Shown here: piece by piece, positions 1 through 64,000 of the stretch | Layout: the number at the start of each line of letters is the position of its first letter | Position numbering within the stretch: the stretch's first letter is position 1 | IMG/VR virus record: IMGVR_UViG_3300044844_000928 | Source of the DNA: a virus | DNA length: 64,000 bases | Direction: 5' to 3' (one strand) | Notes under the pieces: model-generated | Seen by the model: the letters and a program-made list of their open reading frames with translations, nothing else | Databases searched by the model: none | What the model was told of the DNA's origin: nothing | Translations under genes and position numbers: made by a program

Positions 1-2
1 TT

Positions 3-3000
3 CCTGAGGGGAAAGAAGGATCTACTTTTGTAATTACTTTCTCTAATAGTCCGGCTGGTAAAGAATACGCATCATCATATGTTTCTGTTAACTATTACGT
101 TGATATGAGCGCAAAATATGCTGATGAAAAACCTATTACTGTTGTTACAGGCGACCAAGTTGGCACTGCTACGGTGACTGAGTTAAAAGTTCCTAAACCA
201 ACTTCTACTTATACCATTGAACCATCTAGTTATGTTGTTAGTGAAGCAGAGATATTCACCTTTACGTTTAACGCGGTCAACTATGATTTGAAAGGCGACT
301 TTACTGGCACAGTTGTTGTAACAGATGGAACGGCTACCTTTGATTCTAAAACTGTAAATGGAACAGCAATTACATCTTTGGCATCGTTTACGTTTGCCGT
401 TGATTCAGCTGGTAAAGCAGTCATTAAATTGAAAGTAACAGATGATGGGGTATCTCAAGCTGCTAGAAAAATTACGCTAACGGTTACTCCGCATAATAAA
501 TCTAGCAGAGACATTACGAAATATCCTGAATTTTTATACGGTACATCTTTATCGTCTACGATTAAATTGTTGAATCCTGTAAAAACTGAATATTCTGTAA
601 CTGGTCCAATTTCAGTAGGGACAACTGATACCGTTAATGTGACATTCCAGTCCACTAATGCTGAAGCGGATATTCCTATTTCGTATAAAGTTTATAAGAA
701 AATCGGAAGCGCCGCTGAAGTTGATATCACATCATCGTTTTCTACAGCAAATCCGTTTAACACATCTAACGCAAGTTCAAGTCACGTATTAACGCGAAAT
801 GTTTCTTCTGATGATGTTTCTGGTCAAACTGTATACAAAGATAAAAATGGACAATATAGATACGTCTTTACTGACGCTTCTGGTAACTCTAAAGAACATA
901 TTGTTAGAATCATAGGTATATTTGACACGAAATATTACAAATTGTCAAATAACGCTTATTCTTCTAATGTTGCTCAAGGATCTAGAATAACCTTTGCGTT
1001 AGAAACTAATCATTATACAACAAATGCGTCATCTGACACAATCCCGTTTATTATTACGGCTAATGATGTTGATGTAACAACTTTAACCGGTTATACAGTT
1101 TCTCCTGCTATTACTTCGTTCACAGGAACAGCTTTGGTTGTATCTGTCACAGTTTCTAATAGCTTAGTATTAACTGCACCAAAAACTTTGAAATTAGAGT
1201 TAACTGGAACGAACAAAGGGAAAGGCACTAATTCTATTTGTTATATTCAAAATAATGCCGAAACTTCTACGTTAACAGCAGATAAATCTGCCAATGCTAG
1301 TATCGCTGATAGTGAAACAATTAACTTCACAGTAACATCAAGTTATGGTTCTGCTGCTGCTGGAACTAAAGTTACAGGAATCAAAGTTTCAAATTTAGCA
1401 TCTAATGAATATACCTTAAACGCTACTTCTGGTGTATTGAATAGTTCTGGTGTGTTTACATTTAGTTTGACTGCGGTTGCTTTAAGAACTGCTACATTAG
1501 ATAAAACCTTTAATGTCACTATGTTGTATAATGATAAAGATACGTTAACATCTAGCACATATAACTTATCTAAATCAGTTCAACCGACTTTATCTACTAA
1601 ATTTAGAAACAGTACTAACACAGCAGATTTGACTACGATTAATCCAACTAGCACAAGCGGTACGGCTTCTTCTGCTAAATTGTTAATCACTCAAACAGCG
1701 CTACCTACTACAGAAAATGTAACGATTACAATAACACCTAGTCCAATGCCAACTTCTGGGTATGTATTTAGTGGAAATACCAACACATTTTCTCAAACTA
1801 TGACCGTTGCGGCGTTAACTGCTGCATCTAATTTAGTTGATGTAGGGTTCACCCTTGCGGTTCCAAGTAATATTACATTAAAAGCAGAAGTAAAATCTGC
1901 TGTTCGTGGTGGGTTGTCTGGAACAAGTACACTGTATTTGAATAATTCTGCTCGTGCGTTTACAATAGCAAAAGATTCTGCTACGATAGCCGCCGGCGCA
2001 ACTAAAAATTACACTGTTACTATTGCAAATGAAAATACATCTAGAAACGTAACTTGGTCTATTGCCTTTGCTGATGCTAGTGATATTTCAACCTATTTTA
2101 GCACATACAGTGGTTCTGGTACGATTTCTGTTGGTGGTTCTTTAACTGCAGCAATAACAAGAAATTCTGTTGGGTATCCTACGAATAAAGCTATCGTGTT
2201 GACTGTTGTTGACGCAGGCGGCGTAGTTCCTACAGGGACAAATTCAGAAATGACGATGGTATCTGTTGCGACTCCATTACCTGTGATTAAATTTTACGAT
2301 GTATCAGGTTCTGAAATAACATCGTTTTTGACTTTACTAGATTCTGCTAACCCTTATATGGTTAAAGCTGATATTTATTCTGGAGATTTTACTTCTGAAG
2401 ATTTGGTATCGTATACAATTCAAACTGGAACGAAATCTTTAGATTTATTCACATCAACTACAGGAAGCGCGGTTTACTCTATACCTGTTACTGATAATAA
2501 AGTAGATTCTAACAAAATAGCATCAACTACATTCTGGATTAAAAAGAACACTAGCACGGTACAAGCCGGTAATGCTATTTCGCTAACTCTGAGTTCTGCT
2601 AAGGTTTCTGGTGTAATTAAACAATTGACAACGAAACAAACCTTAACAGTAAAAACTAAATCTATCGTTTCTGATGCTTTATCTATTTACAGAAATGGAT
2701 ATGCTGGTGAGTCTGCATTTAGTATTACCATAGGCGGTGATTATGATATTTTCGTTAATAAAACTGCTGTTATCAATACATCTACAGATAAGGTTTATTT
2801 TGTTATTAATCCGTTAGCGGGCAATACAACAGCATTAACAGCTTCTAATTTTACAATTACACCAAATGGTGGTTCAGCTGCTACGGTTATTTCTTCTCAT
2901 ACAACAACAAACGCGGCACTAAACGCTGTGATTCCTACAACTGGATTGTTATATGATGTAACGACTTATGCAAATGACCTTGTAAAATTCAAAGTTAACA

Positions 3001-5216
3001 CTGGTTCAATTACAGCAAATGATAAAGTCAGTTTGACATGCTATATTATCAGAGCAAATGATTTAGGCTATTTGGCTTCATCTTTAGTGACTTCTACTAT
3101 TGCTGCAGCTCCAGTTAAAGCTTATAAACCATCGTTGCCAATGACAATTTATAACGGCGGTTCTGTTACCATGGAATATTCGCCAGAAAATTTTGCCGGC
3201 GGTGATACACATACATTGACGCTACCGTTACACGGTTTAACATTAGCTTCAGATATAAATGTTTGGGTTAACGGAACAGCGGTAACTGCGATAAATGGTA
3301 GCGGTGTTATAACTCCTAGTGTAACATTGACAGGAAACAACAAAGTCACTGTTAAGGTAACTTCTAAATCTGATACAGTTGGTCAGATTGAATCTAAAAT
3401 CGTTAACGTTGCTGATTCTACAATCAAATCTTCGACATATATTGATACCAACAAAGGTATCATTATATCGGCAGATAAAGATGTTAATGAAGCCCAACAA
3501 TGGGAAGTTAGCGTCACTCCAAGGCTTACTGATACAACATATCAAGTTGGTGTGTTTGATTATTCTTCAGGATCTTATGTTGGTATCCAAGGTTCTGCTG
3601 GTGTTCATATTTCATACACAGACCTTAATGGCACAACAATTGTTGAAGATTTAACTTCTAGATTGATTACGTTTAACAGTAGCAATCTGGCGATGCCTGG
3701 AAACGTCGCGAAATTTAAATATTATATTCCTGTTGGATTTAACTCTTCTGCCACAGTACCTAAGCAGTGTAGAATTAAATTTGTTGGTTCTGATGGTTCT
3801 GTTGCGTTTTTCCCAATAAACGTTTCTCAAAATGCGGGATTAAAGAAAACCTTTGTAATCACTAACGATTCATCTTCTGCGAATAATGCTAAAAAAGAAG
3901 GAGAAATTGTAACATTTACGATTACGCCTAAAAACGCATCTGTTACTGATTTGTATAACTTTACGTTAGCAACTAAAAATGGTAGAAAATTTAGCTTAAT
4001 TGAAGAAAGTGGCGACGGTGTTACTACTACAATATCTCCTGTTGCAACAACTACAGTTTACGCTAGAAATTTATTGACTGAAAATAAAGTTAAATTCAAA
4101 TTAGACGATAATTTAATTGTTGACCAAAGCACAGAAATATTGTTAACAGTTTACCCTAAAGATACGGCGTATACGACGAACGGTTCTGTTGTCACATCAT
4201 CAGCATTTGTTGTTAATTCATCAACACCGAACCAGACTATCAACTTTTTTGATATGAATGGAACCCCGATAACGCAAGTTAAAAATAATGAATATTTTGT
4301 TGTAGAAGGCTATAATAACGTGTTACCAAGCGCATTAAATTTTTCTGCAGATTTGGTTGAATATATTGAACCTTTGGTTAGTGATATTACAAATGTTTCA
4401 AAGGCAGTTTCTGGAATTATAACTTATGACTCTAATTCAACATCTCATTATAAATTCAAATTTAGAGCATTGCCTAATAAATTGAATTTAGATATGATTG
4501 CTCAGGCTATGTTTTTCTTAAATAGACCGGCTGCAGCAACAACTTCATTAAATGCGTTTTTAAATATTTTAGAAGAAAAATCTGATGGGACGATTAATGT
4601 TACAACTAAAGATAACCTATTATATGCGACAAGTAAATTAATAACATTTAATGTTGATACCACAGGATTTAATAGCAAAACTCCATTAAATTGGACACTA
4701 ACACCACCAACAGGAGTAACCGTAAAAAATGTGACATTTGTTGATTTGAATAGTCCAATTGTTAACGGTTCTAGAAAAAAATGGATTGAAGGGACTGACA
4801 CTTCTGATGGATTGACTGTTTATGGTACAGGAACTTGGAATAATGTAGATAACGCCGGTAAAGTAATTCCAAATTCAACATTCATAATAAAATATGACAT
4901 AAATCTTAGAACATATGTCAGTAATTTTCAGGAAGCTAAAGATTATATTGATAAGTTGAATAATCAACAACTTGACAGTTCTTATTGGTATAACGATTGG
5001 ATTATACCAGGAAAAAATATAATGCAAGCATTTAGCGGGTTCACAAAATTAGATAAAAACAAATTTCCTATTATTTTAGAGAATATTCCATTCTTTTGGT
5101 ATTTTGATGATGCTGGAATTTATTATGAATATAAACAAGGCGGTCAACCTAGCCCAAGTTATATGGGTTCTGGTCCAACAGTATCTGTAATACCTATACG
5201 AAAAGTGTACATTTAA
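3..5216 (+). CDS. Very large Ser/Thr-rich virion structural protein with Ig-like beta repeats (5'-partial)
   Basis: The frame is open from base 3 through the ATG at 105, so the gene starts upstream of the window. Composition is T/S/V-rich; it lies in the structural module. Confidence 0.65.
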   Translation, partial: PEGKEGSTFVITFSNSPAGKEYASSYVSVNYYVDMSAKYADEKPITVVTGDQVGTATVTELKVPKPTSTYTIEPSSYVVSEAEIFTFTFNAVNYDLKGDFTGTVVVTDGTATFDSKTVNGTAITSLASFTFAVDSAGKAVIKLKVTDDGVSQAARKITLTVTPHNKSSRDITKYPEFLYGTSLSSTIKLLNPVKTEYSVTGPISVGTTDTVNVTFQSTNAEADIPISYKVYKKIGSAAEVDITSSFSTANPFNTSNASSSHVLTRNVSSDDVSGQTVYKDKNGQYRYVFTDASGNSKEHIVRIIGIFDTKYYKLSNNAYSSNVAQGSRITFALETNHYTTNASSDTIPFIITANDVDVTTLTGYTVSPAITSFTGTALVVSVTVSNSLVLTAPKTLKLELTGTNKGKGTNSICYIQNNAETSTLTADKSANASIADSETINFTVTSSYGSAAAGTKVTGIKVSNLASNEYTLNATSGVLNSSGVFTFSLTAVALRTATLDKTFNVTMLYNDKDTLTSSTYNLSKSVQPTLSTKFRNSTNTADLTTINPTSTSGTASSAKLLITQTALPTTENVTITITPSPMPTSGYVFSGNTNTFSQTMTVAALTAASNLVDVGFTLAVPSNITLKAEVKSAVRGGLSGTSTLYLNNSARAFTIAKDSATIAAGATKNYTVTIANENTSRNVTWSIAFADASDISTYFSTYSGSGTISVGGSLTAAITRNSVGYPTNKAIVLTVVDAGGVVPTGTNSEMTMVSVATPLPVIKFYDVSGSEITSFLTLLDSANPYMVKADIYSGDFTSEDLVSYTIQTGTKSLDLFTSTTGSAVYSIPVTDNKVDSNKIASTTFWIKKNTSTVQAGNAISLTLSSAKVSGVIKQLTTKQTLTVKTKSIVSDALSIYRNGYAGESAFSITIGGDYDIFVNKTAVINTSTDKVYFVINPLAGNTTALTASNFTITPNGGSAATVISSHTTTNAALNAVIPTTGLLYDVTTYANDLVKFKVNTGSITANDKVSLTCYIIRANDLGYLASSLVTSTIAAAPVKAYKPSLPMTIYNGGSVTMEYSPENFAGGDTHTLTLPLHGLTLASDINVWVNGTAVTAINGSGVITPSVTLTGNNKVTVKVTSKSDTVGQIESKIVNVADSTIKSSTYIDTNKGIIISADKDVNEAQQWEVSVTPRLTDTTYQVGVFDYSSGSYVGIQGSAGVHISYTDLNGTTIVEDLTSRLITFNSSNLAMPGNVAKFKYYIPVGFNSSATVPKQCRIKFVGSDGSVAFFPINVSQNAGLKKTFVITNDSSSANNAKKEGEIVTFTITPKNASVTDLYNFTLATKNGRKFSLIEESGDGVTTTISPVATTTVYARNLLTENKVKFKLDDNLIVDQSTEILLTVYPKDTAYTTNGSVVTSSAFVVNSSTPNQTINFFDMNGTPITQVKNNEYFVVEGYNNVLPSALNFSADLVEYIEPLVSDITNVSKAVSGIITYDSNSTSHYKFKFRALPNKLNLDMIAQAMFFLNRPAAATTSLNAFLNILEEKSDGTINVTTKDNLLYATSKLITFNVDTTGFNSKTPLNWTLTPPTGVTVKNVTFVDLNSPIVNGSRKKWIEGTDTSDGLTVYGTGTWNNVDNAGKVIPNSTFIIKYDINLRTYVSNFQEAKDYIDKLNNQQLDSSYWYNDWIIPGKNIMQAFSGFTKLDKNKFPIILENIPFFWYFDDAGIYYEYKQGGQPSPSYMGSGPTVSVIPIRKVYI

Positions 5217-5231
5217 CTAACACATTGAATT

Positions 5232-5263
5232 AATTTGGTGGAGTATATTAGCTCCACCAAATT
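5232..5263 (+). terminator. Hairpin, probable terminator
   Basis: AATTTGGTGGAG-tatattag-CTCCACCAAATT inverted repeat between genes. Confidence 0.6.
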
Positions 5264-5287
5264 CCAAATTAAACATAAAGGAATACT

Positions 5288-7147
5288 ATGTCAAAATTTA
5301 AAGGTACATTGCCTGTTGGTCAAGTTACGGGAACAGATTTAGCTGGTTCCATAAGATGCGCAGTCGATTTTAAATCCACATCCTCAACTACTGATGGAAA
5401 TTTTGTATTTTCTATGAATTCTACAAACACAGAAATACCTGTGAATGTCAATTACCCGAACTTCAAAACTTCAGCTGCGTATATCAACAAATTAATTACT
5501 GTTTCTATAGAAAGTATAAATAACAGCCACGGAGCTTTTAGGGTGAGTGGGGTAGGATGGGGTCATATTTATAAAGTAACCGTATCTGATATTATAAATG
5601 AACCGTTGGAATTTACATATTCATATTCAAACGCCGGCGCAAATACTACTTCTACGTTATATGCTGCAAATAATCCTAACGTTGAAAAAGGAGCAAAAAA
5701 TGTAGCGGAATGGACACTTATTGCGGAAGTGTCTCCAGACACTTCAAAAACTTTTTCATGGACTATTGGAGCATCTAAAACGTTTTACATTTTCCCAGTA
5801 TCAGTGAAAGGACAAAATGCGGCTAACGTTGCATATGATACAGTTAAACATACAGGTTCAGCATTTACTAGTTCTTCATCTTCTATATTTACATCAGCGG
5901 CGGAAGAAAAAACTACAGTATCCGATCCAGTTGCACAATCATTTTATGTAAACCCAAAAGAATACCCTAACGGCTTATTCCTTTCTAAAGCAGATGTCTA
6001 TTTTTCGCAAAAACCTGAAACTGGTTCAAACTCTACTGCTTGGATTTACATAACAAAAACAGTTAACGGGTATCCTTCTTCTGATTCGTATATCACAAAC
6101 TCAAGAGTTGAAAAGCCATACGCTTCTGTTAATTTACCAACAGGAACTAGCATAGCTCCTATCCCTGCAGCAACAACGTTTACATTTAGCGATCCTATTC
6201 ATCTTGAAGCTGGAGAATATGCTATCGTTGTTGGTTCGGACAACGCAAAATACCGCGTTTTCGTTTCAGAATTGGGTTCTACAGATTTGGCTACAGGTAA
6301 GCTAATTTCAACAAATCCAGACGGTAATGTCGGGTCATTCTTTATGTCGCAAAACGCCAGAACATGGACTGCTGACCAAACTAAAGATATGATGTTCAAT
6401 ATCCATAAGTGTGTATTTAATACTTCTTCTCTTGATGTTGAAATACCTCTAATCAAAGATTCAGATTCTATTATATCTGATATGATTAGCATCACTTCGC
6501 CTGATAAAGAAATTGCCGGTACATCGTTGAAATATTATTCTAAATTGAGTGGCGATTACATCCCAGTTAACAATAATACAAATACGAAACTAGCAACCAG
6601 AACGACTTTATCTTCTGCAACAACGCCTTATGTTAAGTTTAACCTATCGTCAACCAGTACTAATCTTTCTCCTGTTATTCAGAAAGATAAGATTAATATG
6701 AAGTTTTTTCAGAATGCTATTAATACCAAACTGGATTTATTGGTTGATGAAACCGACCCATATCGTGGCGGCGCGGCGGCTAAATATGTGACAAAAAAAG
6801 TTGTATTGGCAGATGGGTTTGATGCTACTGGTATTCGTGTGATACTTGATGTTAATAGACAACACGGGACTTCTATAGAAGTGTTTGTTAAGGCGGTTGC
6901 CAGTGATGATTTCGCTACGTTTGAAGACCATTCGTATATACAAATTCCATTAAAAGGTGATGTGCAGTATTCATCAACCGATAATGATTTTGTTATTGAT
7001 GAGTACAAACTTGATGATTTTTATTATCAACTTGGAAAGGTAAATCACAGCTCGTTCAAAACCTTTATTGTCAAAGTGGTGATGTATTCGGATAACCCTG
7101 TTAATTTCCCTAGAGTTAAAAATTTGAGAGCTATAGCAACGTCATGA
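5288..7147 (+). CDS. VrlC/DUF4815-like virion structural protein, C-terminal region
   Basis: DPVAQSFYV..GLFLSKADVYF, FFMSQNARTWT.DQ..D.MF and FPRVKNLRAIA motifs are typical of T4-like cyanophage-type VrlC-like proteins. Confidence 0.7.
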   Translation: MSKFKGTLPVGQVTGTDLAGSIRCAVDFKSTSSTTDGNFVFSMNSTNTEIPVNVNYPNFKTSAAYINKLITVSIESINNSHGAFRVSGVGWGHIYKVTVSDIINEPLEFTYSYSNAGANTTSTLYAANNPNVEKGAKNVAEWTLIAEVSPDTSKTFSWTIGASKTFYIFPVSVKGQNAANVAYDTVKHTGSAFTSSSSSIFTSAAEEKTTVSDPVAQSFYVNPKEYPNGLFLSKADVYFSQKPETGSNSTAWIYITKTVNGYPSSDSYITNSRVEKPYASVNLPTGTSIAPIPAATTFTFSDPIHLEAGEYAIVVGSDNAKYRVFVSELGSTDLATGKLISTNPDGNVGSFFMSQNARTWTADQTKDMMFNIHKCVFNTSSLDVEIPLIKDSDSIISDMISITSPDKEIAGTSLKYYSKLSGDYIPVNNNTNTKLATRTTLSSATTPYVKFNLSSTSTNLSPVIQKDKINMKFFQNAINTKLDLLVDETDPYRGGAAAKYVTKKVVLADGFDATGIRVILDVNRQHGTSIEVFVKAVASDDFATFEDHSYIQIPLKGDVQYSSTDNDFVIDEYKLDDFYYQLGKVNHSSFKTFIVKVVMYSDNPVNFPRVKNLRAIATS

Positions 7148-7347
7148 TAAGTGTAAAAGATAATCCTAGTTTAAAACGTGATGAACGGTCAAATTCTATA
7201 TTGAATGTAGACATTAATGAAATGCGTAAATTTAAGGAAATGCGTGAGGAAAATAATAAAACACATTCTTTATCTTCTGAAGTGGTTAGCCTTAAATCAG
7301 AACTATCAGAATTAAAGAATTTACTTAGACAAGTCTTATCAAAATAG
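7144..7347 (+). CDS. Small conserved coiled-coil protein of T4-like phages
   Basis: VKDNPSLKRD...ILN N-terminus and a coiled-coil tail; follows the VrlC-like gene. Confidence 0.6.
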   Translation: MISVKDNPSLKRDERSNSILNVDINEMRKFKEMREENNKTHSLSSEVVSLKSELSELKNLLRQVLSK

Positions 7348-7354
7348 TATTCAT

Positions 7355-7385
7355 AAGCCGGTATGACTTAACAGTTTACCGGCTT
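7355..7385. terminator. Probable bidirectional intrinsic terminator
   Basis: AAGCCGGTA...TACCGGCTT followed by TATTTTT. Confidence 0.7.
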
Positions 7386-7395
7386 TATTTTTAAG

Positions 7396-7455
7396 CGCTT
7401 AACCTCAATTCACGCCCGACTAGGCTATTATACGTGTTTAGCAACATAAAGTAAA
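7396..7455 (-). repeat. Class A element, copy 1: TTTACT-17-TATAAT plus invariant 31-mer
   Basis: Reverse complement of TATAAT-AGCCTAGTCGGGCGTGAATTGAGGTTAAGCG at 7396-7432; -35 box at 7450-7455. Confidence 0.9.
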
Positions 7456-7469
7456 GTTGTATTTCAACA

Positions 7470-7476
7470 CTAAATA
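7470..7476 (+). promoter_or_regulatory. T4-type late promoter (CTAAATA variant)
   Basis: The same motif precedes late genes at 13063, 23260, 25520, 31491, 47929 and 48495, and occurs on the minus strand at 35136, 50085, 52184 and 61877. Confidence 0.7.
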
Positions 7477-7534
7477 TATTATAAATTGTTGAAAAATAAT
7501 AACGGTAACACCTCCAACTTTAAAGGAATTAATA

Positions 7535-9271
7535 ATGTCAACGCTTACCCTCAGAACGGCGAAAGGGTCTCCACTAACAAACGCAGAGGTGGATGCCAAT
7601 TTTACCAATTTACTTGTTGCTTTAGGTGGAACAAACGCAACACCTTATACTTTGCCGACTCCAACCGGTACTGGTTCTCCTGTATTAAATAACAACCCAA
7701 CTTTTTCTGGTAATGTTTTGATTGGTTCTGGTGCAACAACCACTAGATTCCCTAATACAATTTCAATTGTCAGTAACATTACAACAAATCAACATAATGA
7801 ACCTCACAGAATTGGTTTGCTTGCTGAGGGTGTTGGTTCGACTACAACATCAACTGCTACTGGTTCTAATGGTGCTAATACAATTTCTCTTAGCGCGGTA
7901 AATGCAGGCGTTATAGCAGGGCAAGGTGTTAGTGGTACTGGTATCGCAACAAATGCAACTGTTACTGGTATCAGCGGAACGACAATAACATTATCAGCTA
8001 ATAATACCGGTGCTGTTTCTGGGACGGTTACATTTGCCAATTATGGTATTGGTCTTTATGGTTCTGGTTATACAAACGGCGGCGCAAGATCTGGCGGTGT
8101 AGTTGGCGAAGGTCACGTTTCTGCTAGTTTAGATGCTGGTGCTGCTATCGGTGTTCGCGGTTACGCTAACGATGCTCACTCAGGCGGCATGAATATTGGT
8201 CTGTATGGTGATGCAACTGGTGGTGCATCAAACTACTCATTGTATTTGAATAGGGGTGACATTTATTCTGCAGGTGTTCAAAATTGGACTCTGAATGGTA
8301 ACTTGACTTTAACGGGTGCTTATACGGTAACGATTCCAACTTTAAGTTTGGGAAATGCTTTACCTATTGCAAGTGGTGGTACAGGGTCAACAAGTGCCTC
8401 AGCTGCTTTAACTGCATTAGGTGCGTATGCTGCAACTAATCCATCAGGTTACACGACAAATGTCGGCACTGTTACTTCAGTTGCTATAAGTGTTCCAAGT
8501 TTTTTAAGCGCTGGGTCTGCTATTACAACAAGCGGTACTATTGCAATATCGTTATCTGGAACAGCATTACCAGTTGCTAATGGCGGTACAGGGTCAACAA
8601 GTGCCTCAGCAGCATTGACTGCATTGGGTGCTTACGCTTCAACAAATCCATCTGGATATACATCAAACACTGGCACAGTAACTAGCGTTGGTGGTACATC
8701 TCCAATCAGTTCTAGTGGTGGAACAGCTCCTACTATTAGTATATCTCAATCGTCATCGTCTGCAAATGGTTATTTGAGTTCAACTGATTGGAATGCCTTT
8801 AGCGGTAAACAAGCTCCTATTGGAACAATATCTGGATTAGCAAAAGGAAATGGTGCTAATGCCTTAACAGCTGCAACTGCCGGCACAGATTATGTTGCTC
8901 CAGGAACTGCTACAACTTTTACAAAACCACAAACTCCTTCTACTTCAGCAGAAACTGCACCATCTACTAATGCTATTACATGGGATTTGACTACTAATCA
9001 GATTTTCAGAATCAATCTGAATGCTAATATTACTACATTCAATTTGACTGGAACATTAAGTAGTTTGGTTGGTAATCAATATGAAGCAATTGTACGGTAT
9101 AACGGTGGGAGTACAATATCATGGAATGCTAATATGAAATGGACAGCAGCTACTGCTCCTACATTAACAGGAACAAGTGGCAAGATTGATGTATTTACTT
9201 TTGTCGTAGCAAGTACAGACGGAACCAATTATTATTTGGTTAATACTGGCATTAAATTGAACGTGGGTTAA
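7535..9271 (+). CDS. Tail fibre protein
   Basis: LTLRTAKGSPLTNAEVDANF N-terminus, G/T/S-rich, internal LP.A.GGTGST repeats. Confidence 0.7.
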   Translation: MSTLTLRTAKGSPLTNAEVDANFTNLLVALGGTNATPYTLPTPTGTGSPVLNNNPTFSGNVLIGSGATTTRFPNTISIVSNITTNQHNEPHRIGLLAEGVGSTTTSTATGSNGANTISLSAVNAGVIAGQGVSGTGIATNATVTGISGTTITLSANNTGAVSGTVTFANYGIGLYGSGYTNGGARSGGVVGEGHVSASLDAGAAIGVRGYANDAHSGGMNIGLYGDATGGASNYSLYLNRGDIYSAGVQNWTLNGNLTLTGAYTVTIPTLSLGNALPIASGGTGSTSASAALTALGAYAATNPSGYTTNVGTVTSVAISVPSFLSAGSAITTSGTIAISLSGTALPVANGGTGSTSASAALTALGAYASTNPSGYTSNTGTVTSVGGTSPISSSGGTAPTISISQSSSSANGYLSSTDWNAFSGKQAPIGTISGLAKGNGANALTAATAGTDYVAPGTATTFTKPQTPSTSAETAPSTNAITWDLTTNQIFRINLNANITTFNLTGTLSSLVGNQYEAIVRYNGGSTISWNANMKWTAATAPTLTGTSGKIDVFTFVVASTDGTNYYLVNTGIKLNVG

Positions 9272-9274
9272 ATT

Positions 9275-12200
9275 ATGTTTACATTAGCAGCAAATAGATC
9301 GGATGAGGAAGGACAACTATACTCAGATGATGTCTTTAGTACATATTTGTACACTGGCAACGGTTCGACACAGACAATCAATAATGGGATTTCATTAGCA
9401 AGTACAACAGGTTTCAGTTCACAAGTCGTATCAACTACAGGTTCTGCTAACATTTCATGTTCTGCAATATATGGATCAGATACCTATCTTGGTGGATATG
9501 TAACAGAAAGCACATACGGTCGTCCTTTTATTGTTAAAGTATCAGGAGGATCTGTAGTCTGGAGTAAAACTATACGAGAAGTAGATTTTGGTCCACATGA
9601 CTTTGTTGGAACAACTTCTATTAAAGTAGACTCTACAGGTGTGTATGTTTGTGGTGGAACTGTATCATCTTCTACGTGGTATACATTTGTATGTAAATTT
9701 GATCTTTCCGGCACCTTGCTGTGGCAAACGTATATAAAAACTAACAATGCAAATTATCCTGCTATACGTTCAAAACTAACAATTGATGAATCTAATCAAG
9801 TATATGTCGCATCAACTGCCGGCGATGCAGAGGGGAGCGGGTATGTTCAAATTACAAAATTAACATCTAGTGGTGTGCAGTCTTGGAGTAAAAAATTAGA
9901 TAGATATACTACTATGGATGTTAATATTGCTTATGATTCATTAACAAGTTCAATAATAGTCAGTACTACATCTTCAGATGGAGTAACTAATGCTACCATT
10001 ATAATAAAAATAGCAAGTTCTGACGGTACATTAGCATGGTCAAAATTGATTTATTATACATTGCAGAATTTTGATCCAGGAACTACTAGAGTTAAAAATA
10101 TTTTGATTGATTCCAGTTCTAATATTATTCTTCAAATATTAGCAACTAGTATGAATTCCAACAATTCACAAGCTAGTCATATAATTAAATTAAATTCAAG
10201 TGGTGCTACAGTTTTTGGTAGAGCTGGTTATAATTCTTTACGGTCAGCATCATATAAGTATTATACCTCATGTTTAGACTCATCTGATAATATATACGTT
10301 TCATCGTATAATTATACTGAAAATGGACTAAATTACATATTTAAGTTGAATTCAAGCGGTACTCTAATATGGTCAAGAACACTGGATCATACTGGTAGAG
10401 ATGCAGTCATAGGTATGGTAATAAGTGGTAATAATCTCATAATAACCTGCTATGATGAAGTAAAAAACACTACAGAAATTATTACATTAGATAAAGATAA
10501 TCCACGAGATTCTGCAACTACATCTGTAGGAACTATTGGACTAACTACTGGCAACTGGGTCGATTCAACTGCATATGGTGCTATAGCTAATTATGTTACT
10601 GATGGGTCAACTACTTATGGTGCTGCAAGTGCAATAGTTGTCGGAACTGCAAATCTTACTATTAATAATCCAGTAGGTACTCTGTCATCAACGGCAGCAA
10701 CAAATTATTCGGCTATTAACAGTTCTGGTGGAATGGTTTGGTTGAAAGGTAGGTCTGTAGGGTCAAATAATACTATATTTGACACTGCTAGAGGTACGAT
10801 GAAATATTTGCTTACCAATTCAGTAACATCTTCTCAAAATAATGCGCCTTACGGTATAGATTCATTTAATTCTAATGGATTTGGATGGACAAATGACCCG
10901 ACAAATGACTACAACATGTCGGGTGCTACCTACGTTTCATGGACATTCCGCAAAGCACCAAAGTTTTTTGATGTTGTCACTTGGACAGGGAATGGAACAG
11001 ATGATGGAAGTAAGCTAATACAACATTCTTTGGGTTCTGTGCCGGGAATGATTGTTGCAAAGAAAACTACTTCAACCGGAGATTGGTGTGTAAAGCATAG
11101 ATCAAATGGAACAAATAATGGAATTTTATTAAACAGCACCGCCGCAGAAGCTGGCTATGGTTTTGCAAACAACATAAACGGTCTAGGAGCTGCGACGTCT
11201 ACTCAGTTTCCTGTTCGGGCTAATCTTAACGATGCCGGAGCAAACTACGTTGCTTATCTATTCGCCCACGACACGTCATCAACTGGGATTATTCAGTGTG
11301 GGAGTTATACTGGAAGTGCATCAACAGTTTCTATAAATTTAGGATGGGAACCGCAATATGTGCTAATTAAACCGTCTACCACTGCATCTGGTTGGGTCAT
11401 AGTAGATTCAATGCGAGGAACACCAGTTGGCGGTCAAAATGCTAGATTATATGCAGACGCATCGTATAGTGAAGGCACAGGTATTAATGGTCCAGTATCA
11501 CCTACTGCAACAGGTTTTACAGTGCCTAGTACCGATATAGGATGGAATAATAACGGGCAAACCTACATCTACATGGCAATCCGTCGCCCAAACAAGCCGC
11601 CTACAACGGGGACGCAGGTTTATAATGCAATTACAAGAACTGGGACTGGTGCTGCGGCTACGGTTACTGGGGTTGGATTTGCGCCAGATTTAGTGCAAAT
11701 TAGTCAAAGACCATTAGGTGCTGGTAAAAATTGGGTTTGGGTCACTAGACTTTGTGGTAATGCCGTAATGCTATCATCTGATAATTCAGGTGCCGAATTT
11801 ACAAATAGTGTTGTTATACAGTCAGATTCACTATCAACAACTATGGATGGGTTTAGGATACAAACTGCAAACCCTGTTAACTCTGCGAGTTACACATACA
11901 TTAATTACAGTCTAAAACGCGCACCCGGATTCTTTGATGAGGTTTGTTATACGGGTAATGGGGTTTTAGGACAAACATACAATCACAATTTAACAGTTTC
12001 TCCAGAACTAATAATAATTAAAGCAAGAAATTCAGCACGTAACTGGGCTGTATATCCAAATACGCTTTCTAGCGGGTTATATCTTAATCTTACAGGAAGT
12101 TTTAGCGATTATGGTTCAAGATTTACTTCTATTTCTTCTACTACGTTTGGTGTACAAAATGATGAATCTACTAATTTTAGTGGATATACTTACGTCGCTT

Positions 12201-12523
12201 ATCTATTTGCTACACTAGCAGGAATCTCTAAAGTGGGCTCTTACACAGGTAACGGAACAAGTCAAAATATCGAATGTGGATTTGCAGCAGGCGCAAGATT
12301 TGTCTTGGTAAAAGCTACCTCAACTACTGGTGACTGGTTAGTGGCAGATACTGCTAGAGGAATCGTATCTGGAAGTGAACCAAGATTATCTCTTAATTCA
12401 ACAGCGGCTGAAGTTACTGGTGAAGATTGGTTAGATCCTTATGCGCCTGGATTTACGGTAAACCAAACAACTGCTTCAGCAAATGCTTCTGGAGTATCCT
12501 ACATCTTCTTAGCAATTTCTTAG
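9275..12523 (+). CDS. Tail-fibre-associated or receptor-binding virion protein with YTGNG repeats and a propeller-like insert
   Basis: DVFSTYLYTGNG, FFDVVTWTGNG, GSYTGNG and YIYMAI repeats; DSS.NIY blades; followed by a chaperone gene. Confidence 0.65.
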   Translation: MFTLAANRSDEEGQLYSDDVFSTYLYTGNGSTQTINNGISLASTTGFSSQVVSTTGSANISCSAIYGSDTYLGGYVTESTYGRPFIVKVSGGSVVWSKTIREVDFGPHDFVGTTSIKVDSTGVYVCGGTVSSSTWYTFVCKFDLSGTLLWQTYIKTNNANYPAIRSKLTIDESNQVYVASTAGDAEGSGYVQITKLTSSGVQSWSKKLDRYTTMDVNIAYDSLTSSIIVSTTSSDGVTNATIIIKIASSDGTLAWSKLIYYTLQNFDPGTTRVKNILIDSSSNIILQILATSMNSNNSQASHIIKLNSSGATVFGRAGYNSLRSASYKYYTSCLDSSDNIYVSSYNYTENGLNYIFKLNSSGTLIWSRTLDHTGRDAVIGMVISGNNLIITCYDEVKNTTEIITLDKDNPRDSATTSVGTIGLTTGNWVDSTAYGAIANYVTDGSTTYGAASAIVVGTANLTINNPVGTLSSTAATNYSAINSSGGMVWLKGRSVGSNNTIFDTARGTMKYLLTNSVTSSQNNAPYGIDSFNSNGFGWTNDPTNDYNMSGATYVSWTFRKAPKFFDVVTWTGNGTDDGSKLIQHSLGSVPGMIVAKKTTSTGDWCVKHRSNGTNNGILLNSTAAEAGYGFANNINGLGAATSTQFPVRANLNDAGANYVAYLFAHDTSSTGIIQCGSYTGSASTVSINLGWEPQYVLIKPSTTASGWVIVDSMRGTPVGGQNARLYADASYSEGTGINGPVSPTATGFTVPSTDIGWNNNGQTYIYMAIRRPNKPPTTGTQVYNAITRTGTGAAATVTGVGFAPDLVQISQRPLGAGKNWVWVTRLCGNAVMLSSDNSGAEFTNSVVIQSDSLSTTMDGFRIQTANPVNSASYTYINYSLKRAPGFFDEVCYTGNGVLGQTYNHNLTVSPELIIIKARNSARNWAVYPNTLSSGLYLNLTGSFSDYGSRFTSISSTTFGVQNDESTNFSGYTYVAYLFATLAGISKVGSYTGNGTSQNIECGFAAGARFVLVKATSTTGDWLVADTARGIVSGSEPRLSLNSTAAEVTGEDWLDPYAPGFTVNQTTASANASGVSYIFLAIS

Positions 12524-12531
12524 GAAACAAA

Positions 12532-13011
12532 ATGGAAATTATCTTTACAAAAACACTACAAGTGGTTTCTGAACAGGAATTCAGAAACCTTAATGCTAAC
12601 ACTAGTTTCCCTCCAATCATTACTGAAGATATCCTAGCAGATTTTGGTGCTGCTCCAGTGTTTGAAGGTGAACAAGCTACTACGACTACGCCTTATCAAT
12701 ATTCATTCCGTGATGGTGTTAAAGAGGTAAATGGAAAATATTTTACAAATTATGTTCTAGGACCAGTCTTTACTGATAACGAGAACCAAACTGCTCTTGA
12801 ACAAGAAGCTGAATACAAAGCACGAATTGATGACCAACAAGGTACTTCGGTAAGAACCTCAAGAAACCAGTTATTGAAGGACACTGATTGGACTCAAGTA
12901 TTGGATGCTCCAGTTGATAAAGATGCTTGGTCAACTTACAGACAAGAATTGAGAGATGTTACCACCCAAGAAGGATTTCCTTTTACTATAGTTTGGCCAA
13001 CTCAACCATAA
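12532..13011 (+). CDS. Tail fibre assembly chaperone
   Basis: RNQLLKDTDWTQ..D.P...W..YRQELRD...GFP...WP motif; start moved to the ATG at 12532 behind an AGGA RBS. Confidence 0.8.
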   Translation: MEIIFTKTLQVVSEQEFRNLNANTSFPPIITEDILADFGAAPVFEGEQATTTTPYQYSFRDGVKEVNGKYFTNYVLGPVFTDNENQTALEQEAEYKARIDDQQGTSVRTSRNQLLKDTDWTQVLDAPVDKDAWSTYRQELRDVTTQEGFPFTIVWPTQP

Positions 13012-13015
13012 AATT

Positions 13016-13066
13016 ATGACACCATTACTACTAGCACAATTTAGCAATCTTGCTTATAACCGCTAA
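13016..13066 (+). pseudogene. 16-codon remnant of a lipase gene N-terminus
   Basis: MTPLLLAQFSNLAYNR* aligns with MITPLMMAKFSELAYTD of the lipase at 22301. Confidence 0.55.
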
Positions 13067-13105
13067 ATAATTAAACACATCAAGAAACAATTAAAAGGAT
13101 TTAAA

Positions 13106-13522
13106 ATGAATGAGACTATTCCACTGGTTGCCAAACTGTTTAGTAGTTTTTCAGCATTTCTTGGTGGTATCAGTATCGGTTTATTTTGGCAACCAAAACA
13201 GCTCCATAAATACGGTGAATTCGTAGCCGGTTTAATGATTGGCGGGATGTCAATCGGAGCTAGTTTTGCGCTTTGTGGGATTGCTTTGCGCATGCTTGAA
13301 ATACCGCCTACTGATACTGAATCTATAATGGGAGTTGGTTATATTATCGGAATTTGTGCTGTGGGTGTGTTATCATTCATAGCCAAATTTTTCGATAATA
13401 GAGAAGGGCAAGATATTCTTGAAGTGACTCAAGAATTGCGTAAAACAGCTCCAAAGGCTACCAGAAAGCCGCCTACTAAACCAAGAAAACCTAGAACACC
13501 AAAAGAACCAACCGGTAAATAA
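13106..13522 (+). CDS. Membrane protein, putative holin
   Basis: Three hydrophobic segments, basic C-terminus, late promoter at 13063. Confidence 0.5.
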   Translation: MNETIPLVAKLFSSFSAFLGGISIGLFWQPKQLHKYGEFVAGLMIGGMSIGASFALCGIALRMLEIPPTDTESIMGVGYIIGICAVGVLSFIAKFFDNREGQDILEVTQELRKTAPKATRKPPTKPRKPRTPKEPTGK

Positions 13523-13524
13523 AC

Positions 13525-13911
13525 ATGATAGCAGACGTTGGATTTGTAGCATTAACATTTTTTAATATACTTGCTTCCGTAATATTGTTTTGCGGCTTAC
13601 TTAGCGACAGACTTCGTTTGTATCCAGTTTGGCATAAAATAGGGTTACTGTTAGCTGTTGTTGGGTTACTTTCACAAGTATTCAGAAACATCATTTATTT
13701 GGGAACTGGCGTGTCGCCTAGTGATGCGACTTTACCACTTTGGGCATGTAAAGATATTGGTATTGACATAATAGCCTTTTATTATTTTAGCAAAGCAGTC
13801 GAGCGTTTTTTGGATAAAAAACAAGCTGTCGTTGTTCCAGACAAAATGTTAAAAGCAGTTAAACCAACGCCGGTTAGAAAGCCAAGAGCCAAAAAAGAAA
13901 TTGGTAAATAA
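13525..13911 (+). CDS. Membrane protein, putative lysis or holin partner
   Basis: Two to three transmembrane segments and a basic tail. Confidence 0.45.
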   Translation: MIADVGFVALTFFNILASVILFCGLLSDRLRLYPVWHKIGLLLAVVGLLSQVFRNIIYLGTGVSPSDATLPLWACKDIGIDIIAFYYFSKAVERFLDKKQAVVVPDKMLKAVKPTPVRKPRAKKEIGK

Positions 13912-13950
13912 CATATAAATATAGTAATCGAATTTATAAGGATATGAACA

Positions 13951-14661
13951 ATGGCATCATTAACCCTAAGAAACGTCAAGGGTTCTCCTCTTACAAACCA
14001 AGAAGGGGATGATAATCTATCAGCACTTAATACCGAACTAGGTACTAAGCAAGCAACATTAGTTTCTGGTACCAATATCAAAACCATCAATAACACTAGC
14101 ATTTTAGGTTCTGGTGACATAACTATTTCTGGTGGCGGCGGTTCAAGTTTAATTCCTACTGCTATAAAAACATCTGCCTATACTGCTTCAGCTAACGATC
14201 TTGTTAGATGTGATACGACTTCTGGCGCTTTTTCTGTAACTTTGCCTGCTAGTCCTGCTGATGGTACTTCTATTGCATTCTTGGATATGGCAAATACATT
14301 TGCTACAAATTATCTAACAATATTACCTAACACTGGAAAGACAATTGAATCAGATGCTACTTCTTATATTCTTGACATTAATGGTACTGCTGTATCGTTT
14401 GTTTATAATCTAGCATCAACCAATTGGAGATTATTACAAACTCCATCTGTACCATTAGCATCAGGAAGTTCAATAGTCAATACAGGAGCTTCTACTAATG
14501 TTACTGGTATTCTATTGGGCAATGGAACATCGTTATCTGGAGTAGCACCAGGAACATCTGGAAATATCCTAACAAGCAATGGAACAACTTGGGTTTCTAC
14601 TACTTCTACAGCAGCTTCAACCGGCAAAGCAATTGCCATGTCTATCGTTTTTGGAGGTTAA
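13951..14661 (+). CDS. Tail-fibre-related structural protein
   Basis: N-terminus is paralogous to the protein at 7535; LVSGTNIKTIN motif; GKAIAMSIVFG C-terminus. Confidence 0.65.
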   Translation: MASLTLRNVKGSPLTNQEGDDNLSALNTELGTKQATLVSGTNIKTINNTSILGSGDITISGGGGSSLIPTAIKTSAYTASANDLVRCDTTSGAFSVTLPASPADGTSIAFLDMANTFATNYLTILPNTGKTIESDATSYILDINGTAVSFVYNLASTNWRLLQTPSVPLASGSSIVNTGASTNVTGILLGNGTSLSGVAPGTSGNILTSNGTTWVSTTSTAASTGKAIAMSIVFGG

Positions 14662-15051
14662 ATGGCAGCGCCTAATATCGTCGGTGTGACAACCATCACT
14701 GGCAAAACAACTTACTTGACACCATCAGTAAACACTAATGTCGTATTGCTACCCAATGCTGCGTCTAGTGGAAAAGTCATAAAATTAAATAACATTATGG
14801 CTACTAATGTTGATGGTACTAATTCAATTAATGCTACAATAGCACTTTATACTAATGGTTCAGTTGCTCAAGGTAGTGCTCCATCTGGAGGTACAGCATA
14901 TCCATTAATCTATACAGTGGCAGTTCCGGCGGGTTCAGCATTATCTCTATTAGATAAATCTGTTTATCTTGAAGAAAATATGTCTGTTATAGTTACTTCA
15001 GGAACTGCAAGCAAAATAAATTATACAGTTTCTTACGAAGAGATTTCATAA
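14662..15051 (+). CDS. Virion structural protein
   Basis: MAAPNIV...YLEE...SYEEIS family, often found next to tail fibre genes. Confidence 0.6.
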   Translation: MAAPNIVGVTTITGKTTYLTPSVNTNVVLLPNAASSGKVIKLNNIMATNVDGTNSINATIALYTNGSVAQGSAPSGGTAYPLIYTVAVPAGSALSLLDKSVYLEENMSVIVTSGTASKINYTVSYEEIS

Positions 15052-16121
15052 TGTCAAGATATCAAGGTGGCATGATTGGCAGTGTTGCTAATACTCCTAG
15101 CGGAACTGCATATACGGGTAGAGCAAATGGAGTATTTCCGCTGCCTCAACAAATTGTAGCAAAAAGTTCATCCTTATGGGCAATAGGTCAAACAGTACCT
15201 AATGCACCGACTATAGGGACTGCTACTGGTAATGGTAGTACTTCAATATCAGTGGCATTTATTCCTCCAGTTCAAAATGGTGGATCTAGTATTACAAGTT
15301 ATACTGTCACGAGTTCTGGTGGTCAAACAGCTACAGGAGCAAGCTCTCCGATTGTTGTTAGCGGCTTAACCACTAGCACAGCTTACACGTTTACCGTAAC
15401 AGCTACTAATGCAGTAGGTACAAGTATTAGCTCTGGAACATCTAATAGTACAACTCCAGCAATTACTGACCCATATTTTAGTTCGGTTAGTTTGTTGTTG
15501 AATGGTGATGGTACTAATGGCTCACAGGTATTCACTGATTTGAGTAATAGTCCTAAGACTATTACTACTAACGGTAATGCACAAATTAGCACAAGTACTA
15601 AGAAATATGGTACTGGTGCTATGTATTTTGATGGTGCGGGTGATTATTTGAGCACACCTAGCAGTAGTGGGTTTAATTTTGGAACAAGCAATTTTACATT
15701 GGAATTATTTTTAAATGTCGCAGGCGTAGGATCCGGAGATAGGTTTATTATTGATTCTAGCAACGCTCAAAACATTTTATTTAGATGGGCGAGTGGCGGT
15801 GAATTGCAATTTTATGCAGTCATTAATGGTTCAGTGCAGCAGATTCTATCAGCTCCTAAAAATTTAATTGTTGGGACATGGTACCACTTGGCTGTCGTAA
15901 GAAGCGGATCTAATTTTTATTTATATGTAAATGGTATAAACGTTAATAGCTCTACAAATACTGGCAGTTTGAATACCACTAATACTGTAGGAATTAACAT
16001 TGGAGGTCAATCATCCGGGGACTACTTTAATGGATACATCGATGATCTAAGAATAACAAAAGGCGTTGCTCGATACACAACCAACTTTACACCACCAACA
16101 TCGGCATTCCCAACTTCATGA
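15051..16121 (+). CDS. FN3 plus LamG/concanavalin-like domain protein (putative adhesin)
   Basis: FN3: P.APTIGTA..GGSSITSYTV..YTFTVTATNAVG. LamG: WYHLAVVR..YIDDLRITKGVARY. Confidence 0.8.
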   Translation: MSRYQGGMIGSVANTPSGTAYTGRANGVFPLPQQIVAKSSSLWAIGQTVPNAPTIGTATGNGSTSISVAFIPPVQNGGSSITSYTVTSSGGQTATGASSPIVVSGLTTSTAYTFTVTATNAVGTSISSGTSNSTTPAITDPYFSSVSLLLNGDGTNGSQVFTDLSNSPKTITTNGNAQISTSTKKYGTGAMYFDGAGDYLSTPSSSGFNFGTSNFTLELFLNVAGVGSGDRFIIDSSNAQNILFRWASGGELQFYAVINGSVQQILSAPKNLIVGTWYHLAVVRSGSNFYLYVNGINVNSSTNTGSLNTTNTVGINIGGQSSGDYFNGYIDDLRITKGVARYTTNFTPPTSAFPTS

Positions 16122-16130
16122 GGATAAAAC

Positions 16131-16472
16131 ATGTCTAAAAGTTTATCACAAACCTTAAGAGGAACAAACTACGGTACTTTGCCTGTATCAGCGGGCGGTA
16201 CGGGACTGACATCACCAGGAACTGCTGGATATATTTTGACTTCTAATGGTACAGCATGGGTATCTCAAGCCGCTCCAGTATCATTGCCTGATCAGACCGG
16301 TAATGCTAATAAATACTTAAGAACAGACGGTGCGACTGCCTCATGGACTTCTATAGCATCATCACTTCAAGTATTAAATCATTCATCATCGGTGATTCAA
16401 GTTGCATTAGCAAACGGGTATCTTCCTGTGTTGAATCATTCAGAAACAACAATTAACGTGAGCGTGAGCTAA
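16131..16472 (+). CDS. Tail-fibre-related protein
   Basis: LPVSAGGTG and LTSNGT.W motifs. Confidence 0.55.
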   Translation: MSKSLSQTLRGTNYGTLPVSAGGTGLTSPGTAGYILTSNGTAWVSQAAPVSLPDQTGNANKYLRTDGATASWTSIASSLQVLNHSSSVIQVALANGYLPVLNHSETTINVSVS

Positions 16473-17248
16473 TGACAGCACGATACCCTCTAGTCCTAAA
16501 CGGGACAGCTATTCAAGAATTACAAACCGGCGACACTATAACAGGGTTAGCTGCTTCAGGCGAAAATAGCGATATTACATCGCTTTCTGCTTTGACAACT
16601 GCGTTAACAGTAGCGCAAGGCGGTTCTGGCGCGACAACATTAACCGGCGTAGTAAAAGGTAATGGAACAAGTGCTTTTACCGCAGCGACCGCAGGAACAG
16701 ATTATGTTGCACCGAGCGGAGCATTAGGTACACCCTCTAGCGGCACACTAACAAACTGTACCTTTCCAACGCTTAATCAAAACACCACAGGGACAGCAGC
16801 TAACTTATCTGGTACGCCTACATTACCTTCTGGCATTACACTTAGCGCATCAACACTAGGTGGTAACTTAACGGGTGGTGATTATTCACTGACCCGAACA
16901 ATGTATAAAGATACAGGTTGGGTTTACTACAATAGCAGTACCACAGCGGCTTTAGATTTTACTAACGGCTCTCAGCAACGCTGGGCACCAACGGCTTCAA
17001 GCAGCCCTACGTTAACAATTACAAACTGGCCACCATCAGGTAACTTAGGTGAGCTTTTAATTGAAGGAGTTAACTTGGGTGCAGCAGGTACAATCACATG
17101 GCCTACCATTAACTGGATTACCTCTACAGGCGCAACAACAACGACATTTGCTTCTAATGGTGTGACTTTGCAAACGTCTGGTACAGACTGGTGCTTACTT
17201 TGGACTCGCGATGAGGGTACAACCATTTATGGGAAGTTTGTGCGATGA
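16472..17248 (+). CDS. Tail-fibre-related protein
   Basis: Shares KGNG..A.TAATAGTDYVAP with the protein at 7535. Confidence 0.6.
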   Translation: MTARYPLVLNGTAIQELQTGDTITGLAASGENSDITSLSALTTALTVAQGGSGATTLTGVVKGNGTSAFTAATAGTDYVAPSGALGTPSSGTLTNCTFPTLNQNTTGTAANLSGTPTLPSGITLSASTLGGNLTGGDYSLTRTMYKDTGWVYYNSSTTAALDFTNGSQQRWAPTASSSPTLTITNWPPSGNLGELLIEGVNLGAAGTITWPTINWITSTGATTTTFASNGVTLQTSGTDWCLLWTRDEGTTIYGKFVR

Positions 17249-17940
17249 CTATGTTATCGAGATTTGCTACGCTTGGTGGAGGGGGCGGAGGGGGCGGAGG
17301 TGACCCTTATTGGGATAATGTGTCTTTACTAATTGTTGGTAATGGTGCTAATGGTACGACTACTAATATTAAAGATTCATCAAAAAACAATTTACCCATT
17401 ACTGTTCATTCAGGGACGATAATTAGTACAGGTCAAAGTAAATATGGTAGTGGGTCAATACTTGCTAATAGCGGATACTTATCCACTCCATCAACGGCTG
17501 TACTACAATTAAATTCAACATCTTTTACTATAGAAGGATGGGTATATCCGACAGGTGGGTCTAGCTATAGGTCTTTTCTTAGTAAACGAACAGGTGGGAC
17601 TGCTGAATATGAAGTTGGTATGGGTCCTAGTGGGTACCTATATGTTTATATAGGCATGGTTGTTTATCAAACAGCAACCGCAATTACTCTAAATACATGG
17701 ACATATATTACAGTTACTTACGATGGGACAAATTTAAGATTGTTTCAAAACGGCAACTTATTATTGACACAATCTATGAGTGGCGCGGGTTCTGGTACAG
17801 GTTTCTTAGTTTTTTTCAGGGAAGCTGGGACACTTCAGCAACAATATGTAGGGTATCTATATGATGTTAGGATAACTAAAAGCGTGGCTAGGTACACATC
17901 TACTTTTACACCACCTACCGAACCATTCCCAATAGGATAA
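17245..17940 (+). CDS. LamG/concanavalin-like domain protein
   Basis: FTIEGW..WTYI..VRITKSVARY; paralogue of the C-terminus of 15051; poly-Gly linker. Confidence 0.8.
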   Translation: MTMLSRFATLGGGGGGGGGDPYWDNVSLLIVGNGANGTTTNIKDSSKNNLPITVHSGTIISTGQSKYGSGSILANSGYLSTPSTAVLQLNSTSFTIEGWVYPTGGSSYRSFLSKRTGGTAEYEVGMGPSGYLYVYIGMVVYQTATAITLNTWTYITVTYDGTNLRLFQNGNLLLTQSMSGAGSGTGFLVFFREAGTLQQQYVGYLYDVRITKSVARYTSTFTPPTEPFPIG

Positions 17941-17944
17941 AAAC

Positions 17945-18514
17945 ATGAAAATAGCCATAATTGAAAATAACCAAATCCTATCTCACGGTGAGCATACAGA
18001 GGTTTTTCCTAACGTATCTTTTCCGCCTGAAGGTCTTGATTTAATGTGGGCGCAAGAGCGCAATGCGTATCAGATACAGTCTGATAAAGCGCATTCACAA
18101 ACAGAAAAACTAACCTTTGTTGAGCCGTATATTGAAGGCGGTGTAGTATTTGATGTGATTGTTGAAGCTAAAACACAAGATGAGCTAGACGCTGAAAAAA
18201 CACAAAAAGCCAATGAAGTGCGGTATAGACGCAACGCTTTGCTCACACAGTCAGATTGGACTCAAGTTGCTGATGTTCAAGTCGATAAAGCAATATGGGC
18301 AGAATATAGACAAGCACTACGAGATATTACCCTTCAAGAAGGATTCCCATTCGACATTATTTGGCCATCTCAGCACAAATCTATACCAGTTGAATCTAGC
18401 ATTCCCGCAGAAGTTCCAGTTAATATTCCGGAAGAAATAAGCATTTCGGAAGAACCAGTAATTGATATTCCAGCTGGAAGTTCCGATTCAATAGATAGTA
18501 TAAATATACTGTAG
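17945..18514 (+). CDS. Tail fibre assembly chaperone (second copy)
   Basis: RNALLTQSDWTQ...WAEYRQALRDI..Q.GFP. Confidence 0.8.
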   Translation: MKIAIIENNQILSHGEHTEVFPNVSFPPEGLDLMWAQERNAYQIQSDKAHSQTEKLTFVEPYIEGGVVFDVIVEAKTQDELDAEKTQKANEVRYRRNALLTQSDWTQVADVQVDKAIWAEYRQALRDITLQEGFPFDIIWPSQHKSIPVESSIPAEVPVNIPEEISISEEPVIDIPAGSSDSIDSINIL

Positions 18515-18548
18515 TAGTGAATTTTATAAATAATAATGAGGAATAATA

Positions 18549-18743
18549 ATGGCGTTAATCTTTACAACTAAAGGTGATCTTGAAGAATCTCTGTTAATCA
18601 AAACTGAAGGTTCAGATGAATCAGATAATGAAATTTCAAATTGGACTGAGTACCATCTTGATGGTGAACTAGTCAGACGTGATGTTCATTTAATCCTTAA
18701 ACAACCGGCTACATTTACAGAAACAGTAATAGGAGAATTTTAA
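18549..18743 (+). CDS. Hypothetical protein
   Basis: GAGG RBS; EY.LDGELVRRDVH motif. Confidence 0.55.
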   Translation: MALIFTTKGDLEESLLIKTEGSDESDNEISNWTEYHLDGELVRRDVHLILKQPATFTETVIGEF

Positions 18744-18744
18744 A

Positions 18745-19203
18745 ATGGCCAATACTCAGGCAATGGCAACTAGTTTTAAACAAGATATTCTTAATGGTAT
18801 TCATGCTTTTGGGACAACTGTTGTTCGTGCAGCAACTACAAAGGATACATTTAAGGCGGCGTTATACTTAACATCTGCAACAGTAAATGCATCTACAACT
18901 GCATACTCATCAACTGGTGAAGTAACAGGAACAGGATATACCGCTGGTGGGGTTGCGGTTACAACTGCAACTGCTCCAACAACTTCAGGAACAACAGCAT
19001 TTTTTACACCATCAGCATCTATTGTATTTTCTGGAGTTACCTTGAGCACCGCATTTGATGCTGTTCTTATCTATAACGATACGGCTTCAGGTAAAAACGC
19101 GGTTTCTGTGCATACCTTTGGCGCTCAAACAGTTACAGCTGGAACGTTCACTTTGACTATGCCGACTAATGACGCTTCTAATGCGTTAATCAGAATTGCA
19201 TAA
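18745..19203 (+). CDS. Virion structural protein
   Basis: SFKQ.IL.G.H.F...FK.ALY...GYTAGG...A.IRIA family. Confidence 0.6.
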   Translation: MANTQAMATSFKQDILNGIHAFGTTVVRAATTKDTFKAALYLTSATVNASTTAYSSTGEVTGTGYTAGGVAVTTATAPTTSGTTAFFTPSASIVFSGVTLSTAFDAVLIYNDTASGKNAVSVHTFGAQTVTAGTFTLTMPTNDASNALIRIA

Positions 19204-19305
19204 TAAATAATTGTAAATCTTATATTATTATTTGTGTATATAATACGATAATTGATATGATATAAGTGCTAGTCTAACTAATTTGCAAAGGATGCCTACA
19301 AGTTA

Positions 19306-21966
19306 ATGTCTATTATATCTAACAATTCATCGTATTATCTTAGTGATTTTATAGATGCAAGTTACATGGAATCTGGCTTCATTACGATGGGGTCAGGTTT
19401 TGTTGCGTCTGTAAATCATATAGCTTACATACCGCTAATTGGTGTATCCGCAACCGTTAATATAGGTACAGTAGGATATTCAACTTCAAATACCGTATCT
19501 ATTTCTGGTAATACTGCTACATCAGCAGTAGGAACAGAACCAACCACAAATTCAATAGCTACTTTATCTGTCTTTGCTACAGGTAGCGTAAACTCATTTG
19601 TTTCTAATGTTACAGTCAGTATAACTGGAAATTCTGCCGCTGTATCGGTAGGCTTAGTTGCGCAATCTTCTCAAATTGCAAGTACAGGTAACACATTAAC
19701 ATCAAATACTGGTACAGTAACAAATTCTAAAAATATTAGTGTTGCAAATGTCGCAGCATCTATATTATTGAATTCGTTGACACCAACTTCAACTTACTCC
19801 ACGTCTGGTGTATTTGTTGGTTCTGTTGTTGGGGATTTAACAAAATTAACCTCTATTGGGTTAACCGGTAATACAGCATCAACTGCTATCGGGTCTGAAC
19901 CCAATAACACCATAATAGGTTTAACCGGTAATACAGCATCAACTGTTATAGGAATAGTTGGTAATAGTATCAGTGCAGGGTTAACCGAAAACTTTGGGTT
20001 TATATCTTTATCTAATGTATATACATCTAGTGAGTTAAATTTAACTGGCACTGTAGCATCAACTGCTATCGGGTCTGAACCTAACAATACTGTTGTTGGT
20101 TTAACCGGTACTGTAGCATCGGTATCACAAAACAATTTAATTGCAAGTCAATTTGGTGGGTATAGTGTTTCAAATGTAACAGGCGTCAGTTATATTGGAA
20201 ACATAAACGCAAATGTATCTATTGGTATACAAGGAAATGAAACTTCTCTTGTAACTGGGTCAGTATCAACTAACCTTTTGTTTGATGTTTATGGAAACTC
20301 TATAGTTGGTTATGTAGGCGACATATCTAAATTTAATTCTGTAACATTAAACGGTAATACAGCATCAACTGCTATTGGTTCCGAGCCTAACAATACTGTT
20401 GTTGGTTTAACCGGTACTGTGGCATCAAATGTTACAGGAATAGTTGGTAATAACATCAGTATAGGGTTAAACGGAAATACATCTTTATTTACAGTAAATA
20501 ATTTAGTCGCAAGTCAATTAGCAGGGGTTACACTTGCCGGTAATGTTGCTGTAACTACAAATGGAATAACAAGTCCAGGACAGATAGCACAAATATCTGG
20601 AAACCAAGTATCATCTAGCGTTGATACTTTCCAAATTGTCAACTCTAAAAATTTAACCTATGTTTCTATCAGTTCAAACATAGGTAATGTTGATAAAACA
20701 AATACATCGTCAATTTCCGGTAACTCTGCTGTTATATCTGTCGGAAATGAGCCTAATAATACTGTTGTTGGTTTAACAAATGTTTTATCAAATTTAACAA
20801 TAGGAAATATAGGAAAGGCAAATAGTGTTGATGCAATAGGAAACACAGCGGTAACTTCTATTGGGACGCAAAATAAGTCTATAACGGTACAACTATCTAA
20901 TGTTGTTGGGTTTGCTCAAATCGGGACAGGCGCAATATCTGAAAGACTTGCTGGAAATACAGCAAGTACATACATCAATAATGTAACTAAATCTAGTTCT
21001 GTATCGTTAACCGGCGCGGTGGCAAATGGATTTGCTGGATACGAATCAAAAAATAATACTGTAGGATTAAGCGGCGTTGGTTCTGTAGCTTTTGTAAAAG
21101 ATTTAATTGGAACAATAAATGTTTCTACGACAGGAAATAATTTAACATCGCAATTAAATTCAATACAGAATGTATACACTGACAAATCGATACAAGGAAA
21201 TTTAGCATCAATATCTCTTGGTGCAGAACCAACAAATGTTAATGTTACATTAAGCGGCGTTGTTTTAAACGCATCAATAGGTAATGTAAATGTAAATAAA
21301 ACAAATACTGTTGATGGTAATTCTACGTCTGTATTTGTTGGTACCACAAATAATTATGTTACAGTAGGATTAAGCGGTAATTCTACTTCTGTATTTGTTG
21401 GTTCTGAAACTCCAAATTATGTTTCACCAGTAGTAGGTGAACATATATCAACTGAAACAGGTGTCACAGGAAGTTCTATTACACTCACTCTTAGTGGAGT
21501 AGAAGCGACAACTGTAGCTGGTAGAGTTTACCTTAACACTTTGAAAGGTAACTCTGCGGAAGTTTATGCTGGAACGACAAACTCTAACGTCATTGTCAAT
21601 TTACGCGGTAATGTTTCGTTTGGAAGAGTTAATACTGTATCAAAATCATCTTATGTTGGTGTACATGGTGTTGAAGCTGTTGGCGAATTTAACATTGACC
21701 CAGAAAATAAAGCAGCAAAATTAACCCGTGTCAGTGCTATTTGCTCAGTTGGAAATGTTACGGCTAAAACTAACACCAAATTAATTGGAAATATTGCTAC
21801 TGTCACCTTAAATACAGGCGCGGCTGAATCTGTTATCGGTGTTGTTAGGTGTAGAGTTAAATGTAGGTTCAATACAAAATACTCAATTAAACCTAAGTTT
21901 GGGGTTCAACTAAACAAACAATCTAAATTTGTCACAGTGTATAGCATCAAGACAAAAGTTTTTTAA
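19306..21966 (+). CDS. Repetitive S/G/N/V-rich structural (fibre-like) protein
   Basis: Tandem ~21-aa repeats (GLTGNTASTAIGSEPNNTVV). Confidence 0.6.
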   Translation: MSIISNNSSYYLSDFIDASYMESGFITMGSGFVASVNHIAYIPLIGVSATVNIGTVGYSTSNTVSISGNTATSAVGTEPTTNSIATLSVFATGSVNSFVSNVTVSITGNSAAVSVGLVAQSSQIASTGNTLTSNTGTVTNSKNISVANVAASILLNSLTPTSTYSTSGVFVGSVVGDLTKLTSIGLTGNTASTAIGSEPNNTIIGLTGNTASTVIGIVGNSISAGLTENFGFISLSNVYTSSELNLTGTVASTAIGSEPNNTVVGLTGTVASVSQNNLIASQFGGYSVSNVTGVSYIGNINANVSIGIQGNETSLVTGSVSTNLLFDVYGNSIVGYVGDISKFNSVTLNGNTASTAIGSEPNNTVVGLTGTVASNVTGIVGNNISIGLNGNTSLFTVNNLVASQLAGVTLAGNVAVTTNGITSPGQIAQISGNQVSSSVDTFQIVNSKNLTYVSISSNIGNVDKTNTSSISGNSAVISVGNEPNNTVVGLTNVLSNLTIGNIGKANSVDAIGNTAVTSIGTQNKSITVQLSNVVGFAQIGTGAISERLAGNTASTYINNVTKSSSVSLTGAVANGFAGYESKNNTVGLSGVGSVAFVKDLIGTINVSTTGNNLTSQLNSIQNVYTDKSIQGNLASISLGAEPTNVNVTLSGVVLNASIGNVNVNKTNTVDGNSTSVFVGTTNNYVTVGLSGNSTSVFVGSETPNYVSPVVGEHISTETGVTGSSITLTLSGVEATTVAGRVYLNTLKGNSAEVYAGTTNSNVIVNLRGNVSFGRVNTVSKSSYVGVHGVEAVGEFNIDPENKAAKLTRVSAICSVGNVTAKTNTKLIGNIATVTLNTGAAESVIGVVRCRVKCRFNTKYSIKPKFGVQLNKQSKFVTVYSIKTKVF

Positions 21967-21985
21967 CAATTAAAAAGGTAAACCA

Positions 21986-22291
21986 ATGTACAATTTTGTT
22001 GAAGGAGATACAGCATCAATACTTGAAGTGAAATGTATAGATGCGTTTACTTCATTGCCAATTAATATGACAGGTTCTACGGCAAAACTCAAATGGGTAA
22101 ATAAAGCCAAAGTAACACTTTTAAAAAATATGACTATTACTGATGCAACCAACGGGGTTGCTCAGTACAATTTTGGAGTAGGTGAATTAGAAGCGCCTAC
22201 TATGTCGTTTGATGTTGTGATAACAGACTCAAACAATAAAACTTTGACATGTAGAGAAATTGTACAGGTTAGTGTCAGAAAACGCTTATAG
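21986..22291 (+). CDS. BppU-like baseplate or fibre adaptor domain protein
   Basis: EGDT..INMTGST..ITDATNG..Y.F pattern. Confidence 0.5.
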   Translation: MYNFVEGDTASILEVKCIDAFTSLPINMTGSTAKLKWVNKAKVTLLKNMTITDATNGVAQYNFGVGELEAPTMSFDVVITDSNNKTLTCREIVQVSVRKRL

Positions 22292-22300
22292 GAGGTGAAA

Positions 22301-23008
22301 ATGATTACGCCGTTAATGATGGCAAAATTCAGTGAATTAGCTTACACTGATGACTACAAATTTCCAGATTGGAATACCATATTCTTGGATAAAAACGGCT
22401 CACAAGCTTATTTCCTTTTTAACATTGATACAATTATTGTTGTTTGTAGAGGAACTCAACCTACTAAACTTGAAGATATTATCGCGGATATTAGATTCAG
22501 ATTAGTTCCTAGCAGTTCCGGTATAGGTAAAGTACATCGCGGCTTTAAAGCATCTGTAGATAATATTTGGGATGACTTATCTAAATTATTCCTCAAATAC
22601 CCTAACAGAAAAGTGTATCTTACAGGACATTCGTTAGGCGCGGCTATGGCTACTCTTATTGCTGGTCGTTGCCACAGATTTCCTGATATGCCAAATCCAG
22701 TCCTATATACCTTTGGTTCACCAAGAGTTGGGAATTATACCTATATCAATTTCTTAAACACATTAAATATTGAGCACCATCGTTGGGTTAATAATGCTGA
22801 TATTGTACCTAGAAATCCAATATTCCCATACTATCATCATGGTGAATTAAATTATTTTGATCATAACGGTGACTTAACTGATATGACTGTCTTTCAAATG
22901 GTTAAAGACAAAATCAAAGGAACTATTTTGGGATTAAAGAAAGGAAAGGTCAATTTTTTCGTTAATCATGAAATGAAAAACTACATTAAAAACTTGGAGA
23001 AATTATGA
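22301..23008 (+). CDS. Class 3 lipase (alpha/beta hydrolase)
   Basis: CRGT, VHRGF, GHSLG nucleophile motif, TFGSPRVG, DIVP. Confidence 0.9.
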   Translation: MITPLMMAKFSELAYTDDYKFPDWNTIFLDKNGSQAYFLFNIDTIIVVCRGTQPTKLEDIIADIRFRLVPSSSGIGKVHRGFKASVDNIWDDLSKLFLKYPNRKVYLTGHSLGAAMATLIAGRCHRFPDMPNPVLYTFGSPRVGNYTYINFLNTLNIEHHRWVNNADIVPRNPIFPYYHHGELNYFDHNGDLTDMTVFQMVKDKIKGTILGLKKGKVNFFVNHEMKNYIKNLEKL

Positions 23009-23196
23009 AATTAGTATTATTGGCGGCGCTTACCCTTATGTTAACAGGATGTGCGGCTTTGGTTGAAACGGAAACTTTAATCAGCGCGGCGGTAACGGAT
23101 TACTGTAAAGCACCAGAGTTTGCTAGAATTACTTTGCGTGAAAAAGTAGCAAAAACATTAGAACCAAACTCAATAGAAATTCACTGTAACAAATAA
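23005..23196 (+). CDS. Small lipoprotein (possible o-spanin-like)
   Basis: Signal peptide with LTGC lipobox. Confidence 0.55.
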   Translation: MKLVLLAALTLMLTGCAALVETETLISAAVTDYCKAPEFARITLREKVAKTLEPNSIEIHCNK

Positions 23197-23217
23197 ATCA
23201 TATTGAATTGTTGTGCT

Positions 23218-23253
23218 AACCCTGTCAATCTTAACTGGTTGACAGGGTTTTTT
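23218..23253 (+). terminator. Intrinsic terminator
   Basis: AACCCTGTCAA...TTGACAGGGTT followed by a T tract. Confidence 0.8.
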
Positions 23254-23300
23254 ATTTCACTAAATATAATATACCAAAGCCAACTTCAAATAGGTAAAAT

Positions 23301-24029
23301 ATGATTCGTTCAAGAGAAGAATTAAAACAGTATGCATTAAGAGCATTAGGTGCTCCTGTTATTGAAGTGAATGTGGCAGATGAGCAATTAGAAGATAGAC
23401 TTGATGACGCCATAGCATATTATAACATGTATCATTATGATGGTGTGGAAAGGATGTATCTTAAGCATCTTATCACTAGCACTAATATGACAAACAAATA
23501 TATTCAGTTGCCTGACGACATACGCGGTATAACTAGAGTATTTTCTTTAAATGCAAATTCGTCTAACTCAATTTTGAATTATGAAACGCAGTTCCGTATG
23601 GATATGATTGCGAATTTACACAATTCAAATATTACAGATTACCAAATGACAATGAACCATCTACAAATGTTAGATACCTTATTGTCTGGGCAAAATCAGT
23701 TGAGATTCAATAAAAATAACGGTAAACTATACATCGATATGAATTGGGATAAATTATCACCATTTCATTACATTATTGTTGATTGTTATCAGGCTATAGA
23801 TCCTGAACTAGAAACAAAAATGTATGATGACGTTTGGTTAAAGGCTTATGTGGTTGCCAAATTCAAAATGCAATGGGGTCAAAACCTAAGCAAATACAAC
23901 GGCGTTTCTCTTCCAGGTGGGGTTACTATTGACGGACAATCAATGTATGATACAGCCGTTTCTGAGATTTCCGCATTAGAACAACAAGCGGCTAATGAAT
24001 CTGGCTTATTAGATATGTTTATTGGTTAA
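23301..24029 (+). CDS. 13: Neck protein gp13
   Basis: YALRALGAPVIEVNV..QWGQNLSKY.GV.LPGGVT.DG. Confidence 0.92.
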   Translation: MIRSREELKQYALRALGAPVIEVNVADEQLEDRLDDAIAYYNMYHYDGVERMYLKHLITSTNMTNKYIQLPDDIRGITRVFSLNANSSNSILNYETQFRMDMIANLHNSNITDYQMTMNHLQMLDTLLSGQNQLRFNKNNGKLYIDMNWDKLSPFHYIIVDCYQAIDPELETKMYDDVWLKAYVVAKFKMQWGQNLSKYNGVSLPGGVTIDGQSMYDTAVSEISALEQQAANESGLLDMFIG

Positions 24030-24039
24030 GGATTAAATT

Positions 24040-24696
24040 ATGCCACGCAACCAATATTTTAATTTTGGTAAATCTACATCAGAACAAAACCTTTATGAAA
24101 GTATAATCATAGAAACAATCAATATTTATGGACAGGAAATGTTTTATATTCCTAGAACATTGGTTGGTGTTGATGATATTTTAGGGGAAGATACCTTATC
24201 TCAATTTAACAATTCATACCCTATAGTGACTTATTTTGAGAACATAGACTCGTTCGAAGGACAGGGCGCGTTTATGTCTAAATTTGGTTTAACTATGGAG
24301 CAGTCTGCTACGCTTACCGTAGCAAGAAAAGAATGGTTAGATTTAGTTGGGGCATACGGGACAACTATCCTACCTGAAAGACCAGCTGAAGGAGATTTGC
24401 TGTATTTTCCTTTAACGGGCGGTTTGTTTGAAATTAAATTTGTTGCACATCAAGATCCATTTTATCAAATTGGCAGACTTTATGTGTATAAGCTTACCGT
24501 TGAATTATTCCAGTATTCTTCAGAAAAAATTAATACAGGTGAAGTTGATATTGATGTGTTTGAAACCTTAAAATCATTTGATATTGATATCAATACAGAT
24601 ACTGACGATCAGGATTCATTTGGTGATAATAGCAAATTCCAAACTAAGGCTTCTACAATTAAATTCGACGAAACTAATATTTTTGGGGAATTTTAA
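24040..24696 (+). CDS. 14: Neck/head closure protein gp14
   Basis: EQNLYESIIIE.I..YG..YIPR, RPAEGDLLYFP, PFYQIG. Confidence 0.92.
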   Translation: MPRNQYFNFGKSTSEQNLYESIIIETINIYGQEMFYIPRTLVGVDDILGEDTLSQFNNSYPIVTYFENIDSFEGQGAFMSKFGLTMEQSATLTVARKEWLDLVGAYGTTILPERPAEGDLLYFPLTGGLFEIKFVAHQDPFYQIGRLYVYKLTVELFQYSSEKINTGEVDIDVFETLKSFDIDINTDTDDQDSFGDNSKFQTKASTIKFDETNIFGEF

Positions 24697-25409
24697 TGAC
24701 ACCACATTACGCCGGTATAATCAAAAAGACTATTACAGTTTTCGGTAGCTTGTTTTCTCAATTTCAAATTGAAAGGCTAAATACTGATGGTACAGTCGGA
24801 CAAACTATTAACATACCTATAGCATATTCTAGCAAACAGAAATGGCTTACTAGAATTGAACAAGACCCAAATCTCACGAATCATACGTTAACTACGATGC
24901 CTAGATTTGGGTTTGAAATAACTAATTATTCGTACGATTCAAGTAGAAAGGTTAATTCGATGCAAAAGATAGCATCTAGTGCTACGCCTACTGAAGCGAA
25001 TACACAGTTTTCACCTGTTCCATATAATATTGATATTAACCTTTATCTTCAGACTAAAAATGTTGAAGACGGGTTAATGGTGATGGAACAAATACTGCCA
25101 ATGTTTACTCCGCATTATACAGTTACGATTGATGCTGTTCCAGATATGAATATCATCAATGATGTGCCTTTAGTTTTAAACGGGGTGTCAGTAGAAGATG
25201 ATTATGAATCAGATTTTAGAACAAGACGATCTATAATTCACACATTTTCTTTTACGCTTAAAGTTAATTTATTTGGTGAAATAACAAGATCTAAATTGAT
25301 TAGACATGTAACGGCTAATCTGCCTGATGTAAATGGAAACTATCAAACGGCGGCTACAGTTCCAGGAACATTAACTCAAGACCAATGGACATTTAACTTT
25401 GGGGTGTAA
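24696..25409 (+). CDS. 15: Tail sheath stabiliser/terminator gp15
   Basis: FGSLF..IPIAY..KW..MPRFGFE..PVPYNI..EQILP.F.P. Confidence 0.92.
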   Translation: MTPHYAGIIKKTITVFGSLFSQFQIERLNTDGTVGQTINIPIAYSSKQKWLTRIEQDPNLTNHTLTTMPRFGFEITNYSYDSSRKVNSMQKIASSATPTEANTQFSPVPYNIDINLYLQTKNVEDGLMVMEQILPMFTPHYTVTIDAVPDMNIINDVPLVLNGVSVEDDYESDFRTRRSIIHTFSFTLKVNLFGEITRSKLIRHVTANLPDVNGNYQTAATVPGTLTQDQWTFNFGV

Positions 25410-25422
25410 TACTATTTTTAAG

Positions 25423-25482
25423 CGCTTAACCTCAATTCACGCCCGACTAGGCTATTATAGGCTCATTGGTCTAAAAAGTAAA
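25423..25482 (-). repeat. Class A element, copy 2
   Basis: Identical 37-mer at 25423-25459; -35 box at 25477-25482; 17-nt spacer. Confidence 0.9.
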
Positions 25483-25570
25483 GTTTTATTTTTGAACACA
25501 AGTTAAAAATCATTTTTCACTAAATATTTTTATAACTATAATTTAACAACCAATTCTCTTAGGAGTACAT

Positions 25571-28150
25571 ATGTCATACCAAGTCTCGCCAGGAATTGAA
25601 GTCAATGAAATTGACAACACTTCAACAGTTTCTGGTCTTAATTCAACAGCCGCTGCGCATGTAGGGTTGTTTAACTGGGGACCAGTTCTTCAACCGACTA
25701 CTGTTACTTCAGAACTAAATTTGAAAGAATTATTCTGGAAACCTACAGATTCAAACGCGCAAAGTTGGTTTACAGCTGCTAATTTTTTAGCTTACTCTAA
25801 TAACTTAATTAACATTCGTGCTGATGCTGATGCTCAATACACCTCTGTTAAAATTCCTTCTGTAGATTTAGCCGGTACTGTGCATTTTGTTGCTGGTTCT
25901 ACTGCTGTATTTGGTTTTAATGGTACACAGTTTTCTACATTAACAGTTGGCCAAAATTTAATTGATGCTGACTATAACGTTATCGGTACAGTTGCTTCTA
26001 TTACAAATAACACACAGTTAACTTTAAGTGCTGCTCCAACTACGTCTTCTATTGATTCATTAACAGGTATTGTTACTGCATCTACAGGTTCTGCTGCTGT
26101 AGTTGGTACAGGCACATTGTTCACAACTGAACTTGCGGTTGGGGATATCGTAACTAAATTATCTGCCAGTTCAGCTGGATATGATATTTTAGGAACAATT
26201 CTTTCTATCGCAGATGATACTCATTTAACATTAGCGGCTAACTCTGCTGTTGTTGCTTCAGGTGTTGCGTTCGGTATCGCTTCTACATTAACAGGTACAC
26301 TTACTTCAACAACTGGTTCAACATCTGTTGTTGGTGTTGGTACTAATTTTACAGAAGTATTATCAATTGGTGATATATTAACCACACCAGCTCGTGTAGT
26401 TATCGGAACGATTGCGTCTATCACAGATAATACCAATTTGGCTTTAACTGCTAATGGTTCTATCGCAGTTTCTGGAAGCAAATTTGCCACTGAAGTAAAA
26501 ACCTTTAAAGATAATCGTATCAAAATCAATAACTATGACGATTATGAATCAAACTATATTAACGGCGGTTTGAATATCGGTGAATTTGCTGCTCGTTATC
26601 CAGGCAAATTAGGTAACTCTATTCAAGTCGTTGTTGTTGACTCTAACACTTTCCAATATCAATCTCGTGTTGGAACTGTTACTTCTACAACATCTTCTAA
26701 AACGCTTACCGGTGTTGGTACTTCTTTCTTATCAACTTTAAAAGTTGGTGAAGTTATCCATAAAGCTGATTCAACCCATACAGTTATTGGCACAGTTGCT
26801 TCTATTGAAACTAATACATCTTTGACTTTAGTTAATTTCGGCAAAGTTGCTGTTTCAGGTGTTGCCTTTGAAGTTTCAATTGCAAGTTCTTATACTGGTC
26901 AATTTACTTCAGCTCCTGCTACTTCTTCTTATGCGAAAAGCAAAGGCGTATTAAATGCTAAAGACGAAATCCATATCTTAGTTATCGACAAAGATGGTGC
27001 GTTTACTGGTGTGAAAGGTGCTACCCTTGAAAAGTATTCATTCTTATCTAAAGCATCTGATGCTAAATATGATGATGGTTCTTCAAGCTACTATAAAACT
27101 GTTATCAACAGCGCGTCTGCTTATGTTTACTGGTTGGATATTCCAAGCGCCGTTTCTGGTACAGGTATCGCATGGAACACAGAATTAGCTGATGTGATTG
27201 TTAAAACTCAATCATTCAAATCTTTAACATATCCATTATATGTTGAATTAAGCGGCGGTACTGATGCTGCATCGATTACAGATGGTGAAAAAATTCTTGC
27301 TTTAGATTTGCTTGCAAATAAAGACTTATATAATTTTGCCTTTATCGCTTTAGGAAAAGCTTCTTCAACTGTTGCTAGTCATGCTGTTGCTTTAGCTGAA
27401 ACAAGAAAAGACGTTATCGTATTTATTTCTCCAGAAGATACTATTACCGGTGAATTCATCAAAGGTACTGGTTCTGATGCTATTGATAAATTGCTTGAGT
27501 ATCGTTCAGAATTACCATCGTCTTCATATGGCTTCTTAGATACAGGCGCTAAATATCAATATGACGCTTATAATGATAAACGTCGTTGGATTGCTTTAAA
27601 CGGTGACATTGCTGGTCTTGCTGCTATTACATCTGAACCATGGGTTTCAAATGGCGGCTTTAACAACGGTCAAATTAAAAACGTTATCAAATTAGCAGTT
27701 AATCCTACAAAAGCTGATCGCGATAATTTGTATCCTCAAAATGTTAACCCAGTTGTTACCTTTAAAGGTCAAGGAACTGTATTGTTCGGCGATAAAACTT
27801 TGTTAGACCGCCCAAGCGCGTTTGACCGTATCGGTGTTCGTAGATTGTTTATTTTGTTAGAAAAATCTATCGAAAAATCTGCTCAATATCAATTGTTCGC
27901 TATTAATGATGACACAACAAGAGCACAGTTTAAAAACTTGATCGAACCTTTCTTAAGAGATATTAAAGGTAGACGCGGCATTAACGACTTTAAAGTTGTT
28001 TGTGATGCAACTAACAACACCGCTAATGTTGTTGAAACAAATAATTTCGTTGCCGACATTTTCGTCAAACCTAATTATAGCATCAACTATATCACTCTTA
28101 ACTTCGTTGCAACTCGTCAATCAGTTGCGTTTACTACAGCAGGAGCATAA
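25571..28150 (+). CDS. 18: Tail sheath protein gp18 with an internal repeat insertion
   Basis: SPGIEVNEID, F.WGP, SAFDRIGVRRLF, INYITLNFVATR. Confidence 0.95.
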   Translation: MSYQVSPGIEVNEIDNTSTVSGLNSTAAAHVGLFNWGPVLQPTTVTSELNLKELFWKPTDSNAQSWFTAANFLAYSNNLINIRADADAQYTSVKIPSVDLAGTVHFVAGSTAVFGFNGTQFSTLTVGQNLIDADYNVIGTVASITNNTQLTLSAAPTTSSIDSLTGIVTASTGSAAVVGTGTLFTTELAVGDIVTKLSASSAGYDILGTILSIADDTHLTLAANSAVVASGVAFGIASTLTGTLTSTTGSTSVVGVGTNFTEVLSIGDILTTPARVVIGTIASITDNTNLALTANGSIAVSGSKFATEVKTFKDNRIKINNYDDYESNYINGGLNIGEFAARYPGKLGNSIQVVVVDSNTFQYQSRVGTVTSTTSSKTLTGVGTSFLSTLKVGEVIHKADSTHTVIGTVASIETNTSLTLVNFGKVAVSGVAFEVSIASSYTGQFTSAPATSSYAKSKGVLNAKDEIHILVIDKDGAFTGVKGATLEKYSFLSKASDAKYDDGSSSYYKTVINSASAYVYWLDIPSAVSGTGIAWNTELADVIVKTQSFKSLTYPLYVELSGGTDAASITDGEKILALDLLANKDLYNFAFIALGKASSTVASHAVALAETRKDVIVFISPEDTITGEFIKGTGSDAIDKLLEYRSELPSSSYGFLDTGAKYQYDAYNDKRRWIALNGDIAGLAAITSEPWVSNGGFNNGQIKNVIKLAVNPTKADRDNLYPQNVNPVVTFKGQGTVLFGDKTLLDRPSAFDRIGVRRLFILLEKSIEKSAQYQLFAINDDTTRAQFKNLIEPFLRDIKGRRGINDFKVVCDATNNTANVVETNNFVADIFVKPNYSINYITLNFVATRQSVAFTTAGA

Positions 28151-28153
28151 TAA

Positions 28154-28699
28154 ATGTCTACAACTATCGACAGATTTAAAGCTGCTCTTTCAACAGGCGG
28201 CGCGAGAGCAAATCAATTCAGTGTTATCCTTCCAGGTGACCGTGGATTTGATACCACTAAAGTAGTTTTATTGAAAGCAGCTGCTTTACCAGCATTTGAT
28301 GTTGGTGACGTAGCCGTGCCATTTCGTGGTAAAACTATCCATTTTGCCGGTGAAAAAACTTTTGCGCAATGGACTGCTACCTTTATTAACGATAATGAGT
28401 TCAGTAACCGTAGAGTGTTTGAAGAATGGCACTATGCTATTTCTAACAATGATTCTATCGGCGGTGATTTACGTGGCTATTGGGGAAACATTATAGTTAA
28501 CCAATTAGACAGAAATGCTGATACCATTCTACGTCAATACGTGCTACATAATGCATACCCTAGCAGTGTTAGCGATATTCAGTTAGATTACGGTCAGGGT
28601 GATGCTATCGAAGAATTTACAGTAACATTTACATATGATTACTTTACCTTTGCAGATGGCGATAAACCAGAAGTGTTATCTACAGGTCCTACTGTTTAA
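28154..28699 (+). CDS. 19: Tail tube protein gp19
   Basis: GGARANQF..VPFRG...AGEKTF..W..IEEFTVTF.YDY. Confidence 0.93.
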   Translation: MSTTIDRFKAALSTGGARANQFSVILPGDRGFDTTKVVLLKAAALPAFDVGDVAVPFRGKTIHFAGEKTFAQWTATFINDNEFSNRRVFEEWHYAISNNDSIGGDLRGYWGNIIVNQLDRNADTILRQYVLHNAYPSSVSDIQLDYGQGDAIEEFTVTFTYDYFTFADGDKPEVLSTGPTV

Positions 28700-28726
28700 A
28701 CTTTATTTTTTGGAATAATATAAATT

Positions 28727-30265
28727 ATGGCTGGAATATTCGGATTTACTATCGGTAAAAAAGAAGATAAATCTAAGAAAAAAATTGAATCTATTGTTCC
28801 TCCATCTAATGACGACGGCTCGATCATAAGCGCTTATTCTGCTTATGGTCTAGCCTTAGACTTAGACGGCGTTGTTAAAGACGAAAATCAGTTAATCAGA
28901 CAGTATAGGATTGCTGCTGATTATCCTGATTGTTCATCTGCTATTGATGATATTACGAATGAAGCAATTACGTTTGATGGCATTAAATCTCCAGTTTCTA
29001 TTAATCTGGACGGGGTTAAATACTCTGAAGGAATTAAAAACAAAATTAGAGATGAATTTAATACCATATTAAACATTCTTGACTTCAATAAAAAGGGGTA
29101 TGATTTCTTTAGACAATGGTACATTGATGGAAGAATGTATTTCCATATTGTACTTGATAAAGATAATCTGAAAAATGGGATTGTTGAAGTCCGGTATATC
29201 GACCCAAGAAAAATTCGTAAAATTAAAGAAGTTAAAAAGGTAAAAGACGCATCAGGCAATGATGTTCACGTTGATGGTGATTCTTATTATCTTTACAACG
29301 ATAAAGGGTTTACTTCTACTACAAACCAAGGTATCAAACTCTCAACAGATTCTGTAATTTATGTTAATTCCGGTTTAATTGATTCTAATACTGGGTTGGC
29401 TAAAAGTTATCTGCATAAATGTGTCAAATTGGTCAATCAGCTTAAAATGGCTGAAGACGCAATGATTATCTACCGTTATACCCGCGCACCAGAACGCCGT
29501 GTGTTTTATATTGATGTTGGTTCTTTACCTAAAATTAAGGCTGACCAATATGTTCAAGATACTATGGCGCGGTTTAGAAATAAACTTGTCTACAACTCAA
29601 CGACCGGAGAAATAAGCGAGGATCGCAAATCTCCTTCAATGATTGAAGATTATTGGATGCCGCGTCGTGATGGTTCTAAAGGCACAGAAATTGTTACCCT
29701 TCCAGGTGGACAATCGTTAGGTCAAATTGACGATGTTGTGTTTTTCCAAAATAAACTTTACAAATCTTTGAATGTTCCTGCTTCAAGATTAACTCCAGAA
29801 TCTGGGTTTAATATAGGGCGTTCTTCTGAAATATCAAGAGACGAAGTTAAGTTTGCTAAATTTATTGGTCGATTAAGGCATAAATTTACTGCTCTGTTTA
29901 TTGATTTATTAAGAATCCAAACGATCGGTAAAGGTATTGTCAGTTCTGATGACTGGGAAGAACTTGAACGAATTTTGTATTTTGAGTTCGCGGAAGATAA
30001 CCATTATGCTGAATTAAAAGATAATGAGATTATTCAAGGAAGAATTCAAACTCTACAATTAATTGACCCATATGTAGGTAAATATTACTCTGTTGATTGG
30101 ATACGCAAAAACGTATTACATCAAACTGAAGAAGAAATTAAACAGATAGATAAAGAAAACAAGGAAGATTCAACTTTGCAGGCTAATGCTGAACAGCAAA
30201 CGTCTGACCAATCTACTGAAGATAATACGCAACAAACAACACAGGATACACAAAATGAACAATGA
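28727..30265 (+). CDS. 20: Portal protein gp20
   Basis: YIDPRKI, RAPERRVFYIDVG, EDYWMPRRDG.KGTEI.TLPGG. Confidence 0.97.
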   Translation: MAGIFGFTIGKKEDKSKKKIESIVPPSNDDGSIISAYSAYGLALDLDGVVKDENQLIRQYRIAADYPDCSSAIDDITNEAITFDGIKSPVSINLDGVKYSEGIKNKIRDEFNTILNILDFNKKGYDFFRQWYIDGRMYFHIVLDKDNLKNGIVEVRYIDPRKIRKIKEVKKVKDASGNDVHVDGDSYYLYNDKGFTSTTNQGIKLSTDSVIYVNSGLIDSNTGLAKSYLHKCVKLVNQLKMAEDAMIIYRYTRAPERRVFYIDVGSLPKIKADQYVQDTMARFRNKLVYNSTTGEISEDRKSPSMIEDYWMPRRDGSKGTEIVTLPGGQSLGQIDDVVFFQNKLYKSLNVPASRLTPESGFNIGRSSEISRDEVKFAKFIGRLRHKFTALFIDLLRIQTIGKGIVSSDDWEELERILYFEFAEDNHYAELKDNEIIQGRIQTLQLIDPYVGKYYSVDWIRKNVLHQTEEEIKQIDKENKEDSTLQANAEQQTSDQSTEDNTQQTTQDTQNEQ

Positions 30266-30407
30266 GTTACTAGAAGCCATTGAGCAAGGTAATGTGGATT
30301 TAATCCAAGAAACCTTTAATGCTATTATGGCAGACAAAATTCAAGATAATCTTGAACACCTTAAACAAAATATTGCTAAAAATTTAGTGATTGATACGGA
30401 AGAATAA
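30255..30407 (+). CDS. Small prohead core protein (gp67-like position)
   Basis: Short acidic helical ORF overlapping the end of gp20. Confidence 0.5.
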   Translation: MNNELLEAIEQGNVDLIQETFNAIMADKIQDNLEHLKQNIAKNLVIDTEE

Positions 30408-30409
30408 TC

Positions 30410-30838
30410 ATGGCTGTCACTAAGAGTATCATCAAAGCATCTGAAAAAGAATGCTTTTTGAAAATAGCCGGTAACGCCGGTTCTGCTACTATTAGTTTAG
30501 ACACCGACCTTAAAGTTAGTACAGAAACACTTGCTGCTGTTCCTAGACGTGTGAATGTTGCTGCTCTCCAATGGACTGGGGACACAACTAGCGTTATAAC
30601 AATCGTAAGAAATTCAGTGACTGCGTTTACCCTTAACTGCGGTGCGTCAGGCTTTTTTGATTTTTCTGGTGCTATGGTTCCTCCAGATGATACAGAAAAC
30701 GCATCAAATATGGTTGTAACAATTTCAGGTGGTGAAGCGCAACTTTGGCTTAGATTAAGAAAAGTTGATGGCTACCTATCTAAAATTGAAACTCCATTAT
30801 TTGGTGAATATGACAACACTGATGTGGTGGGATCGTAA
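30410..30838 (+). CDS. Hypothetical head-region protein
   Basis: Lies between the portal and protease genes. Confidence 0.55.
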   Translation: MAVTKSIIKASEKECFLKIAGNAGSATISLDTDLKVSTETLAAVPRRVNVAALQWTGDTTSVITIVRNSVTAFTLNCGASGFFDFSGAMVPPDDTENASNMVVTISGGEAQLWLRLRKVDGYLSKIETPLFGEYDNTDVVGS

Positions 30839-30839
30839 C

Positions 30840-31490
30840 ATGAAATTATTTACTGATTTGTCTGAAAGTGTTTCGTACAGCATTTTAGAAGGTGCTGATA
30901 AGCAAAAAAGTTATTATATTGAGGGTGTTTTTGCTCAAGCCGGCGTAACTAATAGAAACGGAAGAGTTTACGAAGCGGACACTATGAACCGTGAAGTTAA
31001 TAACTTCCAGTCTTTAATTAAAGAAAACCGTTCAACTGGTGAGTTGGGTCATCCCGATACTATGACGGTTAACCCTGATAGAATTTCTCATAAAATTACC
31101 GATTTAAGATTTGAGGGTAAAAATGATGTTTATGGGAAAGCTAAGATTTTAGAATCGATGCCACAAGGAGCTATAGCGGCGGCGCTTTTAAAAGAAGGGA
31201 TTAAGTTAGGTGTTTCAACTCGTGGGATTGGTAGTCTGAAACAGGTTAACGGTGTTAATCAAGTTCAATCGGATTTCTTTTTAAGAACTATTGACATCGT
31301 GTCTGAGCCGTCTGGTATAGATTGTTGGGTTAACGGTATTATGGAAAATGCTGAATGGGTTTTGATTAACGGACATTATCAACCTATGTATGCTGAACAA
31401 ACTAAACAGGCTATTTTATCTGCATCTTCAAAGGATCTTAAACGGGTTTGCGTTGAATCTTTTGAACAATTTCTTAGAAATGTAAAATAG
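30840..31490 (+). CDS. 21: Prohead protease gp21
   Basis: YIEGVF.Q..NRNGR.Y, GELGHP, GVSTRGIGS; start moved to 30840. Confidence 0.95.
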   Translation: MKLFTDLSESVSYSILEGADKQKSYYIEGVFAQAGVTNRNGRVYEADTMNREVNNFQSLIKENRSTGELGHPDTMTVNPDRISHKITDLRFEGKNDVYGKAKILESMPQGAIAAALLKEGIKLGVSTRGIGSLKQVNGVNQVQSDFFLRTIDIVSEPSGIDCWVNGIMENAEWVLINGHYQPMYAEQTKQAILSASSKDLKRVCVESFEQFLRNVK

Positions 31491-31527
31491 CTAAATAATA
31501 AAATAAGAATTTAATTAGGGGAAATTG

Positions 31528-32349
31528 ATGTCAATCAAAGAAAAATTATACGAATCAATGGTTAATGATGCGTCATTAACTGATGGTTCTATTGACGGTT
31601 TACTAGAAGGATTCGATGATGAAGCCAAAGGTAAATTAGTTGAGGCATTTGAGAATGCTGTTGCTCTACGTGCTAAGTCAGAAATACAAGTTATTGAAGA
31701 AATGTATGAATCAAAATTCAATAAGTTGGAAGAATCTTATGAAGTTAAATTTGACGAATTATCTGATGTATATGAAGACAAATTTAATGAATATACAGAG
31801 TCTTTAGATGAAAGCATCGATGGTTATTTGGGTTATGTTTCTGAACAGTTCATTAAACAAAACGCTTTAGCTATCGACACTGGATTAAAAACCGAAATTG
31901 TTGAAGGATTCATTGGCGGCTTAAAAGGTTTATTCGAATCTTCTTATATCGAAATTCCTGAGTCAAAAATTGATGTTGTTTCTGAACAAGCACAACAAAT
32001 TGAAACCTTACAATCTAAATTAAAAGAAGCTGTTGATACTTCTATTCAATATAAATATAAATTAGAAGAATCTGCTCGTTCTTTAATCGTTGAAGAATTC
32101 ACTTCTAAACTCGTAGATACTGATGCTGAACGTTTCCGTGAACTTGCTGAAGAATTATCTTATTCTAGTGAAGCGGCTTACCGTTCAAAATTGAATACAA
32201 TCAATGAGCATTATTTCAGCAAACCGAGTTCAACAAAACCTTCTGTATCTTTTATTACTGATGCTCCAGTTGAACAGCTAAACGAAAGCTACAACTCAAA
32301 CCCATCTATCAATAAATATGTTGCGGCAATTGACCGTCACGTTAAATAA
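31528..32349 (+). CDS. 22: Prohead scaffold protein gp22
   Basis: Acidic coiled coil; GLKTEIVE.F..GLK.LF.E.YI.IP. Confidence 0.9.
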   Translation: MSIKEKLYESMVNDASLTDGSIDGLLEGFDDEAKGKLVEAFENAVALRAKSEIQVIEEMYESKFNKLEESYEVKFDELSDVYEDKFNEYTESLDESIDGYLGYVSEQFIKQNALAIDTGLKTEIVEGFIGGLKGLFESSYIEIPESKIDVVSEQAQQIETLQSKLKEAVDTSIQYKYKLEESARSLIVEEFTSKLVDTDAERFRELAEELSYSSEAAYRSKLNTINEHYFSKPSSTKPSVSFITDAPVEQLNESYNSNPSINKYVAAIDRHVK

Positions 32350-32384
32350 TTTTTGCTTCATCTATTATAAGGAAATTTTTAAAA

Positions 32385-33731
32385 ATGTCTACACGTCCTG
32401 AATTATTAAAAAAATGGAATCCTATCCTTGAGCATTCTGCAATGCCAGAAATCAAAGATAAATATCGTCGTGAAGTAACAGCGGTATTATTGGAAAACCA
32501 AGAAAATGATATGCGTACACAATCAAGCGGTATGCTTAATGAAGCAGCTCCTGCTAATGCCGGCGGTACTGGTATCGCTTTAGGTGGTACAGGCGCGGGT
32601 ACTGGTACTGTTTCTGGTTACGATCCTATCTTGATTTCTTTGGTTCGTCGTTCAATGCCACAACTTATTGCTTATGATATTTGCGGCGTTCAACCTATGA
32701 CTCAACCTACTGGTTTGATCTTCGCGATGAAATCACGTTACGGTTCACAAAACGGCACAGAAGCGCTTTATAACGAAGCTAACACAGAATTCGCCGGCGC
32801 TACTAATGCGTTGTTTGACGGTACTAGTACTGCAGTAAACGGCGACCAAACTGGTACTTATCCTGGTGCTGCTAGTTATAATACTGGCGTTGCTATGTCT
32901 ACAGCTACAAAAGAAGCTTTAGGTTCAAGCGGCGGCGCTACTTTCAACGAAATGGCGTTCTCTATCGAAAAAACTCACGTTATTGCTAAATCACGTGCGT
33001 TGAAAGCTGAATATACAAATGAATTAGCACAAGATCTTCAATCAGTACACGGCTTGGATGCTGAGTCTGAATTGGTTAACATCTTAAGCACAGAAATTCT
33101 TGCTGAGATTAACCGTGAAGTTATCCGTACTGTTTATCTTTCTGCTCTTCCAGGTGCACAAAACGGTACAACTACTGCTGGCATCTTCGACTTAGATACA
33201 GATTCAAATGGTCGTTGGTCAGTTGAAAAATTCAAAGGCTTATTGTTCCAAATTGAACGTGAAGCTAATGCGATTGGTCAATTGACTCGTCGTGGTCGTG
33301 GTAACTTCATTATCACTTCAGCTGACGTTGCTTCAGCTTTAGCGATGGCTGGCGCATTAGATTATGCTCCTGCTTTGAACACTAACTTAAACGTTGACGA
33401 TACATCTACAACTTATGCTGGTGTATTGAACGGTCGTTATAAAGTATTCATCGATCCTTATTCAAGTAACTTGAGCAACGAACAATACTTCGTTGTTGGT
33501 TATAAAGGTACAAGCGCGTTTGACGCCGGTATTTTCTACTGCCCATATATTCCATTGCAATTAATGAGAGCTTCTGATCCTAACACGTTCCAACCAAAAA
33601 TTGGTTTTGCTACACGTTATGGTATCACTGCTAACCCATTCTGCACATTGGATGCTGGTTCTGGTAACACTGGCTTATATGCAGCTAAAAACTATTTCTA
33701 TCGTGTTGTTCGTGTACGCAACATTATGTGA
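32385..33731 (+). CDS. 23: Major capsid protein gp23
   Basis: DPILISLVRRSMP.LIAYDICGVQPM..PTGLIFAM, SRALKAEY, FQPKIGF.TRYG. Confidence 0.98.
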   Translation: MSTRPELLKKWNPILEHSAMPEIKDKYRREVTAVLLENQENDMRTQSSGMLNEAAPANAGGTGIALGGTGAGTGTVSGYDPILISLVRRSMPQLIAYDICGVQPMTQPTGLIFAMKSRYGSQNGTEALYNEANTEFAGATNALFDGTSTAVNGDQTGTYPGAASYNTGVAMSTATKEALGSSGGATFNEMAFSIEKTHVIAKSRALKAEYTNELAQDLQSVHGLDAESELVNILSTEILAEINREVIRTVYLSALPGAQNGTTTAGIFDLDTDSNGRWSVEKFKGLLFQIEREANAIGQLTRRGRGNFIITSADVASALAMAGALDYAPALNTNLNVDDTSTTYAGVLNGRYKVFIDPYSSNLSNEQYFVVGYKGTSAFDAGIFYCPYIPLQLMRASDPNTFQPKIGFATRYGITANPFCTLDAGSGNTGLYAAKNYFYRVVRVRNIM

Positions 33732-33764
33732 TAATAGTTAACATTATTTTCTAATAATGTGATG

Positions 33765-33790
33765 AAAGGGAGCTTCGGCTCCCTTTTCTT
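33765..33790. terminator. Terminator with UUCG loop between convergent genes
   Basis: AAAGGGAGC-TTCG-GCTCCCTTTT. Confidence 0.85.
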
Positions 33791-33801
33791 TTGTTAAAAT
33801 T

Positions 33802-34239
33802 TTATACGCCGGCTTGAAACTTCTTAAATTCGATAGCGTTTCTAATACTCCAAGTTCTATCTTTTATTGAATTTAATATAGACTCAAGCATGTATATCAT
33901 AGATACCATATATTCAATTTTGGTTTCGATTGTAGTTAAGTCAGTATCACCCTTCAATATCTCGTCCATCTCAGATTTTAGCGGCTTTCCTAACTGGCAC
34001 TGCGCCCAGTTCAATTCTGTTAATTCTGTTCTAGATAATTCCCCACGGTAATACCTAAACTTCAATGTTCTTAAATTAGCGTATTCCTGTCTCAGCTTTA
34101 TCAGTTTCAGTTTAGACTCAACCAATATCCCAATATATTTTGAATGAAGTTTTGAAGATTTAATGGATTCTATGTCTAACTGTACTCCATCTATTTCCGA
34201 ATCAATTTCCCACTGTTCTTGTAGTTCACTTATATTCAT
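33802..34239 (-). CDS. uvsY: Recombination mediator UvsY
   Basis: W..DS.ID..ES.K...LHSKY..YY.G..IRNAIEFKKFQAG. Confidence 0.9.
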   Translation of the reverse strand: MNISELQEQWEIDSEIDGVQLDIESIKSSKLHSKYIGILVESKLKLIKLRQEYANLRTLKFRYYRGELSRTELTELNWAQCQLGKPLKSEMDEILKGDTDLTTIETKIEYMVSMIYMLESILNSIKDRTWSIRNAIEFKKFQAGV

Positions 34240-34315
34240 ATGCCCTCACGGTTGTATTCTATAGTATGTATTATAAATAATTTCGTTATAAAAGTAAATG
34301 TCATTAAAATGATTA

Positions 34316-35056
34316 TTACCAACTATATGTCAGATTTTTGCATTTGTCAAAATGCCATCTTTTCATTACAATTTCACCTCCACTTTTACCACAATGAGGA
34401 CATGTAACTTGTTGCTTATGTTTACCTTTGTGAAAAACAGACATTTTGGCTTTTGTTTCTTTTGATCTAGGCTTACGCATTTTGACTTTAGTTTCTTCTG
34501 AGCAAGGTTTTCTAGGTTTACCTTTATCTGAGCGTGGTTTATGTAGTTTTCTAGGTTTACTTGATTTTTTATATTGACCACGTTTTTTGCCTTTCATATT
34601 AGCCTTAGCTTCTTCTGAAAGAGGTCCTCGAGGTTTACGCATTTTGGCTTTAGTTTCTTCTGATTTACGCATGTTAGCTTTAGCTTCTTCTGATCTAGGC
34701 TTACGCATATTAATCTTAGCTTCTTCTGAACGTTTTGTGCCAGGAGGGCATCCATCTAATCCATTTTCTGGTTTCAAGTTTGCCCATTCTTTAGAATTAA
34801 CTATGTCGTTATCAGCAGAAAACTGTAAGGCTACTTCGACGATAGAAGTATCATAATACAAATCAGAAACCCAAAGAGTAACGATGTGTTCTTTACCGTG
34901 TTTCTTGATATGGCGAACCCAATATGGACCAGAACCATTATAGGTGTATGGATCTAAATTTGTTGTCTTACCGTAGTATTTCTTTTTGGTTATGGAATGC
35001 TGTTTGATGTAAAGATATGTAGGTGTGATGGGAGTATAAATACTTGTGCTGGTCAT
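34316..35056 (-). CDS. Putative homing endonuclease (GIY-YIG-like, NUMOD3-type repeats, C-terminal zinc finger)
   Basis: YLYIKQH..KYYGKT..Y.GSG..W; SEE.K.KMR repeats; CPHC..RWHFD.C; start at MTSTSIY (35056). Confidence 0.75.
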   Translation of the reverse strand: MTSTSIYTPITPTYLYIKQHSITKKKYYGKTTNLDPYTYNGSGPYWVRHIKKHGKEHIVTLWVSDLYYDTSIVEVALQFSADNDIVNSKEWANLKPENGLDGCPPGTKRSEEAKINMRKPRSEEAKANMRKSEETKAKMRKPRGPLSEEAKANMKGKKRGQYKKSSKPRKLHKPRSDKGKPRKPCSEETKVKMRKPRSKETKAKMSVFHKGKHKQQVTCPHCGKSGGEIVMKRWHFDKCKNLTYSW

Positions 35057-35147
35057 GTTAGTTCTCGTAATTAATGAAAGGATGATTAGTGCTACTGGGG
35101 ACGGCAATCCCGCGAGTAGCTTTTTTTGTACAAAATATTTAGTAAAA
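35034..35147. repeat. Nuclease-associated cassette, copy 1 (convergent late promoters plus structured RNA)
   Basis: GTATAAATACTTGTGCTGGTCATG...ATGATTAGTGC-hairpin-TTTTTTTGTACAAAATATTTAGTAAAA; recurs at 49986 and 52085. Confidence 0.9.
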
Positions 35148-35204
35148 ATAATGCTCTATATTTTCAACCCTACCTTACCTACAGGGTCACCAATTTAATT
35201 TTAC

Positions 35205-35290
35205 GTTTTTTGTAAGTCATTGATTTCATTAGCTTTTATTTTTATCCCTAATTTTAATAAACCGTTATAAATCAATGACTTACGAAAAAC
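35205..35290. promoter_or_regulatory. Inverted repeat (21/22 match, 42-bp spacer); each arm matches the IHF consensus
   Basis: GTTTTTTGTAAGTCATTGATTT and AAATCAATGACTTACGAAAAAC; AATCAATGACTTA fits WATCAANNNNTTR. Confidence 0.7.
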
Positions 35291-35354
35291 CTAGATAAAA
35301 ATTATAGATAAAATAGAAAAGTCTAGCTTTTTATATTTGATGAAAAATAATTTA

Positions 35355-35412
35355 AAATAAAGCTTTACTTTTACAAAAATCATAGTATAATAGATCTTAA
35401 TGAAGTTAAACC
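35355..35412 (+). promoter_or_regulatory. Class B early promoter (AAAATAAAGCTTTACT-16-TATAATAGATCTTAATGAAGTTA)
   Basis: Near-identical copies with -35 boxes at 35364, 37134, 52203, 53490, 55161 and 61896; resembles T4 early promoters. Confidence 0.85.
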
Positions 35413-35427
35413 TTAATGGAGTGTAAT

Positions 35428-36476
35428 ATGAAAAACAAATTATTGATTGCGGCGTTAGCCTTAACTATCCCTTCTGTTGGGGTTGCACATGAAAATGATT
35501 GGATAGCACCTGCTATAATCGGCGGTGTTATTCTTGGGTCAGTATATAGTCAACCTGTGGAAAGAGATGTTGTTATCTTACGTGAAAGGGAATATGGATA
35601 TGGATATAGAGAGTATGAAAGAAGAGAAATGTTAAGAGAACAAATTAGAGAAAACCAATTAAGACAGCGTATGCTTGAGCGTAGAGAATATGAACTATAC
35701 AGATGGTAAAATAAAAGGTGGGTACAATTATGATGATTTAACAAAGGAAAAGGTTTTAAACAGTCCTTTGTTAAGAAAAAGTCATGTTCATTTACCTAAG
35801 AAAAAACGAACCCGTGAGATTGAAGACGGGATTAAAGCTTACTTGCGCGGTGATTATGAATAAGATAAAAAACATCAGTGTGAGTGATATAAACGATATT
35901 TCTAGTTTGTTACAGAAATTCCCTGAAGTACAGCATATTGATTTATTACATACAGATACAACCGGCATCGGATATACTTTGCATGTAAAATTTGAATATC
36001 AGGTTAACGGTATTATGACAGAATTGACCATTCCGGTCGTTGATGAATCTAATTGGTAAATTTGAGGATTATATTATGATAGAAATTGGCTATAACCTTG
36101 CGTCAACGCTTAAAGCAGCAATGGGTTGCGGAATTGTAGTTTACGCTATTTACACAGTGTCAAATTTGTTGAACGGGTATCTACCATTAAATACTAGTGG
36201 AAGTAAAAATGTCACGAGCAAAATTACTCCCAAAACTAAAGAGGTTACTCAACCGTGAGTAACATTATTTCAACCCTACAATGGGATTTTTCAATTATGA
36301 AAAAAAGCGAGTATTATACAATTTACACCAACGGGTTAGCCTTTATTGGTGTTCTGTTGATGATAACCGGTATTGAACCAATTTTAGGAGCATATATTGC
36401 GCTATTTGGTGTTGGTATGTTTTTTATCCAAGTAGCACAGATAAGCCTTAAAATTCCTCTTTCTATGAAGGGTTAA
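35428..36476 (+). CDS. Cluster of five small early hypothetical ORFs; the first has a signal peptide and the last is a membrane protein
   Basis: ORFs ending at 35709, 35863, 36059, 36258 and 36476, closely packed behind an early promoter. Confidence 0.5.
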
Positions 36477-36477
36477 A

Positions 36478-36990
36478 ATGGCAAATTTTGTTGCAAATCA
36501 GCATAATGTGAATCCGTTAAGTGCGTCTGGATTTACATTCAGCATCCAGAAAATACCTGAATTAACTTACTTTGCTCAACAAGTAACGTTACCCAGTGTG
36601 TCTTTACCTCCAGCTGAAATTCAAACTCCTCTATCTACTTTTTATACATCAGGGGTCAATCTTCAGTATTCAGACTTGACTGTTAGCTTTATAGTAGATG
36701 AAGACATGAGCAACTATCTAGCTATTTATAAATGGATGGTTGGGTTAGGGTTTCCCGAAGCAAGAATCCAGTTTAGCGATTTTATCGCGGGGAGTAATTT
36801 GAATGAAGTATCTGATGGTAATTTACAAATTTTATCTTCATCTAATAATGTGATTCGAAATATAGTGTTTTATGATTTACGACCGATAGATTTAGGTGGG
36901 TTGACTATGGTTACAAACCAGTCAGATATTACCTATCTAACCTGCGACGTGACGTTTAATTATAGTTTCTTCAAGTTTGAAACCCTATAG
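36478..36990 (+). CDS. 3: Tail completion/tube terminator gp3-like protein
   Basis: N.LS.SGF.F..P.L.YF.Q...LP..F.VDEDM.NY..IY.WM; near gp23, uvsY and uvsW. Confidence 0.8.
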   Translation: MANFVANQHNVNPLSASGFTFSIQKIPELTYFAQQVTLPSVSLPPAEIQTPLSTFYTSGVNLQYSDLTVSFIVDEDMSNYLAIYKWMVGLGFPEARIQFSDFIAGSNLNEVSDGNLQILSSSNNVIRNIVFYDLRPIDLGGLTMVTNQSDITYLTCDVTFNYSFFKFETL

Positions 36991-36994
36991 CAAA

Positions 36995-37022
36995 AAAAGC
37001 CGGCTTAATTGTCGGCTTTTTT
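36995..37022 (+). terminator. Terminator family AAGCCGGC-n-GYCGGCTTTT
   Basis: Related hairpins at about 50821, 53352 and 55109. Confidence 0.8.
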
Positions 37023-37038
37023 GTACCTAAAATAAAAC

Positions 37039-37098
37039 TTTACTTTATATCTTCAAACACGTATAATAGCCTAGTCGGGCGTGAATTGAGGTTAAGCG
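37039..37098 (+). repeat. Class A element, copy 3
   Basis: TTTACT at 37039, TATAAT at 37062, 31-mer at 37068-37098; a class B promoter follows at 37134. Confidence 0.9.
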
Positions 37099-37206
37099 CT
37101 TAAAAATATTTTAGGTTTTATTAAAAATAAAGCTTTACTTTTCCATAAAACAAAGTATAATAGATCTTAATGAAGTTAAACCTATAACGTTATTGGAGTG
37201 TTTAAT

Positions 37207-38076
37207 ATGATTAAGTTTGAAAGAATTAACCGTACTGTTGATGGTAACCCAAGAGTTGTTTGCCATTTTCTTACGTTCATTAAAGAAAGTGATGGGTATG
37301 ATATTGACGCTACTTATAACATTGCGTTATCAAGAGCCAAAAAGATAGGCGGTAAAAAGCACAGCAACAAATCTTATGGCGGCGGTATCGCTTTTATATG
37401 TTTTAATGAAGCTGAATTAGAATCTAAAATTAACGAATTAATGTCTAATATCTAATTGGAGAATACCATGACTGAAGCAACTACTTTACCACTATCTGAA
37501 GTATTCATCAACTCTTTCCCTGTTGAACAAAGAAAACACGTTAAACAAGTGATTTATTCTAAGCTTAAATTTAAGACTTCTAAAGGTAAAGATTTAGAAT
37601 ATTTTGCGTGCGATTTTATTGACGCTAACATCAAACTTGGTGCCAAAGTTGAGGTTTATATCGATGAATATGGAGTAGAACAGCGCGGTATGTTAAACAA
37701 AATCTTTGAAGGCGATCTTAATGAAAATGAAGAAATGCCAAGTATTTGTTTTGATTACGCTGAGCGCGTTATCCGTTCATACAAAAGAAAGGCTACTGCA
37801 AAACGTAAAGGCAAATAAATGGATAACAAATCACTTTTTCTGTATAGATTATGGCAAATTGAACGAAGCGGCTACGATACATACGATTCTATGGTCGTAT
37901 CTGCATATTCTGAGGAAGAAGCTAAAGAAATTCATCCTAGCAGACAATATGGAGGAAGATGGGGTTCTGGTGTTTGGGCATATTCTCCTGATACTGTTAA
38001 TGTTGAAATTATCGGGTTAGCCTATAAAGGAATCAAACCAAACGAAATTATTATATCTTCATTCAACGCCGGCTAA
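37207..38076 (+). CDS. Three early hypothetical ORFs (37207-37455, 37468-37818, 37819-38076)
   Basis: Contiguous ORFs behind a class B promoter; the first two have GGAG RBSs. Confidence 0.55.
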
Positions 38077-38125
38077 ATCAGAAATCCTTATATATAATTC
38101 ATTATAGAATATATGAGGATTTTTA

Positions 38126-39484
38126 ATGTCGAACGGCACGCTTTATGTTGAAAAACTGAATGAAGCCTTTATTAAGATAACAGCTGATGATTTTGGTATA
38201 GAATCTGAATTGTATGAATACTTCTCATTTTTTGTTCCTGGATATAAATTTATGCCACTTTTCCGTAACAAAATTTGGGATGGAAAAGCACGGTTATACG
38301 ATATTCATAAAAAGCTGTTACAGACCGGTTTAATAGGATATGTTGAAAAATTCGCAGATATTAATGAATACACTATATCATACAAAAATGATGTAAAAGA
38401 ACAAAACAATTATCCACTTGAATTGGTAAACAATTTTTGTTCTGCATTAAAGCCACACGCAAGAAGCAAACCTATTGACTTTAGACATTACCAACTTGAC
38501 GCGGTACATAAGGCGCTTAATCTTAATAGATGTATTCTTGTGTCACCAACGTCATCTGGTAAGTCTTTAATGATTTACAGTTTAATTCGTTGGTATATTA
38601 ACGCCGGTAAAAGATGTTTGATTATCGTTCCATCAACAACCTTAGTTGAGCAAATGTATTCTGATTTTCAAGATTACTCAAGCCATAATGGGTGGAGTGT
38701 AGATGCTAACTGTAACAAAATCTATTCAGGGTTTACTAGAGAATTTAAACATAACTGTGCTATTTCAACATGGCAAAGTTTGTACAAATTAAAGCCTAAA
38801 GACCTTGAAAATATAGATGTTGTTATCGGAGATGAGTGCCATACATACGCGGCTAAATCAGCTTCAACTTTGCTGAATAATATGCCAGATGTAAAATACA
38901 GATTTGGCACAACAGGAACGCTTAATGGTAAAAATATATCAGAACTACAATTAACCGGCTTATTTGGTGAAGTTTATAAGGTAATAACAACAAAAGAGTT
39001 GATGGATAATAAAGAAGTCACTCCATTAAACATTAATTGCCTTATATTAAATCACCCTAAAGAATCTAAAGACTTATGTAAAAAAATAGAATATCAAAAA
39101 GAAATTAAGTTTTTAACGTTAGACAGTAAGCGAAACAAATTTATCTCAAATTTGACATTGTCTTTAGACGGCGTTACTTTGATTCTGTTTAACTATATAT
39201 CACACGGAAAGGCAATATTAGAGCTGTTAAAAGATAAAGGTTCTGACAGAACGATACATTATGTTTCCGGCGAAGTTGATACCGCTGAACGAAATGATAT
39301 TCGTAATTTGCTGAATTCAACTAAGAAGTCTAGAAAGGTTTACTTTGGTGAGGCATATCTAGTGATTGCCGATAATGAAGATGTAGTATTAACCGGCGGC
39401 GCTATTATAAAGGGTAAAGATTTGACATTAGATAATGATATTGATAATTCTTGGATTAAATCTAAGAAACTACATAAGGAGTGA
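38126..39484 (+). CDS. uvsW: UvsW-like SF2 helicase, N-terminal part only (lacks motifs V and VI)
   Basis: FFVPGYKFMP..WDG; SPTSSGKS; DECH; GTTGT; sequence diverges after SGEVDTAERNDIR. Confidence 0.85.
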   Translation: MSNGTLYVEKLNEAFIKITADDFGIESELYEYFSFFVPGYKFMPLFRNKIWDGKARLYDIHKKLLQTGLIGYVEKFADINEYTISYKNDVKEQNNYPLELVNNFCSALKPHARSKPIDFRHYQLDAVHKALNLNRCILVSPTSSGKSLMIYSLIRWYINAGKRCLIIVPSTTLVEQMYSDFQDYSSHNGWSVDANCNKIYSGFTREFKHNCAISTWQSLYKLKPKDLENIDVVIGDECHTYAAKSASTLLNNMPDVKYRFGTTGTLNGKNISELQLTGLFGEVYKVITTKELMDNKEVTPLNINCLILNHPKESKDLCKKIEYQKEIKFLTLDSKRNKFISNLTLSLDGVTLILFNYISHGKAILELLKDKGSDRTIHYVSGEVDTAERNDIRNLLNSTKKSRKVYFGEAYLVIADNEDVVLTGGAIIKGKDLTLDNDIDNSWIKSKKLHKE

Positions 39485-39486
39485 AA

Positions 39487-40023
39487 ATGAACATCTGGCT
39501 TACTTCGGATTTGCACTTTGGGCATCACGGAATGTGTAAATTTTTAAATTATGATGGGAGTAAACTTAGACCATGGGATTCAATCGAAGAAATGGATGAA
39601 GTTTTGGTTGAAAGGTTCAACGAAAGGGTTAAACCAGAAGATAAATGTTACATTTTAGGTGATGTTGCTTTAAACTTGAGAGCGCTACCTATGTTAGAAC
39701 GGCTGAACTGTAAAAATTTGCGGTTGATTAAAGGGAATCATGATATTTTCAAATTGGACAAATATCTACCTTACTTTAAAGACATCAGGGCATATCATGT
39801 TATCGATAATATGCTACTTGGGCACATTCCCGTTCATCCGGATTGTTTAGGGCGGTGGGGATTTCAAATTCATGGACATTTACATAATGAAGTTGTACTT
39901 TTACCGGACGGAACTCCAGATAATAGGTATATGAACGTCAGTGTTGAAAGAACTGATTTTTACCCTATTTCGTTAGATGATATAATTGAAGAGAGAAAAA
40001 GACGTGGCATTCACGAATCATAA
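39487..40023 (+). CDS. Calcineurin-like metallophosphoesterase
   Basis: SDLHFGH, LGD, GNHD, HGHLH motifs. Confidence 0.9.
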   Translation: MNIWLTSDLHFGHHGMCKFLNYDGSKLRPWDSIEEMDEVLVERFNERVKPEDKCYILGDVALNLRALPMLERLNCKNLRLIKGNHDIFKLDKYLPYFKDIRAYHVIDNMLLGHIPVHPDCLGRWGFQIHGHLHNEVVLLPDGTPDNRYMNVSVERTDFYPISLDDIIEERKRRGIHES

Positions 40024-40345
40024 CACTAAAGATGAAACAGAACCAAAAGACCTATCCTCAGTTGGAAGAAAATTTGATACTGGAAAGGTTAAATACAGAT
40101 TGTTAAGTCCATATTTCATAGAGGGTGTTGGTTCTATACTAACAAGCGGCGCTGAAAAGTACGATGAAGATAATTGGTTAATCGTACCAGATGCTAGAAA
40201 ACGTTATACTGATGCGTTATTACGACATGTGTACGATTACCTTAAAGGTGATAAAAATGATGACGAAACAGGCAAATCCCATTTACTCCACGCCGCATGT
40301 AATTTAATGTTTTTGTATGAGTTTGATGAACGGGGTATTGAATGA
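40004..40345 (+). CDS. DUF5664-like dATP/dGTP diphosphohydrolase domain protein
   Basis: GRKFD.GK..Y.L..GA.KY..DNW..D.ETG.SHL.HA.CN..FL. Confidence 0.8.
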   Translation: MAFTNHNTKDETEPKDLSSVGRKFDTGKVKYRLLSPYFIEGVGSILTSGAEKYDEDNWLIVPDARKRYTDALLRHVYDYLKGDKNDDETGKSHLLHAACNLMFLYEFDERGIE

Positions 40346-41210
40346 AATCCTCAGTAAGATATACCGGTAAAAACTTCAAAGCTTTATCAGATTTAATTCA
40401 CGACCACTGTAAACATGGGTCTATGGTTTACCGTAGAGGTGACGATGTTTTGATTGACGATATGATTATTCCTGTTGGATACTGTTTACATGTTGAAACG
40501 TCAGAACAAAGTGAACGGGTTTATATTAGCGCAGATTATTAAAAAAAGCTTTACTTTTTGCCCTCTCACGAGTATAATTGCTATTGTAGTTTAAATTTAT
40601 TATTAATTTTTGAGGTGATACCATGATTAGCGAGAAAGACGAATTGTTTTCGATTATTACTCCAATGCGTAAATCAAGAGAGCATTTGAACCGTAAAGTT
40701 AGGATTGACATGAAACGCGATAGATTCTATACATATAGAAAAATCCATTACGGCGATAGAATCCGTGTTGTTAACACTAATCCAATGGGGAGATAATATG
40801 AGCCTTATTACGCTTTCTGTTATAAATAACAACAAAAACCTTACGCTAGAAGCGGTTCGTCAACCTTATAAAATTGTTTTACGTGTTGAGGGTGATGTTT
40901 CTGATAACTTAGAAGGTATCGTTTACAACGACCTGTTTGAAGTTAATGCTGAAGATGATGCTACATACGAAAAAGCGATTGAGTTTTTAACCCGAAACAA
41001 ACTGGACTTCAAGGTGAAATTTTGAAAACATTTATATTATTGATTACAACTATGACGCATATAAACGGCGGCTATGACGTAAAAATTACGTCAACTGAAT
41101 TAAATAACGCATTAACATGTGAAAACGCCTTAAAAATTGAAAAGACTATTCTTGCTAGCATGTTCAGCGATATTTCAGGTTCGTATACATTACAGTGTAT
41201 TCAAAAGTAG
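40342..41210 (+). CDS. Small hypothetical ORFs (40342-40542, 40798-41025, 41022-41210)
   Basis: ORF track; a TTTACT-17-TATAAT promoter lies at about 40550-40578. Confidence 0.45.
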
Positions 41211-41271
41211 ATTTTACTTTTGACGCAAAATCATTTATTATATATTTTTATTTACATTACTAAGGAACATT

Positions 41272-41931
41272 ATGAAATTGTCAAAAGAAACCCAAGCAAT
41301 TCTAAAAAACTTTGCGTCTATTAATCCTAATGTGATGCTAAAACCTGGAAACAAACTTTCTACGGTTTCAGTACAAAAAAACATTATGGCTGATAGTGCT
41401 ATTGCTGAATCATTTGATACCACTTTTGGTATCTACGATATTTCAGAGTTCTTGGGTGCGGTTTCTTTGTTTAACGATCCTGAGTTGACATTTAACGATA
41501 AATATGTCACTATTGCTGAGGGCAATAACTCCATTAAATATTACTCAGCGGCTGAAAACGTTTTAACCGTACCGACTAAAGAAATTAAATTTCCTGATGC
41601 AGATATTGAGTTTGAGTTAACCGACAGTATGCTTGATATGATTAATCGTACAGCATCGGTATTGAAAGCGCAAGACTTAGCCTTAATTGGCGATGGCAAT
41701 AAGATTGTTATCCGAGTCGGCGATAAAAAGGTTGATTCGTCTAACGTGTATGAAGTTGAAGTTGGTTCCACTTCTACCACATTTAAAGTTTACCTAAAAA
41801 TTGGTTTGTTAAAATTAGTACACGGCGATTATACCGTATCTATCTCGACTAAAAAGATTTCAAGATTTAAACATAAAACCAAAGATACCGTGTATTTCCT
41901 TGCGGTTGAGTCAGATTCTTCATTCGAGTAA
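41272..41931 (+). CDS. 45: Sliding clamp gp45
   Basis: MKLSKET..ILKNFASIN, FGIYD..EFL. Confidence 0.95.
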   Translation: MKLSKETQAILKNFASINPNVMLKPGNKLSTVSVQKNIMADSAIAESFDTTFGIYDISEFLGAVSLFNDPELTFNDKYVTIAEGNNSIKYYSAAENVLTVPTKEIKFPDADIEFELTDSMLDMINRTASVLKAQDLALIGDGNKIVIRVGDKKVDSSNVYEVEVGSTSTTFKVYLKIGLLKLVHGDYTVSISTKKISRFKHKTKDTVYFLAVESDSSFE

Positions 41932-42001
41932 GATAGCCGGCTTGAAGCTGAGCCGATAATCAGCTTCAATTGTTTATTATGATATTATTGAGGATACATT
42001 T

Positions 42002-42952
42002 ATGAGTTTAGTAGCAAAACCAGAAGAATTCTTGTACGTTGAAAAATACCGTCCATCTAAAATTGAGGATTGTATTTTACCTGAACGAATGAAACAAACA
42101 TTAAAAGATATCGTGAAACAAGGCGAGATTCCTAATATGTTATTTTCAGGCGGCGCGGGTACTGGTAAAACTACAGCAGCATTTGCGCTTTGTAATGAAT
42201 TAGATGCTGACGTTTTATTCATTAACGCATCTATGGAGTCTGGTATTGATGTTCTTAGAAGTAAAATCCAATCATTTGCTTCTACTGTATCATTTGGCGG
42301 TGGCACTAAAGTTGTTATTCTTGATGAAGCTGACGGCTTAAACGCTAATTCTTTTCAGCCAGCATTGCGTGGTTTTATTGAAACTTTCAGCGCTAACTGT
42401 AGATTTATTCTTACTTGTAATTTTCCTCAAAAGTTGATTGCACCTATTCATTCAAGATGTACGGCTTTGAACTTCACTATTGAAAAAAGTGAGAAACAAG
42501 AGTTAGCGGCTAAATTCTTTAAAAGAGCATGTGCTATTCTTGTTGAAGAAAAAGTTGAATACGACCCAAAGGTGGTGGCTGAGGTTATTACTAAATTCTT
42601 CCCAGACTACCGTAGAGTTCTTAATGAATTACAGCGTTATTCTGTATCAGGTAAAATTGATTCTGGTATATTGTCTAACTTCAGTGATGATTCTTATAAA
42701 GCATTAATCGGCTATATAAAAGAAAAAAACTTTACTGAAGCTCGTAAATGGGTAGGTATGAATGATATTGATTGTGTAGAGTTATTCAGACATTTTTATG
42801 ATTATTCATCGACTTTGGTTGAGCCTAATTCTGTTCCTCAGTTGATTTTAATTATGGCAGACTATTCATATAAATCTGCTTTTGTTGCCGACCAAGAGTT
42901 AAATATCATGGCGGCGCTTACTGAAATTATGTCAAGTGTAAATTTCAAATGA
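42002..42952 (+). CDS. 44: Clamp loader large subunit gp44
   Basis: VEKYRP, GTGKTT, ILDEAD, SRC motifs. Confidence 0.96.
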   Translation: MSLVAKPEEFLYVEKYRPSKIEDCILPERMKQTLKDIVKQGEIPNMLFSGGAGTGKTTAAFALCNELDADVLFINASMESGIDVLRSKIQSFASTVSFGGGTKVVILDEADGLNANSFQPALRGFIETFSANCRFILTCNFPQKLIAPIHSRCTALNFTIEKSEKQELAAKFFKRACAILVEEKVEYDPKVVAEVITKFFPDYRRVLNELQRYSVSGKIDSGILSNFSDDSYKALIGYIKEKNFTEARKWVGMNDIDCVELFRHFYDYSSTLVEPNSVPQLILIMADYSYKSAFVADQELNIMAALTEIMSSVNFK

Positions 42953-43064
42953 ATACATTAGCTGTAATTATTAGCTGTATCATAAACGTTTTAACCGGTA
43001 TATGGTACACAGCTGAACAAATAATTAAATTTATTTCCCATCCTTTTGAGACATTACATAAATT

Positions 43065-43325
43065 ATGATTCAATTAATCTCTACTGTTTGTTTAATGGCG
43101 GCTTCTTTTTTTCTAGGTATGTTATACGGGCGCACTCTTAAGTCTGATGAGTTTGATGGCGCGAAATCTATTTATGTTAAAATAGAAAAACATTCTGACC
43201 TATTTTTCGCCTATGAAAATAAGACTTCAAAATATCTGGGTAAAAGCGATGATTATAACACTTTAATTCAGTATTTGAAAGATTCGTTTCCAGATTGCAT
43301 TATCTATATTATTGACCAAGAATAA
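43065..43325 (+). CDS. Hypothetical protein with N-terminal membrane anchor
   Basis: ORF track; hydrophobic N-terminus. Confidence 0.5.
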   Translation: MIQLISTVCLMAASFFLGMLYGRTLKSDEFDGAKSIYVKIEKHSDLFFAYENKTSKYLGKSDDYNTLIQYLKDSFPDCIIYIIDQE

Positions 43326-43372
43326 AAACTTATAAATAATAATGATGTCACATTTATATTATGGGATACACT

Positions 43373-43771
43373 ATGGCAAAATTGTTTGATTACTTAACAG
43401 CTATAAACTTCACGAAAGAAAATTTACTTGTTGATGAACAATCTGTTAAAGAATATACGCCTTTTATCATTAACAGGGGTTTATCTTATTATGTCGACAC
43501 GGTGTTACAGGCTAACGAAATGAACCGTTATCCTAATCTACCAAAAGATATGGCAAATGATTTTTTACTGGCGTCTATTAAAAAGAAAAAACGATTTTCT
43601 AAATGGGTCAAGAAAGCCGATAGTTCAGATGATTTGAATTTGGTGTGCGATTATTTTAATTACAGCAAAGAAAAAGGAGCGTTGGCTCTTACCTTATTAA
43701 CTGAAAGTCAAATTGATACTGTCAGAGAACAAATGGGTACGGGTGGGAAACAAAAACATGGAAAAGTATGA
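43373..43771 (+). CDS. 62: Clamp loader small subunit gp62
   Basis: Y.PFIINRGLSY..D....ANEMN..KKRFSKW. Confidence 0.92.
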   Translation: MAKLFDYLTAINFTKENLLVDEQSVKEYTPFIINRGLSYYVDTVLQANEMNRYPNLPKDMANDFLLASIKKKKRFSKWVKKADSSDDLNLVCDYFNYSKEKGALALTLLTESQIDTVREQMGTGGKQKHGKV

Positions 43772-44147
43772 TTTATTAGAAATCACATTAAAACAGCCTG
43801 ATGATTTTTTAAAGGTTCGTGAAACATTAAGCCGTATCGGTATTGCTTCTAAACAAGAAAAGAAACTTTACCAGACTGCTCATATATTACATAAACAGGG
43901 TAAATATTATCTGGTGCATTTTAAACAATTGTTTGAACTTGATAATAAGCCTACCTCTATATCAGATGATGATATTAAACGCAGGAACACAATTGCCAAA
44001 TTATTGAACGATTGGGGTTTACTAGAAATTGTCAATAAAGTTGACCTTGAAACTTGCTCACTAAATACCATAAAGATTCTTTCTTTTCAAGAGAAATCTG
44101 ACTGGGAACTATGCCCAAAATACAATTTGGGAAACAACAAATCTTAA
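43758..44147 (+). CDS. regA: Translational repressor RegA
   Basis: PDDFLKVRETL.RIGIAS..LYQ..HILHKQG.YY.VHFK. Confidence 0.96.
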   Translation: MEKYDLLEITLKQPDDFLKVRETLSRIGIASKQEKKLYQTAHILHKQGKYYLVHFKQLFELDNKPTSISDDDIKRRNTIAKLLNDWGLLEIVNKVDLETCSLNTIKILSFQEKSDWELCPKYNLGNNKS

Positions 44148-44164
44148 CCTTTTGGAATGACTAT

Positions 44165-44347
44165 ATGCTGATTACATTAGAATTACCTGTTGAAGAAGTG
44201 AATTTTATCCTTGAAATGCTTTCTGAAGAACCTTATCGTGATGTTAGTGAAATTATCGCTAAAATTCAACATCAGGGTCGTCCTCAAGTAGAAGCCGCAG
44301 AATTAGCGGCGGCTCAAGAAGAACAAGCTGAAGTAACTGAAGAATAA
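44165..44347 (+). CDS. Small acidic hypothetical protein
   Basis: L...PY..V..II.KI..Q..PQ pattern seen in phage proteins. Confidence 0.5.
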   Translation: MLITLELPVEEVNFILEMLSEEPYRDVSEIIAKIQHQGRPQVEAAELAAAQEEQAEVTEE

Positions 44348-44445
44348 ATAAAATGGAATAAAGGTTAGCGCCTTTATTTCTTAATGACATACTTAGATTG
44401 TGTCATTAAGAAATACTTTCCATCAAAATAGGATTATATATTACA

Positions 44446-44799
44446 ATGAATAAAATGCCACAGCTAATTGCTTTATTGTTTGATGCTAGAAATAAAGCAC
44501 ATATTGCACATTTACAAACAACAAGTTTTTCTCAACATAATGCGCTAAAGGAGTTCTACAGTGCAGTTATTGACATTGCGGATTCGCTTGCGGAAAATCA
44601 TCAAGGGAGAAATGGGATTATTAATGATTATCCTGTTGTTAATAACCCTAGTGATGCAGTCCAGTTGGTTTCTACCTTACGTTCTTGGGTAGATGCTAAT
44701 CGTGCTGATTGTGGGTCAGAAAATGAAATTCAAAACATTATAGATACTTTACAATCTTTGAACAACGAAACTTTGTATAAGCTAAACAACTTGAGATAA
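44446..44799 (+). CDS. Ferritin/Dps-like four-helix protein (DUF5856-like)
   Basis: AH..HLQT.S...H.AL..FY....D...E..QG; NIID.......YKL..L. Confidence 0.7.
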   Translation: MNKMPQLIALLFDARNKAHIAHLQTTSFSQHNALKEFYSAVIDIADSLAENHQGRNGIINDYPVVNNPSDAVQLVSTLRSWVDANRADCGSENEIQNIIDTLQSLNNETLYKLNNLR

Positions 44800-44803
44800 C
44801 ATT

Positions 44804-45049
44804 ATGAATATTTTTTCTAAAATCGGTCACGCTGTTAAACATGAAGCTGAAGCAGTTGGCAATGGCGTGGTTGATATTGCTACCGGTGTAGCGGCTAAAA
44901 CTGCTTATGATGCTATTGTATCAACTGGTACAGCCGCTGTAGAAGGAACTGTTGCCGCCGCTGGTACTGTAGCTGAAGTTGCTGGTAGCGCGGAAACTAT
45001 CGCGGTTTTGACAGAAGTGGGTGAAGTAGCGGCGATTGCTGCTCTTTAA
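44804..45049 (+). CDS. Ala/Val-rich hypothetical protein
   Basis: ORF track. Confidence 0.5.
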   Translation: MNIFSKIGHAVKHEAEAVGNGVVDIATGVAAKTAYDAIVSTGTAAVEGTVAAAGTVAEVAGSAETIAVLTEVGEVAAIAAL

Positions 45050-45056
45050 ATAAAAC

Positions 45057-45085
45057 TTTACTTTATTGTGTAAATAAATTATAAT
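45057..45085 (+). promoter_or_regulatory. Sigma70-type early promoter for the ncRNA/tRNA cluster
   Basis: TTTACT-17-TATAAT with an A-rich UP element. Confidence 0.75.
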
Positions 45086-45109
45086 ATACCTGTAGTTTGA
45101 GTTAAAGAG

Positions 45110-45727
45110 TTTTGGTAGCCTAGTCGGTTTGGATCGGGGTTACTATCAAAATTGGAAGCACTACCAATTAAAAGTGGCAAATGTATGTTCTGCGGAAAGC
45201 CTTAAAGCACAAAAAAGAACTGACAGTTTGGAAAGACAAACATTATGAAGCATAAGTATTACATTCTAGTCGGGTTTGTGGTCGTACTAGGCAGCACATG
45301 TAACTCCGTAAATACTTATGACTTGATAGTTGATGCGTAGGCTGATACGCACCGATGTGATGTAAGAGGGGAATAAGGCTATACGTTAATCCTTATTAAG
45401 CTGGAGTTCAGCGCCGGTAACTATCAATCTCCTTAGCCTGCTGGGAGAATAATAAGGCAGGAGTGTACCGAACCAGCTTGTGCACAGCGAGTGGACTGGT
45501 GACAGCTTGGAAAGACAAGCACTATGAATGATTGGTATTGTGCCGAGCGTGAAGATGCCCACTAGATAAGCGTGAGACTTGTAAAATCCCGCCAGTATCA
45601 ATGATTGATAGTTATTGCGTAGGCTGATACGCGCGGGAATTGACATCGCTTAATTGAACAGGGGAGCATACTAGGTTGCTCACTGGCAGAACCTTCTGCA
45701 AGCCGGAGATCAGCACCGGCAACTATC
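45110..45727 (+). ncRNA. Cluster of putative structured ncRNAs (two ~280-nt tandem units)
   Basis: No credible ORF, GC-richer than flanks, repeated scaffolds with compensatory changes (see findings). Confidence 0.75.
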
Positions 45728-45736
45728 TAAATTTAA

Positions 45737-45810
45737 GCGCCTTTAGCATAATTGGTTAATGCCGCGAACTCATAATTCGTAAGATCGGGGTTCGAGTCCC
45801 TGAGGGCGCA
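45737..45810 (+). tRNA. tRNA with CAT anticodon (Ile2 or elongator Met); CCA not encoded
   Basis: GCGCCTT/AGGGCGC acceptor stem, GCGAA-CTCATAA-TTCGT anticodon arm, GTTCGAG T-loop. Confidence 0.88.
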
Positions 45811-45916
45811 AAATTTTATATTAAATAAGTGTAGTTAGGTTGATATTCCCGTACCAACCAACTCAGTTACGGATTACCGAGCTGTCCTACACAAATTTAT
45901 ATATACGGATAAAAAT

Positions 45917-46615
45917 ATGTTCTACTTAGTTTATAAAATCACAAATAATATAAATCAAAAATATTATATTGGGTGTCATAAAACTACTAATGTTGATGAT
46001 GGGTATATGGGTTCTGGTGTGCTAATAAAAAGAGCAATATCTAAGTATGGAATAGAAAATTTCACTAAACAGATATTACATTACTGCTCAACTTCTGAAG
46101 AAATGTTTACTAAAGAATTTGAATTAGTTACTATTACAGAACAATCTTATAATTTAAAACTAGGTGGAAACGGCGGGTTTAACTATATTAACACACATAA
46201 TCTTAATAAACCAGAAAATTGGTGTTTAGAATCTGTTATTAGACACAAAAAAGGTTGTAAAAAAGGCGGCATTAAAAATAAAACTTTAGGTACTGGAATA
46301 TTTGGATTATCTTTTAAACAAAAATCTGAAATTGGTAAAAAGGCAAATGCAGCTACCCAATTAAAATTAATGGATACTATAGGATATAAATCTGTATTTG
46401 GTATATTAAACAAAGATGAAGAATTCCAATTAAAAAGAAAGGCTAAATTTTGTGAAATAGACCACCAAAAAGGTAATAAAAATTCACAATATGGCACTAT
46501 GTGGATTACAAATGGCGAATTTAATAGTAAAATTACAAAAGGATTAGATTTACCAGATGGGTGGATATTAGGCAGAAAAATTGGATTGCCATCTATTAAA
46601 ATTAGTTTAAAATAA
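45917..46615 (+). CDS. Seg-like GIY-YIG homing endonuclease
   Basis: YLVYKITN..N.KYYIG.H..Y.GSG..E; YNLK.GG; YGTMWITNG; sits in a tRNA cluster like T4 segB. Confidence 0.85.
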   Translation: MFYLVYKITNNINQKYYIGCHKTTNVDDGYMGSGVLIKRAISKYGIENFTKQILHYCSTSEEMFTKEFELVTITEQSYNLKLGGNGGFNYINTHNLNKPENWCLESVIRHKKGCKKGGIKNKTLGTGIFGLSFKQKSEIGKKANAATQLKLMDTIGYKSVFGILNKDEEFQLKRKAKFCEIDHQKGNKNSQYGTMWITNGEFNSKITKGLDLPDGWILGRKIGLPSIKISLK

Positions 46616-46722
46616 TGTTGCGGCAGTAGGTCAGCTCCGCGTTAAAAACCGAAATAACCAAACTGATGTTGTATTGTGGCGATAGGCTAGTCCCACGTTA
46701 AAAACTGAAATAACCAAACTGA
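46616..46722 (+). repeat. Tandem pair of hairpin plus A-rich tail units
   Basis: CGTTAAAAACYGAAATAACCAAACTGA occurs twice, each behind a covarying stem (GCGG/CCGC and GTGG/CCAC). Confidence 0.8.
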
Positions 46723-46727
46723 ATATT

Positions 46728-46803
46728 CTCTCTGTAGTGTAGTCTGGTAACATGATGCGTTTGGGGCGCATTGTCCGTCGTTCAAATCGACGCAGGGAGA
46801 CCA
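46728..46803 (+). tRNA. tRNA-Pro(TGG)
   Basis: CTCTCTG/CAGGGAG acceptor, ATGCG-TTTGGGG-CGCAT anticodon arm, TTCAAAT T-loop, CCA. Confidence 0.9.
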
Positions 46804-46809
46804 AATTAT

Positions 46810-46884
46810 TCCATCTAACGCACAAGGTGTGCGACCGGACTGTTAATCCGTGTGAGCGCGATTCGATTTCGTGAGATGGAGCCA
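46810..46884 (+). tRNA. tRNA-Asn(GTT)
   Basis: TCCATCT/AGATGGA acceptor, CGGA-CTGTTAA-TCCG anticodon arm, TTCGATT T-loop, GCCA end. Confidence 0.85.
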
Positions 46885-46890
46885 AATAAC

Positions 46891-46964
46891 GCCGGTATAG
46901 TATAATGATAATACAATTGACTTGTAATCTTTAAATCACAGTTTGATTCTGTGTACCGGCTCCA
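46891..46964 (+). tRNA. tRNA-Thr(TGT), atypical and possibly degenerate
   Basis: GCCGGTA/TACCGGC acceptor and CCA, but two mismatches in the anticodon stem, no GG in the D-loop and a TTTGA T-loop. Confidence 0.7.
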
Positions 46965-47119
46965 AATACCTGCGTTGGTTCTTACTTTTCGCTATTTTTG
47001 TAAGATTTAATAGGGGGAGACGTAGGATAAAAACATACTGTTTTAGTATGTTTTTTAAATAGCTAACTTGATTTGAATTTAACAAATTCTATTTTAATAT
47101 CCTTTTTTTGGAGAATAAC

Positions 47120-47878
47120 ATGTCAGCTACAATTGAAACTGTAAAAGCAGAAGCTAAAGAATCTTCACTTTTGAATAAAAAAGCTATGCTATTTGGTGCG
47201 TCATTATATATTGTGTTTTATGGATGGGTTCGTTGGTATGAAGGGGTTTACGGGTGGTCTGCTGGTTTAGACTCGTTTGCTCCAGAGTTTGAAACATACT
47301 GGATGAACTTCTTATACATAGAAATGGTTTTAGAGGTATTAACCGCGTCAATTTTATGGGGTTATATCTGGAAAAGTCGTGATCGTAAAGTGATGTCAAT
47401 CACACCACGTGAAGAATTGCGTCGTCATTTCACACATTGGGTATGGTTGGTAATGTACGGTATCGCAATTTATTATGGAGCATCATATTTTACTGAACAA
47501 GATGGTACATGGCATCAAACAATTGTTAGAGATACCGACTTTACTCCAAGTCATGTTATTGAGTTCTATTTAAGTTATCCGATTTATATTATTACTGGTG
47601 TTGCTTCGTTTTTATATGCTAAAACTCGTTTACCAACCTACCAAAAAGGCTTACCATTACAATATATGGTATCTGTAATTGGTCCATTTATGATTCTTCC
47701 AAACGTAGGTTTGAATGAATGGGGTCACACTTTCTGGTTTATGGAAGAATTGTTTGTTGCTCCTTTGCATTATGGATTTGTATTTTTTGGCTGGGCGGCT
47801 TTAGGCGTATTGGGCGTTGTTAATATCGAAGTAAAAGCAATTGCTAACTTATTGAAAAAAGACTTAGCTGTAGCATAG
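47120..47878 (+). CDS. pmoC: Particulate methane monooxygenase subunit C (auxiliary metabolic gene)
   Basis: GWSAGLDSFAPEFETYW; EQDGTWHQTIVRDTDFTPSH; PNVGLNEWGHTFWFMEELFVAPLHYGFV; ATG at 47120 behind a GGAG RBS. Confidence 0.98.
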   Translation: MSATIETVKAEAKESSLLNKKAMLFGASLYIVFYGWVRWYEGVYGWSAGLDSFAPEFETYWMNFLYIEMVLEVLTASILWGYIWKSRDRKVMSITPREELRRHFTHWVWLVMYGIAIYYGASYFTEQDGTWHQTIVRDTDFTPSHVIEFYLSYPIYIITGVASFLYAKTRLPTYQKGLPLQYMVSVIGPFMILPNVGLNEWGHTFWFMEELFVAPLHYGFVFFGWAALGVLGVVNIEVKAIANLLKKDLAVA

Positions 47879-47886
47879 CTATGTGG

Positions 47887-47921
47887 ATAGCGAATAGGGA
47901 ATAAAATCTCTATTCGCTATC
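47887..47921 (+). terminator. Hairpin after pmoC
   Basis: GATAGCGAATAGGGA-ATAAAA-TCTCTATTCGCTATC. Confidence 0.7.
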
Positions 47922-47962
47922 TCATACCCTAAATAATTCTATAGATGATTAAAGGAAAATTT

Positions 47963-48472
47963 ATGGAATTAAACGAAAAAAAGAACCCTCTTAGTTTTAA
48001 ATGCTGGAGAGATAAGCATAAAGAAGGAACTAAGATGAAAGGCGGTAAATTGGTTAACAACTGCGTGCCTAATGAAAGTTTTGAATTATCTTCTGACGAA
48101 ATGTTTGATATGATTGAAAGCACCATTGAAGAATACGCAAGCGAAAACGGGTTTACCAGTGAATATATTTGGGATATATTTGATGTCGTTAGCGATGACG
48201 AATTATTAGAATATGCGATTGATGCGAAAGGTCACAAAAGCTCTACTGGTGGGTTGACGCAAAAGGGCGTTGATGCGTATAGAAAAGAAAATCCAGGAAG
48301 TAAATTACAAATGGCGGTAACAACTCCACCTAGTAAATTAGATCCTGATAGCAAAGCAGCAAAAAGACGCAAAAGCTTTTGTGCCAGAATGAGTGGTGTA
48401 TCCGGACCAATGAAAGATAAAAATGGCAAACCAACAAGAAAGGCGTTAGCCTTAAAGAAATGGAATTGCTAA
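47963..48472 (+). CDS. Conserved T4-like late protein (GGL..KG...Y..RRKSFCARM family)
   Basis: CW....GTKMKGGK.V.NCVP and RRKSFCARM.G motifs; late promoter at 47929. Confidence 0.65.
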   Translation: MELNEKKNPLSFKCWRDKHKEGTKMKGGKLVNNCVPNESFELSSDEMFDMIESTIEEYASENGFTSEYIWDIFDVVSDDELLEYAIDAKGHKSSTGGLTQKGVDAYRKENPGSKLQMAVTTPPSKLDPDSKAAKRRKSFCARMSGVSGPMKDKNGKPTRKALALKKWNC

Positions 48473-48500
48473 AATAGTAGGCGGTAAAACGTTACTAAAT

Positions 48501-48638
48501 AGGTTTGGACAGTTCTACGTCAACGGAACTGACCGTGTAGCAATAGAAGCTACCATCCTCAATACGATAAGTTGAGCCACTTTAAACCTGTGTTGCCATT
48601 AGGAACACAATTCTTGCTTTTTATAAAGGAGATTTTAT
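48501..48638 (+). promoter_or_regulatory. Structured hsp20 5' UTR with a ROSE-like thermometer hairpin
   Basis: Cloverleaf at 48501-48589; CTTGCT lies opposite the AGGAG SD (48613-48631). Confidence 0.65.
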
Positions 48639-49055
48639 ATGACACATCCAATTTTAGTATTAAAAGAAATACAAAACCAAATCGCTAGACAGGAAAAGGT
48701 TAATTATCCACCATACAATATTAAATATGTGGACGATTTTAATACCGTTGTAGAAATAGCGCTTGCCGGCTTATCGGAAGATGATATTTCAATCTTGCTA
48801 GAAAAACAGGTTTTAACAGTTTCTTATTCTGCTAAAACTGATGCAGCTGAATCAAAATATTTTCATAAGGGTATTAGCTCAAAATCATTTAGTCGTAGCT
48901 TTACGCTAGACGTTGATTCTGTAGTCAAAGGTGCTGATATGAATAATGGTTTACTAAGTATCTATATTAACAAAGTTATCCCAGAAAGTTTAAAACCAAA
49001 ACAAATTCTGATTAATAACAAATCTAATCCTCAATTATTAACTGAAGCGAAATAA
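48639..49055 (+). CDS. hsp20: Small heat-shock protein Hsp20 (IbpA-like)
   Basis: NYPPYNI, EIALAG, HKGI..KSF.RSF.L, A.M.NGLL.I. Confidence 0.93.
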   Translation: MTHPILVLKEIQNQIARQEKVNYPPYNIKYVDDFNTVVEIALAGLSEDDISILLEKQVLTVSYSAKTDAAESKYFHKGISSKSFSRSFTLDVDSVVKGADMNNGLLSIYINKVIPESLKPKQILINNKSNPQLLTEAK

Positions 49056-49060
49056 ACTAT

Positions 49061-49369
49061 ATGACTACAACTGTAATTGCTCTAAAATTAACAACCGGTG
49101 AAGACGTTTTAACCCGTTTGGAATCTGAGGATGAATTTGAATATGTGACTTCATACCCTGCGTATGTAAGTATCGGCACAAACCCAGATGGTCAATCTGG
49201 CGTACAAATCGCGCCGTTTATTGCGTTCGCTGTTGACGGCAAAGTGAAAATTAAAAAATCTGCGGTTGCGGCTGAAGCTGAACCAGATTCTAAACTTGCA
49301 GATGAATATACAAAATTGTTTCATCCTGGCACTATACAGTTGGTTTCGAACGGTAAAATTATTGTTTAA
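49061..49369 (+). CDS. Conserved T4-like hypothetical protein (Sm-like)
   Basis: LKL.TGEDV N-terminus; typical position after hsp20. Confidence 0.6.
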   Translation: MTTTVIALKLTTGEDVLTRLESEDEFEYVTSYPAYVSIGTNPDGQSGVQIAPFIAFAVDGKVKIKKSAVAAEAEPDSKLADEYTKLFHPGTIQLVSNGKIIV

Positions 49370-49393
49370 TGATAAACATAATTGACTAATTTT

Positions 49394-49431
49394 AAAAGGT
49401 TCACAGTTTAATTGCTGTGAACCTTTTTTTT
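49394..49431. terminator. Bidirectional terminator
   Basis: AAAAGGTTCACAG...CTGTGAACCTTTTTT between convergent genes. Confidence 0.8.
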
Positions 49432-50008
49432 ACTTTATTTTGCAGTTGTCAAAATGCCATCGTTTCATTACACTCACTCCACCAGTTTTACCGCAATGTG
49501 GACATGTTATTTGTTTTTTCGGTTTACGCATTTTGGCTTTAGTTTCTTCTGATTGAGGTTTACCCTTATTAGCAGCAGATATTTTGGCTTTATGCTCATC
49601 TGACTTAGGTTTGCGCATTTTGACTTTAGATTCTTCTGTGTGCATTTTACCCTTTTTAGCTTCAGACATTTTGGATTTAGTTTCGTCTGTATGTTTCACA
49701 CTTCCGCCATCCAATCCATTTTCTGGCATCATATTTGCCCATTTTTTAGAATTGACAATATCGTTTTCTGCAGAAAACTTTAAGGCGAATTCAGCGATAG
49801 ATGTGTCTGTGTAAGGTTCCGAAACCCAAAGAGTAACGATGTGTTCTTTACCGTGGACTTTGATGTGGTTACACCAGTATTTGCCTGAGCCATTGTATGT
49901 GTATGGGTCTTTTATTGTTTTCCCAAAATACTTTAAGCCGGTTATGGAATGTTGTTTGATATAGAGATAGGTGGGATCTATTGCGGTATAAATACTTGTG
50001 CTGGTCAT
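49430..50008 (-). CDS. Putative homing endonuclease, paralogue of 34316-35056
   Basis: PTYLYIKQHSITGLKYFGKT, NUMOD3-type repeats, CPHC zinc finger. Confidence 0.75.
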   Translation of the reverse strand: MTSTSIYTAIDPTYLYIKQHSITGLKYFGKTIKDPYTYNGSGKYWCNHIKVHGKEHIVTLWVSEPYTDTSIAEFALKFSAENDIVNSKKWANMMPENGLDGGSVKHTDETKSKMSEAKKGKMHTEESKVKMRKPKSDEHKAKISAANKGKPQSEETKAKMRKPKKQITCPHCGKTGGVSVMKRWHFDNCKIK

Positions 50009-50096
50009 GGTAATTCCTTTTATCGTTAGAATGATTAGTGCTGGTGGATATGGGGATATCGCGACCAGCTTTTTTTGTACAAAATATTTAGTAAAA
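49986..50096. repeat. Nuclease-associated cassette, copy 2
   Basis: Same scaffold as 35034-35147, with compensatory stem changes. Confidence 0.9.
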
Positions 50097-50127
50097 TACT
50101 AATTTTAACTTAACATATGGAAATTGT

Positions 50128-50817
50128 ATGGCAACCACAAGCAAAATTAAAAAATCTCGTCAAACTGCTCCTACTTTTGAACTTGACGAATTACAACCTG
50201 CCGAAATTGTTACCTTAACACATAACCAAAAACGCTACCTGAATTCGATAAAAACAAACGTATTGACTTTTGGTACAGGTTCTGCTGGAACAGGTAAGTC
50301 TTATGTTGCTATTGCTTACGCCGCTGAATTATTAAAAGCCAAAAAGATTAATAAAATTGTTCTCACTAGACCTATTCAAGAAGCTGGTGAACATTTAGGA
50401 TTTCTTCCAGGAGAATTAGAAGAAAAAACCTTGCCATATCTTCAGCCAATGTTGGATATTTTAAACAAAAGATTAGGCGCTTCTTTTACTGAATATTTGT
50501 TCAAACGGAAAATTATTGAATTTAGACCGTTAGCCTATATGCGAGGAAGTACATTTGAAGACAGTTTTATTATTCTTGATGAAGCACAAAATGTGAGTCC
50601 AGTTTCTATGAAAATGTTTTTATCAAGAATTGGAGAAAATAGTAAAGTTGTAGTTGATGGCGACATTCAACAAAAAGACATCAAAGGTGCTTCTGGTTTA
50701 TCTGATGCTGTTGATAGGTTGAAACATCTGAATAATGTAGGATGGGTTAATTTTGATATTGATGACATTGTTAGATCAGGTATCTGTAAAGATATTGTAA
50801 TTGCGTATTCCAATTAA
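50128..50817 (+). CDS. phoH: PhoH-family ATPase
   Basis: GSAGTGKS, LGFLPG, MRGSTF, LDEAQN, GD..Q.D, DIVRS. Confidence 0.95.
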   Translation: MATTSKIKKSRQTAPTFELDELQPAEIVTLTHNQKRYLNSIKTNVLTFGTGSAGTGKSYVAIAYAAELLKAKKINKIVLTRPIQEAGEHLGFLPGELEEKTLPYLQPMLDILNKRLGASFTEYLFKRKIIEFRPLAYMRGSTFEDSFIILDEAQNVSPVSMKMFLSRIGENSKVVVDGDIQQKDIKGASGLSDAVDRLKHLNNVGWVNFDIDDIVRSGICKDIVIAYSN

Positions 50818-50868
50818 AACAAAGCCGGCATAATAGCCGGCTTTTTTACACGTAAATTATTTTGTAAT

Positions 50869-52107
50869 TTACTGGCAATTGATTGGTATCCCATATTCTT
50901 TTACGAAATTTTTATCTAGGTAAATATTTATGTTTTTGTCAATTCTATAAAATTTAATCCTATTTCCATTTGGTGTAAATAATTTTACGTGTATAGTATC
51001 ATCGTAATCATTTGGATGTATATCTAATAATGATTTTAGCTGTGTGTGATAAACTATAATGCATTTATTTTTGGTTGGATCATAATCAAAATATCCAGGA
51101 GGATTTGGGCACATTTTATTTACAAATTTAAACTTCCCATTAATATCATATTTTCTAATTCCAATATTTCTTGATACAAACGGTTGTATGTGGTGTGCAT
51201 TAATATCTAATGGGTCTATCATTTCAAATTGATTAGATAAAATATTATAAAACAATGTAGAATAATTTTTTTCTTTATAGCGGCGCAGACGTTTTCTTTT
51301 TTCTGGTGTTAATACTACAGCTGGATATTTTTTTGATTTACGAGTTGCTGATATTTTAGCACCTATACGTTTCTTGTGCTCATTTGATCTATTTGCCCAT
51401 ATTTTTGTAACAATGTCACTTAAAATTTGTTTTGATTTTGTTATTGTCCAACCATCAAATAAAAGACGTTCGTATTCATCTGAATACTTAAACACTTCTA
51501 TTTCATTTTGCTCATAGTATAATTTTATTTTTGTGGTTTTTGAATGATAGCATTTCAGACTTGTTGATGTTAATTCTTTAGATGTTTCTGTTCTTGGTTT
51601 ATATGTTCTGCCTGTTGACATTGATACAAATTCTTTAGATACAACTCTAGGATCTGTTACTGAGCAATAAAATATAGCTCCATTGTTGTCAATATACGCG
51701 GCTTTACCTTTAGTGGATGTAGAACAATTTTGTGAAAATTCTATTTTAAAATTTTCATAAATTTTTGAATGTACATTATATGTGCGTTTTCTTGAATCTT
51801 TTGGCGATTGTTTGTTGCACATTGCCCAAAAGGCAAAAATTTGTGATCCTTTGTATGTTTTTGCTAATAAGTAATGAGCAATATAATGTTGTCGGTGTGT
51901 TAAATTTACAGCGTTCCATTTATTTGATTTGAATGATGCATATTCAGGAAAAAGATCATTTGCCTTTGGACAAATGTGATGTTTTTGTGTCTTATATTTT
52001 ATTGGAGGTTGATTGACATAATTTGATATAAATTTTATATATCTATTAAGATAATGTTGATTGTGTGGTTTGCTTGATAATATGGTATAAATACTTGTGC
52101 TGGTCAT
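50869..52107 (-). CDS. Putative HNH homing endonuclease (Mob-like)
   Basis: HHICPK...N.V.LT.RQHYIAH.LL; start at MTSTSIY (52107). Confidence 0.78.
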   Translation of the reverse strand: MTSTSIYTILSSKPHNQHYLNRYIKFISNYVNQPPIKYKTQKHHICPKANDLFPEYASFKSNKWNAVNLTHRQHYIAHYLLAKTYKGSQIFAFWAMCNKQSPKDSRKRTYNVHSKIYENFKIEFSQNCSTSTKGKAAYIDNNGAIFYCSVTDPRVVSKEFVSMSTGRTYKPRTETSKELTSTSLKCYHSKTTKIKLYYEQNEIEVFKYSDEYERLLFDGWTITKSKQILSDIVTKIWANRSNEHKKRIGAKISATRKSKKYPAVVLTPEKRKRLRRYKEKNYSTLFYNILSNQFEMIDPLDINAHHIQPFVSRNIGIRKYDINGKFKFVNKMCPNPPGYFDYDPTKNKCIIVYHTQLKSLLDIHPNDYDDTIHVKLFTPNGNRIKFYRIDKNINIYLDKNFVKEYGIPINCQ

Positions 52108-52195
52108 GGTAGATCCTTTTATCGATAGAATGATTAGTGCCACTGGGATGTAGGAGTCCGCGAGTGGCTTTTTTTGTACAAAATATTTAGTAAAA
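52085..52195. repeat. Nuclease-associated cassette, copy 3
   Basis: Same scaffold, here attached to an HNH gene. Confidence 0.9.
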
Positions 52196-52274
52196 ATAAA
52201 GCTTTACTTTTGGAAAAAACCGAGTATAATAGATCTTAATAAATAAGTAAGGTCAATATTAAAATGAGGTTCAA

Positions 52275-52616
52275 ATGTTAAGTTATACCGAATTCAAAAA
52301 TTTAAATGAAGCGGCTAAACCTAAAAAAGAAGCGCCGCTGAAAATCAGAAAAGTTAATTCAGATTGGTATCGTATTTCTATTGAGAAAAATAGTTTAGGG
52401 ATTGATTCTTCGGTTGTTGATATTTACAGAACAAGATTTAATGAATGGTCGGTAAATGAAGGGCAACCAGAATCATTTAAGAAAGTTGGCGATAAAGAAA
52501 GTTGGGTGTTTTCTAAATTAGCAACAGCTAAAAAGTATGCGCTTGATTTAGCTCAAGCGATTAAAGATGGCCAACCATGGCCAAGAATATCTAGCGGCAA
52601 TTATAGTGATTATTGA
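52275..52616 (+). CDS. Putative internal head protein
   Basis: N-terminus MLSYTEFKNLNE resembles the T4 capsid-targeting sequence. Confidence 0.55.
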   Translation: MLSYTEFKNLNEAAKPKKEAPLKIRKVNSDWYRISIEKNSLGIDSSVVDIYRTRFNEWSVNEGQPESFKKVGDKESWVFSKLATAKKYALDLAQAIKDGQPWPRISSGNYSDY

Positions 52617-52617
52617 T

Positions 52618-52917
52618 ATGTTAAGTTACAAAAAATTCAAAGAGTTAAATGAATCTGTAGTTAAATTCTATTCGGCTACGATTTCAGGTGGTCCAGGATT
52701 TACTGGAATTAGCGGTAAAGGAAACAAAGATGCTGTGGTATTTATTAACAGCAAAGGGGAATTTGGTTTCTTAGAAGGTAAAGACACTCCATATACTCCA
52801 AGCGGGGGTAGAAAGGTTTGGGATATGGTAAAAGATGCTTTACAGTTTAAACCATACGATTGGGGCGACCCAAGTAAAGGCGGATATTCCGTCAAACGTG
52901 GCGCTGAGTTAAAATAA
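52618..52917 (+). CDS. Putative internal head protein
   Basis: N-terminus MLSYKKFKELNE; start moved to 52618. Confidence 0.55.
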   Translation: MLSYKKFKELNESVVKFYSATISGGPGFTGISGKGNKDAVVFINSKGEFGFLEGKDTPYTPSGGRKVWDMVKDALQFKPYDWGDPSKGGYSVKRGAELK

Positions 52918-52930
52918 GAGGAATAAAATA

Positions 52931-53347
52931 ATGGATTTTCAAGAATTTAAAAATTCGGTCTTAGAAGAAGTAAGACACGGTAAAGTAATACAATTTGCGT
53001 CAAAGGCGCATGATATGTGGCGTAACCAACATATCAAAACTAATGGCGATGTTCCAAGAGTAAAAAAGAACAGCGACAGCACTGAAGGGGATATTAATGT
53101 ATCTTTTCACAAACTTCATCCAGATTGGAAAAAAGAAAATGTTGCTGCAGGTAAAGCCGCATTGGCTGCGGTTAAAAAACACCCAAATAATTTAGAAAAA
53201 GCCTCAGAACACGTGCATAACGAATGGATGAAACGTAATCCTAAACAAGATTATAATGCTCATCAACATAAACCATATAAAGATCTTCCAGAAGACGAAA
53301 AAGAAAAAGATAGAGTTCATGTTCGTCTTATGAAATCGTTAAAATAA
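52931..53347 (+). CDS. Putative internal head protein with RyR-like motifs
   Basis: MDFQEFKNSVLEE; H..W...PY.DLPEDEKEKDR. Confidence 0.5.
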   Translation: MDFQEFKNSVLEEVRHGKVIQFASKAHDMWRNQHIKTNGDVPRVKKNSDSTEGDINVSFHKLHPDWKKENVAAGKAALAAVKKHPNNLEKASEHVHNEWMKRNPKQDYNAHQHKPYKDLPEDEKEKDRVHVRLMKSLK

Positions 53348-53394
53348 TAATAAAGCCGGCTTAATTGTCGGCTTTTTCACATATAAAATAAAAC

Positions 53395-53454
53395 TTTACT
53401 TTATAGACCAATAAGACTATAATAGCCTAGTCGGGCGTGAATTGAGGTTAAGCG
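53395..53454 (+). repeat. Class A element, copy 4
   Basis: TTTACT at 53395, TATAAT at 53418, 31-mer to 53454; lies between a terminator and the class B promoter at 53490. Confidence 0.9.
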
Positions 53455-53561
53455 GGGTTAATTAATTTAAAAATAATTAAAAATAAAGCTTTACTTTTCT
53501 ATAAAACAGAGTATAATAGATATTAATGAAGTTATCCCTTGAATTAATTGGAGTGTTTGAT

Positions 53562-55103
53562 ATGTTTGGTATATATTTGAAAGGCGGCAGTATCGGTTCA
53601 AAAAGTGGTAAAGATAATATCTTATTCATTTTTGAAACTAAAGAAGAAGCAAAGGAACGCGCAAAAGACTGGAATAAAATGCTGACTCCTGGTGAAAAAT
53701 CATACTACGGTATGCGCTATATGGTTGTGACTCTTTAATTTTAATTTGAGGATATTATAATGGAAGCAATAGTTTTAACATTTTTACTATATTTTACACC
53801 GTCTCAAGTTGACCACGGCACTCCAGAAAAAATTACTATGGGATTTCAATCCTATGCTGAGTGTGAGTTTTATCTTGAACAGCATAAACCAGAAATTGAA
53901 CATGCGTTGGTTGACGGTTTATTAGGTTACTCAGCAAAATGCGAAATGGGTGAATAAATGAAAAAATTTGAAAAGTCTAATATGAAAATTGTGCTTGATA
54001 CTTTAGATGAAACAATTAAAAAAAGATGTAAACTGGCAGATAAATATCAAGCAAGTGGCGATCCGGTTAAGCATAAAATTGCCGCCGCCTTAGAAAATAA
54101 CCTTGACACTCTAGTAAAAATAAAATCTGAAATTATCCGCGCTGAAAAAGCCGCTGAAACTATTATATTTGGAGATTAAAATGGAAACTGCTGAATTTGT
54201 TGTTCCTTTAGTAAATAAAACATACACCGCCTTTGAAACCCAATATGCGGAAGGTTCTTTATTTGTAGTTGAAGCCTTACGTTGGGGTGACCGTGAAAAT
54301 CATAGTTATGTGATTGGTGTTTTCAATACTCGTGGGCAAGCGGAGTTAGCCGGTGAAGCTGAAGTGTCTTGGAGAGGAAATAAATATGAATATTGTATCA
54401 GTGAGCATAAACTAAATTTTATCCCTAAAGATAAACTTGATAATCATGCTGGGTGTAAATAATGAGCAATGTGAAATATTATTTTTTAGGTGATACCAGT
54501 TTAGCAAGAACTAATGTTATCACTATTGCATACGAAACAGATTATATGACAGGCGCTAACGGCTCAAAAATACCTGTTGTGACATTTGGTGTAGCCTTTT
54601 CTTCTAAGGTTGATGTGTATAGTAAAAAAGTAGGTAAACGGATTGCGGTAAATCGTATGCGTAGCCAACCGCGCAGAGAATGTTTAGAAAATTTTAGTTT
54701 TTACTGCATTGAAGATGCCATGTTTAAAAACATTTTAAATAACGAAGCGCCTACTTGGGCATGCTGTGTTATTTATGCTAAAATTGATTTTGCGTATAAT
54801 GAAATGCTAAACTTTCTTGCTATTGAAGCAGTTGCTAACAATTTGGAAACTATTGGGAAATTTACTTCACAAACTCCAAAAATTATTCAAGAAAATTGGT
54901 GGGGTGCAGTTGAATACGCTAAAGAGCATTGCTATAATGGGTGGCGTTTACCTACGGCAGCAGAATTGAAGAAATTGAATCTTGATGGAGAATTTTGGGC
55001 TTGTGATGGAACTGATGACGATCGTTCTGTATTCTTTTCTAACGGATTCATTTATCGGGGTGATAAAAGCGATACGCATAATGTAATTTTGGTTCGCGAC
55101 TAG
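53562..55103 (+). CDS. Five early hypothetical ORFs; the last (54462-55103) has a DUF1566/Lcl-like C-terminus
   Basis: W..A..Y......GWRLPT..EL in the last ORF. Confidence 0.5.
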
Positions 55104-55232
55104 TAATTAAGCCGGCTATATGTCGGCTTTTTCATGCCTAAAAATAATTTAAAATAAAGCTTTACTTTTGCGAAAAATAGAGTATAATAGATCTTAATGA
55201 AGTTATCCCTTAAATTAATTGGAGTGTATAAA

Positions 55233-55433
55233 ATGTCTACTGTAACCGCTGAAATTATTGAAACCCGTTCAAGAATTCTTGGAAAACTTTTTACTGCTAA
55301 AGTGTATGTTCCAATTGAAGGATATTACTCTATGGAAAAGTTATACTTCAATGGTAACACTAAAACTGAAGCAAAACGTAAAGCAAAGGCGGCGCTGAAA
55401 GTTTTAGGTTATACCGTACAATTTGGAGCATAA
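55233..55433 (+). CDS. Small basic early protein, paralogue A
   Basis: KVY.P.E...FNG.TKTEAK..A..A.K.LGY, shared with the next ORF. Confidence 0.65.
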   Translation: MSTVTAEIIETRSRILGKLFTAKVYVPIEGYYSMEKLYFNGNTKTEAKRKAKAALKVLGYTVQFGA

Positions 55434-55434
55434 T

Positions 55435-55635
55435 ATGCAAAATGTAAAAGCTGAAATCGGTAAAACAAAAGGAAAATTCCCTGAAAGATTTTTTATTGTT
55501 AAGGTGTATATTCCTGTTGAAAATGGTTCTTCAATGAAAATATCGTTTTTTAATGGAAAAACAAAAACTGAAGCAAAACATAATGCTGAAAAGGCAATGA
55601 AAACTTTGGGATATAAAATAAAATTTAAGGTATAA
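55435..55635 (+). CDS. Small basic early protein, paralogue B
   Basis: Tandem paralogue of 55233-55433. Confidence 0.65.
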   Translation: MQNVKAEIGKTKGKFPERFFIVKVYIPVENGSSMKISFFNGKTKTEAKHNAEKAMKTLGYKIKFKV

Positions 55636-55636
55636 T

Positions 55637-56017
55637 ATGCAACTTCCATTCAATTTATACGTTTATCATGATGATGTTAATAATAAAGGATTAACTTTAG
55701 GCGGGGATTATCCTTATAAAGCTAGGATTAACGCTACTGAAGTAGAATGGATTCCGATATATGATGAAGGCGATTATCGTTATATGATGAGAAATAAGTC
55801 TGAAATTTTCAAATACAACGAAAACGGCGATACCTTTGATGACGTATCTTATTATGAAGCGGAATACTCTACTGTCATTCAAAGCGACGATGAAACAGGA
55901 AACCCAATATATAATATTGTTGAAAGGTTTTATAATCCGTTAGATTGTAATGCTGGAATTTTAATATCATTTCCATATTATCTATTTGTAATCAAACAAT
56001 ACGAGGAACTATTCTAA
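55637..56017 (+). CDS. Hypothetical protein
   Basis: ORF track. Confidence 0.5.
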   Translation: MQLPFNLYVYHDDVNNKGLTLGGDYPYKARINATEVEWIPIYDEGDYRYMMRNKSEIFKYNENGDTFDDVSYYEAEYSTVIQSDDETGNPIYNIVERFYNPLDCNAGILISFPYYLFVIKQYEELF

Positions 56018-56145
56018 TGAAAACATATATCTTATTTATGATAGCGCTATTATTAACCGGTTGCGCCACATACGCACCATATCCACATCATTATCGCGGC
56101 TATTATTACGTCCCACACCATCATCACCATTACTCTCGTTGGTGA
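56017..56145 (+). CDS. 42-aa His/Tyr-rich lipoprotein (not in the ORF track)
   Basis: MKTYILFMIALLLTG-CATYAPYPHHYRGYYYVPHHHHHYSRW; GAGG RBS; TAATG translational coupling. Confidence 0.65.
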   Translation: MKTYILFMIALLLTGCATYAPYPHHYRGYYYVPHHHHHYSRW

Positions 56146-56238
56146 CATTATGAACGAAGTTACTGATTCAGAAGTTGTAATATTATTTTCGTTATTCGTG
56201 GCGTGGGTGTTTGTTTATTTTATTTGGGATGATGGTCA

Positions 56239-56631
56239 ATGAAAAGAGTATTTTTAGGCGGTACGTGTAACGGTTCAACTTGGAGAGATAAATTAATTCC
56301 TATGCTTGATATCGAGTATTTTAATCCTGTTGTTGATGACTGGAACGAAGAAGCTCGACTTGAGGAGTTAACTCAACGAAATGAGTGTGACTTTGTACTA
56401 TACGTTATTACACCGGAAATTAAAGGCGTTTACTCTATAGCTGAAGTCATTGATGATTCTAATAAGCGCCCATGGAAAACCATATTCGCAATTTTGTTAG
56501 AAGATACTGAATTATTCGACCCACAAATGCTCCATTCGCTTTATGCAACTGCTGATATGGTTAAACTGAATCTGGGTTCTGTATTTTATTCATTAGAAGA
56601 CATTGCGGATTACCTTAATGAGCAAGCCTAA
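56239..56631 (+). CDS. Nucleoside 2-deoxyribosyltransferase-like protein
   Basis: VFLGGTCN.S.WR..YFNPVVDDW..E..CD..LYVIT..GVYSIAE. Confidence 0.8.
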   Translation: MKRVFLGGTCNGSTWRDKLIPMLDIEYFNPVVDDWNEEARLEELTQRNECDFVLYVITPEIKGVYSIAEVIDDSNKRPWKTIFAILLEDTELFDPQMLHSLYATADMVKLNLGSVFYSLEDIADYLNEQA

Positions 56632-56836
56632 ATGGGAAGATGCCCCAAACTGGGCGCGGTATTTATGCAAAGATACTGACCATAAATGGCACTGGTTCGA
56701 GTTTTCTCCAACCTTAGTAGACGGAAAATGGATAACTGGATTTAAAACCAAACGTCTTTTTATTCAAAAGTTTAAGACCTCTATTTCTCCAGAAAATACC
56801 TATGAAACTCGTCCCCAAAAATTTATTTACAAATAA
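56618..56836 (+). CDS. Hypothetical protein (PKW.DAP.WA family)
   Basis: KPKWEDAPNWARYL..D....W.W.E. Confidence 0.55.
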   Translation: MSKPKWEDAPNWARYLCKDTDHKWHWFEFSPTLVDGKWITGFKTKRLFIQKFKTSISPENTYETRPQKFIYK

Positions 56837-56844
56837 GGAATATT

Positions 56845-57411
56845 ATGTTTTTATTAGATATAGAGACAACTGACACCGAATCTACTGCGGTTGTATTATC
56901 CGCCGGTATGGTTTATGTTGACGTTGATGCGTCTTACGAAAGTTTGATTCAAAATGGGGTGTTTGTCAAATTTGACGCTAAAGAACAAATCCAAAAATAT
57001 GGTAGAACATCATCCAAAGATACTATGGAATGGTGGTCTAAACAATGCGAACAAGCAAAAGAGTTTAGCATATACCCACATAAAAATGATGTATCGGCGC
57101 TTACCGGTATTCAAATCATTAAAGATTGGATGAAAAGCAAAACGCCTAATCCAGAAAAAGAACAGGTATTCATTAGAGGTTCGTTAGACCAAATGGTTTT
57201 TGACAGTTTATGTAAGGCGGTAGGCGTTGAAAGGATTACCGCATACAACATGTATCGTGACGTTAGAACCGCCGTTGATTTATTACATTCTACTTCCAAA
57301 AATGGATATTGTGAAGTCAAATTTGAAGGATTCAATAGAGATAATGTATTAAAGCATCACCCTACAGCAGACTGTGCCTTAGATGCTATGATGATAGTTC
57401 ATGGTGTGTAG
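56845..57411 (+). CDS. dexA: DexA-like DEDDh 3'-5' exonuclease
   Basis: LDIET, T..WW.KQ, RDVRT, H.P..DCA.D. Confidence 0.8.
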   Translation: MFLLDIETTDTESTAVVLSAGMVYVDVDASYESLIQNGVFVKFDAKEQIQKYGRTSSKDTMEWWSKQCEQAKEFSIYPHKNDVSALTGIQIIKDWMKSKTPNPEKEQVFIRGSLDQMVFDSLCKAVGVERITAYNMYRDVRTAVDLLHSTSKNGYCEVKFEGFNRDNVLKHHPTADCALDAMMIVHGV

Positions 57412-57465
57412 GTTTACTTTAGGCAACAAACAAAGTATAATTAGTCTTTTTGGTAAGGAGTTTTG

Positions 57466-60072
57466 ATGTATAAAAACGTTTTTAAATATGGCGATAAAAT
57501 TTATTGTGTATCCACAAGTGGCACAGATGTTGTTGATTTTAAGCCTACTCTTTACGTCAGCGCATCTAAAGATAAGTCATCTGAGTTTAAAACCTTATTG
57601 ACAGGTGAATCTGTTTATCCTATCCAGCCAGGAACGATGAAAGATACAGATAAATTTATAGATGATTATAAACATGTCAGCGGCTTTAGTGTACATGGGT
57701 GCACTAATTACACAAATCAGTTTATCCGTTCAGAGTTTCCAGGAAAGATTGATTTTGATATGGATGATATTAGGGTATTAGCGATTGACATCGAGACTAC
57801 GATTGAAAACGGCTTTCCTGATTATAAAAATCCGGTTGAAGAAGTATTACTTGTCACATTGATTGACTTTAACACAAAAACCAAACATACATTTGGCTGT
57901 AATAACTACACGTCCGATTTGACTGATTATCATCATTTTGATAGTGAAAAGGCGCTACTTCGCGCAGTCGTTGACTTTTGGAAAAATGACTATCCTGATA
58001 TTATTACCGGTTGGAATTCAAACTATTTCGATATTCCATATCTGTATAATAGAATGGTAAAGGTTATCGGCAAAGATTATGCTAATAAACTATCACCATT
58101 CAGTATAGTTAAAGGAGCGCCACCCAAAAGTCCATCAGGTAAGGCTTTTCTTAAAGAGGGTGAAGATAAAAATATCACCATCAGATTGTATGGTATCGCA
58201 AATTTAGATTATATGGATTTGTTTAAAAAGTATGCTCAGACTAAGTATGAGTCTTACAGGTTAGATTTTATCACGCAGGAAGTATTGGGTCACGCTAAAC
58301 TTGAACATAACGAGTTTGATGGGTTTAAACATTTTTATCTTGGTATTCCTATTCCTGATAAAGACGGTAATGATATTCAAAAGTTAGCCTATGAACAATC
58401 GTTGTTGCCAGAAAATAGTGCTGATTATAATAGACTGGGCAGTGTAATTAAGCAGTTATCATGGAATAAGTTTGTAGACTATAACGTAATCGATACAGAG
58501 TTGATTACTCAGCTTGAAGATGAAAAAAATATGGTTCGTCTTCAGATTGGTATTGCATACGCGGCTAAAATTAATTATGAAGATGTATTCTCGCCAGTAG
58601 GCATTTGGGAGTCGTTATCATATAATTATCTTGCTGATAAAAATATTGCTATTCCTTTACACAAACGTTCAGCTAAAAAAGAACAGTATCGCGGCGCGTA
58701 TGTTAAAGAGCCAAAAATAGGTAAACATAAATGCGTTGCGTCATTCGACTTAGCATCTCTATATCCTCATTTGATTCAGCAGTATAACATCAGTCCTGAA
58801 ATGTTAACTGGTGTATTCCTTGACTTTGATACAGACTACTTTGTTGACGAGAAACCTTTACCTAATAACGGGTTGGCTATTTCTGGTTCTGGTTGGTGTT
58901 TTAAACGTGATACACAGGGGTTCATTCCTGCTATTATGGAATTATACTATAATGAAAGAAATACGGCTAAAAAGGAAATGCTTCAGTTAGAGCAGCAGTA
59001 TGAGCTGACTAAAGATAAAGAAATGGGTAAACGTATCGCCATTTTATCTACTATGGAGCAGGCGTATAAAATTGGTATCTTGAACTCAGGTTATGGCGCG
59101 TTTGGTGAAGCCAACTTCTTGTTCTTCGATATTAAATTAGCTGAAGCGATTACGATGTCTGGTAAACTGGCGGTGTTGTGGGTAGGTAAACATGTATCTA
59201 AAAAAATTAATCAAGTTTTAGGTACTACGGGCGTTGATTACATTTTGTACAGTGATACAGATTCTATTTATGTTGCGTTAGATAACGTTGTACAAAATTC
59301 TCCGGTAAAAGATAAACCAACTGAAGATATTATTAATTTTATGGATATGTTCTGTAAAAATATTATACAGCCTACCATTACAGAATGTTATGATAATCTT
59401 GCGGCTTATACCTACGCATATGAAAATAAAATGTCTATGAAGCGAGAAGTATTAGCTGACGTTGGTATTTGGCATGGTAAGAAAAAATATGTACTTTCTG
59501 TGTGGGATTCAGAGGGCGTTAGATATGCTAAACCTAAGAAAAAAGTCATTGGGTTGGAGTTGGTTAAATCGTCTACACCAATCAAAGTTAAAGAGTCGTT
59601 ACGCGATTCGTTAGATATCGTATTGTATGGTAAAGAATCTGATTTACAAAAACATGTGTCTAAATTTAAAGACCGGTATAATTCATTTACAGCTGAAGAA
59701 ATTGCTATTCCGACTGGGGTTAATGGGTGTAAAAAGTATGCCGGAGATTCTTCTGTTTACTTATCTGGTACTCCAATTGGTGTAAGGGCGGCGCTATTAT
59801 ACAATTTCTATGTTAAACAAAAAAAGCTAGATAAGCAGTATGAGTTGATATCAGATGGTAATAAAATCAAATATTTGTATCTTGATAAGAAAAATCCTAT
59901 TAAAGAAAACGTCATTGGGTTTAATAACGTATTACCGCCAGAGCTAGGTCTACACAAATATATCGATAAAAATACGATGTTCACTAAATCATATACGAAT
60001 TTAATGGATATTTTAATTGCGCCGTTAGGTTGGACGGCTGAAGAAAAAGCGACACTTGAGGATTTTTTCTGA
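57466..60072 (+). CDS. 43: Family B DNA polymerase gp43
   Basis: DIET, GWN...FDIPY, SFDLASLYP, NSGYG, YSDTDS, TLEDFF clamp-binding tail. Confidence 0.97.
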   Translation: MYKNVFKYGDKIYCVSTSGTDVVDFKPTLYVSASKDKSSEFKTLLTGESVYPIQPGTMKDTDKFIDDYKHVSGFSVHGCTNYTNQFIRSEFPGKIDFDMDDIRVLAIDIETTIENGFPDYKNPVEEVLLVTLIDFNTKTKHTFGCNNYTSDLTDYHHFDSEKALLRAVVDFWKNDYPDIITGWNSNYFDIPYLYNRMVKVIGKDYANKLSPFSIVKGAPPKSPSGKAFLKEGEDKNITIRLYGIANLDYMDLFKKYAQTKYESYRLDFITQEVLGHAKLEHNEFDGFKHFYLGIPIPDKDGNDIQKLAYEQSLLPENSADYNRLGSVIKQLSWNKFVDYNVIDTELITQLEDEKNMVRLQIGIAYAAKINYEDVFSPVGIWESLSYNYLADKNIAIPLHKRSAKKEQYRGAYVKEPKIGKHKCVASFDLASLYPHLIQQYNISPEMLTGVFLDFDTDYFVDEKPLPNNGLAISGSGWCFKRDTQGFIPAIMELYYNERNTAKKEMLQLEQQYELTKDKEMGKRIAILSTMEQAYKIGILNSGYGAFGEANFLFFDIKLAEAITMSGKLAVLWVGKHVSKKINQVLGTTGVDYILYSDTDSIYVALDNVVQNSPVKDKPTEDIINFMDMFCKNIIQPTITECYDNLAAYTYAYENKMSMKREVLADVGIWHGKKKYVLSVWDSEGVRYAKPKKKVIGLELVKSSTPIKVKESLRDSLDIVLYGKESDLQKHVSKFKDRYNSFTAEEIAIPTGVNGCKKYAGDSSVYLSGTPIGVRAALLYNFYVKQKKLDKQYELISDGNKIKYLYLDKKNPIKENVIGFNNVLPPELGLHKYIDKNTMFTKSYTNLMDILIAPLGWTAEEKATLEDFF

Positions 60073-60335
60073 TGAATGAATTATATTATATTTTACAAGA
60101 AGAATGCGGCGAGGTTATCCAAGCTGTATCTAAGATTTTACGGTTTGGATATGATGATGAGTATAAAGGCGTTAAAAACTCAACGAGGTTAACAGAAGAA
60201 CTCGGAGATTTATTGGCTATGGTGTATCTATTAGAGGAAAATGATTTAATAGATTTAGAGGAAGTGTTAAAATGTTCTGAAAAAAAGTTTGAAAAACTTG
60301 AAAAGTGGTCTAACATAAAGCGCAAGAAAAGATAA
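60072..60335 (+). CDS. MazG-like NTP pyrophosphohydrolase
   Basis: LQEECGEVIQA.SK..RFG..EELGDL. Confidence 0.8.
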   Translation: MNELYYILQEECGEVIQAVSKILRFGYDDEYKGVKNSTRLTEELGDLLAMVYLLEENDLIDLEEVLKCSEKKFEKLEKWSNIKRKKR

Positions 60336-60338
60336 AAT

Positions 60339-60373
60339 AATGCCCGAAACCTTAACCGGAATCGGGCATTTTT
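60339..60373. terminator. Bidirectional terminator
   Basis: AATGCCCGA...TCGGGCATTTTT between convergent genes. Confidence 0.75.
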
Positions 60374-60384
60374 ACACCTACGAA

Positions 60385-61572
60385 TTAGCCTGTTGTAAAT
60401 GTGCTAGGGATAGGTAATGCAGTGACAGCGGTTGAAACAACTTTGTTAGATGCGGCTCCACTTGTAAACGGAATAAAGTTCAAAGAACCGTAAAGTAAAA
60501 CTGAACCAGCTACACCATAAACAGCTCTACCAGTTCCAGTAGGGATTTGGAATGCCACGTTACCTATAATAGCAGTTGAGCCGGTCTGGTTCAACTTGAT
60601 ACCATTAGAGTTAGCCGCTGAATTTGTTATAGAACTATTTGTTACTGTAAGTGTTCCTGTACCATAAGCTTCTACACAAACGTCGCCATTTGCATTCAAT
60701 TCAGAATTAGCAAAGGCTAATGATGCACCAGAAGATACAGCACCAACTTGAGTTGCTCCACTTGTTTCTACGTTAGTAAAATCCGCAGTTCCCTTTGAGA
60801 TTTTGAAACAGTAAACGTCACCAGTTCCAGTATGAGATACTTTAAGGTCTGAACCATGGATAACTGATAATTTGCCATCGCTTGCGCGAACGCCGGTGTT
60901 ATCGGCTAAAATACCATAACCACCAGCATCAGTTAAAGGGGTTGTGCCGGTTTGATTACCAGAAGCAGTTAACCATAAATCTTTAACCATTAAACGTTGC
61001 GCATTAGCACCTGTGAAATAGATAGCGGCTTTTTGCGATGCAGCAACAATAGCTAACCCAACTATGGCAAAATGATTAGCATCTAACGCAGAAGTTGTTG
61101 CGTTAGAGCCGTTAATCGTTACTGTGCCAGATAAGTAAATTGGAGTATGGATACTGCCTTGGTTACCAATTAGGAATACGTGTCCACGAGTTAAGGTGAC
61201 ATTTTCTGTAATAGAACTTTGAATCACAATAAAAATAGGGTTAACTTCACCTGATAACAGCGTCCCAGCCGCTATTCTAGCTTCTATAGCGGCTTGCGCG
61301 GCGGCTATAGTCAAAAACGGCTTAATGATTGAACCTGTAGCTGTATATGTATCTGTTCGTTTTGAATCAACATAAAAGTTGTTTGTTACAGGATAGTCGT
61401 TAGGCGTTACCGGTATCCCAGAAGGATCTGTTCCACCCTGCGATGTACCGTCAGATAATCTTAAAGCGCCGGTTGCAGGATCGTAAAATAAATCACCTGT
61501 ATTGCCTATGAAAGTAGAAGCAGTGCTTCCACCTAATTTTTCACTGTACACACGATATACGGTGTTTGTCAT
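60385..61572 (-). CDS. Late structural protein with a probable beta-helix (tail spike-like)
   Basis: FIG..GDLFYDP....LRLSDG.S.GG N-terminus; YVD..R...GS...PF.TI.AA beta-helix entry motif. Confidence 0.6.
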   Translation of the reverse strand: MTNTVYRVYSEKLGGSTASTFIGNTGDLFYDPATGALRLSDGTSQGGTDPSGIPVTPNDYPVTNNFYVDSKRTDTYTATGSIIKPFLTIAAAQAAIEARIAAGTLLSGEVNPIFIVIQSSITENVTLTRGHVFLIGNQGSIHTPIYLSGTVTINGSNATTSALDANHFAIVGLAIVAASQKAAIYFTGANAQRLMVKDLWLTASGNQTGTTPLTDAGGYGILADNTGVRASDGKLSVIHGSDLKVSHTGTGDVYCFKISKGTADFTNVETSGATQVGAVSSGASLAFANSELNANGDVCVEAYGTGTLTVTNSSITNSAANSNGIKLNQTGSTAIIGNVAFQIPTGTGRAVYGVAGSVLLYGSLNFIPFTSGAASNKVVSTAVTALPIPSTFTTG

Positions 61573-61574
61573 TT

Positions 61575-61847
61575 TTATTCCTTATCGGATTGATTATTAA
61601 ATTCGTTCTTTTCTTTTAACTCTAGTATGACGTTAACCTTTTGGTGTAGCCTTATCATATCATTTGTCATATATCCAACTCTTCTATCAAGCTTTTCTAT
61701 TATAGTATTACATTCCTCAATAGCAAGTAATATTGTGTTCAAAATAAATTTTATGGTTAAGAATACAAAATAACCGGCGGCGGCGCAAGATACTATAGGA
61801 AATCCAACTTTCGAAATTATACCTAACAAACTTGTGATGTCGTCCAT
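61575..61847 (-). CDS. Membrane-anchored coiled-coil protein (holin-like)
   Basis: GFPI..AAAGYFVFLTIKFIL; late promoter CTAAATA at 61877-61883 on the minus strand. Confidence 0.5.
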   Translation of the reverse strand: MDDITSLLGIISKVGFPIVSCAAAGYFVFLTIKFILNTILLAIEECNTIIEKLDRRVGYMTNDMIRLHQKVNVILELKEKNEFNNQSDKE

Positions 61848-61967
61848 GTAGTATATCCTTTTTTAATTTATTTAATTATTTAGCAAAAATAAAGCTTTAC
61901 TTTTCGAAAATTAGTAGTATAATAGATCTTAATGAAGTTAAACCTTAATGATAAACCGGAGAGAAAA

Positions 61968-62410
61968 ATGACAAACTATGACGAAAACCGTATTAAATCT
62001 GCAATTGTTAAACTTGAAGACGCGTTAGCAATTATTGAGCAAGTTAATGATTCTAAAGGAGTTTCCGAAGAATACGAAATACTTTTAGATTTAGTTCGCG
62101 CGTTAACTTGTAATCAAATTAAAAGAATAAATTTAAAAAAGTGCTTGCTTTAAAGCAAGCACTAAGGTATAATGAATCATACTTAATAAAGGAGAGAGAA
62201 ATGACTAAATTAAATGCTGAAGTAATTATTAAACAATTAGAGGACTACAATATGAAACAATGGCTTAAAGAATTTGTTCACAATGTTATCGTTCACCCAT
62301 TAATGATGTTCATGCCGGCAAAATATGCTAACTTGTTACATGATCGTAATGCTACATGGACATTTGAATTAGGACGTTACGACGAGCTGCAGCTCGAAGG
62401 CAAGAAGTAA
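61968..62410 (+). CDS. Early hypothetical ORFs (61968-62153 and 62201-62410)
   Basis: GGAG RBSs behind promoters. Confidence 0.5.
62140..62180 (+). promoter_or_regulatory. Class C promoter TTGCTT-17-TATAAT overlapped by a 24-bp palindrome
   Basis: AGTGCTTGCTTT/AAAGCAAGCACT at 62140-62163; TAAGGTATAATGAATCATA is shared with the promoter at 62444. Confidence 0.7.
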
Positions 62411-62443
62411 TTACCAATTTAACAATTATTTCTAATAAAGTGA

Positions 62444-62472
62444 TTGACATCTAATAACAGTTAAGGTATAAT
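62444..62472 (+). promoter_or_regulatory. Perfect sigma70 consensus promoter
   Basis: TTGACA-17-TATAAT. Confidence 0.85.
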
Positions 62473-62492
62473 GAATCATAATTAAATTAAAC

Positions 62493-62643
62493 GAAACGCT
62501 TTCAGGACGGCTTTGCTGGTGACCGATTCCAGCTTAACGATAGTTTGGCGAGTAGGGTGGTTCCTATGGTCTGGACTAGTCGGGATACCATACTGCTGAC
62601 CACAGTTACTGGCGAAAACCCAGTGCCGTCCTGAAAGCGTTTC
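62493..62643 (+). ncRNA. Putative ~150-nt structured RNA
   Basis: Perfect 19-bp closing stem and internal hairpins, GC-rich, just downstream of a promoter. Confidence 0.75.
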
Positions 62644-62664
62644 CTAAAATAGTGGAGAATAAAA

Positions 62665-62874
62665 ATGTTAGAGATAAAATTAACCGGCGCTGTTCTTACT
62701 GTTATTGAAAGACTTCATTTTTTTACTGAAACTCGCACCAGATTTTGGTACTACAATATTGATACATGGTGTAAAAATCGTAACGGTAAAGAAAACGAAC
62801 TAATGGATTTTGAATGCGACCAAGGCACTATTGACTGGGTAAGAAAATACTACTTCCCAAAAGTTGGGCTTTAA
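62665..62874 (+). CDS. Hypothetical protein
   Basis: GGAG RBS. Confidence 0.55.
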   Translation: MLEIKLTGAVLTVIERLHFFTETRTRFWYYNIDTWCKNRNGKENELMDFECDQGTIDWVRKYYFPKVGL

Positions 62875-62882
62875 AATAAAAC

Positions 62883-62942
62883 TTTACTTTATGTTTCTAA
62901 ACACGTATAATAGCCTAGTCGGGCGTGAATTGAGGTTAAGCG
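62883..62942 (+). repeat. Class A element, copy 5
   Basis: TTTACT at 62883, TATAAT at 62906, 31-mer to 62942. Confidence 0.9.
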
Positions 62943-62966
62943 CCTTATTATTCTATAGGATTAAAA

Positions 62967-63552
62967 ATGAAAATAAAAATTGATAACACCGTTGTACCGC
63001 CTAATGAATCTATCGTTATAGATAATTCTGATATATGGGATATGGATATCACTCTTTGTAAAATTATCCATCCTATGTTAGTTAGGTATAAAGAAAAAAG
63101 CACAGGTTATCCTAGTGTGTTTGATTCTACTGAGTTTACCGAAGACGAAAATAAAATGCGTTGGAACGATACCCTTGACGCTATGATATATTCGTTTAAG
63201 GAATATCCTACACATCAAATGCACTTAGGTGATAACGATAAAGACGCAAAAATTAAATTCGGCATAGACTTATTTGCGGAATATTTTTATAATTTATGGG
63301 ATTGATATGCTAACTGTTGTTGAGTTGAGAAAGAAACTTTATTTTTTAAAGGGCGTTAACGAAAATGACCCAACGATAAATTTGGCAGAATTATGTGAGT
63401 TATATTTTGAGGAATTTATCGGCGGTATTACCCTACGGGAATTCAAAGTTAGATTATTTGACTTTATGAACGAAGATATGAAAGTTGATGAATCTGTCCT
63501 TAATAGATTGATAAAACATAAACCTGCTAACAGGGTATTCAAATATGGATAA
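62967..63552 (+). CDS. Hypothetical proteins (62967-63305 and 63307-63552)
   Basis: D.W.MD.TL..II.P.L and G..LF..Y...LWD motifs in the first ORF. Confidence 0.55.
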
Positions 63553-64000
63553 TATTAGAGAAAAATTCGATTCTATTTGTTATCAGCTGGCTACTGAAAC
63601 TGCGCGGCTTAAATGGAAAGAAGATGAGGTTGAACGATCGCGTGAGCGTATTCTCCAACTAAAAATTGAAAAGGCAATTATTGGGCGAGAAATAACTTTG
63701 GGATTAATAGAAAATGACTAAAGATGAAACGAATGAATTAATTGATAGACTGACAGATATCATATCATATTCTAAATTGAATAATCTATTTTATGAAGTA
63801 GTGAATAAAAACTTCACGCCGGCGCTTGTTAATTTTGATGTGCTTAGTAATGAAACTTTATGGGAAGGGATTGACCCAAAATTCAAATATCTGGCGTTAG
63901 AATTAGAATCTGACTTAGTTGATGATATTTATACTTTGTATTACTTTGAAGAAGAACCGGCTTATGTTTACGGCATATGGGATACTGATGGTCATTTTAT

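Follow-up and report, generated by a model that had tools for sequence, protein, structure and literature searches.

A dispersed sigma70 promoter with a fixed G-rich leader, a candidate replication origin in T4-like phages of methanotrophs and cyanobacteria

The 64,000-nt stretch of DNA analysed here (the window) belongs to a T4-like pmoC-phage. Its host group was assigned to Methylococcaceae because its pmoC (47108–47878, + strand) encodes a protein 85–92% identical to PmoC of that family. Context genes include those for the uvsY recombination mediator (33802–34239, −) and a UvsW-type helicase (38126–39484, +); three tRNAs are the only Rfam matches. A first-pass annotation had described a 37-nt element, TATAAT plus a 31-mer, at five sites, and all five copies are indeed identical and lie at the positions and on the strands it reported; no sixth copy occurs in the window, even with up to 10 mismatches tolerated. 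TTTACT lies exactly 17 nt 5′ of the −10 box in every copy while the spacers vary, the 31-mer has a G+C count of 17 (12 G, 5 C) in a window of 35.5% GC, AT-rich DNA comes after the G-cluster leader, and copies 1–3 end in TTAAGCGCTTAA, all as described before. The first six nucleotides of the 31-mer are probably the promoter discriminator, so that the RNA would begin GUCGGGCGUGAA; all +1 positions given here are inferred from the spacing to the −10 box.

Copy 1 (7396–7455, −; −35 box 7450–7455, −10 box 7427–7432, discriminator 7421–7426, +1 at 7420, leader 7396–7420) points antisense toward the end of a 67-aa virion gene. The late transcript that it opposes would end, judging by sequence, at a terminator-like GC hairpin with a T-run (7357–7383, +), and a late-promoter-like box, ACTAAATA (7469–7476, +), stands back-to-back with the copy. 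Copy 2 (25423–25482, −; −35 box 25477–25482, −10 box 25454–25459, +1 at 25447) occupies the gap between gp15 (ending at 25409) and gp18 (starting at 25571), where it reads antisense into gp15, back-to-back with the late-promoter-like ACTAAATA box of gp18 (25519–25526, +). Both copies thus lie antisense between late genes, as had been claimed; the boxes resemble the T4 late box. Copy 3 (37039–37098, +; −35 box 37039–37044, −10 box 37062–37067, +1 at 37074) follows an intrinsic-terminator-like hairpin (36999–37022, +) that closes a gp3-like tail gene, and has uvsW 1.0 kb downstream and uvsY 2.8 kb away. Copy 4 (53395–53454, +; −35 box 53395–53400, −10 box 53418–53423, +1 at 53430) likewise follows a terminator-like hairpin (53355–53377, +). 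Each of these two runs into a second, ordinary early promoter whose −35 box lies 72 nt beyond the first base of the earlier −10 box: that behind copy 3 (37134–37161, +) has a 16-nt spacer, belongs to a PeSL-like family and stands before its gene's own ribosome site, and that behind copy 4 lies at 53490–53517 (+). Only copy 5 (62883–62942, +; −35 box 62883–62888, −10 box 62906–62911, +1 at 62918) leads directly into an ORF (62967–63305), assigned to a PHROG of unknown function.

The element's first 11 nt did not occur in any of 100 dinucleotide shuffles, which excludes chance. Pairwise similarity reaches upstream to include the A-tract and −35 box (70–79 nt at 92–96% in some pairs), but the downstream flanks and neighbouring genes differ among copies, ruling out segmental duplication. 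The two readings that the first-pass annotation had set against its own, ordinary 5′ UTRs and recent duplication including the flanks, do not describe what is found: most copies do not behave as 5′ UTRs, and the downstream flanks are not duplicated. The element is a dispersed strong promoter, mostly without a gene, that probably starts a short G-rich RNA.

The invariance of the whole 31-mer holds within the window's genome and not among relatives, where just +1 to +12 are essentially fixed (32 distinct copies) and the tail drifts, yet remains G-rich and C-poor throughout. Conservation is limited to about −6 to +12, and identity within a genome probably reflects gene conversion together with selection on the first 10–12 nt. 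The consensus −35/N17/−10 is present in all five copies and all homologues, and the wider class can be written as a sigma70 promoter with an A-N-C-N-N-T/A discriminator and a G-T-Y-(N)-GGG start. IMG/VR holds more than 120 similar matches, and genomes of the window's clade, judged from relatives, probably carry at least eight copies each. Three distant complete genomes have three to five: G012 (173.9 kb; gp23 66% identical) has five, at 0.9, 28.5, 51.9, 98.6 and 126.8 kb, G017 four and G018 three. Among cyanophages, Syn9 has two (~52776, +; ~123698, −), and S-PM2 two (~84439, −; ~162772, +), one in the uvsW–gp55 gap, the other behind a baseplate gene. In P-SSM2 there is at least one (~124.8 kb, −); one antisense copy occupies the uvsW–gp55 gap in each of the three. 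Promoters of phiM12 and HTVC008M at the same position start T-G-T and are not G-rich, no copy could be recognised in P-TIM40 or Melnitz, and the G-cluster start is not enriched above control in Acj61, ZZ1 or T4. A repeat scan of the Acinetobacter phage Acj61 likewise turned up no gene-less family with five copies. A blastn search of cultured phages with the element gave chance matches only (to its AT-rich upstream part or short words), metagenome scans gave nothing with a strict pattern and mostly chance matches plus two known types with a loose one, the element had no Rfam match at gathering score, and we found no published description of it.

The hairpins 5′ of copies 3 and 4, and the small ORFs behind several relatives' sites, recall the PeSLs of RB49 and phi1, mobile cassettes for gene shuffling which share with the element a repeated intergenic sigma70 promoter and an AT-rich upstream tract (PMC2839356). 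PeSLs, however, have a Shine-Dalgarno sequence and a start codon at their end and are concentrated in the hyperplastic regions that flank ORFans (PMC2839356), whereas the element can do without a stem-loop, a ribosome site and an ORF, four of the five copies having no such ORF start. Its copies are widely spaced and often antisense in conserved core regions, including two within a conserved virion block, and relatives keep it at the same sites, gp15/gp18 and further core virion junctions among them; what is truly PeSL-like in the window is a different repeat family, D1. A PeSL-type origin for the element is therefore largely refuted and very improbable.

The first-pass annotation had also suggested a decoy RNA resembling type I-C CRISPR repeats. 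Positions +4 to +16 in the window are one base off the 3′ part of some such repeats. Like the solitary repeat units of RNA anti-CRISPRs (Racrs), the element is a short non-coding phage unit with its own promoter (PMC10651486), but it is multi-copy, its hosts are unrelated, and the leader has neither the repeat stem-loop, which was essential in the type I-F Racr (PMC10651486), nor the repeat end: GAAAC occurs in no variant, and homologues such as GTCGGGTTTGAT and GTCAGGGTTGAA bear no resemblance. A search with the 13-mer in 40 Methylococcaceae genomes found no array-like cluster, although arrays are often missing from MAGs; matches were scattered, and those inspected were ordinary sequence, which also led us to drop a REP-like host repeat. 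Marine Prochlorococcus and Synechococcus, whose phages also carry the element family, are largely not known to have CRISPR. Repeat mimicry finds no support, and we regard it as extremely improbable.

A multi-copy trans-acting RNA that is not a CRISPR mimic, its 5′ end titrating a host RNA-binding protein, nuclease or defence sensor, would account for very strong promoters and a fixed 5′ end independent of orientation and neighbours. We consider it decidedly improbable, since nothing, be it a terminator, a processing signal or a shared fold, defines a 3′ end, the motif is conserved in phages with very different hosts, and dosage would need no wide, even dispersal. Folds of the variants are weak and dissimilar (MFE −1.6 kcal/mol for the 25-nt leader), none being common to them, and a conserved RNA hairpin was accordingly dropped. 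Two other resemblances were also rejected: the window copy fits the elemental pause consensus by eye and the variants do not, and a likeness to the anticodon stem of initiator tRNA or to the T-arm of tRNAs has no partner strand and is lost in variants. Separately, the element shows an exact 11-mer pairing with an ncRNA cluster at 45117 that is improbable by chance; as a functional pairing it was set aside, there being no promoter in register and a mutation in one relative.

Among 78 non-redundant cyanophage-type copies, 59 are antisense, and the stop of the opposing gene lies a median of 21 nt past +1, which leaves no room for an RNA gene; 54 are both antisense and divergent from a neighbouring promoter. 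Such placement would suit transcriptional interference, an antisense timing switch in which early polymerase works against, or stands back-to-back with, late operons and the gp55 promoter and damps premature late expression, the fixed leader tuning promoter escape or pausing. Window copies 1 and 2 stand behind late boxes, and the uvsW–gp55 gap is used in Syn9, S-PM2, P-SSM2, HTVC008M, phiM12 and G018. We nevertheless think a timing switch unlikely, because the same leader stands in sense, unopposed, before a second promoter (copies 3 and 4 of the window and two in G012), the opposed genes vary between copies, and even genome-wide spacing would not be predicted. Antisense transcription in a T4-like cyanophage has a parallel in the S-PM2 CfrI RNA (~225 nt, opposite psbA and an endonuclease gene; reviewed in PMC2984593), although the S-PM2 element copies lie elsewhere.

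Copies are spaced more evenly than random in the window (P ~0.011), in G012 (P ~0.011) and in G017 (P ~0.002, for a pattern picked after the data were viewed), and not significantly so in G018 (P 0.18). One copy lies within ~3 kb of uvsY/uvsW in the window, G012, G018, Syn9, S-PM2 and P-SSM2. Leaders contain 9.0 G per 25 nt, against 5.0 in 213 further promoters from those genomes (P=5e-12), an excess partly built in by picking them with a G-containing pattern; at positions outside the search pattern, cyanophage-type copies are purine/G-rich from +11 to +16 and AT-rich from +27 onward. The 100 bp behind the leader melt more easily than at other promoters (−121 versus −131 kcal/mol, P=4e-6), a comparison confounded by coding content because ordinary promoters lead straight into coding DNA, and in this respect copy 2 does not exceed the average. 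By nearest-neighbour energies an RNA:DNA hybrid gains little: the window ranks at the 13th percentile, the overall difference reaches P=0.045, and G012 shows no advantage.

Each copy joins a consensus sigma70 promoter and its A-tract to a fixed leader with a G cluster, and AT-rich DNA comes next; the copies are several per genome, widely spaced, usually serve no gene and, when antisense, sit in tiny late-operon gaps. This combination resembles the R-loop origins of T4. T4 has five active origins, of which oriF (ori-uvsY, the uvsY promoter) and oriG (ori-34) are R-loop origins whose R-loops UvsW unwinds (PMC3016281). Like oriF and oriG, the element pairs a promoter with AT-rich downstream DNA several times per genome; the annotated oriG primer RNA runs opposite to late gene 34 (NC_000866), a precedent for antisense copies within the late region; and, as at oriF, one site lies near uvsY/uvsW, in a phage group with UvsW and RNase H homologues. 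The RNase H homologue is absent from the window itself and present in distant genomes and in close relatives (L019, L027 and L040), a few kb from the copy-5 orthologues. T4 origins have no local motif in common and form R-loops independently of specific sequence (PMC3016281), and the transcripts from oriF and oriG, rich in A, do not contain the motif, so that a fixed G-cluster leader is no T4 feature. The element is an early sigma70 promoter with its −35 box at 17 nt, in contrast to the MotA middle promoters of T4, and having no MotA box it is not filed as a member of the oriF/oriG type, only as a candidate that would work like one. The uvsY promoter of the window is not the element, and in contrast to oriE (early promoter, iterons, repEA/repEB) the element is multi-copy, with no 12-nt iterons or direct-repeat array at any of the five copies.

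R-loop priming, one of three options in the first-pass annotation, fits the comparative evidence best, and we infer, at about even chances, that each copy is an origin of the T4 type, where transcription primes replication, and that such origins are dispersed through the genome. Once infection begins, host RNA polymerase would fire immediately from the G that lies seven bases beyond the −10 box, and the G-rich RNA with its 5′ GGG would stay on the template as an R-loop across easily melted DNA; G clusters favour R-loop initiation (PMC3258121). RNase H would trim the RNA, leaving a 3′ end from which the leading strand is primed; helicase and primase would load on the displaced strand, and UvsW would clear R-loops late. 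Several spaced copies could let a circularly permuted genome begin replicating near any end. Orientation would be set by local constraints: antisense copies in late operons would avoid early expression of late genes and make lagging-strand synthesis co-directional with late transcription, the polarity at which gp45 clamps activate that transcription. Against this reading, some copies lead into ORFs, three copies lie inside 600 bp in the relative L038, whose clade probably has at least eight, P-TIM40 and Melnitz show no recognisable copy, and the turning points of cumulative GC skew do not coincide with copies.

Restriction of conservation to about −6 to +12 suits a specific contact better than a sequence-independent R-loop. 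The discriminator and first 10–12 nt, about one RNA:DNA hybrid length, might be read by RNA polymerase itself, as a stalled initial complex, or by a phage protein; the site would then serve genome organisation, protection or recombination and not the priming of replication. Copies homogenised within a genome (both G004 copies have one tail variant) and the HNH gene directly behind the element in L001 and L005, at a site empty in L013, are consistent with such a cis-acting binding or trapping site. As a full account it seems quite unlikely: the analysis yielded no protein as a candidate for binding it, variants share no dyad symmetry, and the G-rich-then-AT-rich profile and the uvsY/uvsW link are left unexplained. 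It merges with the origin reading if the bound complex primes DNA, and the protein-binding or recombination site proposed in the first-pass annotation may be part of the mechanism in that the first 10–12 nt are held fixed.

Among T4-like phages other than T4, Syn9 has a single theta origin by prediction only (PMC2984593); what governs the formation of R-loops at T4 origins is counted among the open questions (PMC3016281). It is possible, at somewhat less than even chances, that MotA-less T4-like phages (including lake methanotroph phages and the abundant marine cyanophages) share a sequence-defined class of origin promoter, in which the discriminator and first ~ten transcribed bases would make host RNA polymerase lay a replication primer. 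Origins could then be read straight from genome sequence across these phages. Exact coordinates in cultured Syn9, S-PM2 and P-SSM2 make the origin question directly testable with existing phage-host pairs. Should the origin reading fail, a class of gene-less promoters with a fixed 10–12-nt leader would still have to be explained, and this class spans phages of cyanobacteria and proteobacteria.

The element, a sigma70-type promoter joined to an invariant 31-mer, is real. Five identical dispersed 31-mers behind a fixed promoter had been claimed in the first-pass annotation; all five were recovered without mismatch, at 7396-7426 (-), 25423-25453 (-), 37068-37098 (+), 53424-53454 (+) and 62912-62942 (+) (copies 1-5), each preceded by TTTACT-N17-TATAAT, and the window held no sixth copy at ≤10 mismatches. 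Even the 11 nt that open the 31-mer did not occur in 100 shuffles. Similarity between copies reaches upstream across the promoter (70-79 nt at 92-96%), and all five have an A-tract upstream of the promoter; their downstream flanks and neighbouring genes are unlike. Given normal sigma70 spacing, we take bases 1-6 of the 31-mer to be the discriminator and the next G to be the RNA 5′ end (+1), where the transcribed leader starts. At the window's 13 other promoter-like sites, GGG was never found within the first eight transcribed bases.

The surroundings of the copies also bore out what had been described. Copies 1 and 2 do point antisense, as was said: each occupies a short intergenic gap among late genes and stands back-to-back with a box resembling a late promoter. 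Copies 3 and 4, said to run into a second promoter, each have a terminator hairpin upstream and an ordinary promoter downstream, followed by the ribosome site of a gene, and copy 5 runs directly into the expected ORF (112 aa, no assigned function). The ribosome site and ORF that belong to PeSLs (mobile promoter/stem-loop cassettes) are absent at the element, which makes a PeSL a very improbable identity for it. A PeSL-like family of early promoter-leader-ribosome-site units has six copies in the window (35342-35439, 37112, 52181, 53468, 55139, 61874), with an unusual 16-nt spacer, and many more in the relative G003.

The window belongs to a T4-like phage whose major capsid protein is ~62% identical to the cyanophage and Melnitz counterparts; T4-type genes identified in it are gp15, gp18, a gp3-like tail gene, uvsY and a UvsW-type helicase. 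pmoC is present, as in the pmoC-phages described earlier (PMC7674155), and is 85-92% identical to Methylococcaceae proteins. uvsY (33802-34298, -) runs inverted with respect to gene order in cyanophages, and the element is missing from its own sigma70-type promoter.

IMG/VR contigs of relatives yielded 40 element copies, 32 of them distinct. Across these, a single change interrupts the otherwise fixed positions +1 to +12; the discriminator varies at its third base, and +13 to +25 are variable but keep G and almost never gain C. A fixed leader of about one hybrid's length would be in keeping with a binding or trap site, the leader making a specific contact with a phage protein or with RNA polymerase; we consider this unlikely. 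No common fold was found among the leader variants, each of which folds weakly, and a decoy RNA seems quite improbable. The suggested CRISPR-repeat mimic did not hold up: the stem-loop of RNA anti-CRISPRs (Racrs) is absent from the element, and such a function is scarcely credible.

Three tail variants occur at the gp15-gp18 site, depending on the phage, and in one relative, G004, the tail there matches that at the same genome's other site, which points to concerted evolution of the copies within a genome. In relatives G002/G005, mapped onto the window, further copies lie ~19 kb and ~50 kb to the left of copy 1, and relatives have another site behind the terminase N-fragment; judging from these extra sites, the window phage probably has at least eight copies, 9-31 kb apart. 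In two relatives (L001/L005) an antisense HNH-like gene lies directly behind the element, and L013 represents the empty site. One contig copy (L011:1733-1790) is short of 11 bp, the -10 box among them, through a deletion between two AAT repeats; either the copy is dead or the assembly is at fault.

Relaxing the search pattern revealed a wider family in T4-like phages, a graded series with a common discriminator shape (A-N-C-N-N-T/A) followed by a start that reads GTCGGGCGTGAA in the window, GTCGGGTTTGAT in G007 and G018, GTTGGGTTT in G012, GTAGGGGTTGAT in G017 and GTCAGGGTTGAA in cyanophages; homology along the series means shared motif, architecture and position, with no alignment statistic behind it. 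G012, a distant complete genome (173,880 bp; gp23 66% identical to that of the window), shows 65 promoter-like sites, of which exactly five are copies of the element. Three of them lie antisense where consecutive sense genes leave a short gap; the other two point in the sense direction, one immediately before a second promoter. Four copies, spaced 36-47 kb, were found in G017 and three in G018. Syn9 has two (~52776, +, and ~123698, -), S-PM2 also two, and P-SSM2 one or more (220 of 252 kb scanned in detail); P-TIM40 and Melnitz, searched likewise, gave none. A repeat scan of the Acinetobacter phage Acj61 turned up no five-copy family of this kind. The cyanophage-type pattern has at least 120 matches in IMG/VR. 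Among the matches listed, 59 of 78 distinct copies are antisense, the opposing stop codon lies a median of 21 nt past +1, and the pattern-free bases are purine/G-rich at +11 to +16 and AT-rich from +27.

One copy recurs between gp55 and the gene that follows uvsW: it points antisense there in Syn9, S-PM2 and P-SSM2 and is present also in G018. In Syn9 (NC_008296, ~123718-123733) the -35 boxes of the element and the gp55 promoter form one 16-bp palindrome, so that the two promoters overlap back-to-back. That the element serves to interfere beside late and gp55 promoters is a reading we regard as rather unlikely. In HTVC008M (80233, -) and phiM12 (KF381361) the uvsW-gp55 gap likewise contains an antisense sigma70 promoter, whose leader opens with T-G-T and is not rich in G; in phiM12 it has a near-identical twin, the two lying 134 kb apart at 22169 (+) and 156251 (-). 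Leaders of this type may be a variant belonging to alphaproteobacterial phages.

Independence of orientation and neighbours, the sufficiency of a promoter and 10-20 bases, and the even spread together point to a role in cis on DNA. We give about an even chance that the copies are transcription-primed (R-loop) replication origins. T4 uses five origins, two of which, oriF and oriG, combine a promoter with an unwinding element where the transcript forms an R-loop; RNase H very likely trims this R-loop, and UvsW removes it late (PMC3016281). G clusters favour R-loop initiation (PMC3258121), and RNase H homologues lie near the copy-5 orthologues of relatives. In these phages the oriF/oriG-type job would fall to an early sigma70 promoter and its G-cluster leader; cyanomyoviruses lack motA (PMC2984593). 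Antisense placement in late operons, matched in T4 by the oriG primer RNA running opposite to gene 34, would avoid early expression of late genes and, more speculatively, might make lagging-strand synthesis, from which most gp45 loading sites arise, run in line with late transcription (for the rules on polarity, see PMC2988020). Against the T4 parallel, however, T4 origins share no common motif and their transcripts are A-rich. The element resembles oriF and oriG in its proposed mode of working but lacks their MotA promoter and is therefore not classed with them, and the iterons of oriE are absent. A T4 early promoter (NC_000866, 7152-7214, -) has its -10 box and next six bases (GGTCCC) in common with the oriG promoter.

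Minimum-gap tests of copy spacing gave P ~0.011 for the window, ~0.011 for G012, ~0.18 for G018 and ~0.002 for G017, the last for a pattern picked after viewing the data. Against wide spacing, three copies crowd within 600 bp in one relative (L038:3858-4496), one adjoining an HNH-like gene. Leaders average 9.0 G per 25 nt versus 5.0 in 213 other promoters (P=5e-12), though the pattern used for selection accounts for part of the difference. The following 100 bp melt more easily (-121 versus -131 kcal/mol, P=4e-6), a comparison confounded by coding content, and the RNA:DNA hybrid advantage of leaders is weak (nearest-neighbour energies, P=0.045). The literature searched, mainly papers outside subscription journals, contained no description of the element; since cultured cyanophages carry it, direct tests are possible there.

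Two tandem sets of structured non-coding units lie inside the tRNA cluster (45086-45730). In each set there is a unit with TGACAG-N3-GGAAAGAC at its end, together with a long closed stem and a tRNA-like unit delimited by GATAGTT/AACTATC. They had no Rfam match even at E=5 and may be related to the small stable RNAs of T4. Within them, 45117-45127 matches the opening 11 nt of the 31-mer exactly, with no promoter in register; the match appeared in none of 100 shuffles, and one relative has it mismatched. Three antisense ORFs (34316-35107, 49430-50008 and 50869-52143, all -) look by eye like HNH/NUMOD3-type endonucleases and have ~100-200 bp of upstream or 5′ sequence in common (repeats D3-D6). 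At 62444-62643, a perfect consensus promoter precedes a GC-rich segment with a long inverted repeat (I24) closing it, a candidate structured RNA.

Follow-up and report, generated by a model that had tools for sequence, protein, structure and literature searches.

We found that three nuclease genes in the window (the whole 64,000-nucleotide stretch of viral DNA analysed) begin within copies of a cassette of about 110 bases, of which 282 distinct copies were recovered in phage sequences, and which probably acts as a sar-like switch, a cis-antisense RNA of ~70-80 nt blocking translation of its target. As judged from sequence, this RNA represents a large family in phages that Rfam lacks. A preliminary description of the window had offered cis-antisense control as one of two functions, and this is still the most likely one.

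Alignment placed the three copies, which share a mean column identity of 83%, where they had first been located, at 35034-35147, 49986-50096 and 52085-52195. The 17-mer containing the plus-strand box has exactly 3 occurrences; 0.47 would be expected with as many as 3 mismatches allowed. TATAAATA alone was not enriched in the window (15 found against 12.5 expected); its signal lies in its position. The three reverse ORFs (ATGs at 35056, 50008 and 52107) all begin with MTSTSIYT, and their PHROG matches agree with the first reading of two GIY-YIG-like proteins and one HNH protein: two matched phrog_314, a Seg-like homing endonuclease family, and KVP40 SegD, and the third matched the HNH families phrog_12434 and phrog_655. 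All three genes are inverted, the 246-aa gene relative to the gp23 operon and to the genes after 35416, the 192-aa gene between a 102-aa gene and phoH, and the 412-aa gene between phoH and the early operon at 52275. Their GIY-YIG or HNH domains with a NUMOD-type tail, together with the intergenic locations, predict free-standing homing endonucleases of the seg and mob type (Table 1).

Table 1. Predicted features of the three cassette copies and the nuclease genes that they precede.
Feature	Position	Strand	Remarks
Seg-like (GIY-YIG type) homing endonuclease gene	34316..35056	-	246 aa; NUMOD3-like repeats
Copy 1 T4 late promoter box	35035..35042	+	Predicted antisense promoter; nuclease codons 5-8
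Copy 1 hairpin P1	35049..35089	+	8-bp core over start codon; loop complementary to ribosome-binding region
Copy 1 hairpin P2	35091..35120	+	Bulged Gs 35112, 35114; apical loop 35102-35107
Copy 1 U7 tract	35121..35127	+	Predicted RNA 3' end; predicted ~81-nt RNA from near 35047
Copy 1 ACTAAATA late box	35136..35143	-	Predicted nuclease-gene promoter
Seg-like (GIY-YIG type) homing endonuclease gene	49430..50008	-	192 aa; NUMOD3
Copy 2 late promoter box	49987..49994	+	Antisense
Copy 2 hairpins and U7 tract	50001..50076	+	P1 50001-50038; P2 50040-50069 (loop 50051-50056); U7 50070-50076
Copy 2 predicted RNA		+	~78 nt, from about 49999
Copy 2 ACTAAATA late box	50085..50092	-	Sense
HNH homing endonuclease gene	50869..52107	-	412 aa
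Copy 3 late promoter box	52086..52093	+	Antisense
Copy 3 hairpins and U7 tract	52100..52175	+	P1 52100-52137; P2 52139-52168 (loop 52150-52155); U7 52169-52175
Copy 3 predicted RNA		+	~78 nt, from about 52098
Copy 3 ACTAAATA late box	52184..52191	-	Sense; adjoins early promoter of next operon

The recovery of the cassette before unrelated genes bears out the earlier view of a portable module. Nearly all copies lie where a GIY-YIG, HNH or NUMOD3 nuclease gene begins; 258 of the 282 were accompanied by a reverse ORF of 100 aa or more, nuclease-like in nearly every case. Jumbo-phage genomes carry up to 13 cassettes, the hosts of cassette-bearing phages span alphaproteobacteria to cyanobacteria, and the cultured Sinorhizobium phage phiM9 (host, the laboratory strain Sinorhizobium meliloti 1021) has two copies, at 28169-28248 and 14763-14852 of KP881232.1 (minus strand), which makes the model testable. 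The 14 real matches in bacterial genomes, all in contigs of metagenome-assembled genomes and mostly short ones, are probably mis-binned phage DNA. The Rfam search proposed at the outset, applied to the window and the family loci at gathering and E-value thresholds, returned only tRNAs. No cultured phage was matched directly by blastn with the window or the canonical forms, no cassette was detected in KVP40 or Vibrio phages SRILMA and 1.081.O, and the nearest virus record, a 38-kb fragment, has no copy. A literature search yielded no account of the family, which may be an unnamed entry among 10,000 viral RNA candidates (PMC10690425). Within a small share of a freshwater metatranscriptome, unstranded contigs of relatives overlapped the cassette, one being 113 nt long; as such contigs give neither strand nor RNA ends, they do not form part of the evidence.

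Both ends of the cassette carry promoter boxes. A scan in which the left (antisense) late box was no search criterion found it in 66 of 75 cassettes, the figure for control windows being 24 of 4464. The right (sense) late box was present in 163 of 166. An SD-like match of 4-6 nt, mostly 6-9 nt ahead of the start, was present in 249/258. Because the left box persists in three reading frames of the nuclease gene, the shared peptide start is a by-product of the embedded promoter, in accordance with the initial suggestion that MTSTSIY may be conserved only for the promoter and RNA stem that it encodes. The embedded cassette would likewise account for the MxIY start common to many phage nucleases. 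One might suppose instead that the embedded promoter makes up for one that the insertion displaced, and that it drives expression of the next phage gene, with the hairpins as a stabilising leader or a leaky terminator; the nuclease gene would then be hard to delete, as with the promoters inside T4 segG. Consistent with this, a same-strand gene follows 176 of 250 cassettes at a median gap of 46 nt, phoH lies about 40 nt after copy 2, and T4 seg/mob genes carry embedded promoters (PMC2988022). Yet the left box was equally conserved with and without a same-strand gene downstream (84/106 and 39/48, p=0.83), as was the U-rich tail after P2; in 69 of 258 a separate sigma70-like promoter lies just downstream, the window copies end in U7, and neither the kissing-type loops nor the antirepressor branch described below would be explained. 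We therefore regard a displaced promoter as unlikely.

The hairpins covary strongly among these related sequences: 98.9% of alignment cells were paired and double changes occurred at 15 of 19 pairs, far above slid controls, which extends to a larger alignment the covariation first seen in hairpin 2 of the three copies. The family core of hairpin 1 (P1) is an 8-bp CUG...UAG stem, with a junction of one base after it; the hairpin had been recognised correctly at first but with a wrong boundary, as the two hairpins then drawn overlap by GC. In hairpin 2 (P2), the invariant Gs of the G/GCG internal loop originally proposed were retained, but the loop is better described as two bulged Gs flanking one covarying pair (G-C 246, G-U 24, A-U 12). 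The T7 tract, which holds for the three window copies, occurs in only 6 of 282 cassettes and is a feature of the window lineage, whereas the tail of most members is modestly U-rich, with about 5 T in 9 nt; hence outside that lineage a discrete short RNA cannot be taken for granted. The palindrome reported before the minus-strand box is also confined to this lineage and was rejected as a required part. A plus-strand peptide was rejected as well, since the frame from the plus-strand ATG has 47, 31 and 15 codons in the three window copies and the element length differs by single bases.

Both bulged bases in P2 are G in 53 of 53, and the CUG/UAG base of P1 is fixed. Simple antisense pairing does not demand these features, which count against it. 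They would suit a nascent RNA that binds a protein, either RNA polymerase, as HK022 put does, or an RNA chaperone, and thereby acts on processivity or on the facing promoter; the two stems with a one-base joint, right at the predicted start, point the same way, and put RNA is likewise two-stemmed with critical unpaired Gs (PMC9378689). The range of hosts argues against such a role, and put has neither an overlap with a ribosome-binding site nor swappable loops. Put binds the zinc-binding domain of the polymerase and contains a stem I triplex; its likeness to the cassette RNA is one of outline only. This explanation seems to us improbable.

The strand on which the hairpins fold was indicated by wobble pairs. 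Under a counting rule that admitted both G-U and A-C, P2 contained 2756 Watson-Crick, 64 G-U and 0 A-C pairs on the antisense strand, and the upper stem of P1 contained 87 G-U against 6 A-C; P1 was more stable on this strand in 166 of 166. The plus-strand folding through G-U pairs noticed for hairpin 1 in the window holds across the family for both hairpins. Together, covariation and wobble asymmetry delineate a two-hairpin antisense-strand RNA across the ribosome-binding site. This asymmetry argues against a structure working in the nuclease mRNA, where it would occlude the RBS as the leaders of I-TevI, segB and Aeh1 mobE do, an established mechanism in T-even endonucleases. P2 does fold on the sense strand too (mean -9.0 versus -9.7 kcal/mol), and in the predicted mRNA the SD is unpaired to only about 45%. 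The T-even leaders resemble the cassette in combining a late promoter and RNA structure at the start of free-standing GIY-YIG/HNH genes, but in those leaders the promoter lies within a hairpin folded in the mRNA (Dassa et al. PMC2677866), whereas the cassette folds in antisense and has two promoters, the second unexplained by a leader, whose boxes flank the hairpins. An mRNA leader is thus very unlikely.

In the Planktothrix phage PaV-LD and its relatives, the same RNA lies over antirepressor and KilA-N genes. Here the antisense side has no late box (0/23) but a -10-like hexamer in 19/23 (control 12%), and the sense side has a -10 in 23/23; the box class thus varies with the phage, sigma70-type in this branch and T4 late elsewhere. 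The antisense promoter predicted in the opening codons of the target is accordingly a conserved box in three frames and two promoter classes. No plasmid match was obtained for the PaV-LD form. These contexts bear on a possible role of the RNA as cofactor (the earlier suggestion) or guide for the nuclease. The tight association with nuclease genes would favour it, but the same RNA precedes unrelated nucleases and non-nuclease genes, no protein domain is common to all (NUMOD3 in 36 of 99, HNH_3 in 8, GIY-YIG in 4), and no variable segment exceeds a loop, leaving this role unsupported and highly improbable. Equally improbable is that the hairpins move the cassette as structures in single-stranded DNA, serving as recombination or insertion sites: DNA too favours G-T over A-C, stems resemble each other more within than between genomes even across unrelated nucleases, and template switching can yield loop inversion, yet the spacing of the boxes from both ends is that of transcript starts, the boxes switch with the sigma factor, and there is no associated recombinase.

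The P2 loops are mostly of 6 nt with a GC centre in about 90%, so that P2 presents a six-base GC-centred loop on a bulged upper stem. The commonest loops, CGCCAA (20/179) and UUGGCG (14/179), are the loop hexamers of I-complex plasmid RNAI and its target (PMC10724649). Among the 179 loops, 133 recur as the reverse complement, 0 as the complement and 1 as the reverse; a YUNR motif on either strand was present in only 69. Unlike the stems, the loops are not homogenised within a genome. Strict incompatibility, in the form of loop avoidance within a genome, did not emerge (7 identical pairs against 7.6 expected).

In the cis-antisense mechanism that we favour, we infer transcription, loop kissing and repression as follows. 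Judging by T4 promoter geometry, two facing promoters would produce the nuclease mRNA from the outer end of P2 and an antisense two-hairpin RNA from the start codon on the opposite strand. The complementary P2 apical loops of the two RNAs would kiss, the bulged upper stem would unzip, and pairing would spread into P1 until it covered the Shine-Dalgarno sequence and AUG; translation would be blocked and RNase III probably recruited, by analogy with CopA, Inc and sar. Expression may be damped further by convergent transcription. Because the two promoters belong to one late class, timing cannot account for control, which would depend on their relative strength. The cassette would thus limit late expression of a toxic nuclease that carries its own promoter, and would be exchanged among unrelated genes. 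A more tentative possibility, to which we give rather little weight, is that the RNA acts beyond cis pairing, the bulged Gs and P1 base binding a dedicated protein and the exchangeable P2 loop serving as an address code, comparable to plasmid incompatibility groups. This is suggested because stems homogenise within a genome, loops do not, and non-cognate copies can pair over the start region (predicted energies of -33 to -57 kcal/mol versus about -110). If so, a dozen nucleases per genome could be tuned separately, or the matching nuclease of a co-infecting phage silenced by a resident cassette.

Phages tolerate many toxic homing endonucleases, and the known accounts of how they do so come from T-even coliphages. 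A plug-in antisense cassette would be a different solution, apparently far commoner in environmental T4-like and jumbo phages, and would add to Rfam a large missing RNA family. The cassette is common to unrelated nucleases, and the related antirepressor form ties it to sar-type control.

Several known systems resemble the cassette. T4 homing endonuclease genes are all co-oriented with their neighbours except segD (PMC2988022), whereas about 70% of cassette-bearing genes are inverted. In the T4-like cyanophage S-PM2, the antisense RNA CfrI covers a homing endonuclease gene (PMC2984593), but it is about 225 nt long, links psbA with one endonuclease and is not a repeated cassette; this distinction is drawn from its description. 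The cassette shares with the I-complex RNAI/Inc a recognition hairpin, the CGCCAA/UUGGCG loop and an upper stem destabilised for strand exchange (PMC10724649). CopA/Inc RNAs, however, control plasmid rep genes from sigma70 promoters, whereas the cassette targets phage nucleases and regulators; the loop hexamer in the cassette family occurs in either orientation, unlike in these plasmid RNAs, and the Rfam models of plasmid antisense RNAs (CopA/Inc) gave no match to the cassette. In CopA/CopT, the recognition hairpin has a destabilised upper stem, which strand exchange requires. IS10 RNA-OUT and IS200 art200 are short RNAs that overlie the RBS and, made from a convergent promoter, let a mobile element curb the enzyme that it encodes; each serves a single transposase, RNA-OUT consists of one hairpin, and neither matches the cassette in sequence.

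P22 sar/ant (RF00262), which the preliminary description did not name, is a close known precedent of the layout. As predicted for the cassette, the antisense promoter lies inside the first codons of the target, and the RNA of ~70 nt has two hairpins with an anti-SD in the loop of the first; the second hairpin has a six-base loop also seen in the cassette family and doubles as terminator. The antirepressor context of the PaV-LD branch is that of sar. RF00262 matched no element in PaV-LD, phiM9, two jumbo genomes, the window or the family loci, and the cassette covariance model R1 gave no match at the P22 sar locus. Neither the two bulged Gs nor the CUG/UAG core is present in sar; transcription of ant comes through arc from a distant promoter, whereas the cassette has a facing promoter directly behind hairpin 2, and its main targets, unlike that of sar, are homing endonucleases under T4 late promoters. 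The best reading of these comparisons is that the cassette RNA, while not a member of the Rfam sar family, would act like P22 sar.

The phage is T4-like (gp23, clamp, clamp loader, family B polymerase, UvsW/UvsY and phoH), and the window also carries three tRNAs and a pmoC/amoC gene. As one of the pmoC-carrying phages, it probably infects a methanotroph. The three cassette units were found where the preliminary description had placed them, each overlapping the start of a reverse-strand gene for a free-standing endonuclease (two Seg-like, one HNH), and all three genes are inverted relative to both neighbours. The longer first hairpin (P1), a start codon 9 nt further upstream, the U7 tail and the spacer palindrome are local traits of the window form; the tail and palindrome, described earlier as parts of the module, are present in the window copies but are not family-wide.

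Features of the window and of related genomes (window positions unless an accession or locus is given)
Feature	Location	Remarks
Cassettes 1, 2 and 3	35034-35147; 49986-50096; 52085-52195	
uvsY	33802-34239	just downstream of nuclease 1 on the minus strand, facing gp23
Late box	34272	plus strand; directed into 3' end of nuclease 1 gene
Inverted repeat, 35 nt	35192-35303	arms 83% complementary, separated by 42 nt; lies between cassette 1 and early promoter at 35342
Early-promoter unit	7386-7467; 25409-25492; 37028-37118; 53384-53474; 62872-62962	both strands; 37 bases from -10 box onward almost invariant
Second promoter class, six repeats	35342; 37112; 52181; 53468; 55139; 61874	often in tandem with first class
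Leader of co-oriented GIY-YIG gene at 45917	45820-45916	differs from cassette; three-armed fold on minus strand
Sense late box	45822	ahead of GIY-YIG gene at 45917
Late-like box	near 45896	minus strand; in three-armed leader
pmoC/amoC	47108-47878	PF04896, E 9e-123
phiM9 copies	KP881232.1 28169-28248; 14763-14852	altered boxes both sides
Atu_ph04 copies	MF403007.1 41250-41331; 102918-102993	altered boxes both sides
Decaying remnant cassettes	L285:698-794; L284:3736-3818	left box and nuclease ORF gone; second hairpin (P2) and right box kept
PaV-LD antirepressor locus	HQ683709.1 72097-72960	64-aa ORF099R behind one cassette, and annotated anti-repressor ORF100R

The cassette family is real and widespread. 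Four degenerate-pattern scans of IMG/VR each returned at least 120 matches, and structure-based extraction gave at least 282 distinct elements among the matches listed, in 258 of which a reverse ORF of 100 aa or more starts within the unit. Most of the encoded proteins belong to several GIY-YIG subtypes or two HNH types; NUMOD3-only proteins and a few other nuclease-like ones make up the rest. A covariance model of the family (R1), built without the window copies, recovered all three of them (43-49 bits, E 4e-8 to 8e-7), with no further match in the 64-kb window. The family had no match in Rfam, a search that had been proposed earlier. Genomes of 330-360 kb hold up to 13 R1 copies. The cultured Sinorhizobium phage phiM9 carries two copies ahead of annotated homing endonucleases, and copies also occur in Rhizobium phage RHph_I1_18 and, with weaker matches, in Agrobacterium phage Atu_ph04. 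The late promoter consensus of phiM9 may be a different one, as this phage has no gp33 and codes for an RpoE-like sigma factor (PMC4621102).

Opposite the gene strand, the order is late box, 3-6 nt, P1, one base, P2, a U-rich tail and the facing late box. P1 has a CUG/UAG base with a fixed G-U and an anti-SD in its loop; P2 consists of 6 bp, a bulged G, one pair, a second bulged G, about 4 bp and a six-base loop. Because pattern searches fix bases, conservation was counted in scans leaving each half free: with P2 unconstrained, all 53 elements had the two bulged Gs and the junction A; with P1 unconstrained, 20-21 of 21 retained the P1 base. The fixed G identity at both bulges goes beyond what simple antisense pairing requires and would be compatible with a bound protein. 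In the pattern set whose 3' arm was left free, 982 Watson-Crick and 14 G-U pairs made up the outer stem; A-C pairs and mismatches were absent once four non-members had been taken out by eye. The covariation first noted in the window extends to the family: 98.9% of cells in a model-fitted alignment were paired, as compared with only 30-46% in slid controls, and 15 of 19 pairs showed double changes. An unaided MAFFT alignment gave the identical fold.

A G-U pair on one strand is A-C on the other, so that G-U marks the folding strand. Read on the antisense strand, P2 contained 64 G-U versus 0 A-C pairs (282-element set, among the matches listed) and the upper stem of P1 87 versus 6. Selection has therefore kept the structure on the antisense strand, not on that of the gene.

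When the left (antisense) box was not required by the scan, it was found inside the coding sequence in 66 of 75 elements, versus 24 of 4464 control windows. Start codons lie at one of three distances from this box (120, 16 and 10 cases), giving MxIY, MYL and MIF starts; thus, the DNA box is conserved and the peptide is not, in agreement with the earlier suggestion that the shared peptide start may be kept only because it encodes the promoter and RNA stem. The facing box, the predicted promoter of the nuclease gene, was present in 163/166 elements, and the ACTAAATA variant also lies ahead of other genes of the window phage. By T4 promoter geometry, both transcripts would begin at the outer hairpin ends.

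Among 179 six-base P2 loops, CGCCAA ranked first (20) and UUGGCG third (14, spread over 14 different P2 stems); in I-complex plasmids, RNAI and its target kiss through this pair of hexamers. Reverse complements were found for 133 of the 179 loops and plain complements for none, a result to be expected were the loop-loop pair all that counts, although local inversion would look no different. Within genomes (109 copies in 22 genomes, including two close relatives), identical stem pairs numbered 161 versus 107 by chance, and 82 versus 48, the likeness spanning unrelated nucleases. Identical loop pairs numbered 7 versus 7.6, with no active loop avoidance seen in these 22 genomes. Since stems, and not loops, homogenise, there is exchange or conversion of the cassette between genes, and its loop remains diverse.

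Three weaker R1 matches (34-36 bits) were found in Planktothrix phage PaV-LD, and a scan targeted at this form yielded 23 distinct, fairly closely related elements. P2 is as in the main family (121 Watson-Crick, 5 G-U, 0 A-C); the first P1 pair is reversed (G-C in place of C-G), and the U-A and G-U pairs above are unchanged. The genes beneath are antirepressor-like, KilA-N or phrog_32599, and sigma70-like -10 hexamers replace the late boxes, a swap which supports, at the sequence level, the view that the boxes are real promoters. This branch also points towards sar, the P22 antisense RNA (Rfam RF00262) over the antirepressor gene ant. PaV-LD ORF099R and ORF100R look like two parts of one antirepressor gene; in related contigs, the corresponding gene is unbroken (255-266 aa).

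The best-supported function is the cis-antisense control proposed in the preliminary description, as repression of the sar/CopA type, which we consider likely, inferring both the transcript and the repression. Promoter supply to a neighbouring gene is a side benefit at most, because the antisense box and tail are equally kept with or without a same-strand gene downstream (p=0.83). The suggestion that the RNA is a cofactor of the nuclease is argued against by the PaV-LD branch, with its antirepressor-like and KilA-N genes. A T-even type mRNA leader as the main function is ruled out by the selection of the structure on the antisense strand.

In T4, only segD is inverted relative to its neighbours, whereas about 70% of the cassette-bearing nucleases are. 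The three-armed leader in the window shares an identical closing stem end and tail with the cassette and has two kissing-type loops; R1 did not match it. The mechanism class of cis-antisense repression is already known. In the literature searched, no description was found of the family, of its deployment as a portable cassette on late-promoter homing endonucleases, or of the link to antirepressor leaders. The P22 sar/ant record shows the cassette plan, with a promoter in the first ant codons, an anti-SD loop and a six-base loop on the second hairpin. RF00262 misses the cassette family and R1 misses the P22 locus; since neither model matches the other family, the cassette RNA would work like sar yet is no member of it.

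Follow-up and report, generated by a model that had tools for sequence, protein, structure and literature searches.

We examined a window of 64,000 nucleotides from the virus record IMGVR_UViG_3300044844_000928, which encodes UvsW, the gp45 clamp and the gp44 loader and derives from a T4-like phage. An intact, stand-alone pmoC lies at 47120-47878 (plus strand), ~150 nt 3′ of the last tRNA gene, with long hairpins between the two. Since its top bacterial matches fall in the Methylococcales (78-80% identity), we regard the phage as a pmoC-phage of the kind already known (PMC7674155). The RNA array studied here is placed between a promoter-like site and tRNA-Met (Table 1). The promoter named in a first-pass annotation of the window holds as a motif match, but sites of this type are not over-represented in the region (15 against 11.2 ± 3.6 expected). 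Two endonuclease genes are found nearby. A GIY-YIG homing endonuclease (45917-46615, plus strand) sits inside the tRNA cluster, as does T4 segB, directly preceded by a branched long hairpin (45817-45905, plus strand, z -3.2), and a homing/HNH endonuclease of 424 amino acids (50869-52143, minus strand) adjoins phoH.

Table 1. Features of the RNA cassette array and its flanks (window coordinates)
Feature	Position	Strand	Details
Candidate sigma70 / T4-early-type promoter for the RNA-tRNA operon	45057-45085	+	10/12 motif match; kept in near relatives L100, L151
Two leader hairpins	45113-45169	+	Predicted folds; linker-like heptamer at 45142-45148
Cassette a1	45221-45249	+	TGAC lead-in, 4-bp covarying stem, then linker X′
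Cassette b1	45250-45321	+	RNase III-type closing stem (arms 45250-45260/45311-45321), 50-nt interior, 3/6 consensus elements; same b1 in L100, L151
Predicted 3′-strand cut in b1	after 45321	+	RNase III register
Cassette c1	45323-45428	+	P1 45323-45331/45419-45427, P2 45335-45350, cargo 45351-45399, P3 45400-45418; P2/P3 loops kiss
Two-hairpin segment travelling with a2 as a block	45429-45499	+	Fold; 5′ of a in L084, L021, L207, L197
Cassette a2	45500-45528	+	Second copy of the a hairpin
Cassette b2 (type B3)	45529-45604	+	RNase III-type stem (arms 45529-45539/45594-45604), 54-nt interior, 4/6 elements
Predicted cut in b2	after 45604	+	RNase III register
Cassette c2 (cargo type C6)	45605-45727	+	P1 45607-45613/45721-45727, P2 45617-45632, cargo 45633-45701, P3 45702-45720; fold z = -3.2
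tRNA-Met(CAT)	45737-45810	+	9 nt 3′ of c2; first tRNA of the presumed co-transcript

The first-pass annotation had described two tandem units of ~280 nt in which the same three modules recur in order around interiors that do not align. The recurrence is real, and both halves of c, module a and the arms of b could all be located: the copies of a are spaced 279 nt apart and are 83% identical over 40 nt, the 5′ halves of c (45323 and 45605) agree at 93% over 28 nt and the 3′ halves (45398 and 45700) at 86% over 28 nt. The interiors cannot be aligned, as claimed. This two-copy repeat is far beyond chance, because both window copies of c reach 77-79 bits under a covariance model, which also gives 61-74 bits to copies it had not seen, from HK620, phage P1 and HK629. 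The ~280-nt unit itself, however, is no conserved entity, since cassettes a, b and c are exchanged separately, and the array is better read as six cassettes, a-b-c-a-b-c, that have one linker pair in common as their joint.

The family of cassette c is widespread, with 205 distinct copies and no Rfam match, and includes copies from phages P1 and HK620 and from N4-like and jumbo phages. Three helices covary in it. The fold runs from the P1 helix, in most copies 7-9 bp long, through a short linker, hairpin P2, the cargo and hairpin P3 to the 3′ strand of the P1 helix. Across 30 aligned copies 99.4% of cells were paired (25-48% in slid controls), a figure inflated by the choice of these copies with a pattern that required pairing in the P1 helix and P3. 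The real evidence for the fold is the variety of compensating pair types: all seven P1-helix pairs and four of the five P3 pairs show compensatory change, so the covariation across homologues whose absence the first-pass annotation had named as refuting is present. The 9-nt loop of P3 pairs with the loop of P2 in a loop-loop kiss. When variant P2 loops were searched for and the copies then parsed with both loops free, 22 of 31 variants proved to be compensated in P3 (four types), with two wobble and seven uncompensated cases. The topology of c is that of a tRNA in which the cargo replaces the anticodon arm. To this extent the earlier description as tRNA-like is apt, but c is not itself a tRNA, having no T-loop consensus, anticodon or CCA and being missed by ARAGORN and by the Rfam tRNA model (RF00005).

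A 16-nt core of c was found in >119 viral contigs and in >120 stretches of bacterial genomes, mostly from Proteobacteria. Cultured phages with c include P1, HK620, HK629, mEp460, Magnus, ZC03 and Xoo-sp13; these copies were found with a short-cargo copy as query, and BLAST of the window array against cultured phages returned a tRNA match only. Of 5426 E. coli genomes, 1345 contain matches to the b-c-b stretch of phage P1; the stretch carries no annotation there except for the adjoining tRNA. The 189 distinct cargoes of c, 24-242 nt long, fall into 146 unrelated families, 119 of them singletons. No partner protein travels with c, the largest neighbour family being present at 10 of 200 loci, and a protein-guided RNA array of the CRISPR or TIGR type was rejected for want of a dedicated effector gene.

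Cassette a is a hairpin whose 8-nt loop, GGAAAGAC, is invariant across 16 stem types, with TGAC in front of the stem and the linker behind it; the hairpin is similar to a boxB-type protein-binding loop. In unrelated phages it often lies ~85-230 nt upstream of c, which makes the a-b-c order a general one. Cassette b is a long stem. Such a stem is present 5′ of c at 75% of loci (37% in a lenient control), and the distal-box motif occurs in 55 of 167 b stems against 1 of 167 controls. We scored the stems on six elements of the E. coli RNase III consensus, in which distal-box and proximal-box pairs are set in a helix of 11 bp (PMC1540722). Windows with at least four elements concentrate at offsets 21 (40/80) and 20 (14/85), with 0-11% elsewhere, a family-wide register that fits the bacterial RNase III substrate consensus and places the predicted cut at the foot of the P1 helix of c. 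All six elements are found in the b cassette of phage P1 and five in that of lambda; the window stems hold three and four elements of a consensus that is E. coli's and may not be that of the methanotroph enzyme. Host RNase III probably separates the cassettes, and by extension from the family may do so in the window phage. The earlier proposal of a processed array gains strong support from the family-wide register and from lambda, and is a prediction for the window phage.

The lambda b cassette lies directly 3′ of tR′. Its predicted new ends, counted along the late transcript, fall at +209 and +270, giving a product of 61-62 nt. RNase III reportedly cuts this RNA at positions 209 and 270. Sites for the enzyme were mapped in the late RNA of lambda in a 1988 paper (Daniels 1988, PMID 2849240). 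LPR2 is a lambda sRNA seen as a single ~63-nt band during lytic growth, bound to Hfq, with PreS and fliC as its only reported partners (bioRxiv 10.1101/2024.10.31.621285). The published northern probe for LPR2 is the exact complement of the interior plus 3′ arm of lambda b, which at the level of sequence identifies the cassette as the LPR2 locus; the text of that paper gives no ends. LPR2 maps to a cassette of type b whose closing stem has the register also seen in the window, and the window b cassettes combine the features seen in LPR2, namely a long closing stem, a linker held in common with the next cassette and the conserved register. LPR2 differs in having been published as a single RNA without a family and in its unrelated interior. 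A covariance model scan found no cassette c in lambda, so the LPR2 evidence covers b only. For the LPR2 interior and the PreS seed, as defined by mutants in the same preprint, we predicted a duplex of -33.8 kcal/mol (p ~0.007). This pairing is suggestive only, since it ranks second among 965 lambda chunks and does not exceed the best shuffles genome-wide.

Relatives with the window's linker were parsed into 20 b, 12 c and one further cassette type, which form 41 distinct junctions and include all four B3/B12 × C2/C6 combinations. Alignment breakpoints fall in scaffold or linker in 113 of 145 cases, these blocks covering 37% of the arrays; since every cassette is bounded by scaffold, some of this excess is to be expected. 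The nearest phages (L100, L151) have a1 and b1 in common with the window (98.7%), and the cargo then switches inside the c scaffold. The c1 cargo recurs in L084 with a different b in front, the c2 cargo follows other b types in L047 and L058, and b2 is found in L017 before a different c. Phages P1 and mEp460 likewise carry a common c cargo behind different b cassettes and, as both are cultured, mis-assembly is an unlikely source of the shuffling. Comparison of the arrays shows that recombination at shared linkers and scaffolds reshuffles the cassettes. The conserved scaffolds with swapped interiors first described from the window are found again in the covariation, the compensated kiss and the exchange of cassettes among relatives.

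It had also been suggested that the interiors carry specificity. The capacity of the LPR2 interior to pair with the PreS seed agrees with this, but the window interiors gave no target in the window: exact-match searches with the cargoes, own pmoC included, returned nothing above shuffles. A duplex scan of the window gave one c2 match exceeding 25 shuffles, which was not counted because it lies on the non-coding strand of a homing endonuclease gene and was one of six tests. Antisense matches between cassettes stayed at null level, and one c1 segment had nine scattered matches in 151 Methylococcales genomes against four for the control, none of them conserved. At 45356-45370 the c1 cargo is exactly antisense to part of T4 rnaD (L120 1068-1082), with 15 perfect nucleotides plus further blocks, 0 of 1000 shuffles as good and no second such match among 81 cargoes, and this rnaD segment is also kept in a T4 relative. 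The match was noticed post hoc and may be due to chance; homologues of rnaD are confined to enterobacterial T4-like phages.

We propose that the locus is a polycistronic array of small-RNA cassettes, presumably transcribed with the phage tRNAs. Each cassette consists of a conserved fold around a variable cargo and is joined to its neighbours by one complementary linker pair, so that every b stem overlaps at its base with the helix that closes the following c. Host RNase III, as known in lambda, would cleave the b stem; this would free b RNAs of ~71 and ~75 nt and leave c with a new 5′ end at the base of its P1 helix. Cassette c folds into a tRNA-shaped elbow, with ~12-14 bp in P1 and P3 together and the kiss standing in for the D/T-loop contact, and this fold would stabilise and display the cargo as an engineered tRNA scaffold does. 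Unrelated phages exchange cassettes by recombination within the linker blocks and the 28-nt scaffold blocks. The cargo would act in trans as an anti-sRNA or sponge, most likely one that pairs with regulatory RNAs of the host or of phages or mimics them. We consider such antisense or sponge action the best explanation, with a probability of about 0.5; the modest scores of the window b stems and the lack of a target for the window cargo count against it.

The cassettes might instead be processed in the same way and serve as structural decoys or aptamers for proteins, candidates being tRNA-cutting or RNA-sensing defence enzymes, toxins with RNA antitoxins, and RNA chaperones. T-loop arms are enriched in the b interiors (7/91 against 1.3 expected), several b cassettes are broken cloverleaves, and a tRNA gene is located no more than 1 kb from 33 of 230 c loci, in 31 cases on the same strand. 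Some cargo families retain stems and T-loop-like motifs that fit protein binding better than antisense. In a few, blocks of sequence and stems persist between distant hosts; one of these families reaches from methanotroph phages to an enterobacterial prophage and is carried on two scaffolds. Most c cargo, however, folds barely above shuffled sequence (mean z -0.48), c has no partner protein, and the sole member with data, LPR2, is Hfq-bound with RNA partners, and we find a decoy role rather doubtful. It is unlikely that the cassettes act only in cis, either by directing the processing and stability of the tRNA or late mRNA that follows or as an antitermination-type leader with interiors of tolerated junk: although they often lie directly 3′ of a terminator or tR′, hairpin a recalls the boxB loop and most cargo families are singletons, the same cargo is found nearly unchanged in unrelated backbones, moved as a unit, LPR2 accumulates as a discrete RNA, and a kiss-locked scaffold would be superfluous for a cut site. 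Selfish or neutral DNA modules, with the conserved blocks as seams for recombination and an RNA structure that only renders inserts harmless, would fit the concentration of breakpoints in the scaffolds and the GIY-YIG gene in the same tRNA cluster, but are improbable, as no mobility protein is linked and compensatory change, seen in helices P1 and P3, in the kiss and in hairpin a, lowers DNA homology while keeping the RNA fold.

The cassettes were also compared with known RNAs. In the window and 47 locus scans, the Rfam check proposed earlier (Rfam 15) gave no gathering-score match on a, b or c, YrlA, C4, tmRNA, ribozymes, GOLLD and ROOL included; at gathering score and at E 10 we saw tRNAs, plus STnc100 and isrJ adjoining cassettes and never on them. 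The suggested link to T4 RNA species C and D was not upheld. These RNAs (species 1 and 2, rnaC and rnaD) are likewise stable phage RNAs in a tRNA cluster, but have a different scaffold and no homology, and were rejected as members of c by the covariance model, which had no match in L120 or L128. The C4 RNAs of P1/P7, the CI antisense RNA of P4 and engineered tRNA scaffolds all present exchangeable specificity sequences on a tRNA-shaped frame; the cassettes differ from them in having no Rfam match, no cis target that could be found and a predicted release by RNase III, not RNase P. By eye, STnc100 (RF02076)/PasD resemble c in their closing helix, AAT linker, 5′ hairpin, variable middle and 3′ hairpin, and they occur in the same arrays, but their hairpin loops differ from those of c, and RF02076 has no match in the window even at E 10. 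They are prophage sRNAs with different seeds on one fold (PMC8550237; bioRxiv 10.64898/2026.05.13.724894). Pas sRNAs were rejected as module c, as the motif was not found in EPEC E2348/69, where Pas RNAs were defined, or in K-12. The prophage anti-sRNAs AgvB and AsxR (PMC4104026) resemble the cassettes in combining a conserved frame with a variable specificity part and in being encoded 3′ of pR′; they differ in their length of 51-60 nt, variable 5′ end and final terminator, and the window has no Rfam match to them. The searchable literature, of incomplete coverage and with relevant sources outside the search, held 0 matches to the cassette motifs. As far as checked, the system as a whole is undescribed and its parts have precedents (LPR2, STnc100/PasD, anti-sRNAs).

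The cassette family spans phages from lambda to viruses of methane oxidisers, mixed and matched. It provides a common grammar for stretches that look "empty", both 3′ of pR′ in lambdoid phages and within the tRNA clusters of phages, and ties a processing site of 1988 and a lambda sRNA of 2024 to a family across proteobacterial phages. We suggest, tentatively, that tailed phages share an RNA-only, integron-like cassette library, with excision by a host nuclease, a natural tRNA scaffold, swapping by recombination and varied antisense or decoy payloads that might be aimed at host regulation, host defence or rival phages. The function of stable phage RNAs becomes testable by standard genetics in lambda, P1 and HK620, and the kiss-locked scaffold, which tolerates inserts of 24-242 nt, could serve as a frame for RNA display or expression.

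Several further elements were observed in these arrays. In enterobacterial arrays the linker is CACAACA (L454 1289-1296; L158 1313-1320), different from that of the window; with CACAACA the anti-sRNA AgvB uses the consensus of GcvB seed targets (PMC4104026). More cassette types with the same linker pair occur at L454 1358-1442 and L158 1590-1650 and in L021, L058 and L233, one of them directly follows lambda b, and one type has a cargo related to C2. Klebsiella phage Magnus (L155 2200-5360) has ~3 kb of stem-closed RNA cassettes before its tRNA cluster, annotated as tiny hypothetical proteins. Downstream of c, the arrays of L017, L033, L058, L074 and L093 all contain a small element that resembles an H-type pseudoknot and has an A-rich loop; it had no Rfam match in the loci scanned. 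In the window, a second tandem pair (46618-46722, plus strand, spacing 56), made of a small hairpin with a conserved A-rich tail, is probably a further cassette type or a small pseudoknot; its motif also occurs in L100, L197, L001, L063 and L097. A cloverleaf at 46810-46884 (plus strand), with anticodon GTT, encoded CCA, a 3-nt D loop and a fold z of -2.5, was missed by ARAGORN and Rfam and is probably an atypical tRNA-Asn.

What the first reader, a model, noticed from the sequence alone, without database searches (positions are those of the whole stretch)
45323..45727. tRNA-mimic RNAs with a loop-loop pseudoknot and a variable insert in place of the anticodon arm
SEEN: both copies (45323-45427 and 45605-45727) have a 7-bp GATAGTT/AACTATC closing stem, a GCGTA-GGCTGA-TACGC hairpin, and a GCYGG-AGWTCAGCR-CCGGY hairpin stacked directly on the closing stem, like a T-arm on an acceptor stem. 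The loop sequences GCTGA and TCAGC are complementary. The middle segment differs in length and sequence but contains AGGGGA in both. INFERENCE: this is a tRNA-elbow mimic, possibly an RNase P substrate, that could present a variable region or decoy host tRNA-targeting defences.
Basis: partly seen in the sequence, partly recalled or inferred. Interest (0 to 1): 0.7.

Follow-up and report, generated by a model that had tools for sequence, protein, structure and literature searches.

The report
Phage RNA scaffold carrying swappable cargo
A phage that probably infects methane-eating bacteria carries two copies of a widespread, uncatalogued folded RNA frame, locked by two loops that pair with each other, which holds interchangeable RNA domains that unrelated phages trade among themselves; what the domains do is untested.

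Summary
The structure is real. Both copies (45325-45425, 45607-45727), in a T4-like pmoC phage, belong to a large phage RNA family with no Rfam match (hundreds of viral contigs, Proteobacterial prophages, 23% of complete E. coli genomes). The loop-loop pairing is supported by compensatory changes in 16 loci selected on the 5' loop alone. AGGGGA is not conserved. The insert (19-325 nt, about 220 types) is exchanged between phages. A near-identical phage has a different insert at the same site, and insert 2 is identical in an unrelated 55-kb phage. The HK620 insert sits, 32/32 identical, in the anticodon position of a true tRNA frame in Agtrevirus phages, so the two frames are interchangeable. 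RNase P/CCA processing and anticodon decoying are not supported: no T-loop, no CCA enrichment, no anticodon-like inserts. Instead, 59% of copies follow a ~20-bp stalk overlapping the closing stem, homologous to a lambda late-leader hairpin that I recall as an RNase III site. Best model: RNase III-released stable carriers displaying folded RNA domains to host proteins; function untested. This scan found the family earlier on other DNA.

The parts
45057..45085 (+). sigma70-type promoter candidate heading the non-coding operon
   Evidence: 10/12 consensus match; kept in relatives L100 and G001; function inferred
45108..45153 (+). leader hairpin module ending in the shared ACTATCA junction
   Evidence: fold z -2.6; identical in L100
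45226..45241 (+). GGAAAGAC hairpin 1, a module that precedes the stalk
   Evidence: repeat D1; 87 viral contigs carry the exact unit-2 form
45242..45330 (+). stalk 1: arms 45242-45262 and 45308-45330 around a variable interior; the 3' arm overlaps the P1 5' strand of copy 1
   Evidence: RNase III cleavage inferred
45325..45425 (+). kissing-loop scaffold copy 1 (P1, P2, P3; loop kiss 45341-45 with 45408-12)
45351..45399 (+). cargo 1 (49 nt)
   Evidence: 100% identical in L084 and L423 behind a different stalk; replaced by a 35-nt cargo in near-identical phages L100 and G001
45428..45499 (+). two-hairpin spacer module A2
   Evidence: fold; 80-93% copies in at least seven other loci
45505..45520 (+). 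GGAAAGAC hairpin 2
45521..45612 (+). stalk 2: arms 45521-45543 and 45591-45612; the 3' arm overlaps the P1 5' strand of copy 2
   Evidence: interior 94% identical in L017, where it precedes a different cargo
45607..45727 (+). kissing-loop scaffold copy 2 (loop kiss 45623-27 with 45710-14)
45633..45701 (+). cargo 2 (69 nt, three hairpins)
   Evidence: identical in L047 and in L058 (complete 54.7-kb phage without Gp23 or PmoC); compensatory stem changes in L440
45737..45810 (+). tRNA-Met(CAT), 9 nt after copy 2, same strand, no encoded CCA
45917..46615 (+). GIY-YIG Seg-type homing endonuclease, absent from the near-identical phage L100
   Evidence: 39% identical to T4 SegB
47120..47878 (+). pmoC (context: suggests a gammaproteobacterial methanotroph host)
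   Evidence: PF04896 E 8.6e-123; best PDB match 6cxh_C, E 3e-153; host class from own knowledge

Best explanation
The two elements are stable carrier RNAs. SHOWN: a constant frame (closing stem P1 stacked on hairpin P3, hairpin P2 joined by a 3-nt linker, a 5-bp kiss between the P2 and P3 loops) encloses a non-coding, folded cargo where a tRNA has its anticodon arm. Cargos, upstream stalks and downstream modules recombine freely between phages, and a cargo can also sit in a true tRNA frame or a simpler clamp. INFERRED: the operon is transcribed from 45057-45085. In the precursor the P1 5' strand is held in an upstream ~20-bp stalk. Host RNase III cuts the stalk, releasing its interior as one small RNA and giving the scaffold a 5' end a few bases before P1. 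P1 then closes by strand exchange and the kiss locks a compact, exonuclease-resistant four-way junction, doing the job of the tRNA D/T elbow without its sequence. The 26-nt constant flanks also serve as recombination joints for cargo exchange. SPECULATIVE: the cargos are the active parts, RNA domains that bind host proteins (most plausibly RNA-binding defence or regulatory proteins) during infection, which would explain their diversity and spread between unrelated phages.
For: Kiss: 16 variant-loop loci retrieved on the 5' loop alone carry the matching double change in the 3' loop; 2 more pair by wobble, 4 have one mismatch; the kiss helix is 98.9% paired with two-sided changes at 3 of 5 pairs. 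Cargo: 19-325 nt, 219 clusters among 284 copies; more folded than shuffles (mean z -0.61, p 1e-14); Shine-Dalgarno motifs depleted (21 vs 41.8), T-loop and GAAA motifs enriched; compensatory changes inside cargo 2. Exchange: 54 copies of the GATAGT sub-family form 35 combinations of 22 stalks, 16 cargos and 22 downstream modules; near-identical phage L100 (99% over 4.35 kb) has another cargo at the same site. Cross-frame: HK620 cargo identical in an Agtrevirus tRNA frame; another cargo occurs in two or three frames. Stalk: 150 of 253 copies score 28 or more against 8 and 6 in controls, overlapping P1 by 4-7 nt; the stalks out-compete P1 in the window precursor. Lambda has the homologous stalk just after tR'; Daniels et al. 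1988 (PMID 2849240, title seen in PMC7547250) report RNase III sites in lambda late RNA, and a ~63-nt late-operon RNA, LPR2, is seen on northerns (10.1101/2024.10.31.621285).
Against: No RNA ends or expression levels could be measured; only assembled contigs were available. The lambda cut positions (+209, +270) are from memory, the paper could not be read, and LPR2 coordinates were not in the text. About 40% of copies have no strong stalk. No protein partner or target is identified and no neighbouring protein gene appears conserved. Covariation counts are sequences, not independent events. Cargo folding is on average modest, and cargo 1 folds no better than shuffles.
Confidence: 0.5

Rival explanations
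1. The frame itself is the effector: a tRNA-elbow mimic, matured by RNase P and the CCA enzyme, that decoys tRNA-targeting defences; the insert is incidental.
For: Cloverleaf topology with 7+5 bp coaxial stack; tRNA genes within 600 nt for 32 of 224 copies against 0.7% background, 31 of 32 on the same strand; interchangeable with a tRNA frame; A/C-rich trailers.
Against: The P3 loop is 8-13 nt with no T-loop consensus; P1 is 7 to over 10 bp; CCA 82 vs 74.6 +/- 6; neither window copy encodes CCA; no enrichment of anticodon-like arms beyond T-arms; 86% of copies have no tRNA nearby; cargos are themselves conserved.
Confidence: 0.15
2. The cargos are base-pairing small RNAs or guides that act on host or phage transcripts, and the frame only protects them.
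For: The site (lambdoid late leader) is a known source of Hfq-bound sRNAs such as StxS, LPR2 and lambda 6S; high cargo diversity would fit many targets.
Against: No excess complementarity to E. coli 16S, 23S, 5S, five tRNAs or tmRNA; no convincing antisense match within 3.3 Mb of held loci; cargos conserve structure through compensatory changes; no 3' terminator/U-tail as described for Pas sRNAs. mRNA targets were not tested.
Confidence: 0.13
3. A cis-acting element of the phage transcript (processing, stability or antitermination signal for downstream tRNA or lysis genes), not a free RNA.
For: It lies in the pR'-to-holin leader in HK620 and directly before tRNAs in many phages; the P1/stalk alternative is switch-like.
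Against: Downstream neighbours vary widely and several arrays end in a terminator-like hairpin; tandem copies with different cargos and cargo transfer into stand-alone tRNA frames are not expected of a cis signal.
Confidence: 0.12
4. Largely selfish or neutral modules that spread by recombination at shared ends, helped by homing endonucleases, with no benefit to the phage.
For: Mosaic arrays; a SegB-like nuclease next to the array in this genome but not in L100.
Against: Tertiary pairing and cargo helices are kept by compensatory changes, which needs selection on RNA structure; the family occurs across many phage types.
Confidence: 0.1

Closest known systems
Phage T4 species 1 and 2 RNAs (rnaC, rnaD; AF158101 70908-71171)
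   Same: Small non-decoding RNAs of 120-140 nt in the tRNA operon of a T4-like phage, next to a SegB nuclease; annotated as small stable RNAs; no known function (own knowledge).
   Different: No shared sequence and no hit with model R1; rnaC ends in a canonical T-arm, whereas this family has a 5-bp kiss and a documented exchangeable cargo.
tRNA (RF00005), including the unannotated expanded-anticodon tRNA frame of Ackermannviridae
   Same: Four-way junction order, coaxial closing stem plus last hairpin, loop-loop contact between first and last hairpin; the same cargo is found in both frames.
   Different: No tRNA score, no D- or T-loop consensus, no anticodon, no conserved CCA, variable closing-stem length.
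RNase III-processed lambda late leader (Daniels et al. 1988, PMID 2849240) and LPR2 sRNA (10.1101/2024.10.31.621285)
   Same: Homologous ~20-bp stalk whose 3' arm runs into a P1-like strand followed by the same 3-nt linker.
   Different: Lambda has another sequence after the linker, not this scaffold; exact cut sites are recalled, not read.
tmRNA tRNA-like domain and bacterial Y RNA/YrlA
   Same: tRNA top half with a large domain in place of the anticodon arm (own knowledge).
   Different: No Rfam match even at E 10; both use a real T-loop; no tag reading frame is apparent in the cargos; no Ro60 or SmpB gene seen in the flanking ORFs examined.
Engineered tRNA-scaffold expression and purine-riboswitch-type kissing-loop scaffolds (own knowledge)
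   Same: A stable frame displaying an arbitrary folded RNA; P1-P2-P3 junction locked by a loop-loop kiss.
   Different: Those are laboratory constructs or ligand sensors; here the junction holds a variable domain and is shuffled naturally.
Pas sRNAs and STnc100 (PMC8550237; 10.64898/2026.05.13.724894)
   Same: Prophage late-region small RNAs.
   Different: No scaffold at the PasD1, PasD2/PasA or PasB loci (best 13 bits, E 0.31); Pas RNAs end in intrinsic terminators.

Membership tests
tRNA (RF00005) | Covariance-model or ARAGORN match | tested here: not met
   only 45737-45810, 46728-46800 and 46891-46961 score
tRNA (RF00005) | 7-nt T-loop and D-loop GG | tested here: not met
   P3 loop 8-13 nt, mostly AGAUCAGCA
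tRNA (RF00005) | Anticodon arm | tested here: not met
   10 arm-like hits vs 4.0 in shuffles, about half of them T-arms
tRNA (RF00005) | Cloverleaf topology with closing stem stacked on the last hairpin | tested here: met
RNase P substrates | 3' RCCA at a fixed position | tested here: not met
   82 vs 74.6 +/- 6 in column shuffles, spread over four positions; absent in both window copies
RNase P substrates | Cleavage by RNase P | not testable with these tools
   needs in vitro or rnpA49 data
Y RNA / YrlA | Rfam match | tested here: not met
   no hit at E up to 10 in 45000-47150 or in 40 related loci
Y RNA / YrlA | Linked Ro60/Rsr gene | tested here: inconclusive
   none among the 11 flanking proteins scanned; the whole genome is not held
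tmRNA (RF00023 and permuted forms) | Model match for the scaffold | tested here: not met
   the weak tmRNA-like scores do not cover the scaffold hairpin
T4 rnaC/rnaD | Sequence or structure homology | tested here: not met
T4 rnaC/rnaD | Position in the tRNA operon of a T4-like phage | tested here: met
RNase III processing stalks | About 20-22 bp duplex with few internal mismatches | tested here: met
RNase III processing stalks | Staggered cut with 2-nt 3' overhang in vivo | not testable with these tools
   only contigs available; lambda precedent recalled, its positions fall in the stalk
Pas / STnc100 sRNAs | Sequence identity with the mapped loci | tested here: not met

The most novel reading that the evidence does not exclude
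Phages maintain a shared, combinatorial library of RNA effector domains (natural aptamers or decoys against host defence or regulatory proteins). The domains are displayed in interchangeable stable frames (this kissing-loop scaffold, tRNA frames, simple clamps), cut out of polycistronic arrays by RNase III, and shuffled between unrelated phages through short constant ends: an RNA-level counterpart of anti-defence gene cassettes.
Probability: 0.3. Interest if true: 0.92.

Novelty: new variant of a known kind. Interest (0 to 1): 0.63.

Why it matters
The family sits in the best-studied part of lambdoid genomes (the late leader), in P1-like phage-plasmids and in 23% of complete E. coli genomes, yet no catalogue I could search lists it. 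If the cargos are effectors, hundreds of unrecognised phage RNA domains become testable one at a time in E. coli with HK620. This could also address the old question of what the stable non-decoding RNAs in T4-like tRNA operons do. A natural frame that tolerates 20-300 nt inserts is also a ready RNA expression scaffold. If the cargos prove inert, it remains a new structured RNA family.

Tried and rejected
Rfam at gathering and E-value thresholds, window and 40 loci: no family. Literature search for the motif strings: 0 papers; the supplements of Fremin 2023 and Weinberg 2017 are not held, so a listing among Fremin's 10,006 candidates cannot be excluded. phi80 M3 RNA (an RNase P substrate): no scaffold in the phi80 region fetched, paper not held. 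T4 rnaC/rnaD, PasA/B/D and STnc100: not homologous. AGGGGA: rejected family-wide; 4 of 16 cargo types in the local sub-family, two of them the discovery pair, so inconclusive there at best. Antisense to E. coli stable RNAs: none. Expression: contigs of freshwater RNA libraries cover relatives of 45000-45790, but these are contigs from essentially one sample and may include DNA. One contig matches copy 2 almost end to end, but its ends lie about 30 nt outside the cargo on both sides, as expected from k-mer branching at the repeated frame, so it is no evidence of processing. Integron-like DNA cassettes were considered because of the inverted ends; not pursued, since a loop-loop contact under compensatory change and co-orientation with tRNAs point to RNA. 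The minus-strand 86-aa ORF 45386-45646 was disregarded because it crosses modules that are shuffled independently. No whole genome is held for the window.

Full report
Context. The window is a T4-like phage: clamp loader, RegA, PhoH, Hsp20 and a stand-alone pmoC; its nearest held relative encodes a Gp23 capsid. This matches the freshwater pmoC-phages of Chen et al. 2020 (PMC7674155), where text searches for tRNA and non-coding terms showed no mention of these RNAs. The finding lies in a 0.65-kb non-coding stretch between a promoter candidate (45057-45085) and tRNA-Met (45737-45810).

Observation. Every element described is present. Rfam finds nothing on either copy, even at E 10. The 16-nt P2 hairpin occurs in more than 119 viral contigs and, relaxed, in more than 120 GTDB contigs, mostly Proteobacteria. 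The HK620 copy matches 484 phage records in whole or part, including P1, HK629 and mEp460, and its 5' part is in 1267 of 5426 complete E. coli genomes. A structure search of the fetched loci gave 284 distinct copies.

Structure. To avoid circularity I seeded on the 5' hairpin and the 3' loop sequence only: P1 was 95.3% paired (partner shuffles 63.1%, maximum 65.2%) and P3 91.5% (84.4%), with many pair types per column. To test the kiss I scanned for copies whose 5' loop departs from consensus, without constraining the 3' side. Of 26 hits, 23 are true copies. Sixteen carry the matching double change (GGTCGA with TCGAC in 11, GGCCGA with CGGC in 3, GTGCGA with TCGCA, GGTTGA with TCAAC), two pair by wobble, four have one mismatch and one was unresolved. 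On a 37-sequence alignment the kiss is 98.9% paired, with two-sided changes at three of five pairs, and slid controls fall to 27-46% (P1-P3 in that alignment were selected for pairing, the kiss was not). These counts are sequences, not independent events, but the commonest swap occurs with at least three unrelated cargos.

The insert. It is 19-325 nt (median 73) and falls into 219 clusters. AGGGGA is at chance level (9 vs 10.2). Inserts fold somewhat better than shuffles, lack Shine-Dalgarno motifs, are enriched in T-loop and GAAA motifs, are not anticodon-like and show no complementarity to E. coli stable RNAs. Insert 2 keeps two helices through double changes in L440. The inserts are thus structured domains under their own selection.

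Exchange. L100 is 99% identical to the window over 4.35 kb up to the end of the first P2 hairpin and then carries a different 35-nt insert, different tRNAs, no second unit and no nuclease; G001 agrees with L100. Insert 1 with its downstream module is identical in L084 and L423 behind another stalk. Insert 2 is identical in L047 and in L058, a complete 54.7-kb phage without Gp23 or PmoC. In the local sub-family, 54 copies form 35 combinations of 22 stalks, 16 inserts and 22 downstream modules. The first 32 nt of the HK620 insert are identical to the expanded anticodon arm of a gene with normal acceptor, D and T arms and CCA in Agtrevirus SP-9-14 and two IMG/VR relatives, and 87% identical in Kutterviruses; 158 records hold that frame, which resembles phage tRNA-Ile genes. 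Another insert occurs in this scaffold, in a simpler clamp, and in related form in a Salmonella jumbo phage. This is sequence-level evidence that the scaffold and a tRNA frame do the same carrier job.

Processing. The RNase P reading fares poorly: the P3 loop is not a T-loop, P1 varies in length, CCA is not enriched beyond the A/C-rich trailer composition, and neither window copy has it. tRNA genes are enriched nearby (14% vs 0.7%, nearly all on the same strand), but most copies have none. In contrast, 150 of 253 copies follow a ~20-bp stalk (controls 8 and 6) whose 3' arm includes 4-7 nt of the P1 5' strand. In the window precursor the stalks win over P1 (about 0.7 vs 0.24 for copy 1). Lambda has the homologous stalk just after tR'. 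Daniels et al. 1988 report RNase III sites in lambda late RNA (title seen); the positions I recall, +209 and +270, fall on its two arms, and their spacing fits the ~63-nt LPR2 RNA, but neither could be checked in the sources. I infer that RNase III releases both the stalk interior and the scaffold, whose P1 then closes by strand exchange. The RNase III lead came partly from earlier scan notes; the family-wide overlap statistic was computed here.

Function. The frame is best read as a stabiliser and recombination joint, and the cargo as the active part. Rapid exchange among unrelated phages that seem to share a habitat suggests selection in conflict with hosts, so binding of host proteins is my leading guess, but no target was found. 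A SegB-like nuclease beside the array may help spread it, as is known for T4 SegB and its tRNA region (own knowledge). Confidence by step: fold and kiss 0.97; carrier of exchangeable cargo 0.8; RNase III release 0.6; protein-binding anti-host cargo 0.3.

Novelty. The family fails membership in tRNA, YrlA, tmRNA, rnaC/rnaD and Pas families, and no paper in the held library contains its motifs. It works like the stable tRNA-like RNAs of T-even tRNA operons and like engineered tRNA scaffolds. This scan has reported the same or a very similar family before on other DNA (e1-130305, e1-080950, e1-244665, e1-204024), so the family is not new to the scan. This locus adds a very recent cargo swap, unbiased covariation of the kiss, and an identical cargo in two frame types.

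Noticed in passing
L394:1478-1566 and L393:1478-1563: Ackermannviridae carry a tRNA frame (annotated tRNA-Pro, -Leu or OTHER) whose anticodon arm is an expanded 32-nt domain identical or similar to the HK620 scaffold cargo; 158 records.
   Followed up: yes
L120:2220-2262: The HK620 late leader contains a tmRNA-tag-like reading (ANEEMYLAVA-stop) between two stalks, upstream of the scaffold; also reported in earlier scan notes.
   Followed up: no
window 45226-45241 and 45505-45520: GGAAAGAC hairpin module, exact in 87 viral contigs, usually directly before a stalk; no Rfam match; present near 42 of 282 scaffolds.
   Followed up: partly
L440:463-537, L461:4316-4390, L479:653-727: Stalks whose interior is a degenerate tRNA body (32-35 bits), the acceptor stem being extended into the long stalk.
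   Followed up: no
L058:7700-7795, L021, L434-L500: A second, simpler frame with the same ends, a short GCGC hairpin and no kiss carries the commonest cargo in 12 arrays; a related cargo occurs in Salmonella jumbo phage SA002 (L515:375-445).
   Followed up: partly
window 46618-46722: Two tandem ~50-nt hairpin units with A-rich tails before tRNA-Pro; no Rfam match; also in L100.
   Followed up: no
window 45917-46615: SegB-like homing endonuclease in the tRNA cluster, absent from near-identical phages L100 and (as far as the contig reaches) G001, which have other tRNAs there.
   Followed up: partly
L121:2453-2528: In Pseudomonas phage Marin the 3' part of a scaffold copy is annotated as tRNA-Thr, so some phage tRNA annotations are this RNA.
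   Followed up: partly
L395:514-597: Lambda keeps the P1 arms, linker and A/C trailer after its stalk but has an unrelated interior, possibly a degenerate or different frame.
   Followed up: partly
window 38126-39484: UvsW-like helicase ORF appears truncated with a foreign tail (seen in the ORF list; also noted by the scan).
   Followed up: no

Follow-up and report, generated by a model that had tools for sequence, protein, structure and literature searches.

A stand-alone pmoC in a T4-like phage as a probable auxiliary gene for methane oxidation in a methanotroph host

What use would a phage have for pmoC, the gene of the C subunit of pMMO, when neither pmoA nor pmoB is found in the surrounding 64 kb? 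The question is raised by a 64,000-nucleotide stretch of viral DNA (hereafter the window, with coordinates counted from its first letter), in which pmoC lies at 47120..47878 on the plus strand. Phages with this gene have been described before (22 pmoC-phages with genomes of 159-527 kb; Chen et al. 2020, Nat Microbiol, PMC7674155), and an earlier note on this DNA rightly called the gene notable but not new: the window is a further pmoC-phage of a kind known since 2020, and the gene itself changes nothing known. Like the gamma-type phages of T4-like size in that account, it has a pmoC that stands alone over its 64 kb, in a cyanophage-related myovirus of ~34-36% GC, tRNA genes, hsp20 nearby, and a PmoC that is >86% identical to bacterial PmoC, keeps Asp156, His160 and His173 and diverges at its termini (PMC7674155). 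Beyond that account go the CuD ligands, a cassette of hairpins and late promoter, a DUF6321 neighbour and the intron nature of the genes called fragmented.

The gene product and its copper sites

The reading frame comprises 252 codons from the ATG at 47120 to a TAG at 47876-47878 and is intact, without an intron. An upstream TTG (47108) falls within the Shine-Dalgarno region of pmoC, and homologues begin at the ATG. The AmoC profile (Pfam PF04896) aligns with the protein over profile positions 6-245 of 245 with an E-value of 8.2e-123, scoring 409 bits against a curated cut-off of 26.7. In addition, 250 residues align without gaps to 6cxh_C / 7s4l_C (E 5e-154), the C subunit of the Methylotuvimicrobium alcaliphilum pMMO. 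Identity to the PmoC of bacterial loci is 88% for Methylotuvimicrobium and 86-88% for Methylotuvimicrobium / Methylomicrobium.

Two metal-site motifs are present, D128-x3-H132-x12-H145 and N199-x3-H203-x13-H217. Because the alignment to 1yew_C is ungapped, with a constant offset of +28, these residues can be equated with the six CuC and CuD ligands. In M. capsulatus Bath numbering, D128, H132 and H145 become Asp156, His160 and His173, the CuC ligands, and N199, H203 and H217 become Asn227, His231 and His245, the CuD ligands, as defined in cryo-EM structures of pMMO (PMC12576850). Equivalents of Arg165 and Phe177 are likewise present. The profile match and the six mapped ligands bear out the claim of the earlier note that this is a full-length PmoC with both metal sites intact.

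The partner genes are missing from the window, as had also been claimed. A tblastn search (E<=1e-3) with the M. buryatense 5G subunits PmoA and PmoB gave no match within the 64-kb window, nor in any of 80 viral pmoC loci, whereas both pmoA and pmoB stand beside pmoC in 72 of 80 bacterial loci. No PmoC match was found by tblastn among 50,697 GenBank phage records and the PmoC family is absent from PHROGs, so cultured-phage resources cannot place this protein. In its 250 ungapped residues and full set of ligands the phage protein resembles operon-encoded Methylococcaceae PmoC (6CXH, 7S4L), and it differs from it in having no adjacent pmoA or pmoB, in its phage promoter and phage codon composition, and in phage-specific terminal residues together with two extra residues at the C-terminus.

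Conservation, selection and introns

The window protein retains 170 of the 176 alignment columns that do not vary across 80 bacterial PmoC, and the six that are broken all lie at residues 2-22 and 243. Ten residues that occur in none of the 80 bacterial sequences are likewise all terminal, at positions 2-25 and 239-243; among the terminal residues, S2, T7 and E11 are common to most of the phage clade. Divergent PmoC termini, termed cytoplasmic, were noted by Chen et al. 2020 (PMC7674155).

Between the window pmoC and that of a close viral relative (L002), dS is 0.67 and dN 0.014 (dN/dS 0.02). Against L003-L011, dS rises to 0.8-1.5, and dN between the window and the other phage copies spans 0.014-0.079. 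Across all phage-phage pairs dN/dS is 0.02-0.06, the synonymous distances between phage copies being saturating. The window pmoC is under strong, long-term purifying selection within phages. Preservation of the entire catalytic core in this way would not be expected of a decaying passenger or a mere decoy.

We consider it probable that pmoC is a host-derived auxiliary metabolic gene that would sustain pMMO methane oxidation in the infected methanotroph; the residue conservation and the selection fit such a role, and the earlier suggestion that the gene acts during infection is plausible. A T4-like myophage with a probable freshwater Methylococcaceae host would carry pmoC as a self-contained cassette and make PmoC late in infection, at a stage by which transcription of host genes has presumably ceased. 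The phage subunit would join host PmoA and PmoB, either in new enzyme or in replacement of a labile subunit, and methane oxidation, hence reducing power and carbon, would persist until lysis. Late supply of the active-site subunit has already been proposed for pmoC-phages (Chen et al. 2020, PMC7674155). The working model for cyanophage psbA (D1) is alike in that a T4-like phage encodes a labile active-site membrane subunit and keeps host energy flowing; enzyme and host are different here, and the role of phage PmoC is a proposed one. For psbA, both expression and incorporation of the protein have been demonstrated experimentally.

The terminal residues invite another, distinctly less likely reading, in which phage PmoC alters rather than raises catalysis, as a regulatory or condition-specific isoform or as a takeover subunit that redirects pMMO. 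As an isoform, its divergent termini might change assembly, stability or regulation, in the manner of methanotroph orphan pmoC copies; as a takeover subunit, it might redirect pMMO when metal is scarce, or so as to curb oxidative damage. The ten residues foreign to bacterial PmoC, and the occurrence of three phage residues in most of the clade, are what such a protein could show, and the idea was raised for divergent termini by Chen et al. 2020, who suggested that phage pmoC may act like orphan copies (PMC7674155), which also lie apart from pmoAB. Conversely, all ligands and the whole membrane core are conserved at a dN/dS of 0.02-0.06, as would be expected of a subunit used in catalysis. The nearest bacterial relatives, moreover, are operon-linked pmoC genes and not orphan copies, so that among the 80 loci sampled the window pmoC does not come from an orphan lineage.

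In related viral loci, the pmoC genes that look 'split' contain group I introns of 249-258 nt that lack an ORF. The Rfam model RF00028 (gathering score 50) scores 69-94 bits in L009, L013 and L039 and twice in L041. The introns occupy L009:6659-6916, L013:6615-6863 (with L014, L015 and L021 interrupted at the same site), L025:6643-6893, L039:6130-6382, and L041:6611-6859 and 6913-7164. Removal at the predicted sites, after a U at the upstream exon end and after the G that closes the intron, restores a conserved PmoC in frame on reading of the sequence, and the intron 3' ends are all ...CATAATG or ...CATAGG. The six sites lie between Gly45 and Trp46, within Phe205, within Phe207, between Ala213 and Pro214, at the Gly219/Phe220 boundary and between Gly224 and Trp225; five of the six are in or just past the CuD segment. 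The window pmoC has an intron at none of them.

A seventh site is probably represented by P0023, a 209-aa database protein that matches residues 1-202 of the window PmoC with one substitution (V108I) and then reads YQGSLKQ-stop. Its frame breaks after Gly202, just before the His203 codon, as would be expected of an intron at that codon in a very close relative of the window phage. If this site does hold an intron, the window allele would be the intron-minus form of a polymorphic site. For the coding DNA of P0023 no metagenome copy above 95% was found, and two pattern scans gave no match. Chen et al. 2020 termed such pmoC genes fragmented and never used the word intron (PMC7674155); group I introns are the most likely explanation of those genes. 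Among the papers searched, none combined 'pmoC' with 'group I intron'. Cyanophage psbA, like the pmoC of these relatives, carries a group I intron.

That pmoC is a neutral passenger, accidentally and recently captured, without a role for the phage and heading to decay, is very improbable. Published phage pmoC genes that are partial (LM_8) or variable within a population (CB_5) could be read in this way (PMC7674155), as could the late-promoter motif of the window, which is mutated relative to that of its relative L001. Against this, the phage copies have diverged by 0.7-1.5 at synonymous sites with a dN of only 0.01-0.08; the codon composition of pmoC has moved to that of the phage; gene and non-coding cassette are kept across backbones that share only 37-60% identity in the head protein; and 'fragmented' genes prove to be intron-split, not decayed.

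The cassette and its setting in the phage genome

A hairpin at 47029..47055 on the plus strand, following tRNA-Thr, has a 12-bp stem and a 3-nt loop, runs into a T-run and looks like a terminator (-9.7 kcal/mol, z -3.1). It is kept in 12 aligned phage loci while its stem sequence varies, with compensatory double changes in 4 of 9 pairs. Behind pmoC, a second hairpin at 47880..47926 (plus strand) comprises 20 pairs and is more stable still (-25.9 kcal/mol, z -6.2; 0 of 200 shuffles were as stable). No T-run follows it in the window phage, whereas one has been added in L005 and L008; its position is kept in L001-L005, L007, L008 and L011, with differing stem sequences. The hairpins that the earlier note had placed on either side of pmoC are thus both found.

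The same note had pointed to a late-promoter-like TTAAATA, which does occur, at 47055-47061, inside the TTTAAATA at 47054..47061 (plus strand), 66 nt before the start codon. This octamer is a one-base variant of TATAAATA, the -10 element of T4 late promoters. At the aligned site, exact TATAAATA stands in 9 of 12 sequences (L001-L005, L007, L009, L013 and L015), GCTAAATA in L011 and TTTAAATA in the window. Elsewhere in the window, the genes for sheath, head and further structural proteins have NCTAAATA / NNTAAATA 35-74 nt ahead of them; ACTAAATA, GCTAAATA or GTTAAATA occurs at 7469, 13062, 23259, 25519, 31490, 32341 and 44060, in each case 35-66 nt ahead of structural and other plus-strand genes. 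This pattern suggests that the late promoter of this phage is NCTAAATA/NNTAAATA rather than strict TATAAATA, a form familiar from marine T4-like cyanophages. Because the same core precedes the structural genes, the TAAATA core of the window TTTAAATA is plausibly functional; this variant promoter may be weak. Window-wide, TATAAATA is a consensus match that is not enriched (15 found against 12.5 expected), and the promoter argument therefore rests on the comparative alignment and not on counts.

The Shine-Dalgarno sequence GGAG (47110..47113, plus strand) lies 6 nt before the ATG and is kept in the leaders of phage and bacterial pmoC. Further upstream, resemblance to the pmoC loci of bacteria is lost over the first few tens of bases before the start codon, and the 5' hairpin and promoter are phage-only, being missing from the bacterial loci. 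In relatives a second TATAAATA stands between the 3' hairpin and the DUF6321 gene, where the window has TATAGATG. With hairpins at both ends and a promoter-like site of its own upstream, pmoC reads as a monocistronic cassette under a putative late promoter. In Lake Rotsee phages pmoC is co-expressed with structural genes (Chen et al. 2020, PMC7674155), which the promoter context of the window would fit.

The surroundings are those of a phage. The window encodes a T4-type portal (PHROG 213, E 5e-192), a major head protein (PHROG 138, E 7e-157), a tail sheath (PHROG 23) and baseplate and fibre proteins; genes for the gp45 clamp and the gp44/gp62 clamp loader come shortly before the pmoC region. 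The head protein is ~62% identical to those of T4-like cyanophages (P-TIM40, P-RSM6, S-SZBM1) and also to those of Methylophilales and Pelagibacter myophages, and the genes together mark the source as a T4-like myophage related to cyanophages. The AT-rich, phage-like codons noted earlier are confirmed: pmoC has 36% GC and a GC3 of 0.276, inside the 0.21-0.32 of other window genes and below the 0.32-0.37 of the nearest bacterial pmoC.

An assembly chimera or mis-binned bacterial DNA, in which a bacterial pmoC was joined to phage sequence by the assembler, was named in the earlier note among the things that would undo its reading, and its probability is now negligible. Phage scaffolds do often break at pmoC, owing to the close similarity of the bacterial copies (Chen et al. 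2020, PMC7674155), and the nearest phage record, G001, is without pmoC; that record ends near window position 45351, ~1.8 kb before pmoC, and for this reason cannot show a pmoC-minus allele. L001, however, a viral locus from a different metagenome, matches the window over 41001-45351 at 99% and over 46610-48737 at 94%, and so contains pmoC with both flanks and both junctions; the pmoC-DUF6321 junction is common to seven further loci. The nearest bacterial pmoC is only 77-84% identical to the window gene in nucleotides, the GC3 is phage-like, and the leader of hairpin and late promoter does not occur in bacterial loci.

Upstream of pmoC, all on the plus strand, lie tRNA-Met (45737-45810), a SegE-like GIY-YIG homing endonuclease gene (45917-46615; Pfam SegE_GIY-YIG, PHROG 314), tRNA-Pro (46728-46803) and tRNA-Thr (46891-46964), the tRNAs being called by both ARAGORN and Rfam. 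Downstream follow, on the same strand, a gene of unknown function with a DUF6321 domain (47945..48472; Pfam PF19846, E 9.7e-24; PHROG 4689) and hsp20, for a small heat-shock protein (48639..49055; Pfam PF00011, E 2.6e-13; PHROG 432), which is a core gene of the phage group. The context first described, after a tRNA cluster and upstream of hsp20, is accordingly correct on the first count and needs an amendment on the second, as the DUF6321 gene intervenes. In the clade, its place downstream of pmoC is conserved, at a distance of 70-115 nt in L001-L004 and L007 and of 825 nt in L015/L021. L034-L036 have a homologue of 39% identity upstream, encoded on the other strand.

The 1258 bp at 45352-46609, which contain tRNA-Met and the SegE-like nuclease, have no aligned counterpart in L001, where ~355 bp stand instead. 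Since L001 is otherwise 94-99% identical, this has the appearance of a typical free-standing nuclease insertion polymorphism. A pmoC-linked homing system including the SegE-like nuclease was considered and rejected, because none of 80 viral pmoC loci has a homologue of that nuclease. In all, three homing-endonuclease genes, at 45917-46615 (plus strand), 49430-50008 (minus) and 50869-52143 (minus), of GIY-YIG/NUMOD3 and HNH-like type (PHROG 314 and 655), lie in ~5 kb around pmoC, hsp20 and phoH, and they mark a hyperplastic region around pmoC.

Three further features were looked at. Just ahead of tRNA-Met, the window is gene-free at 45050-45730, with a GC of 0.42-0.43 against ~0.34, and Rfam gave no match there at the gathering threshold. 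A search for pqqA returned a sole six-frame pattern match, which sits inside a 237-aa ORF, and hence the window has no pqqA. A small exported-peptide gene behind pmoC is impossible, as the mere 66 nt to the next ORF are filled by the hairpin.

Origin, host and significance

A quick maximum-likelihood tree of 117 PmoC sequences, with SH-aLRT support, groups the window PmoC with L001 and L002 (97). A viral clade of ten encloses this group with moderate support (85), and is itself nested among PmoC from pmoCAB loci of freshwater Methylococcaceae, in MAGs that bear the label Methylobacter or Methylomonas or are unnamed lake bins. Of these, L081/L083 come closest to the window protein, at 92% amino acid identity, and the GC of the nearest bacterial loci, at 37-40%, is nearer to that of the phage than the GC of Methylotuvimicrobium is.

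Nested among Methylococcaceae pmoCAB genes, and with better E-values to pMMO than to AMO, the window protein is best classed as a methanotroph PmoC and not as AmoC or PxmC. The alternative of an amoC or pxmC with a role in an ammonia oxidiser or in pXMO, and not in methane oxidation, can be dismissed, although Pfam does not separate AmoC from PmoC and amoC-phages exist (bioRxiv 10.64898/2026.06.18.733297), since solved AMO C subunits score 2e-71 or weaker against 5e-154 for pMMO C subunits and, in the tree, the protein falls within Methylococcaceae genes that have pmoA and pmoB behind them in the order pmoCAB. The viruses of Thaumarchaeota and the freshwater amoC-phages (bioRxiv 10.64898/2026.06.18.733297) are similar in that the virus carries a C subunit only; they differ in pathway (ammonia) and host, and the window protein groups with PmoC.

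The host is most likely a gammaproteobacterial methanotroph, probably of the freshwater Methylococcaceae. The assignment is supported at family level, because PmoC is nested in that family and a strongly selected protein of this kind needs PmoA and PmoB partners. This much of the earlier proposal stands; PmoC is too conserved for the genus to be named. Spacer matching, which the earlier note had suggested as a check, gave no CRISPR link in a low-sensitivity search with two candidates scored per genome, in which window 44001-64000 was compared with the 4 nearest methanotroph genomes and window 1-20000 with 346 genomes of the methanotroph family. Of the matches, three that were 30-33 nt long were looked at closely (G003:C70, G104:C92 and G280:C183), and none lay in a repeat array.

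Two matches to bacterial bins deserve mention in their own right. Window 54129-54159 shares 30 of 31 bases with G003:C70:14639-14669 (L161:2140-2170), the end of a small phage ORF (...EIIRAEKAA...) matching the apparent 3' end of a chromosomal CDS. G003, the MAG of a freshwater methanotroph, encodes one of the PmoC closest to that of the window; the match may have arisen by chance or be a fragment of host DNA. In a same-family bin, the 54.6-kb contig G009:C53 matches window 8480-12306, in tail-fibre-like genes, with collinear patches of 72-95% nucleotide identity at its positions 36904-39742 (L164). A related phage binned together with a methanotroph, or what is left of a prophage, could account for this contig, whose support for a host link is weak at best.

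The cassette is also present in quite different phages. G348, a 126-kb record estimated to be 71% complete and belonging to a T4-like phage of roughly 180 kb, has a PmoC of the same clade with the same leader and a head protein 60% identical to that of the window; G349, a complete 372-kb jumbo phage with terminal repeats, shares the PmoC clade and leader with a head protein only 37% identical. PmoC clade members are 88-98% identical in amino acids and have a homologous non-coding leader. It is conceivable, though we hold it with some doubt, that pmoC travels between phages as a self-contained late-gene cassette, in preference to repeated capture from hosts, and that its adjacency to hsp20 perhaps reflects a functional partnership. 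The travelling unit would consist of the structure-conserved hairpin, a T4-type late promoter, the leader, perhaps in part of host-gene origin, pmoC and the 3' hairpin. On this view, introns at six or more sites and nearby homing nucleases would point to the locus as a hot spot for exchange between phages. The support for the viral clade is moderate, and cassette exchange is for that reason suggested only.

As to hsp20, in 26 alpha-type viral pmoC loci (among L044-L080) its start lies 194-366 nt behind pmoC. The Hsp20 proteins of the window and of these loci are 33-41% identical, and their PmoC, which belong to different classes, 58-60%. The adjacency in both lineages could be due to a shared insertion hot spot or to a functional link; a partnership of PmoC with Hsp20, rather than shared ancestry, might explain why pmoC is upstream of hsp20 in alpha and gamma lineages alike. 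Chen et al. 2020 had recorded the adjacency in six phages and discounted it (PMC7674155).

The window adds to the known pmoC-phages a clean, full-length and intron-free gamma-type pmoC with both copper sites, together with quantitative evidence of long-term purifying selection inside phages. Its cassette of putative promoter and terminator-like hairpin predicts late expression of pmoC, and the gene is a convenient allele for expression of phage PmoC, the structure of the Methylotuvimicrobium enzyme having been solved. Aerobic methanotrophs remove much of the methane of lakes before it reaches the air, and a phage-borne gene for the active-site subunit of pMMO could keep up or increase methane oxidation in infected cells.
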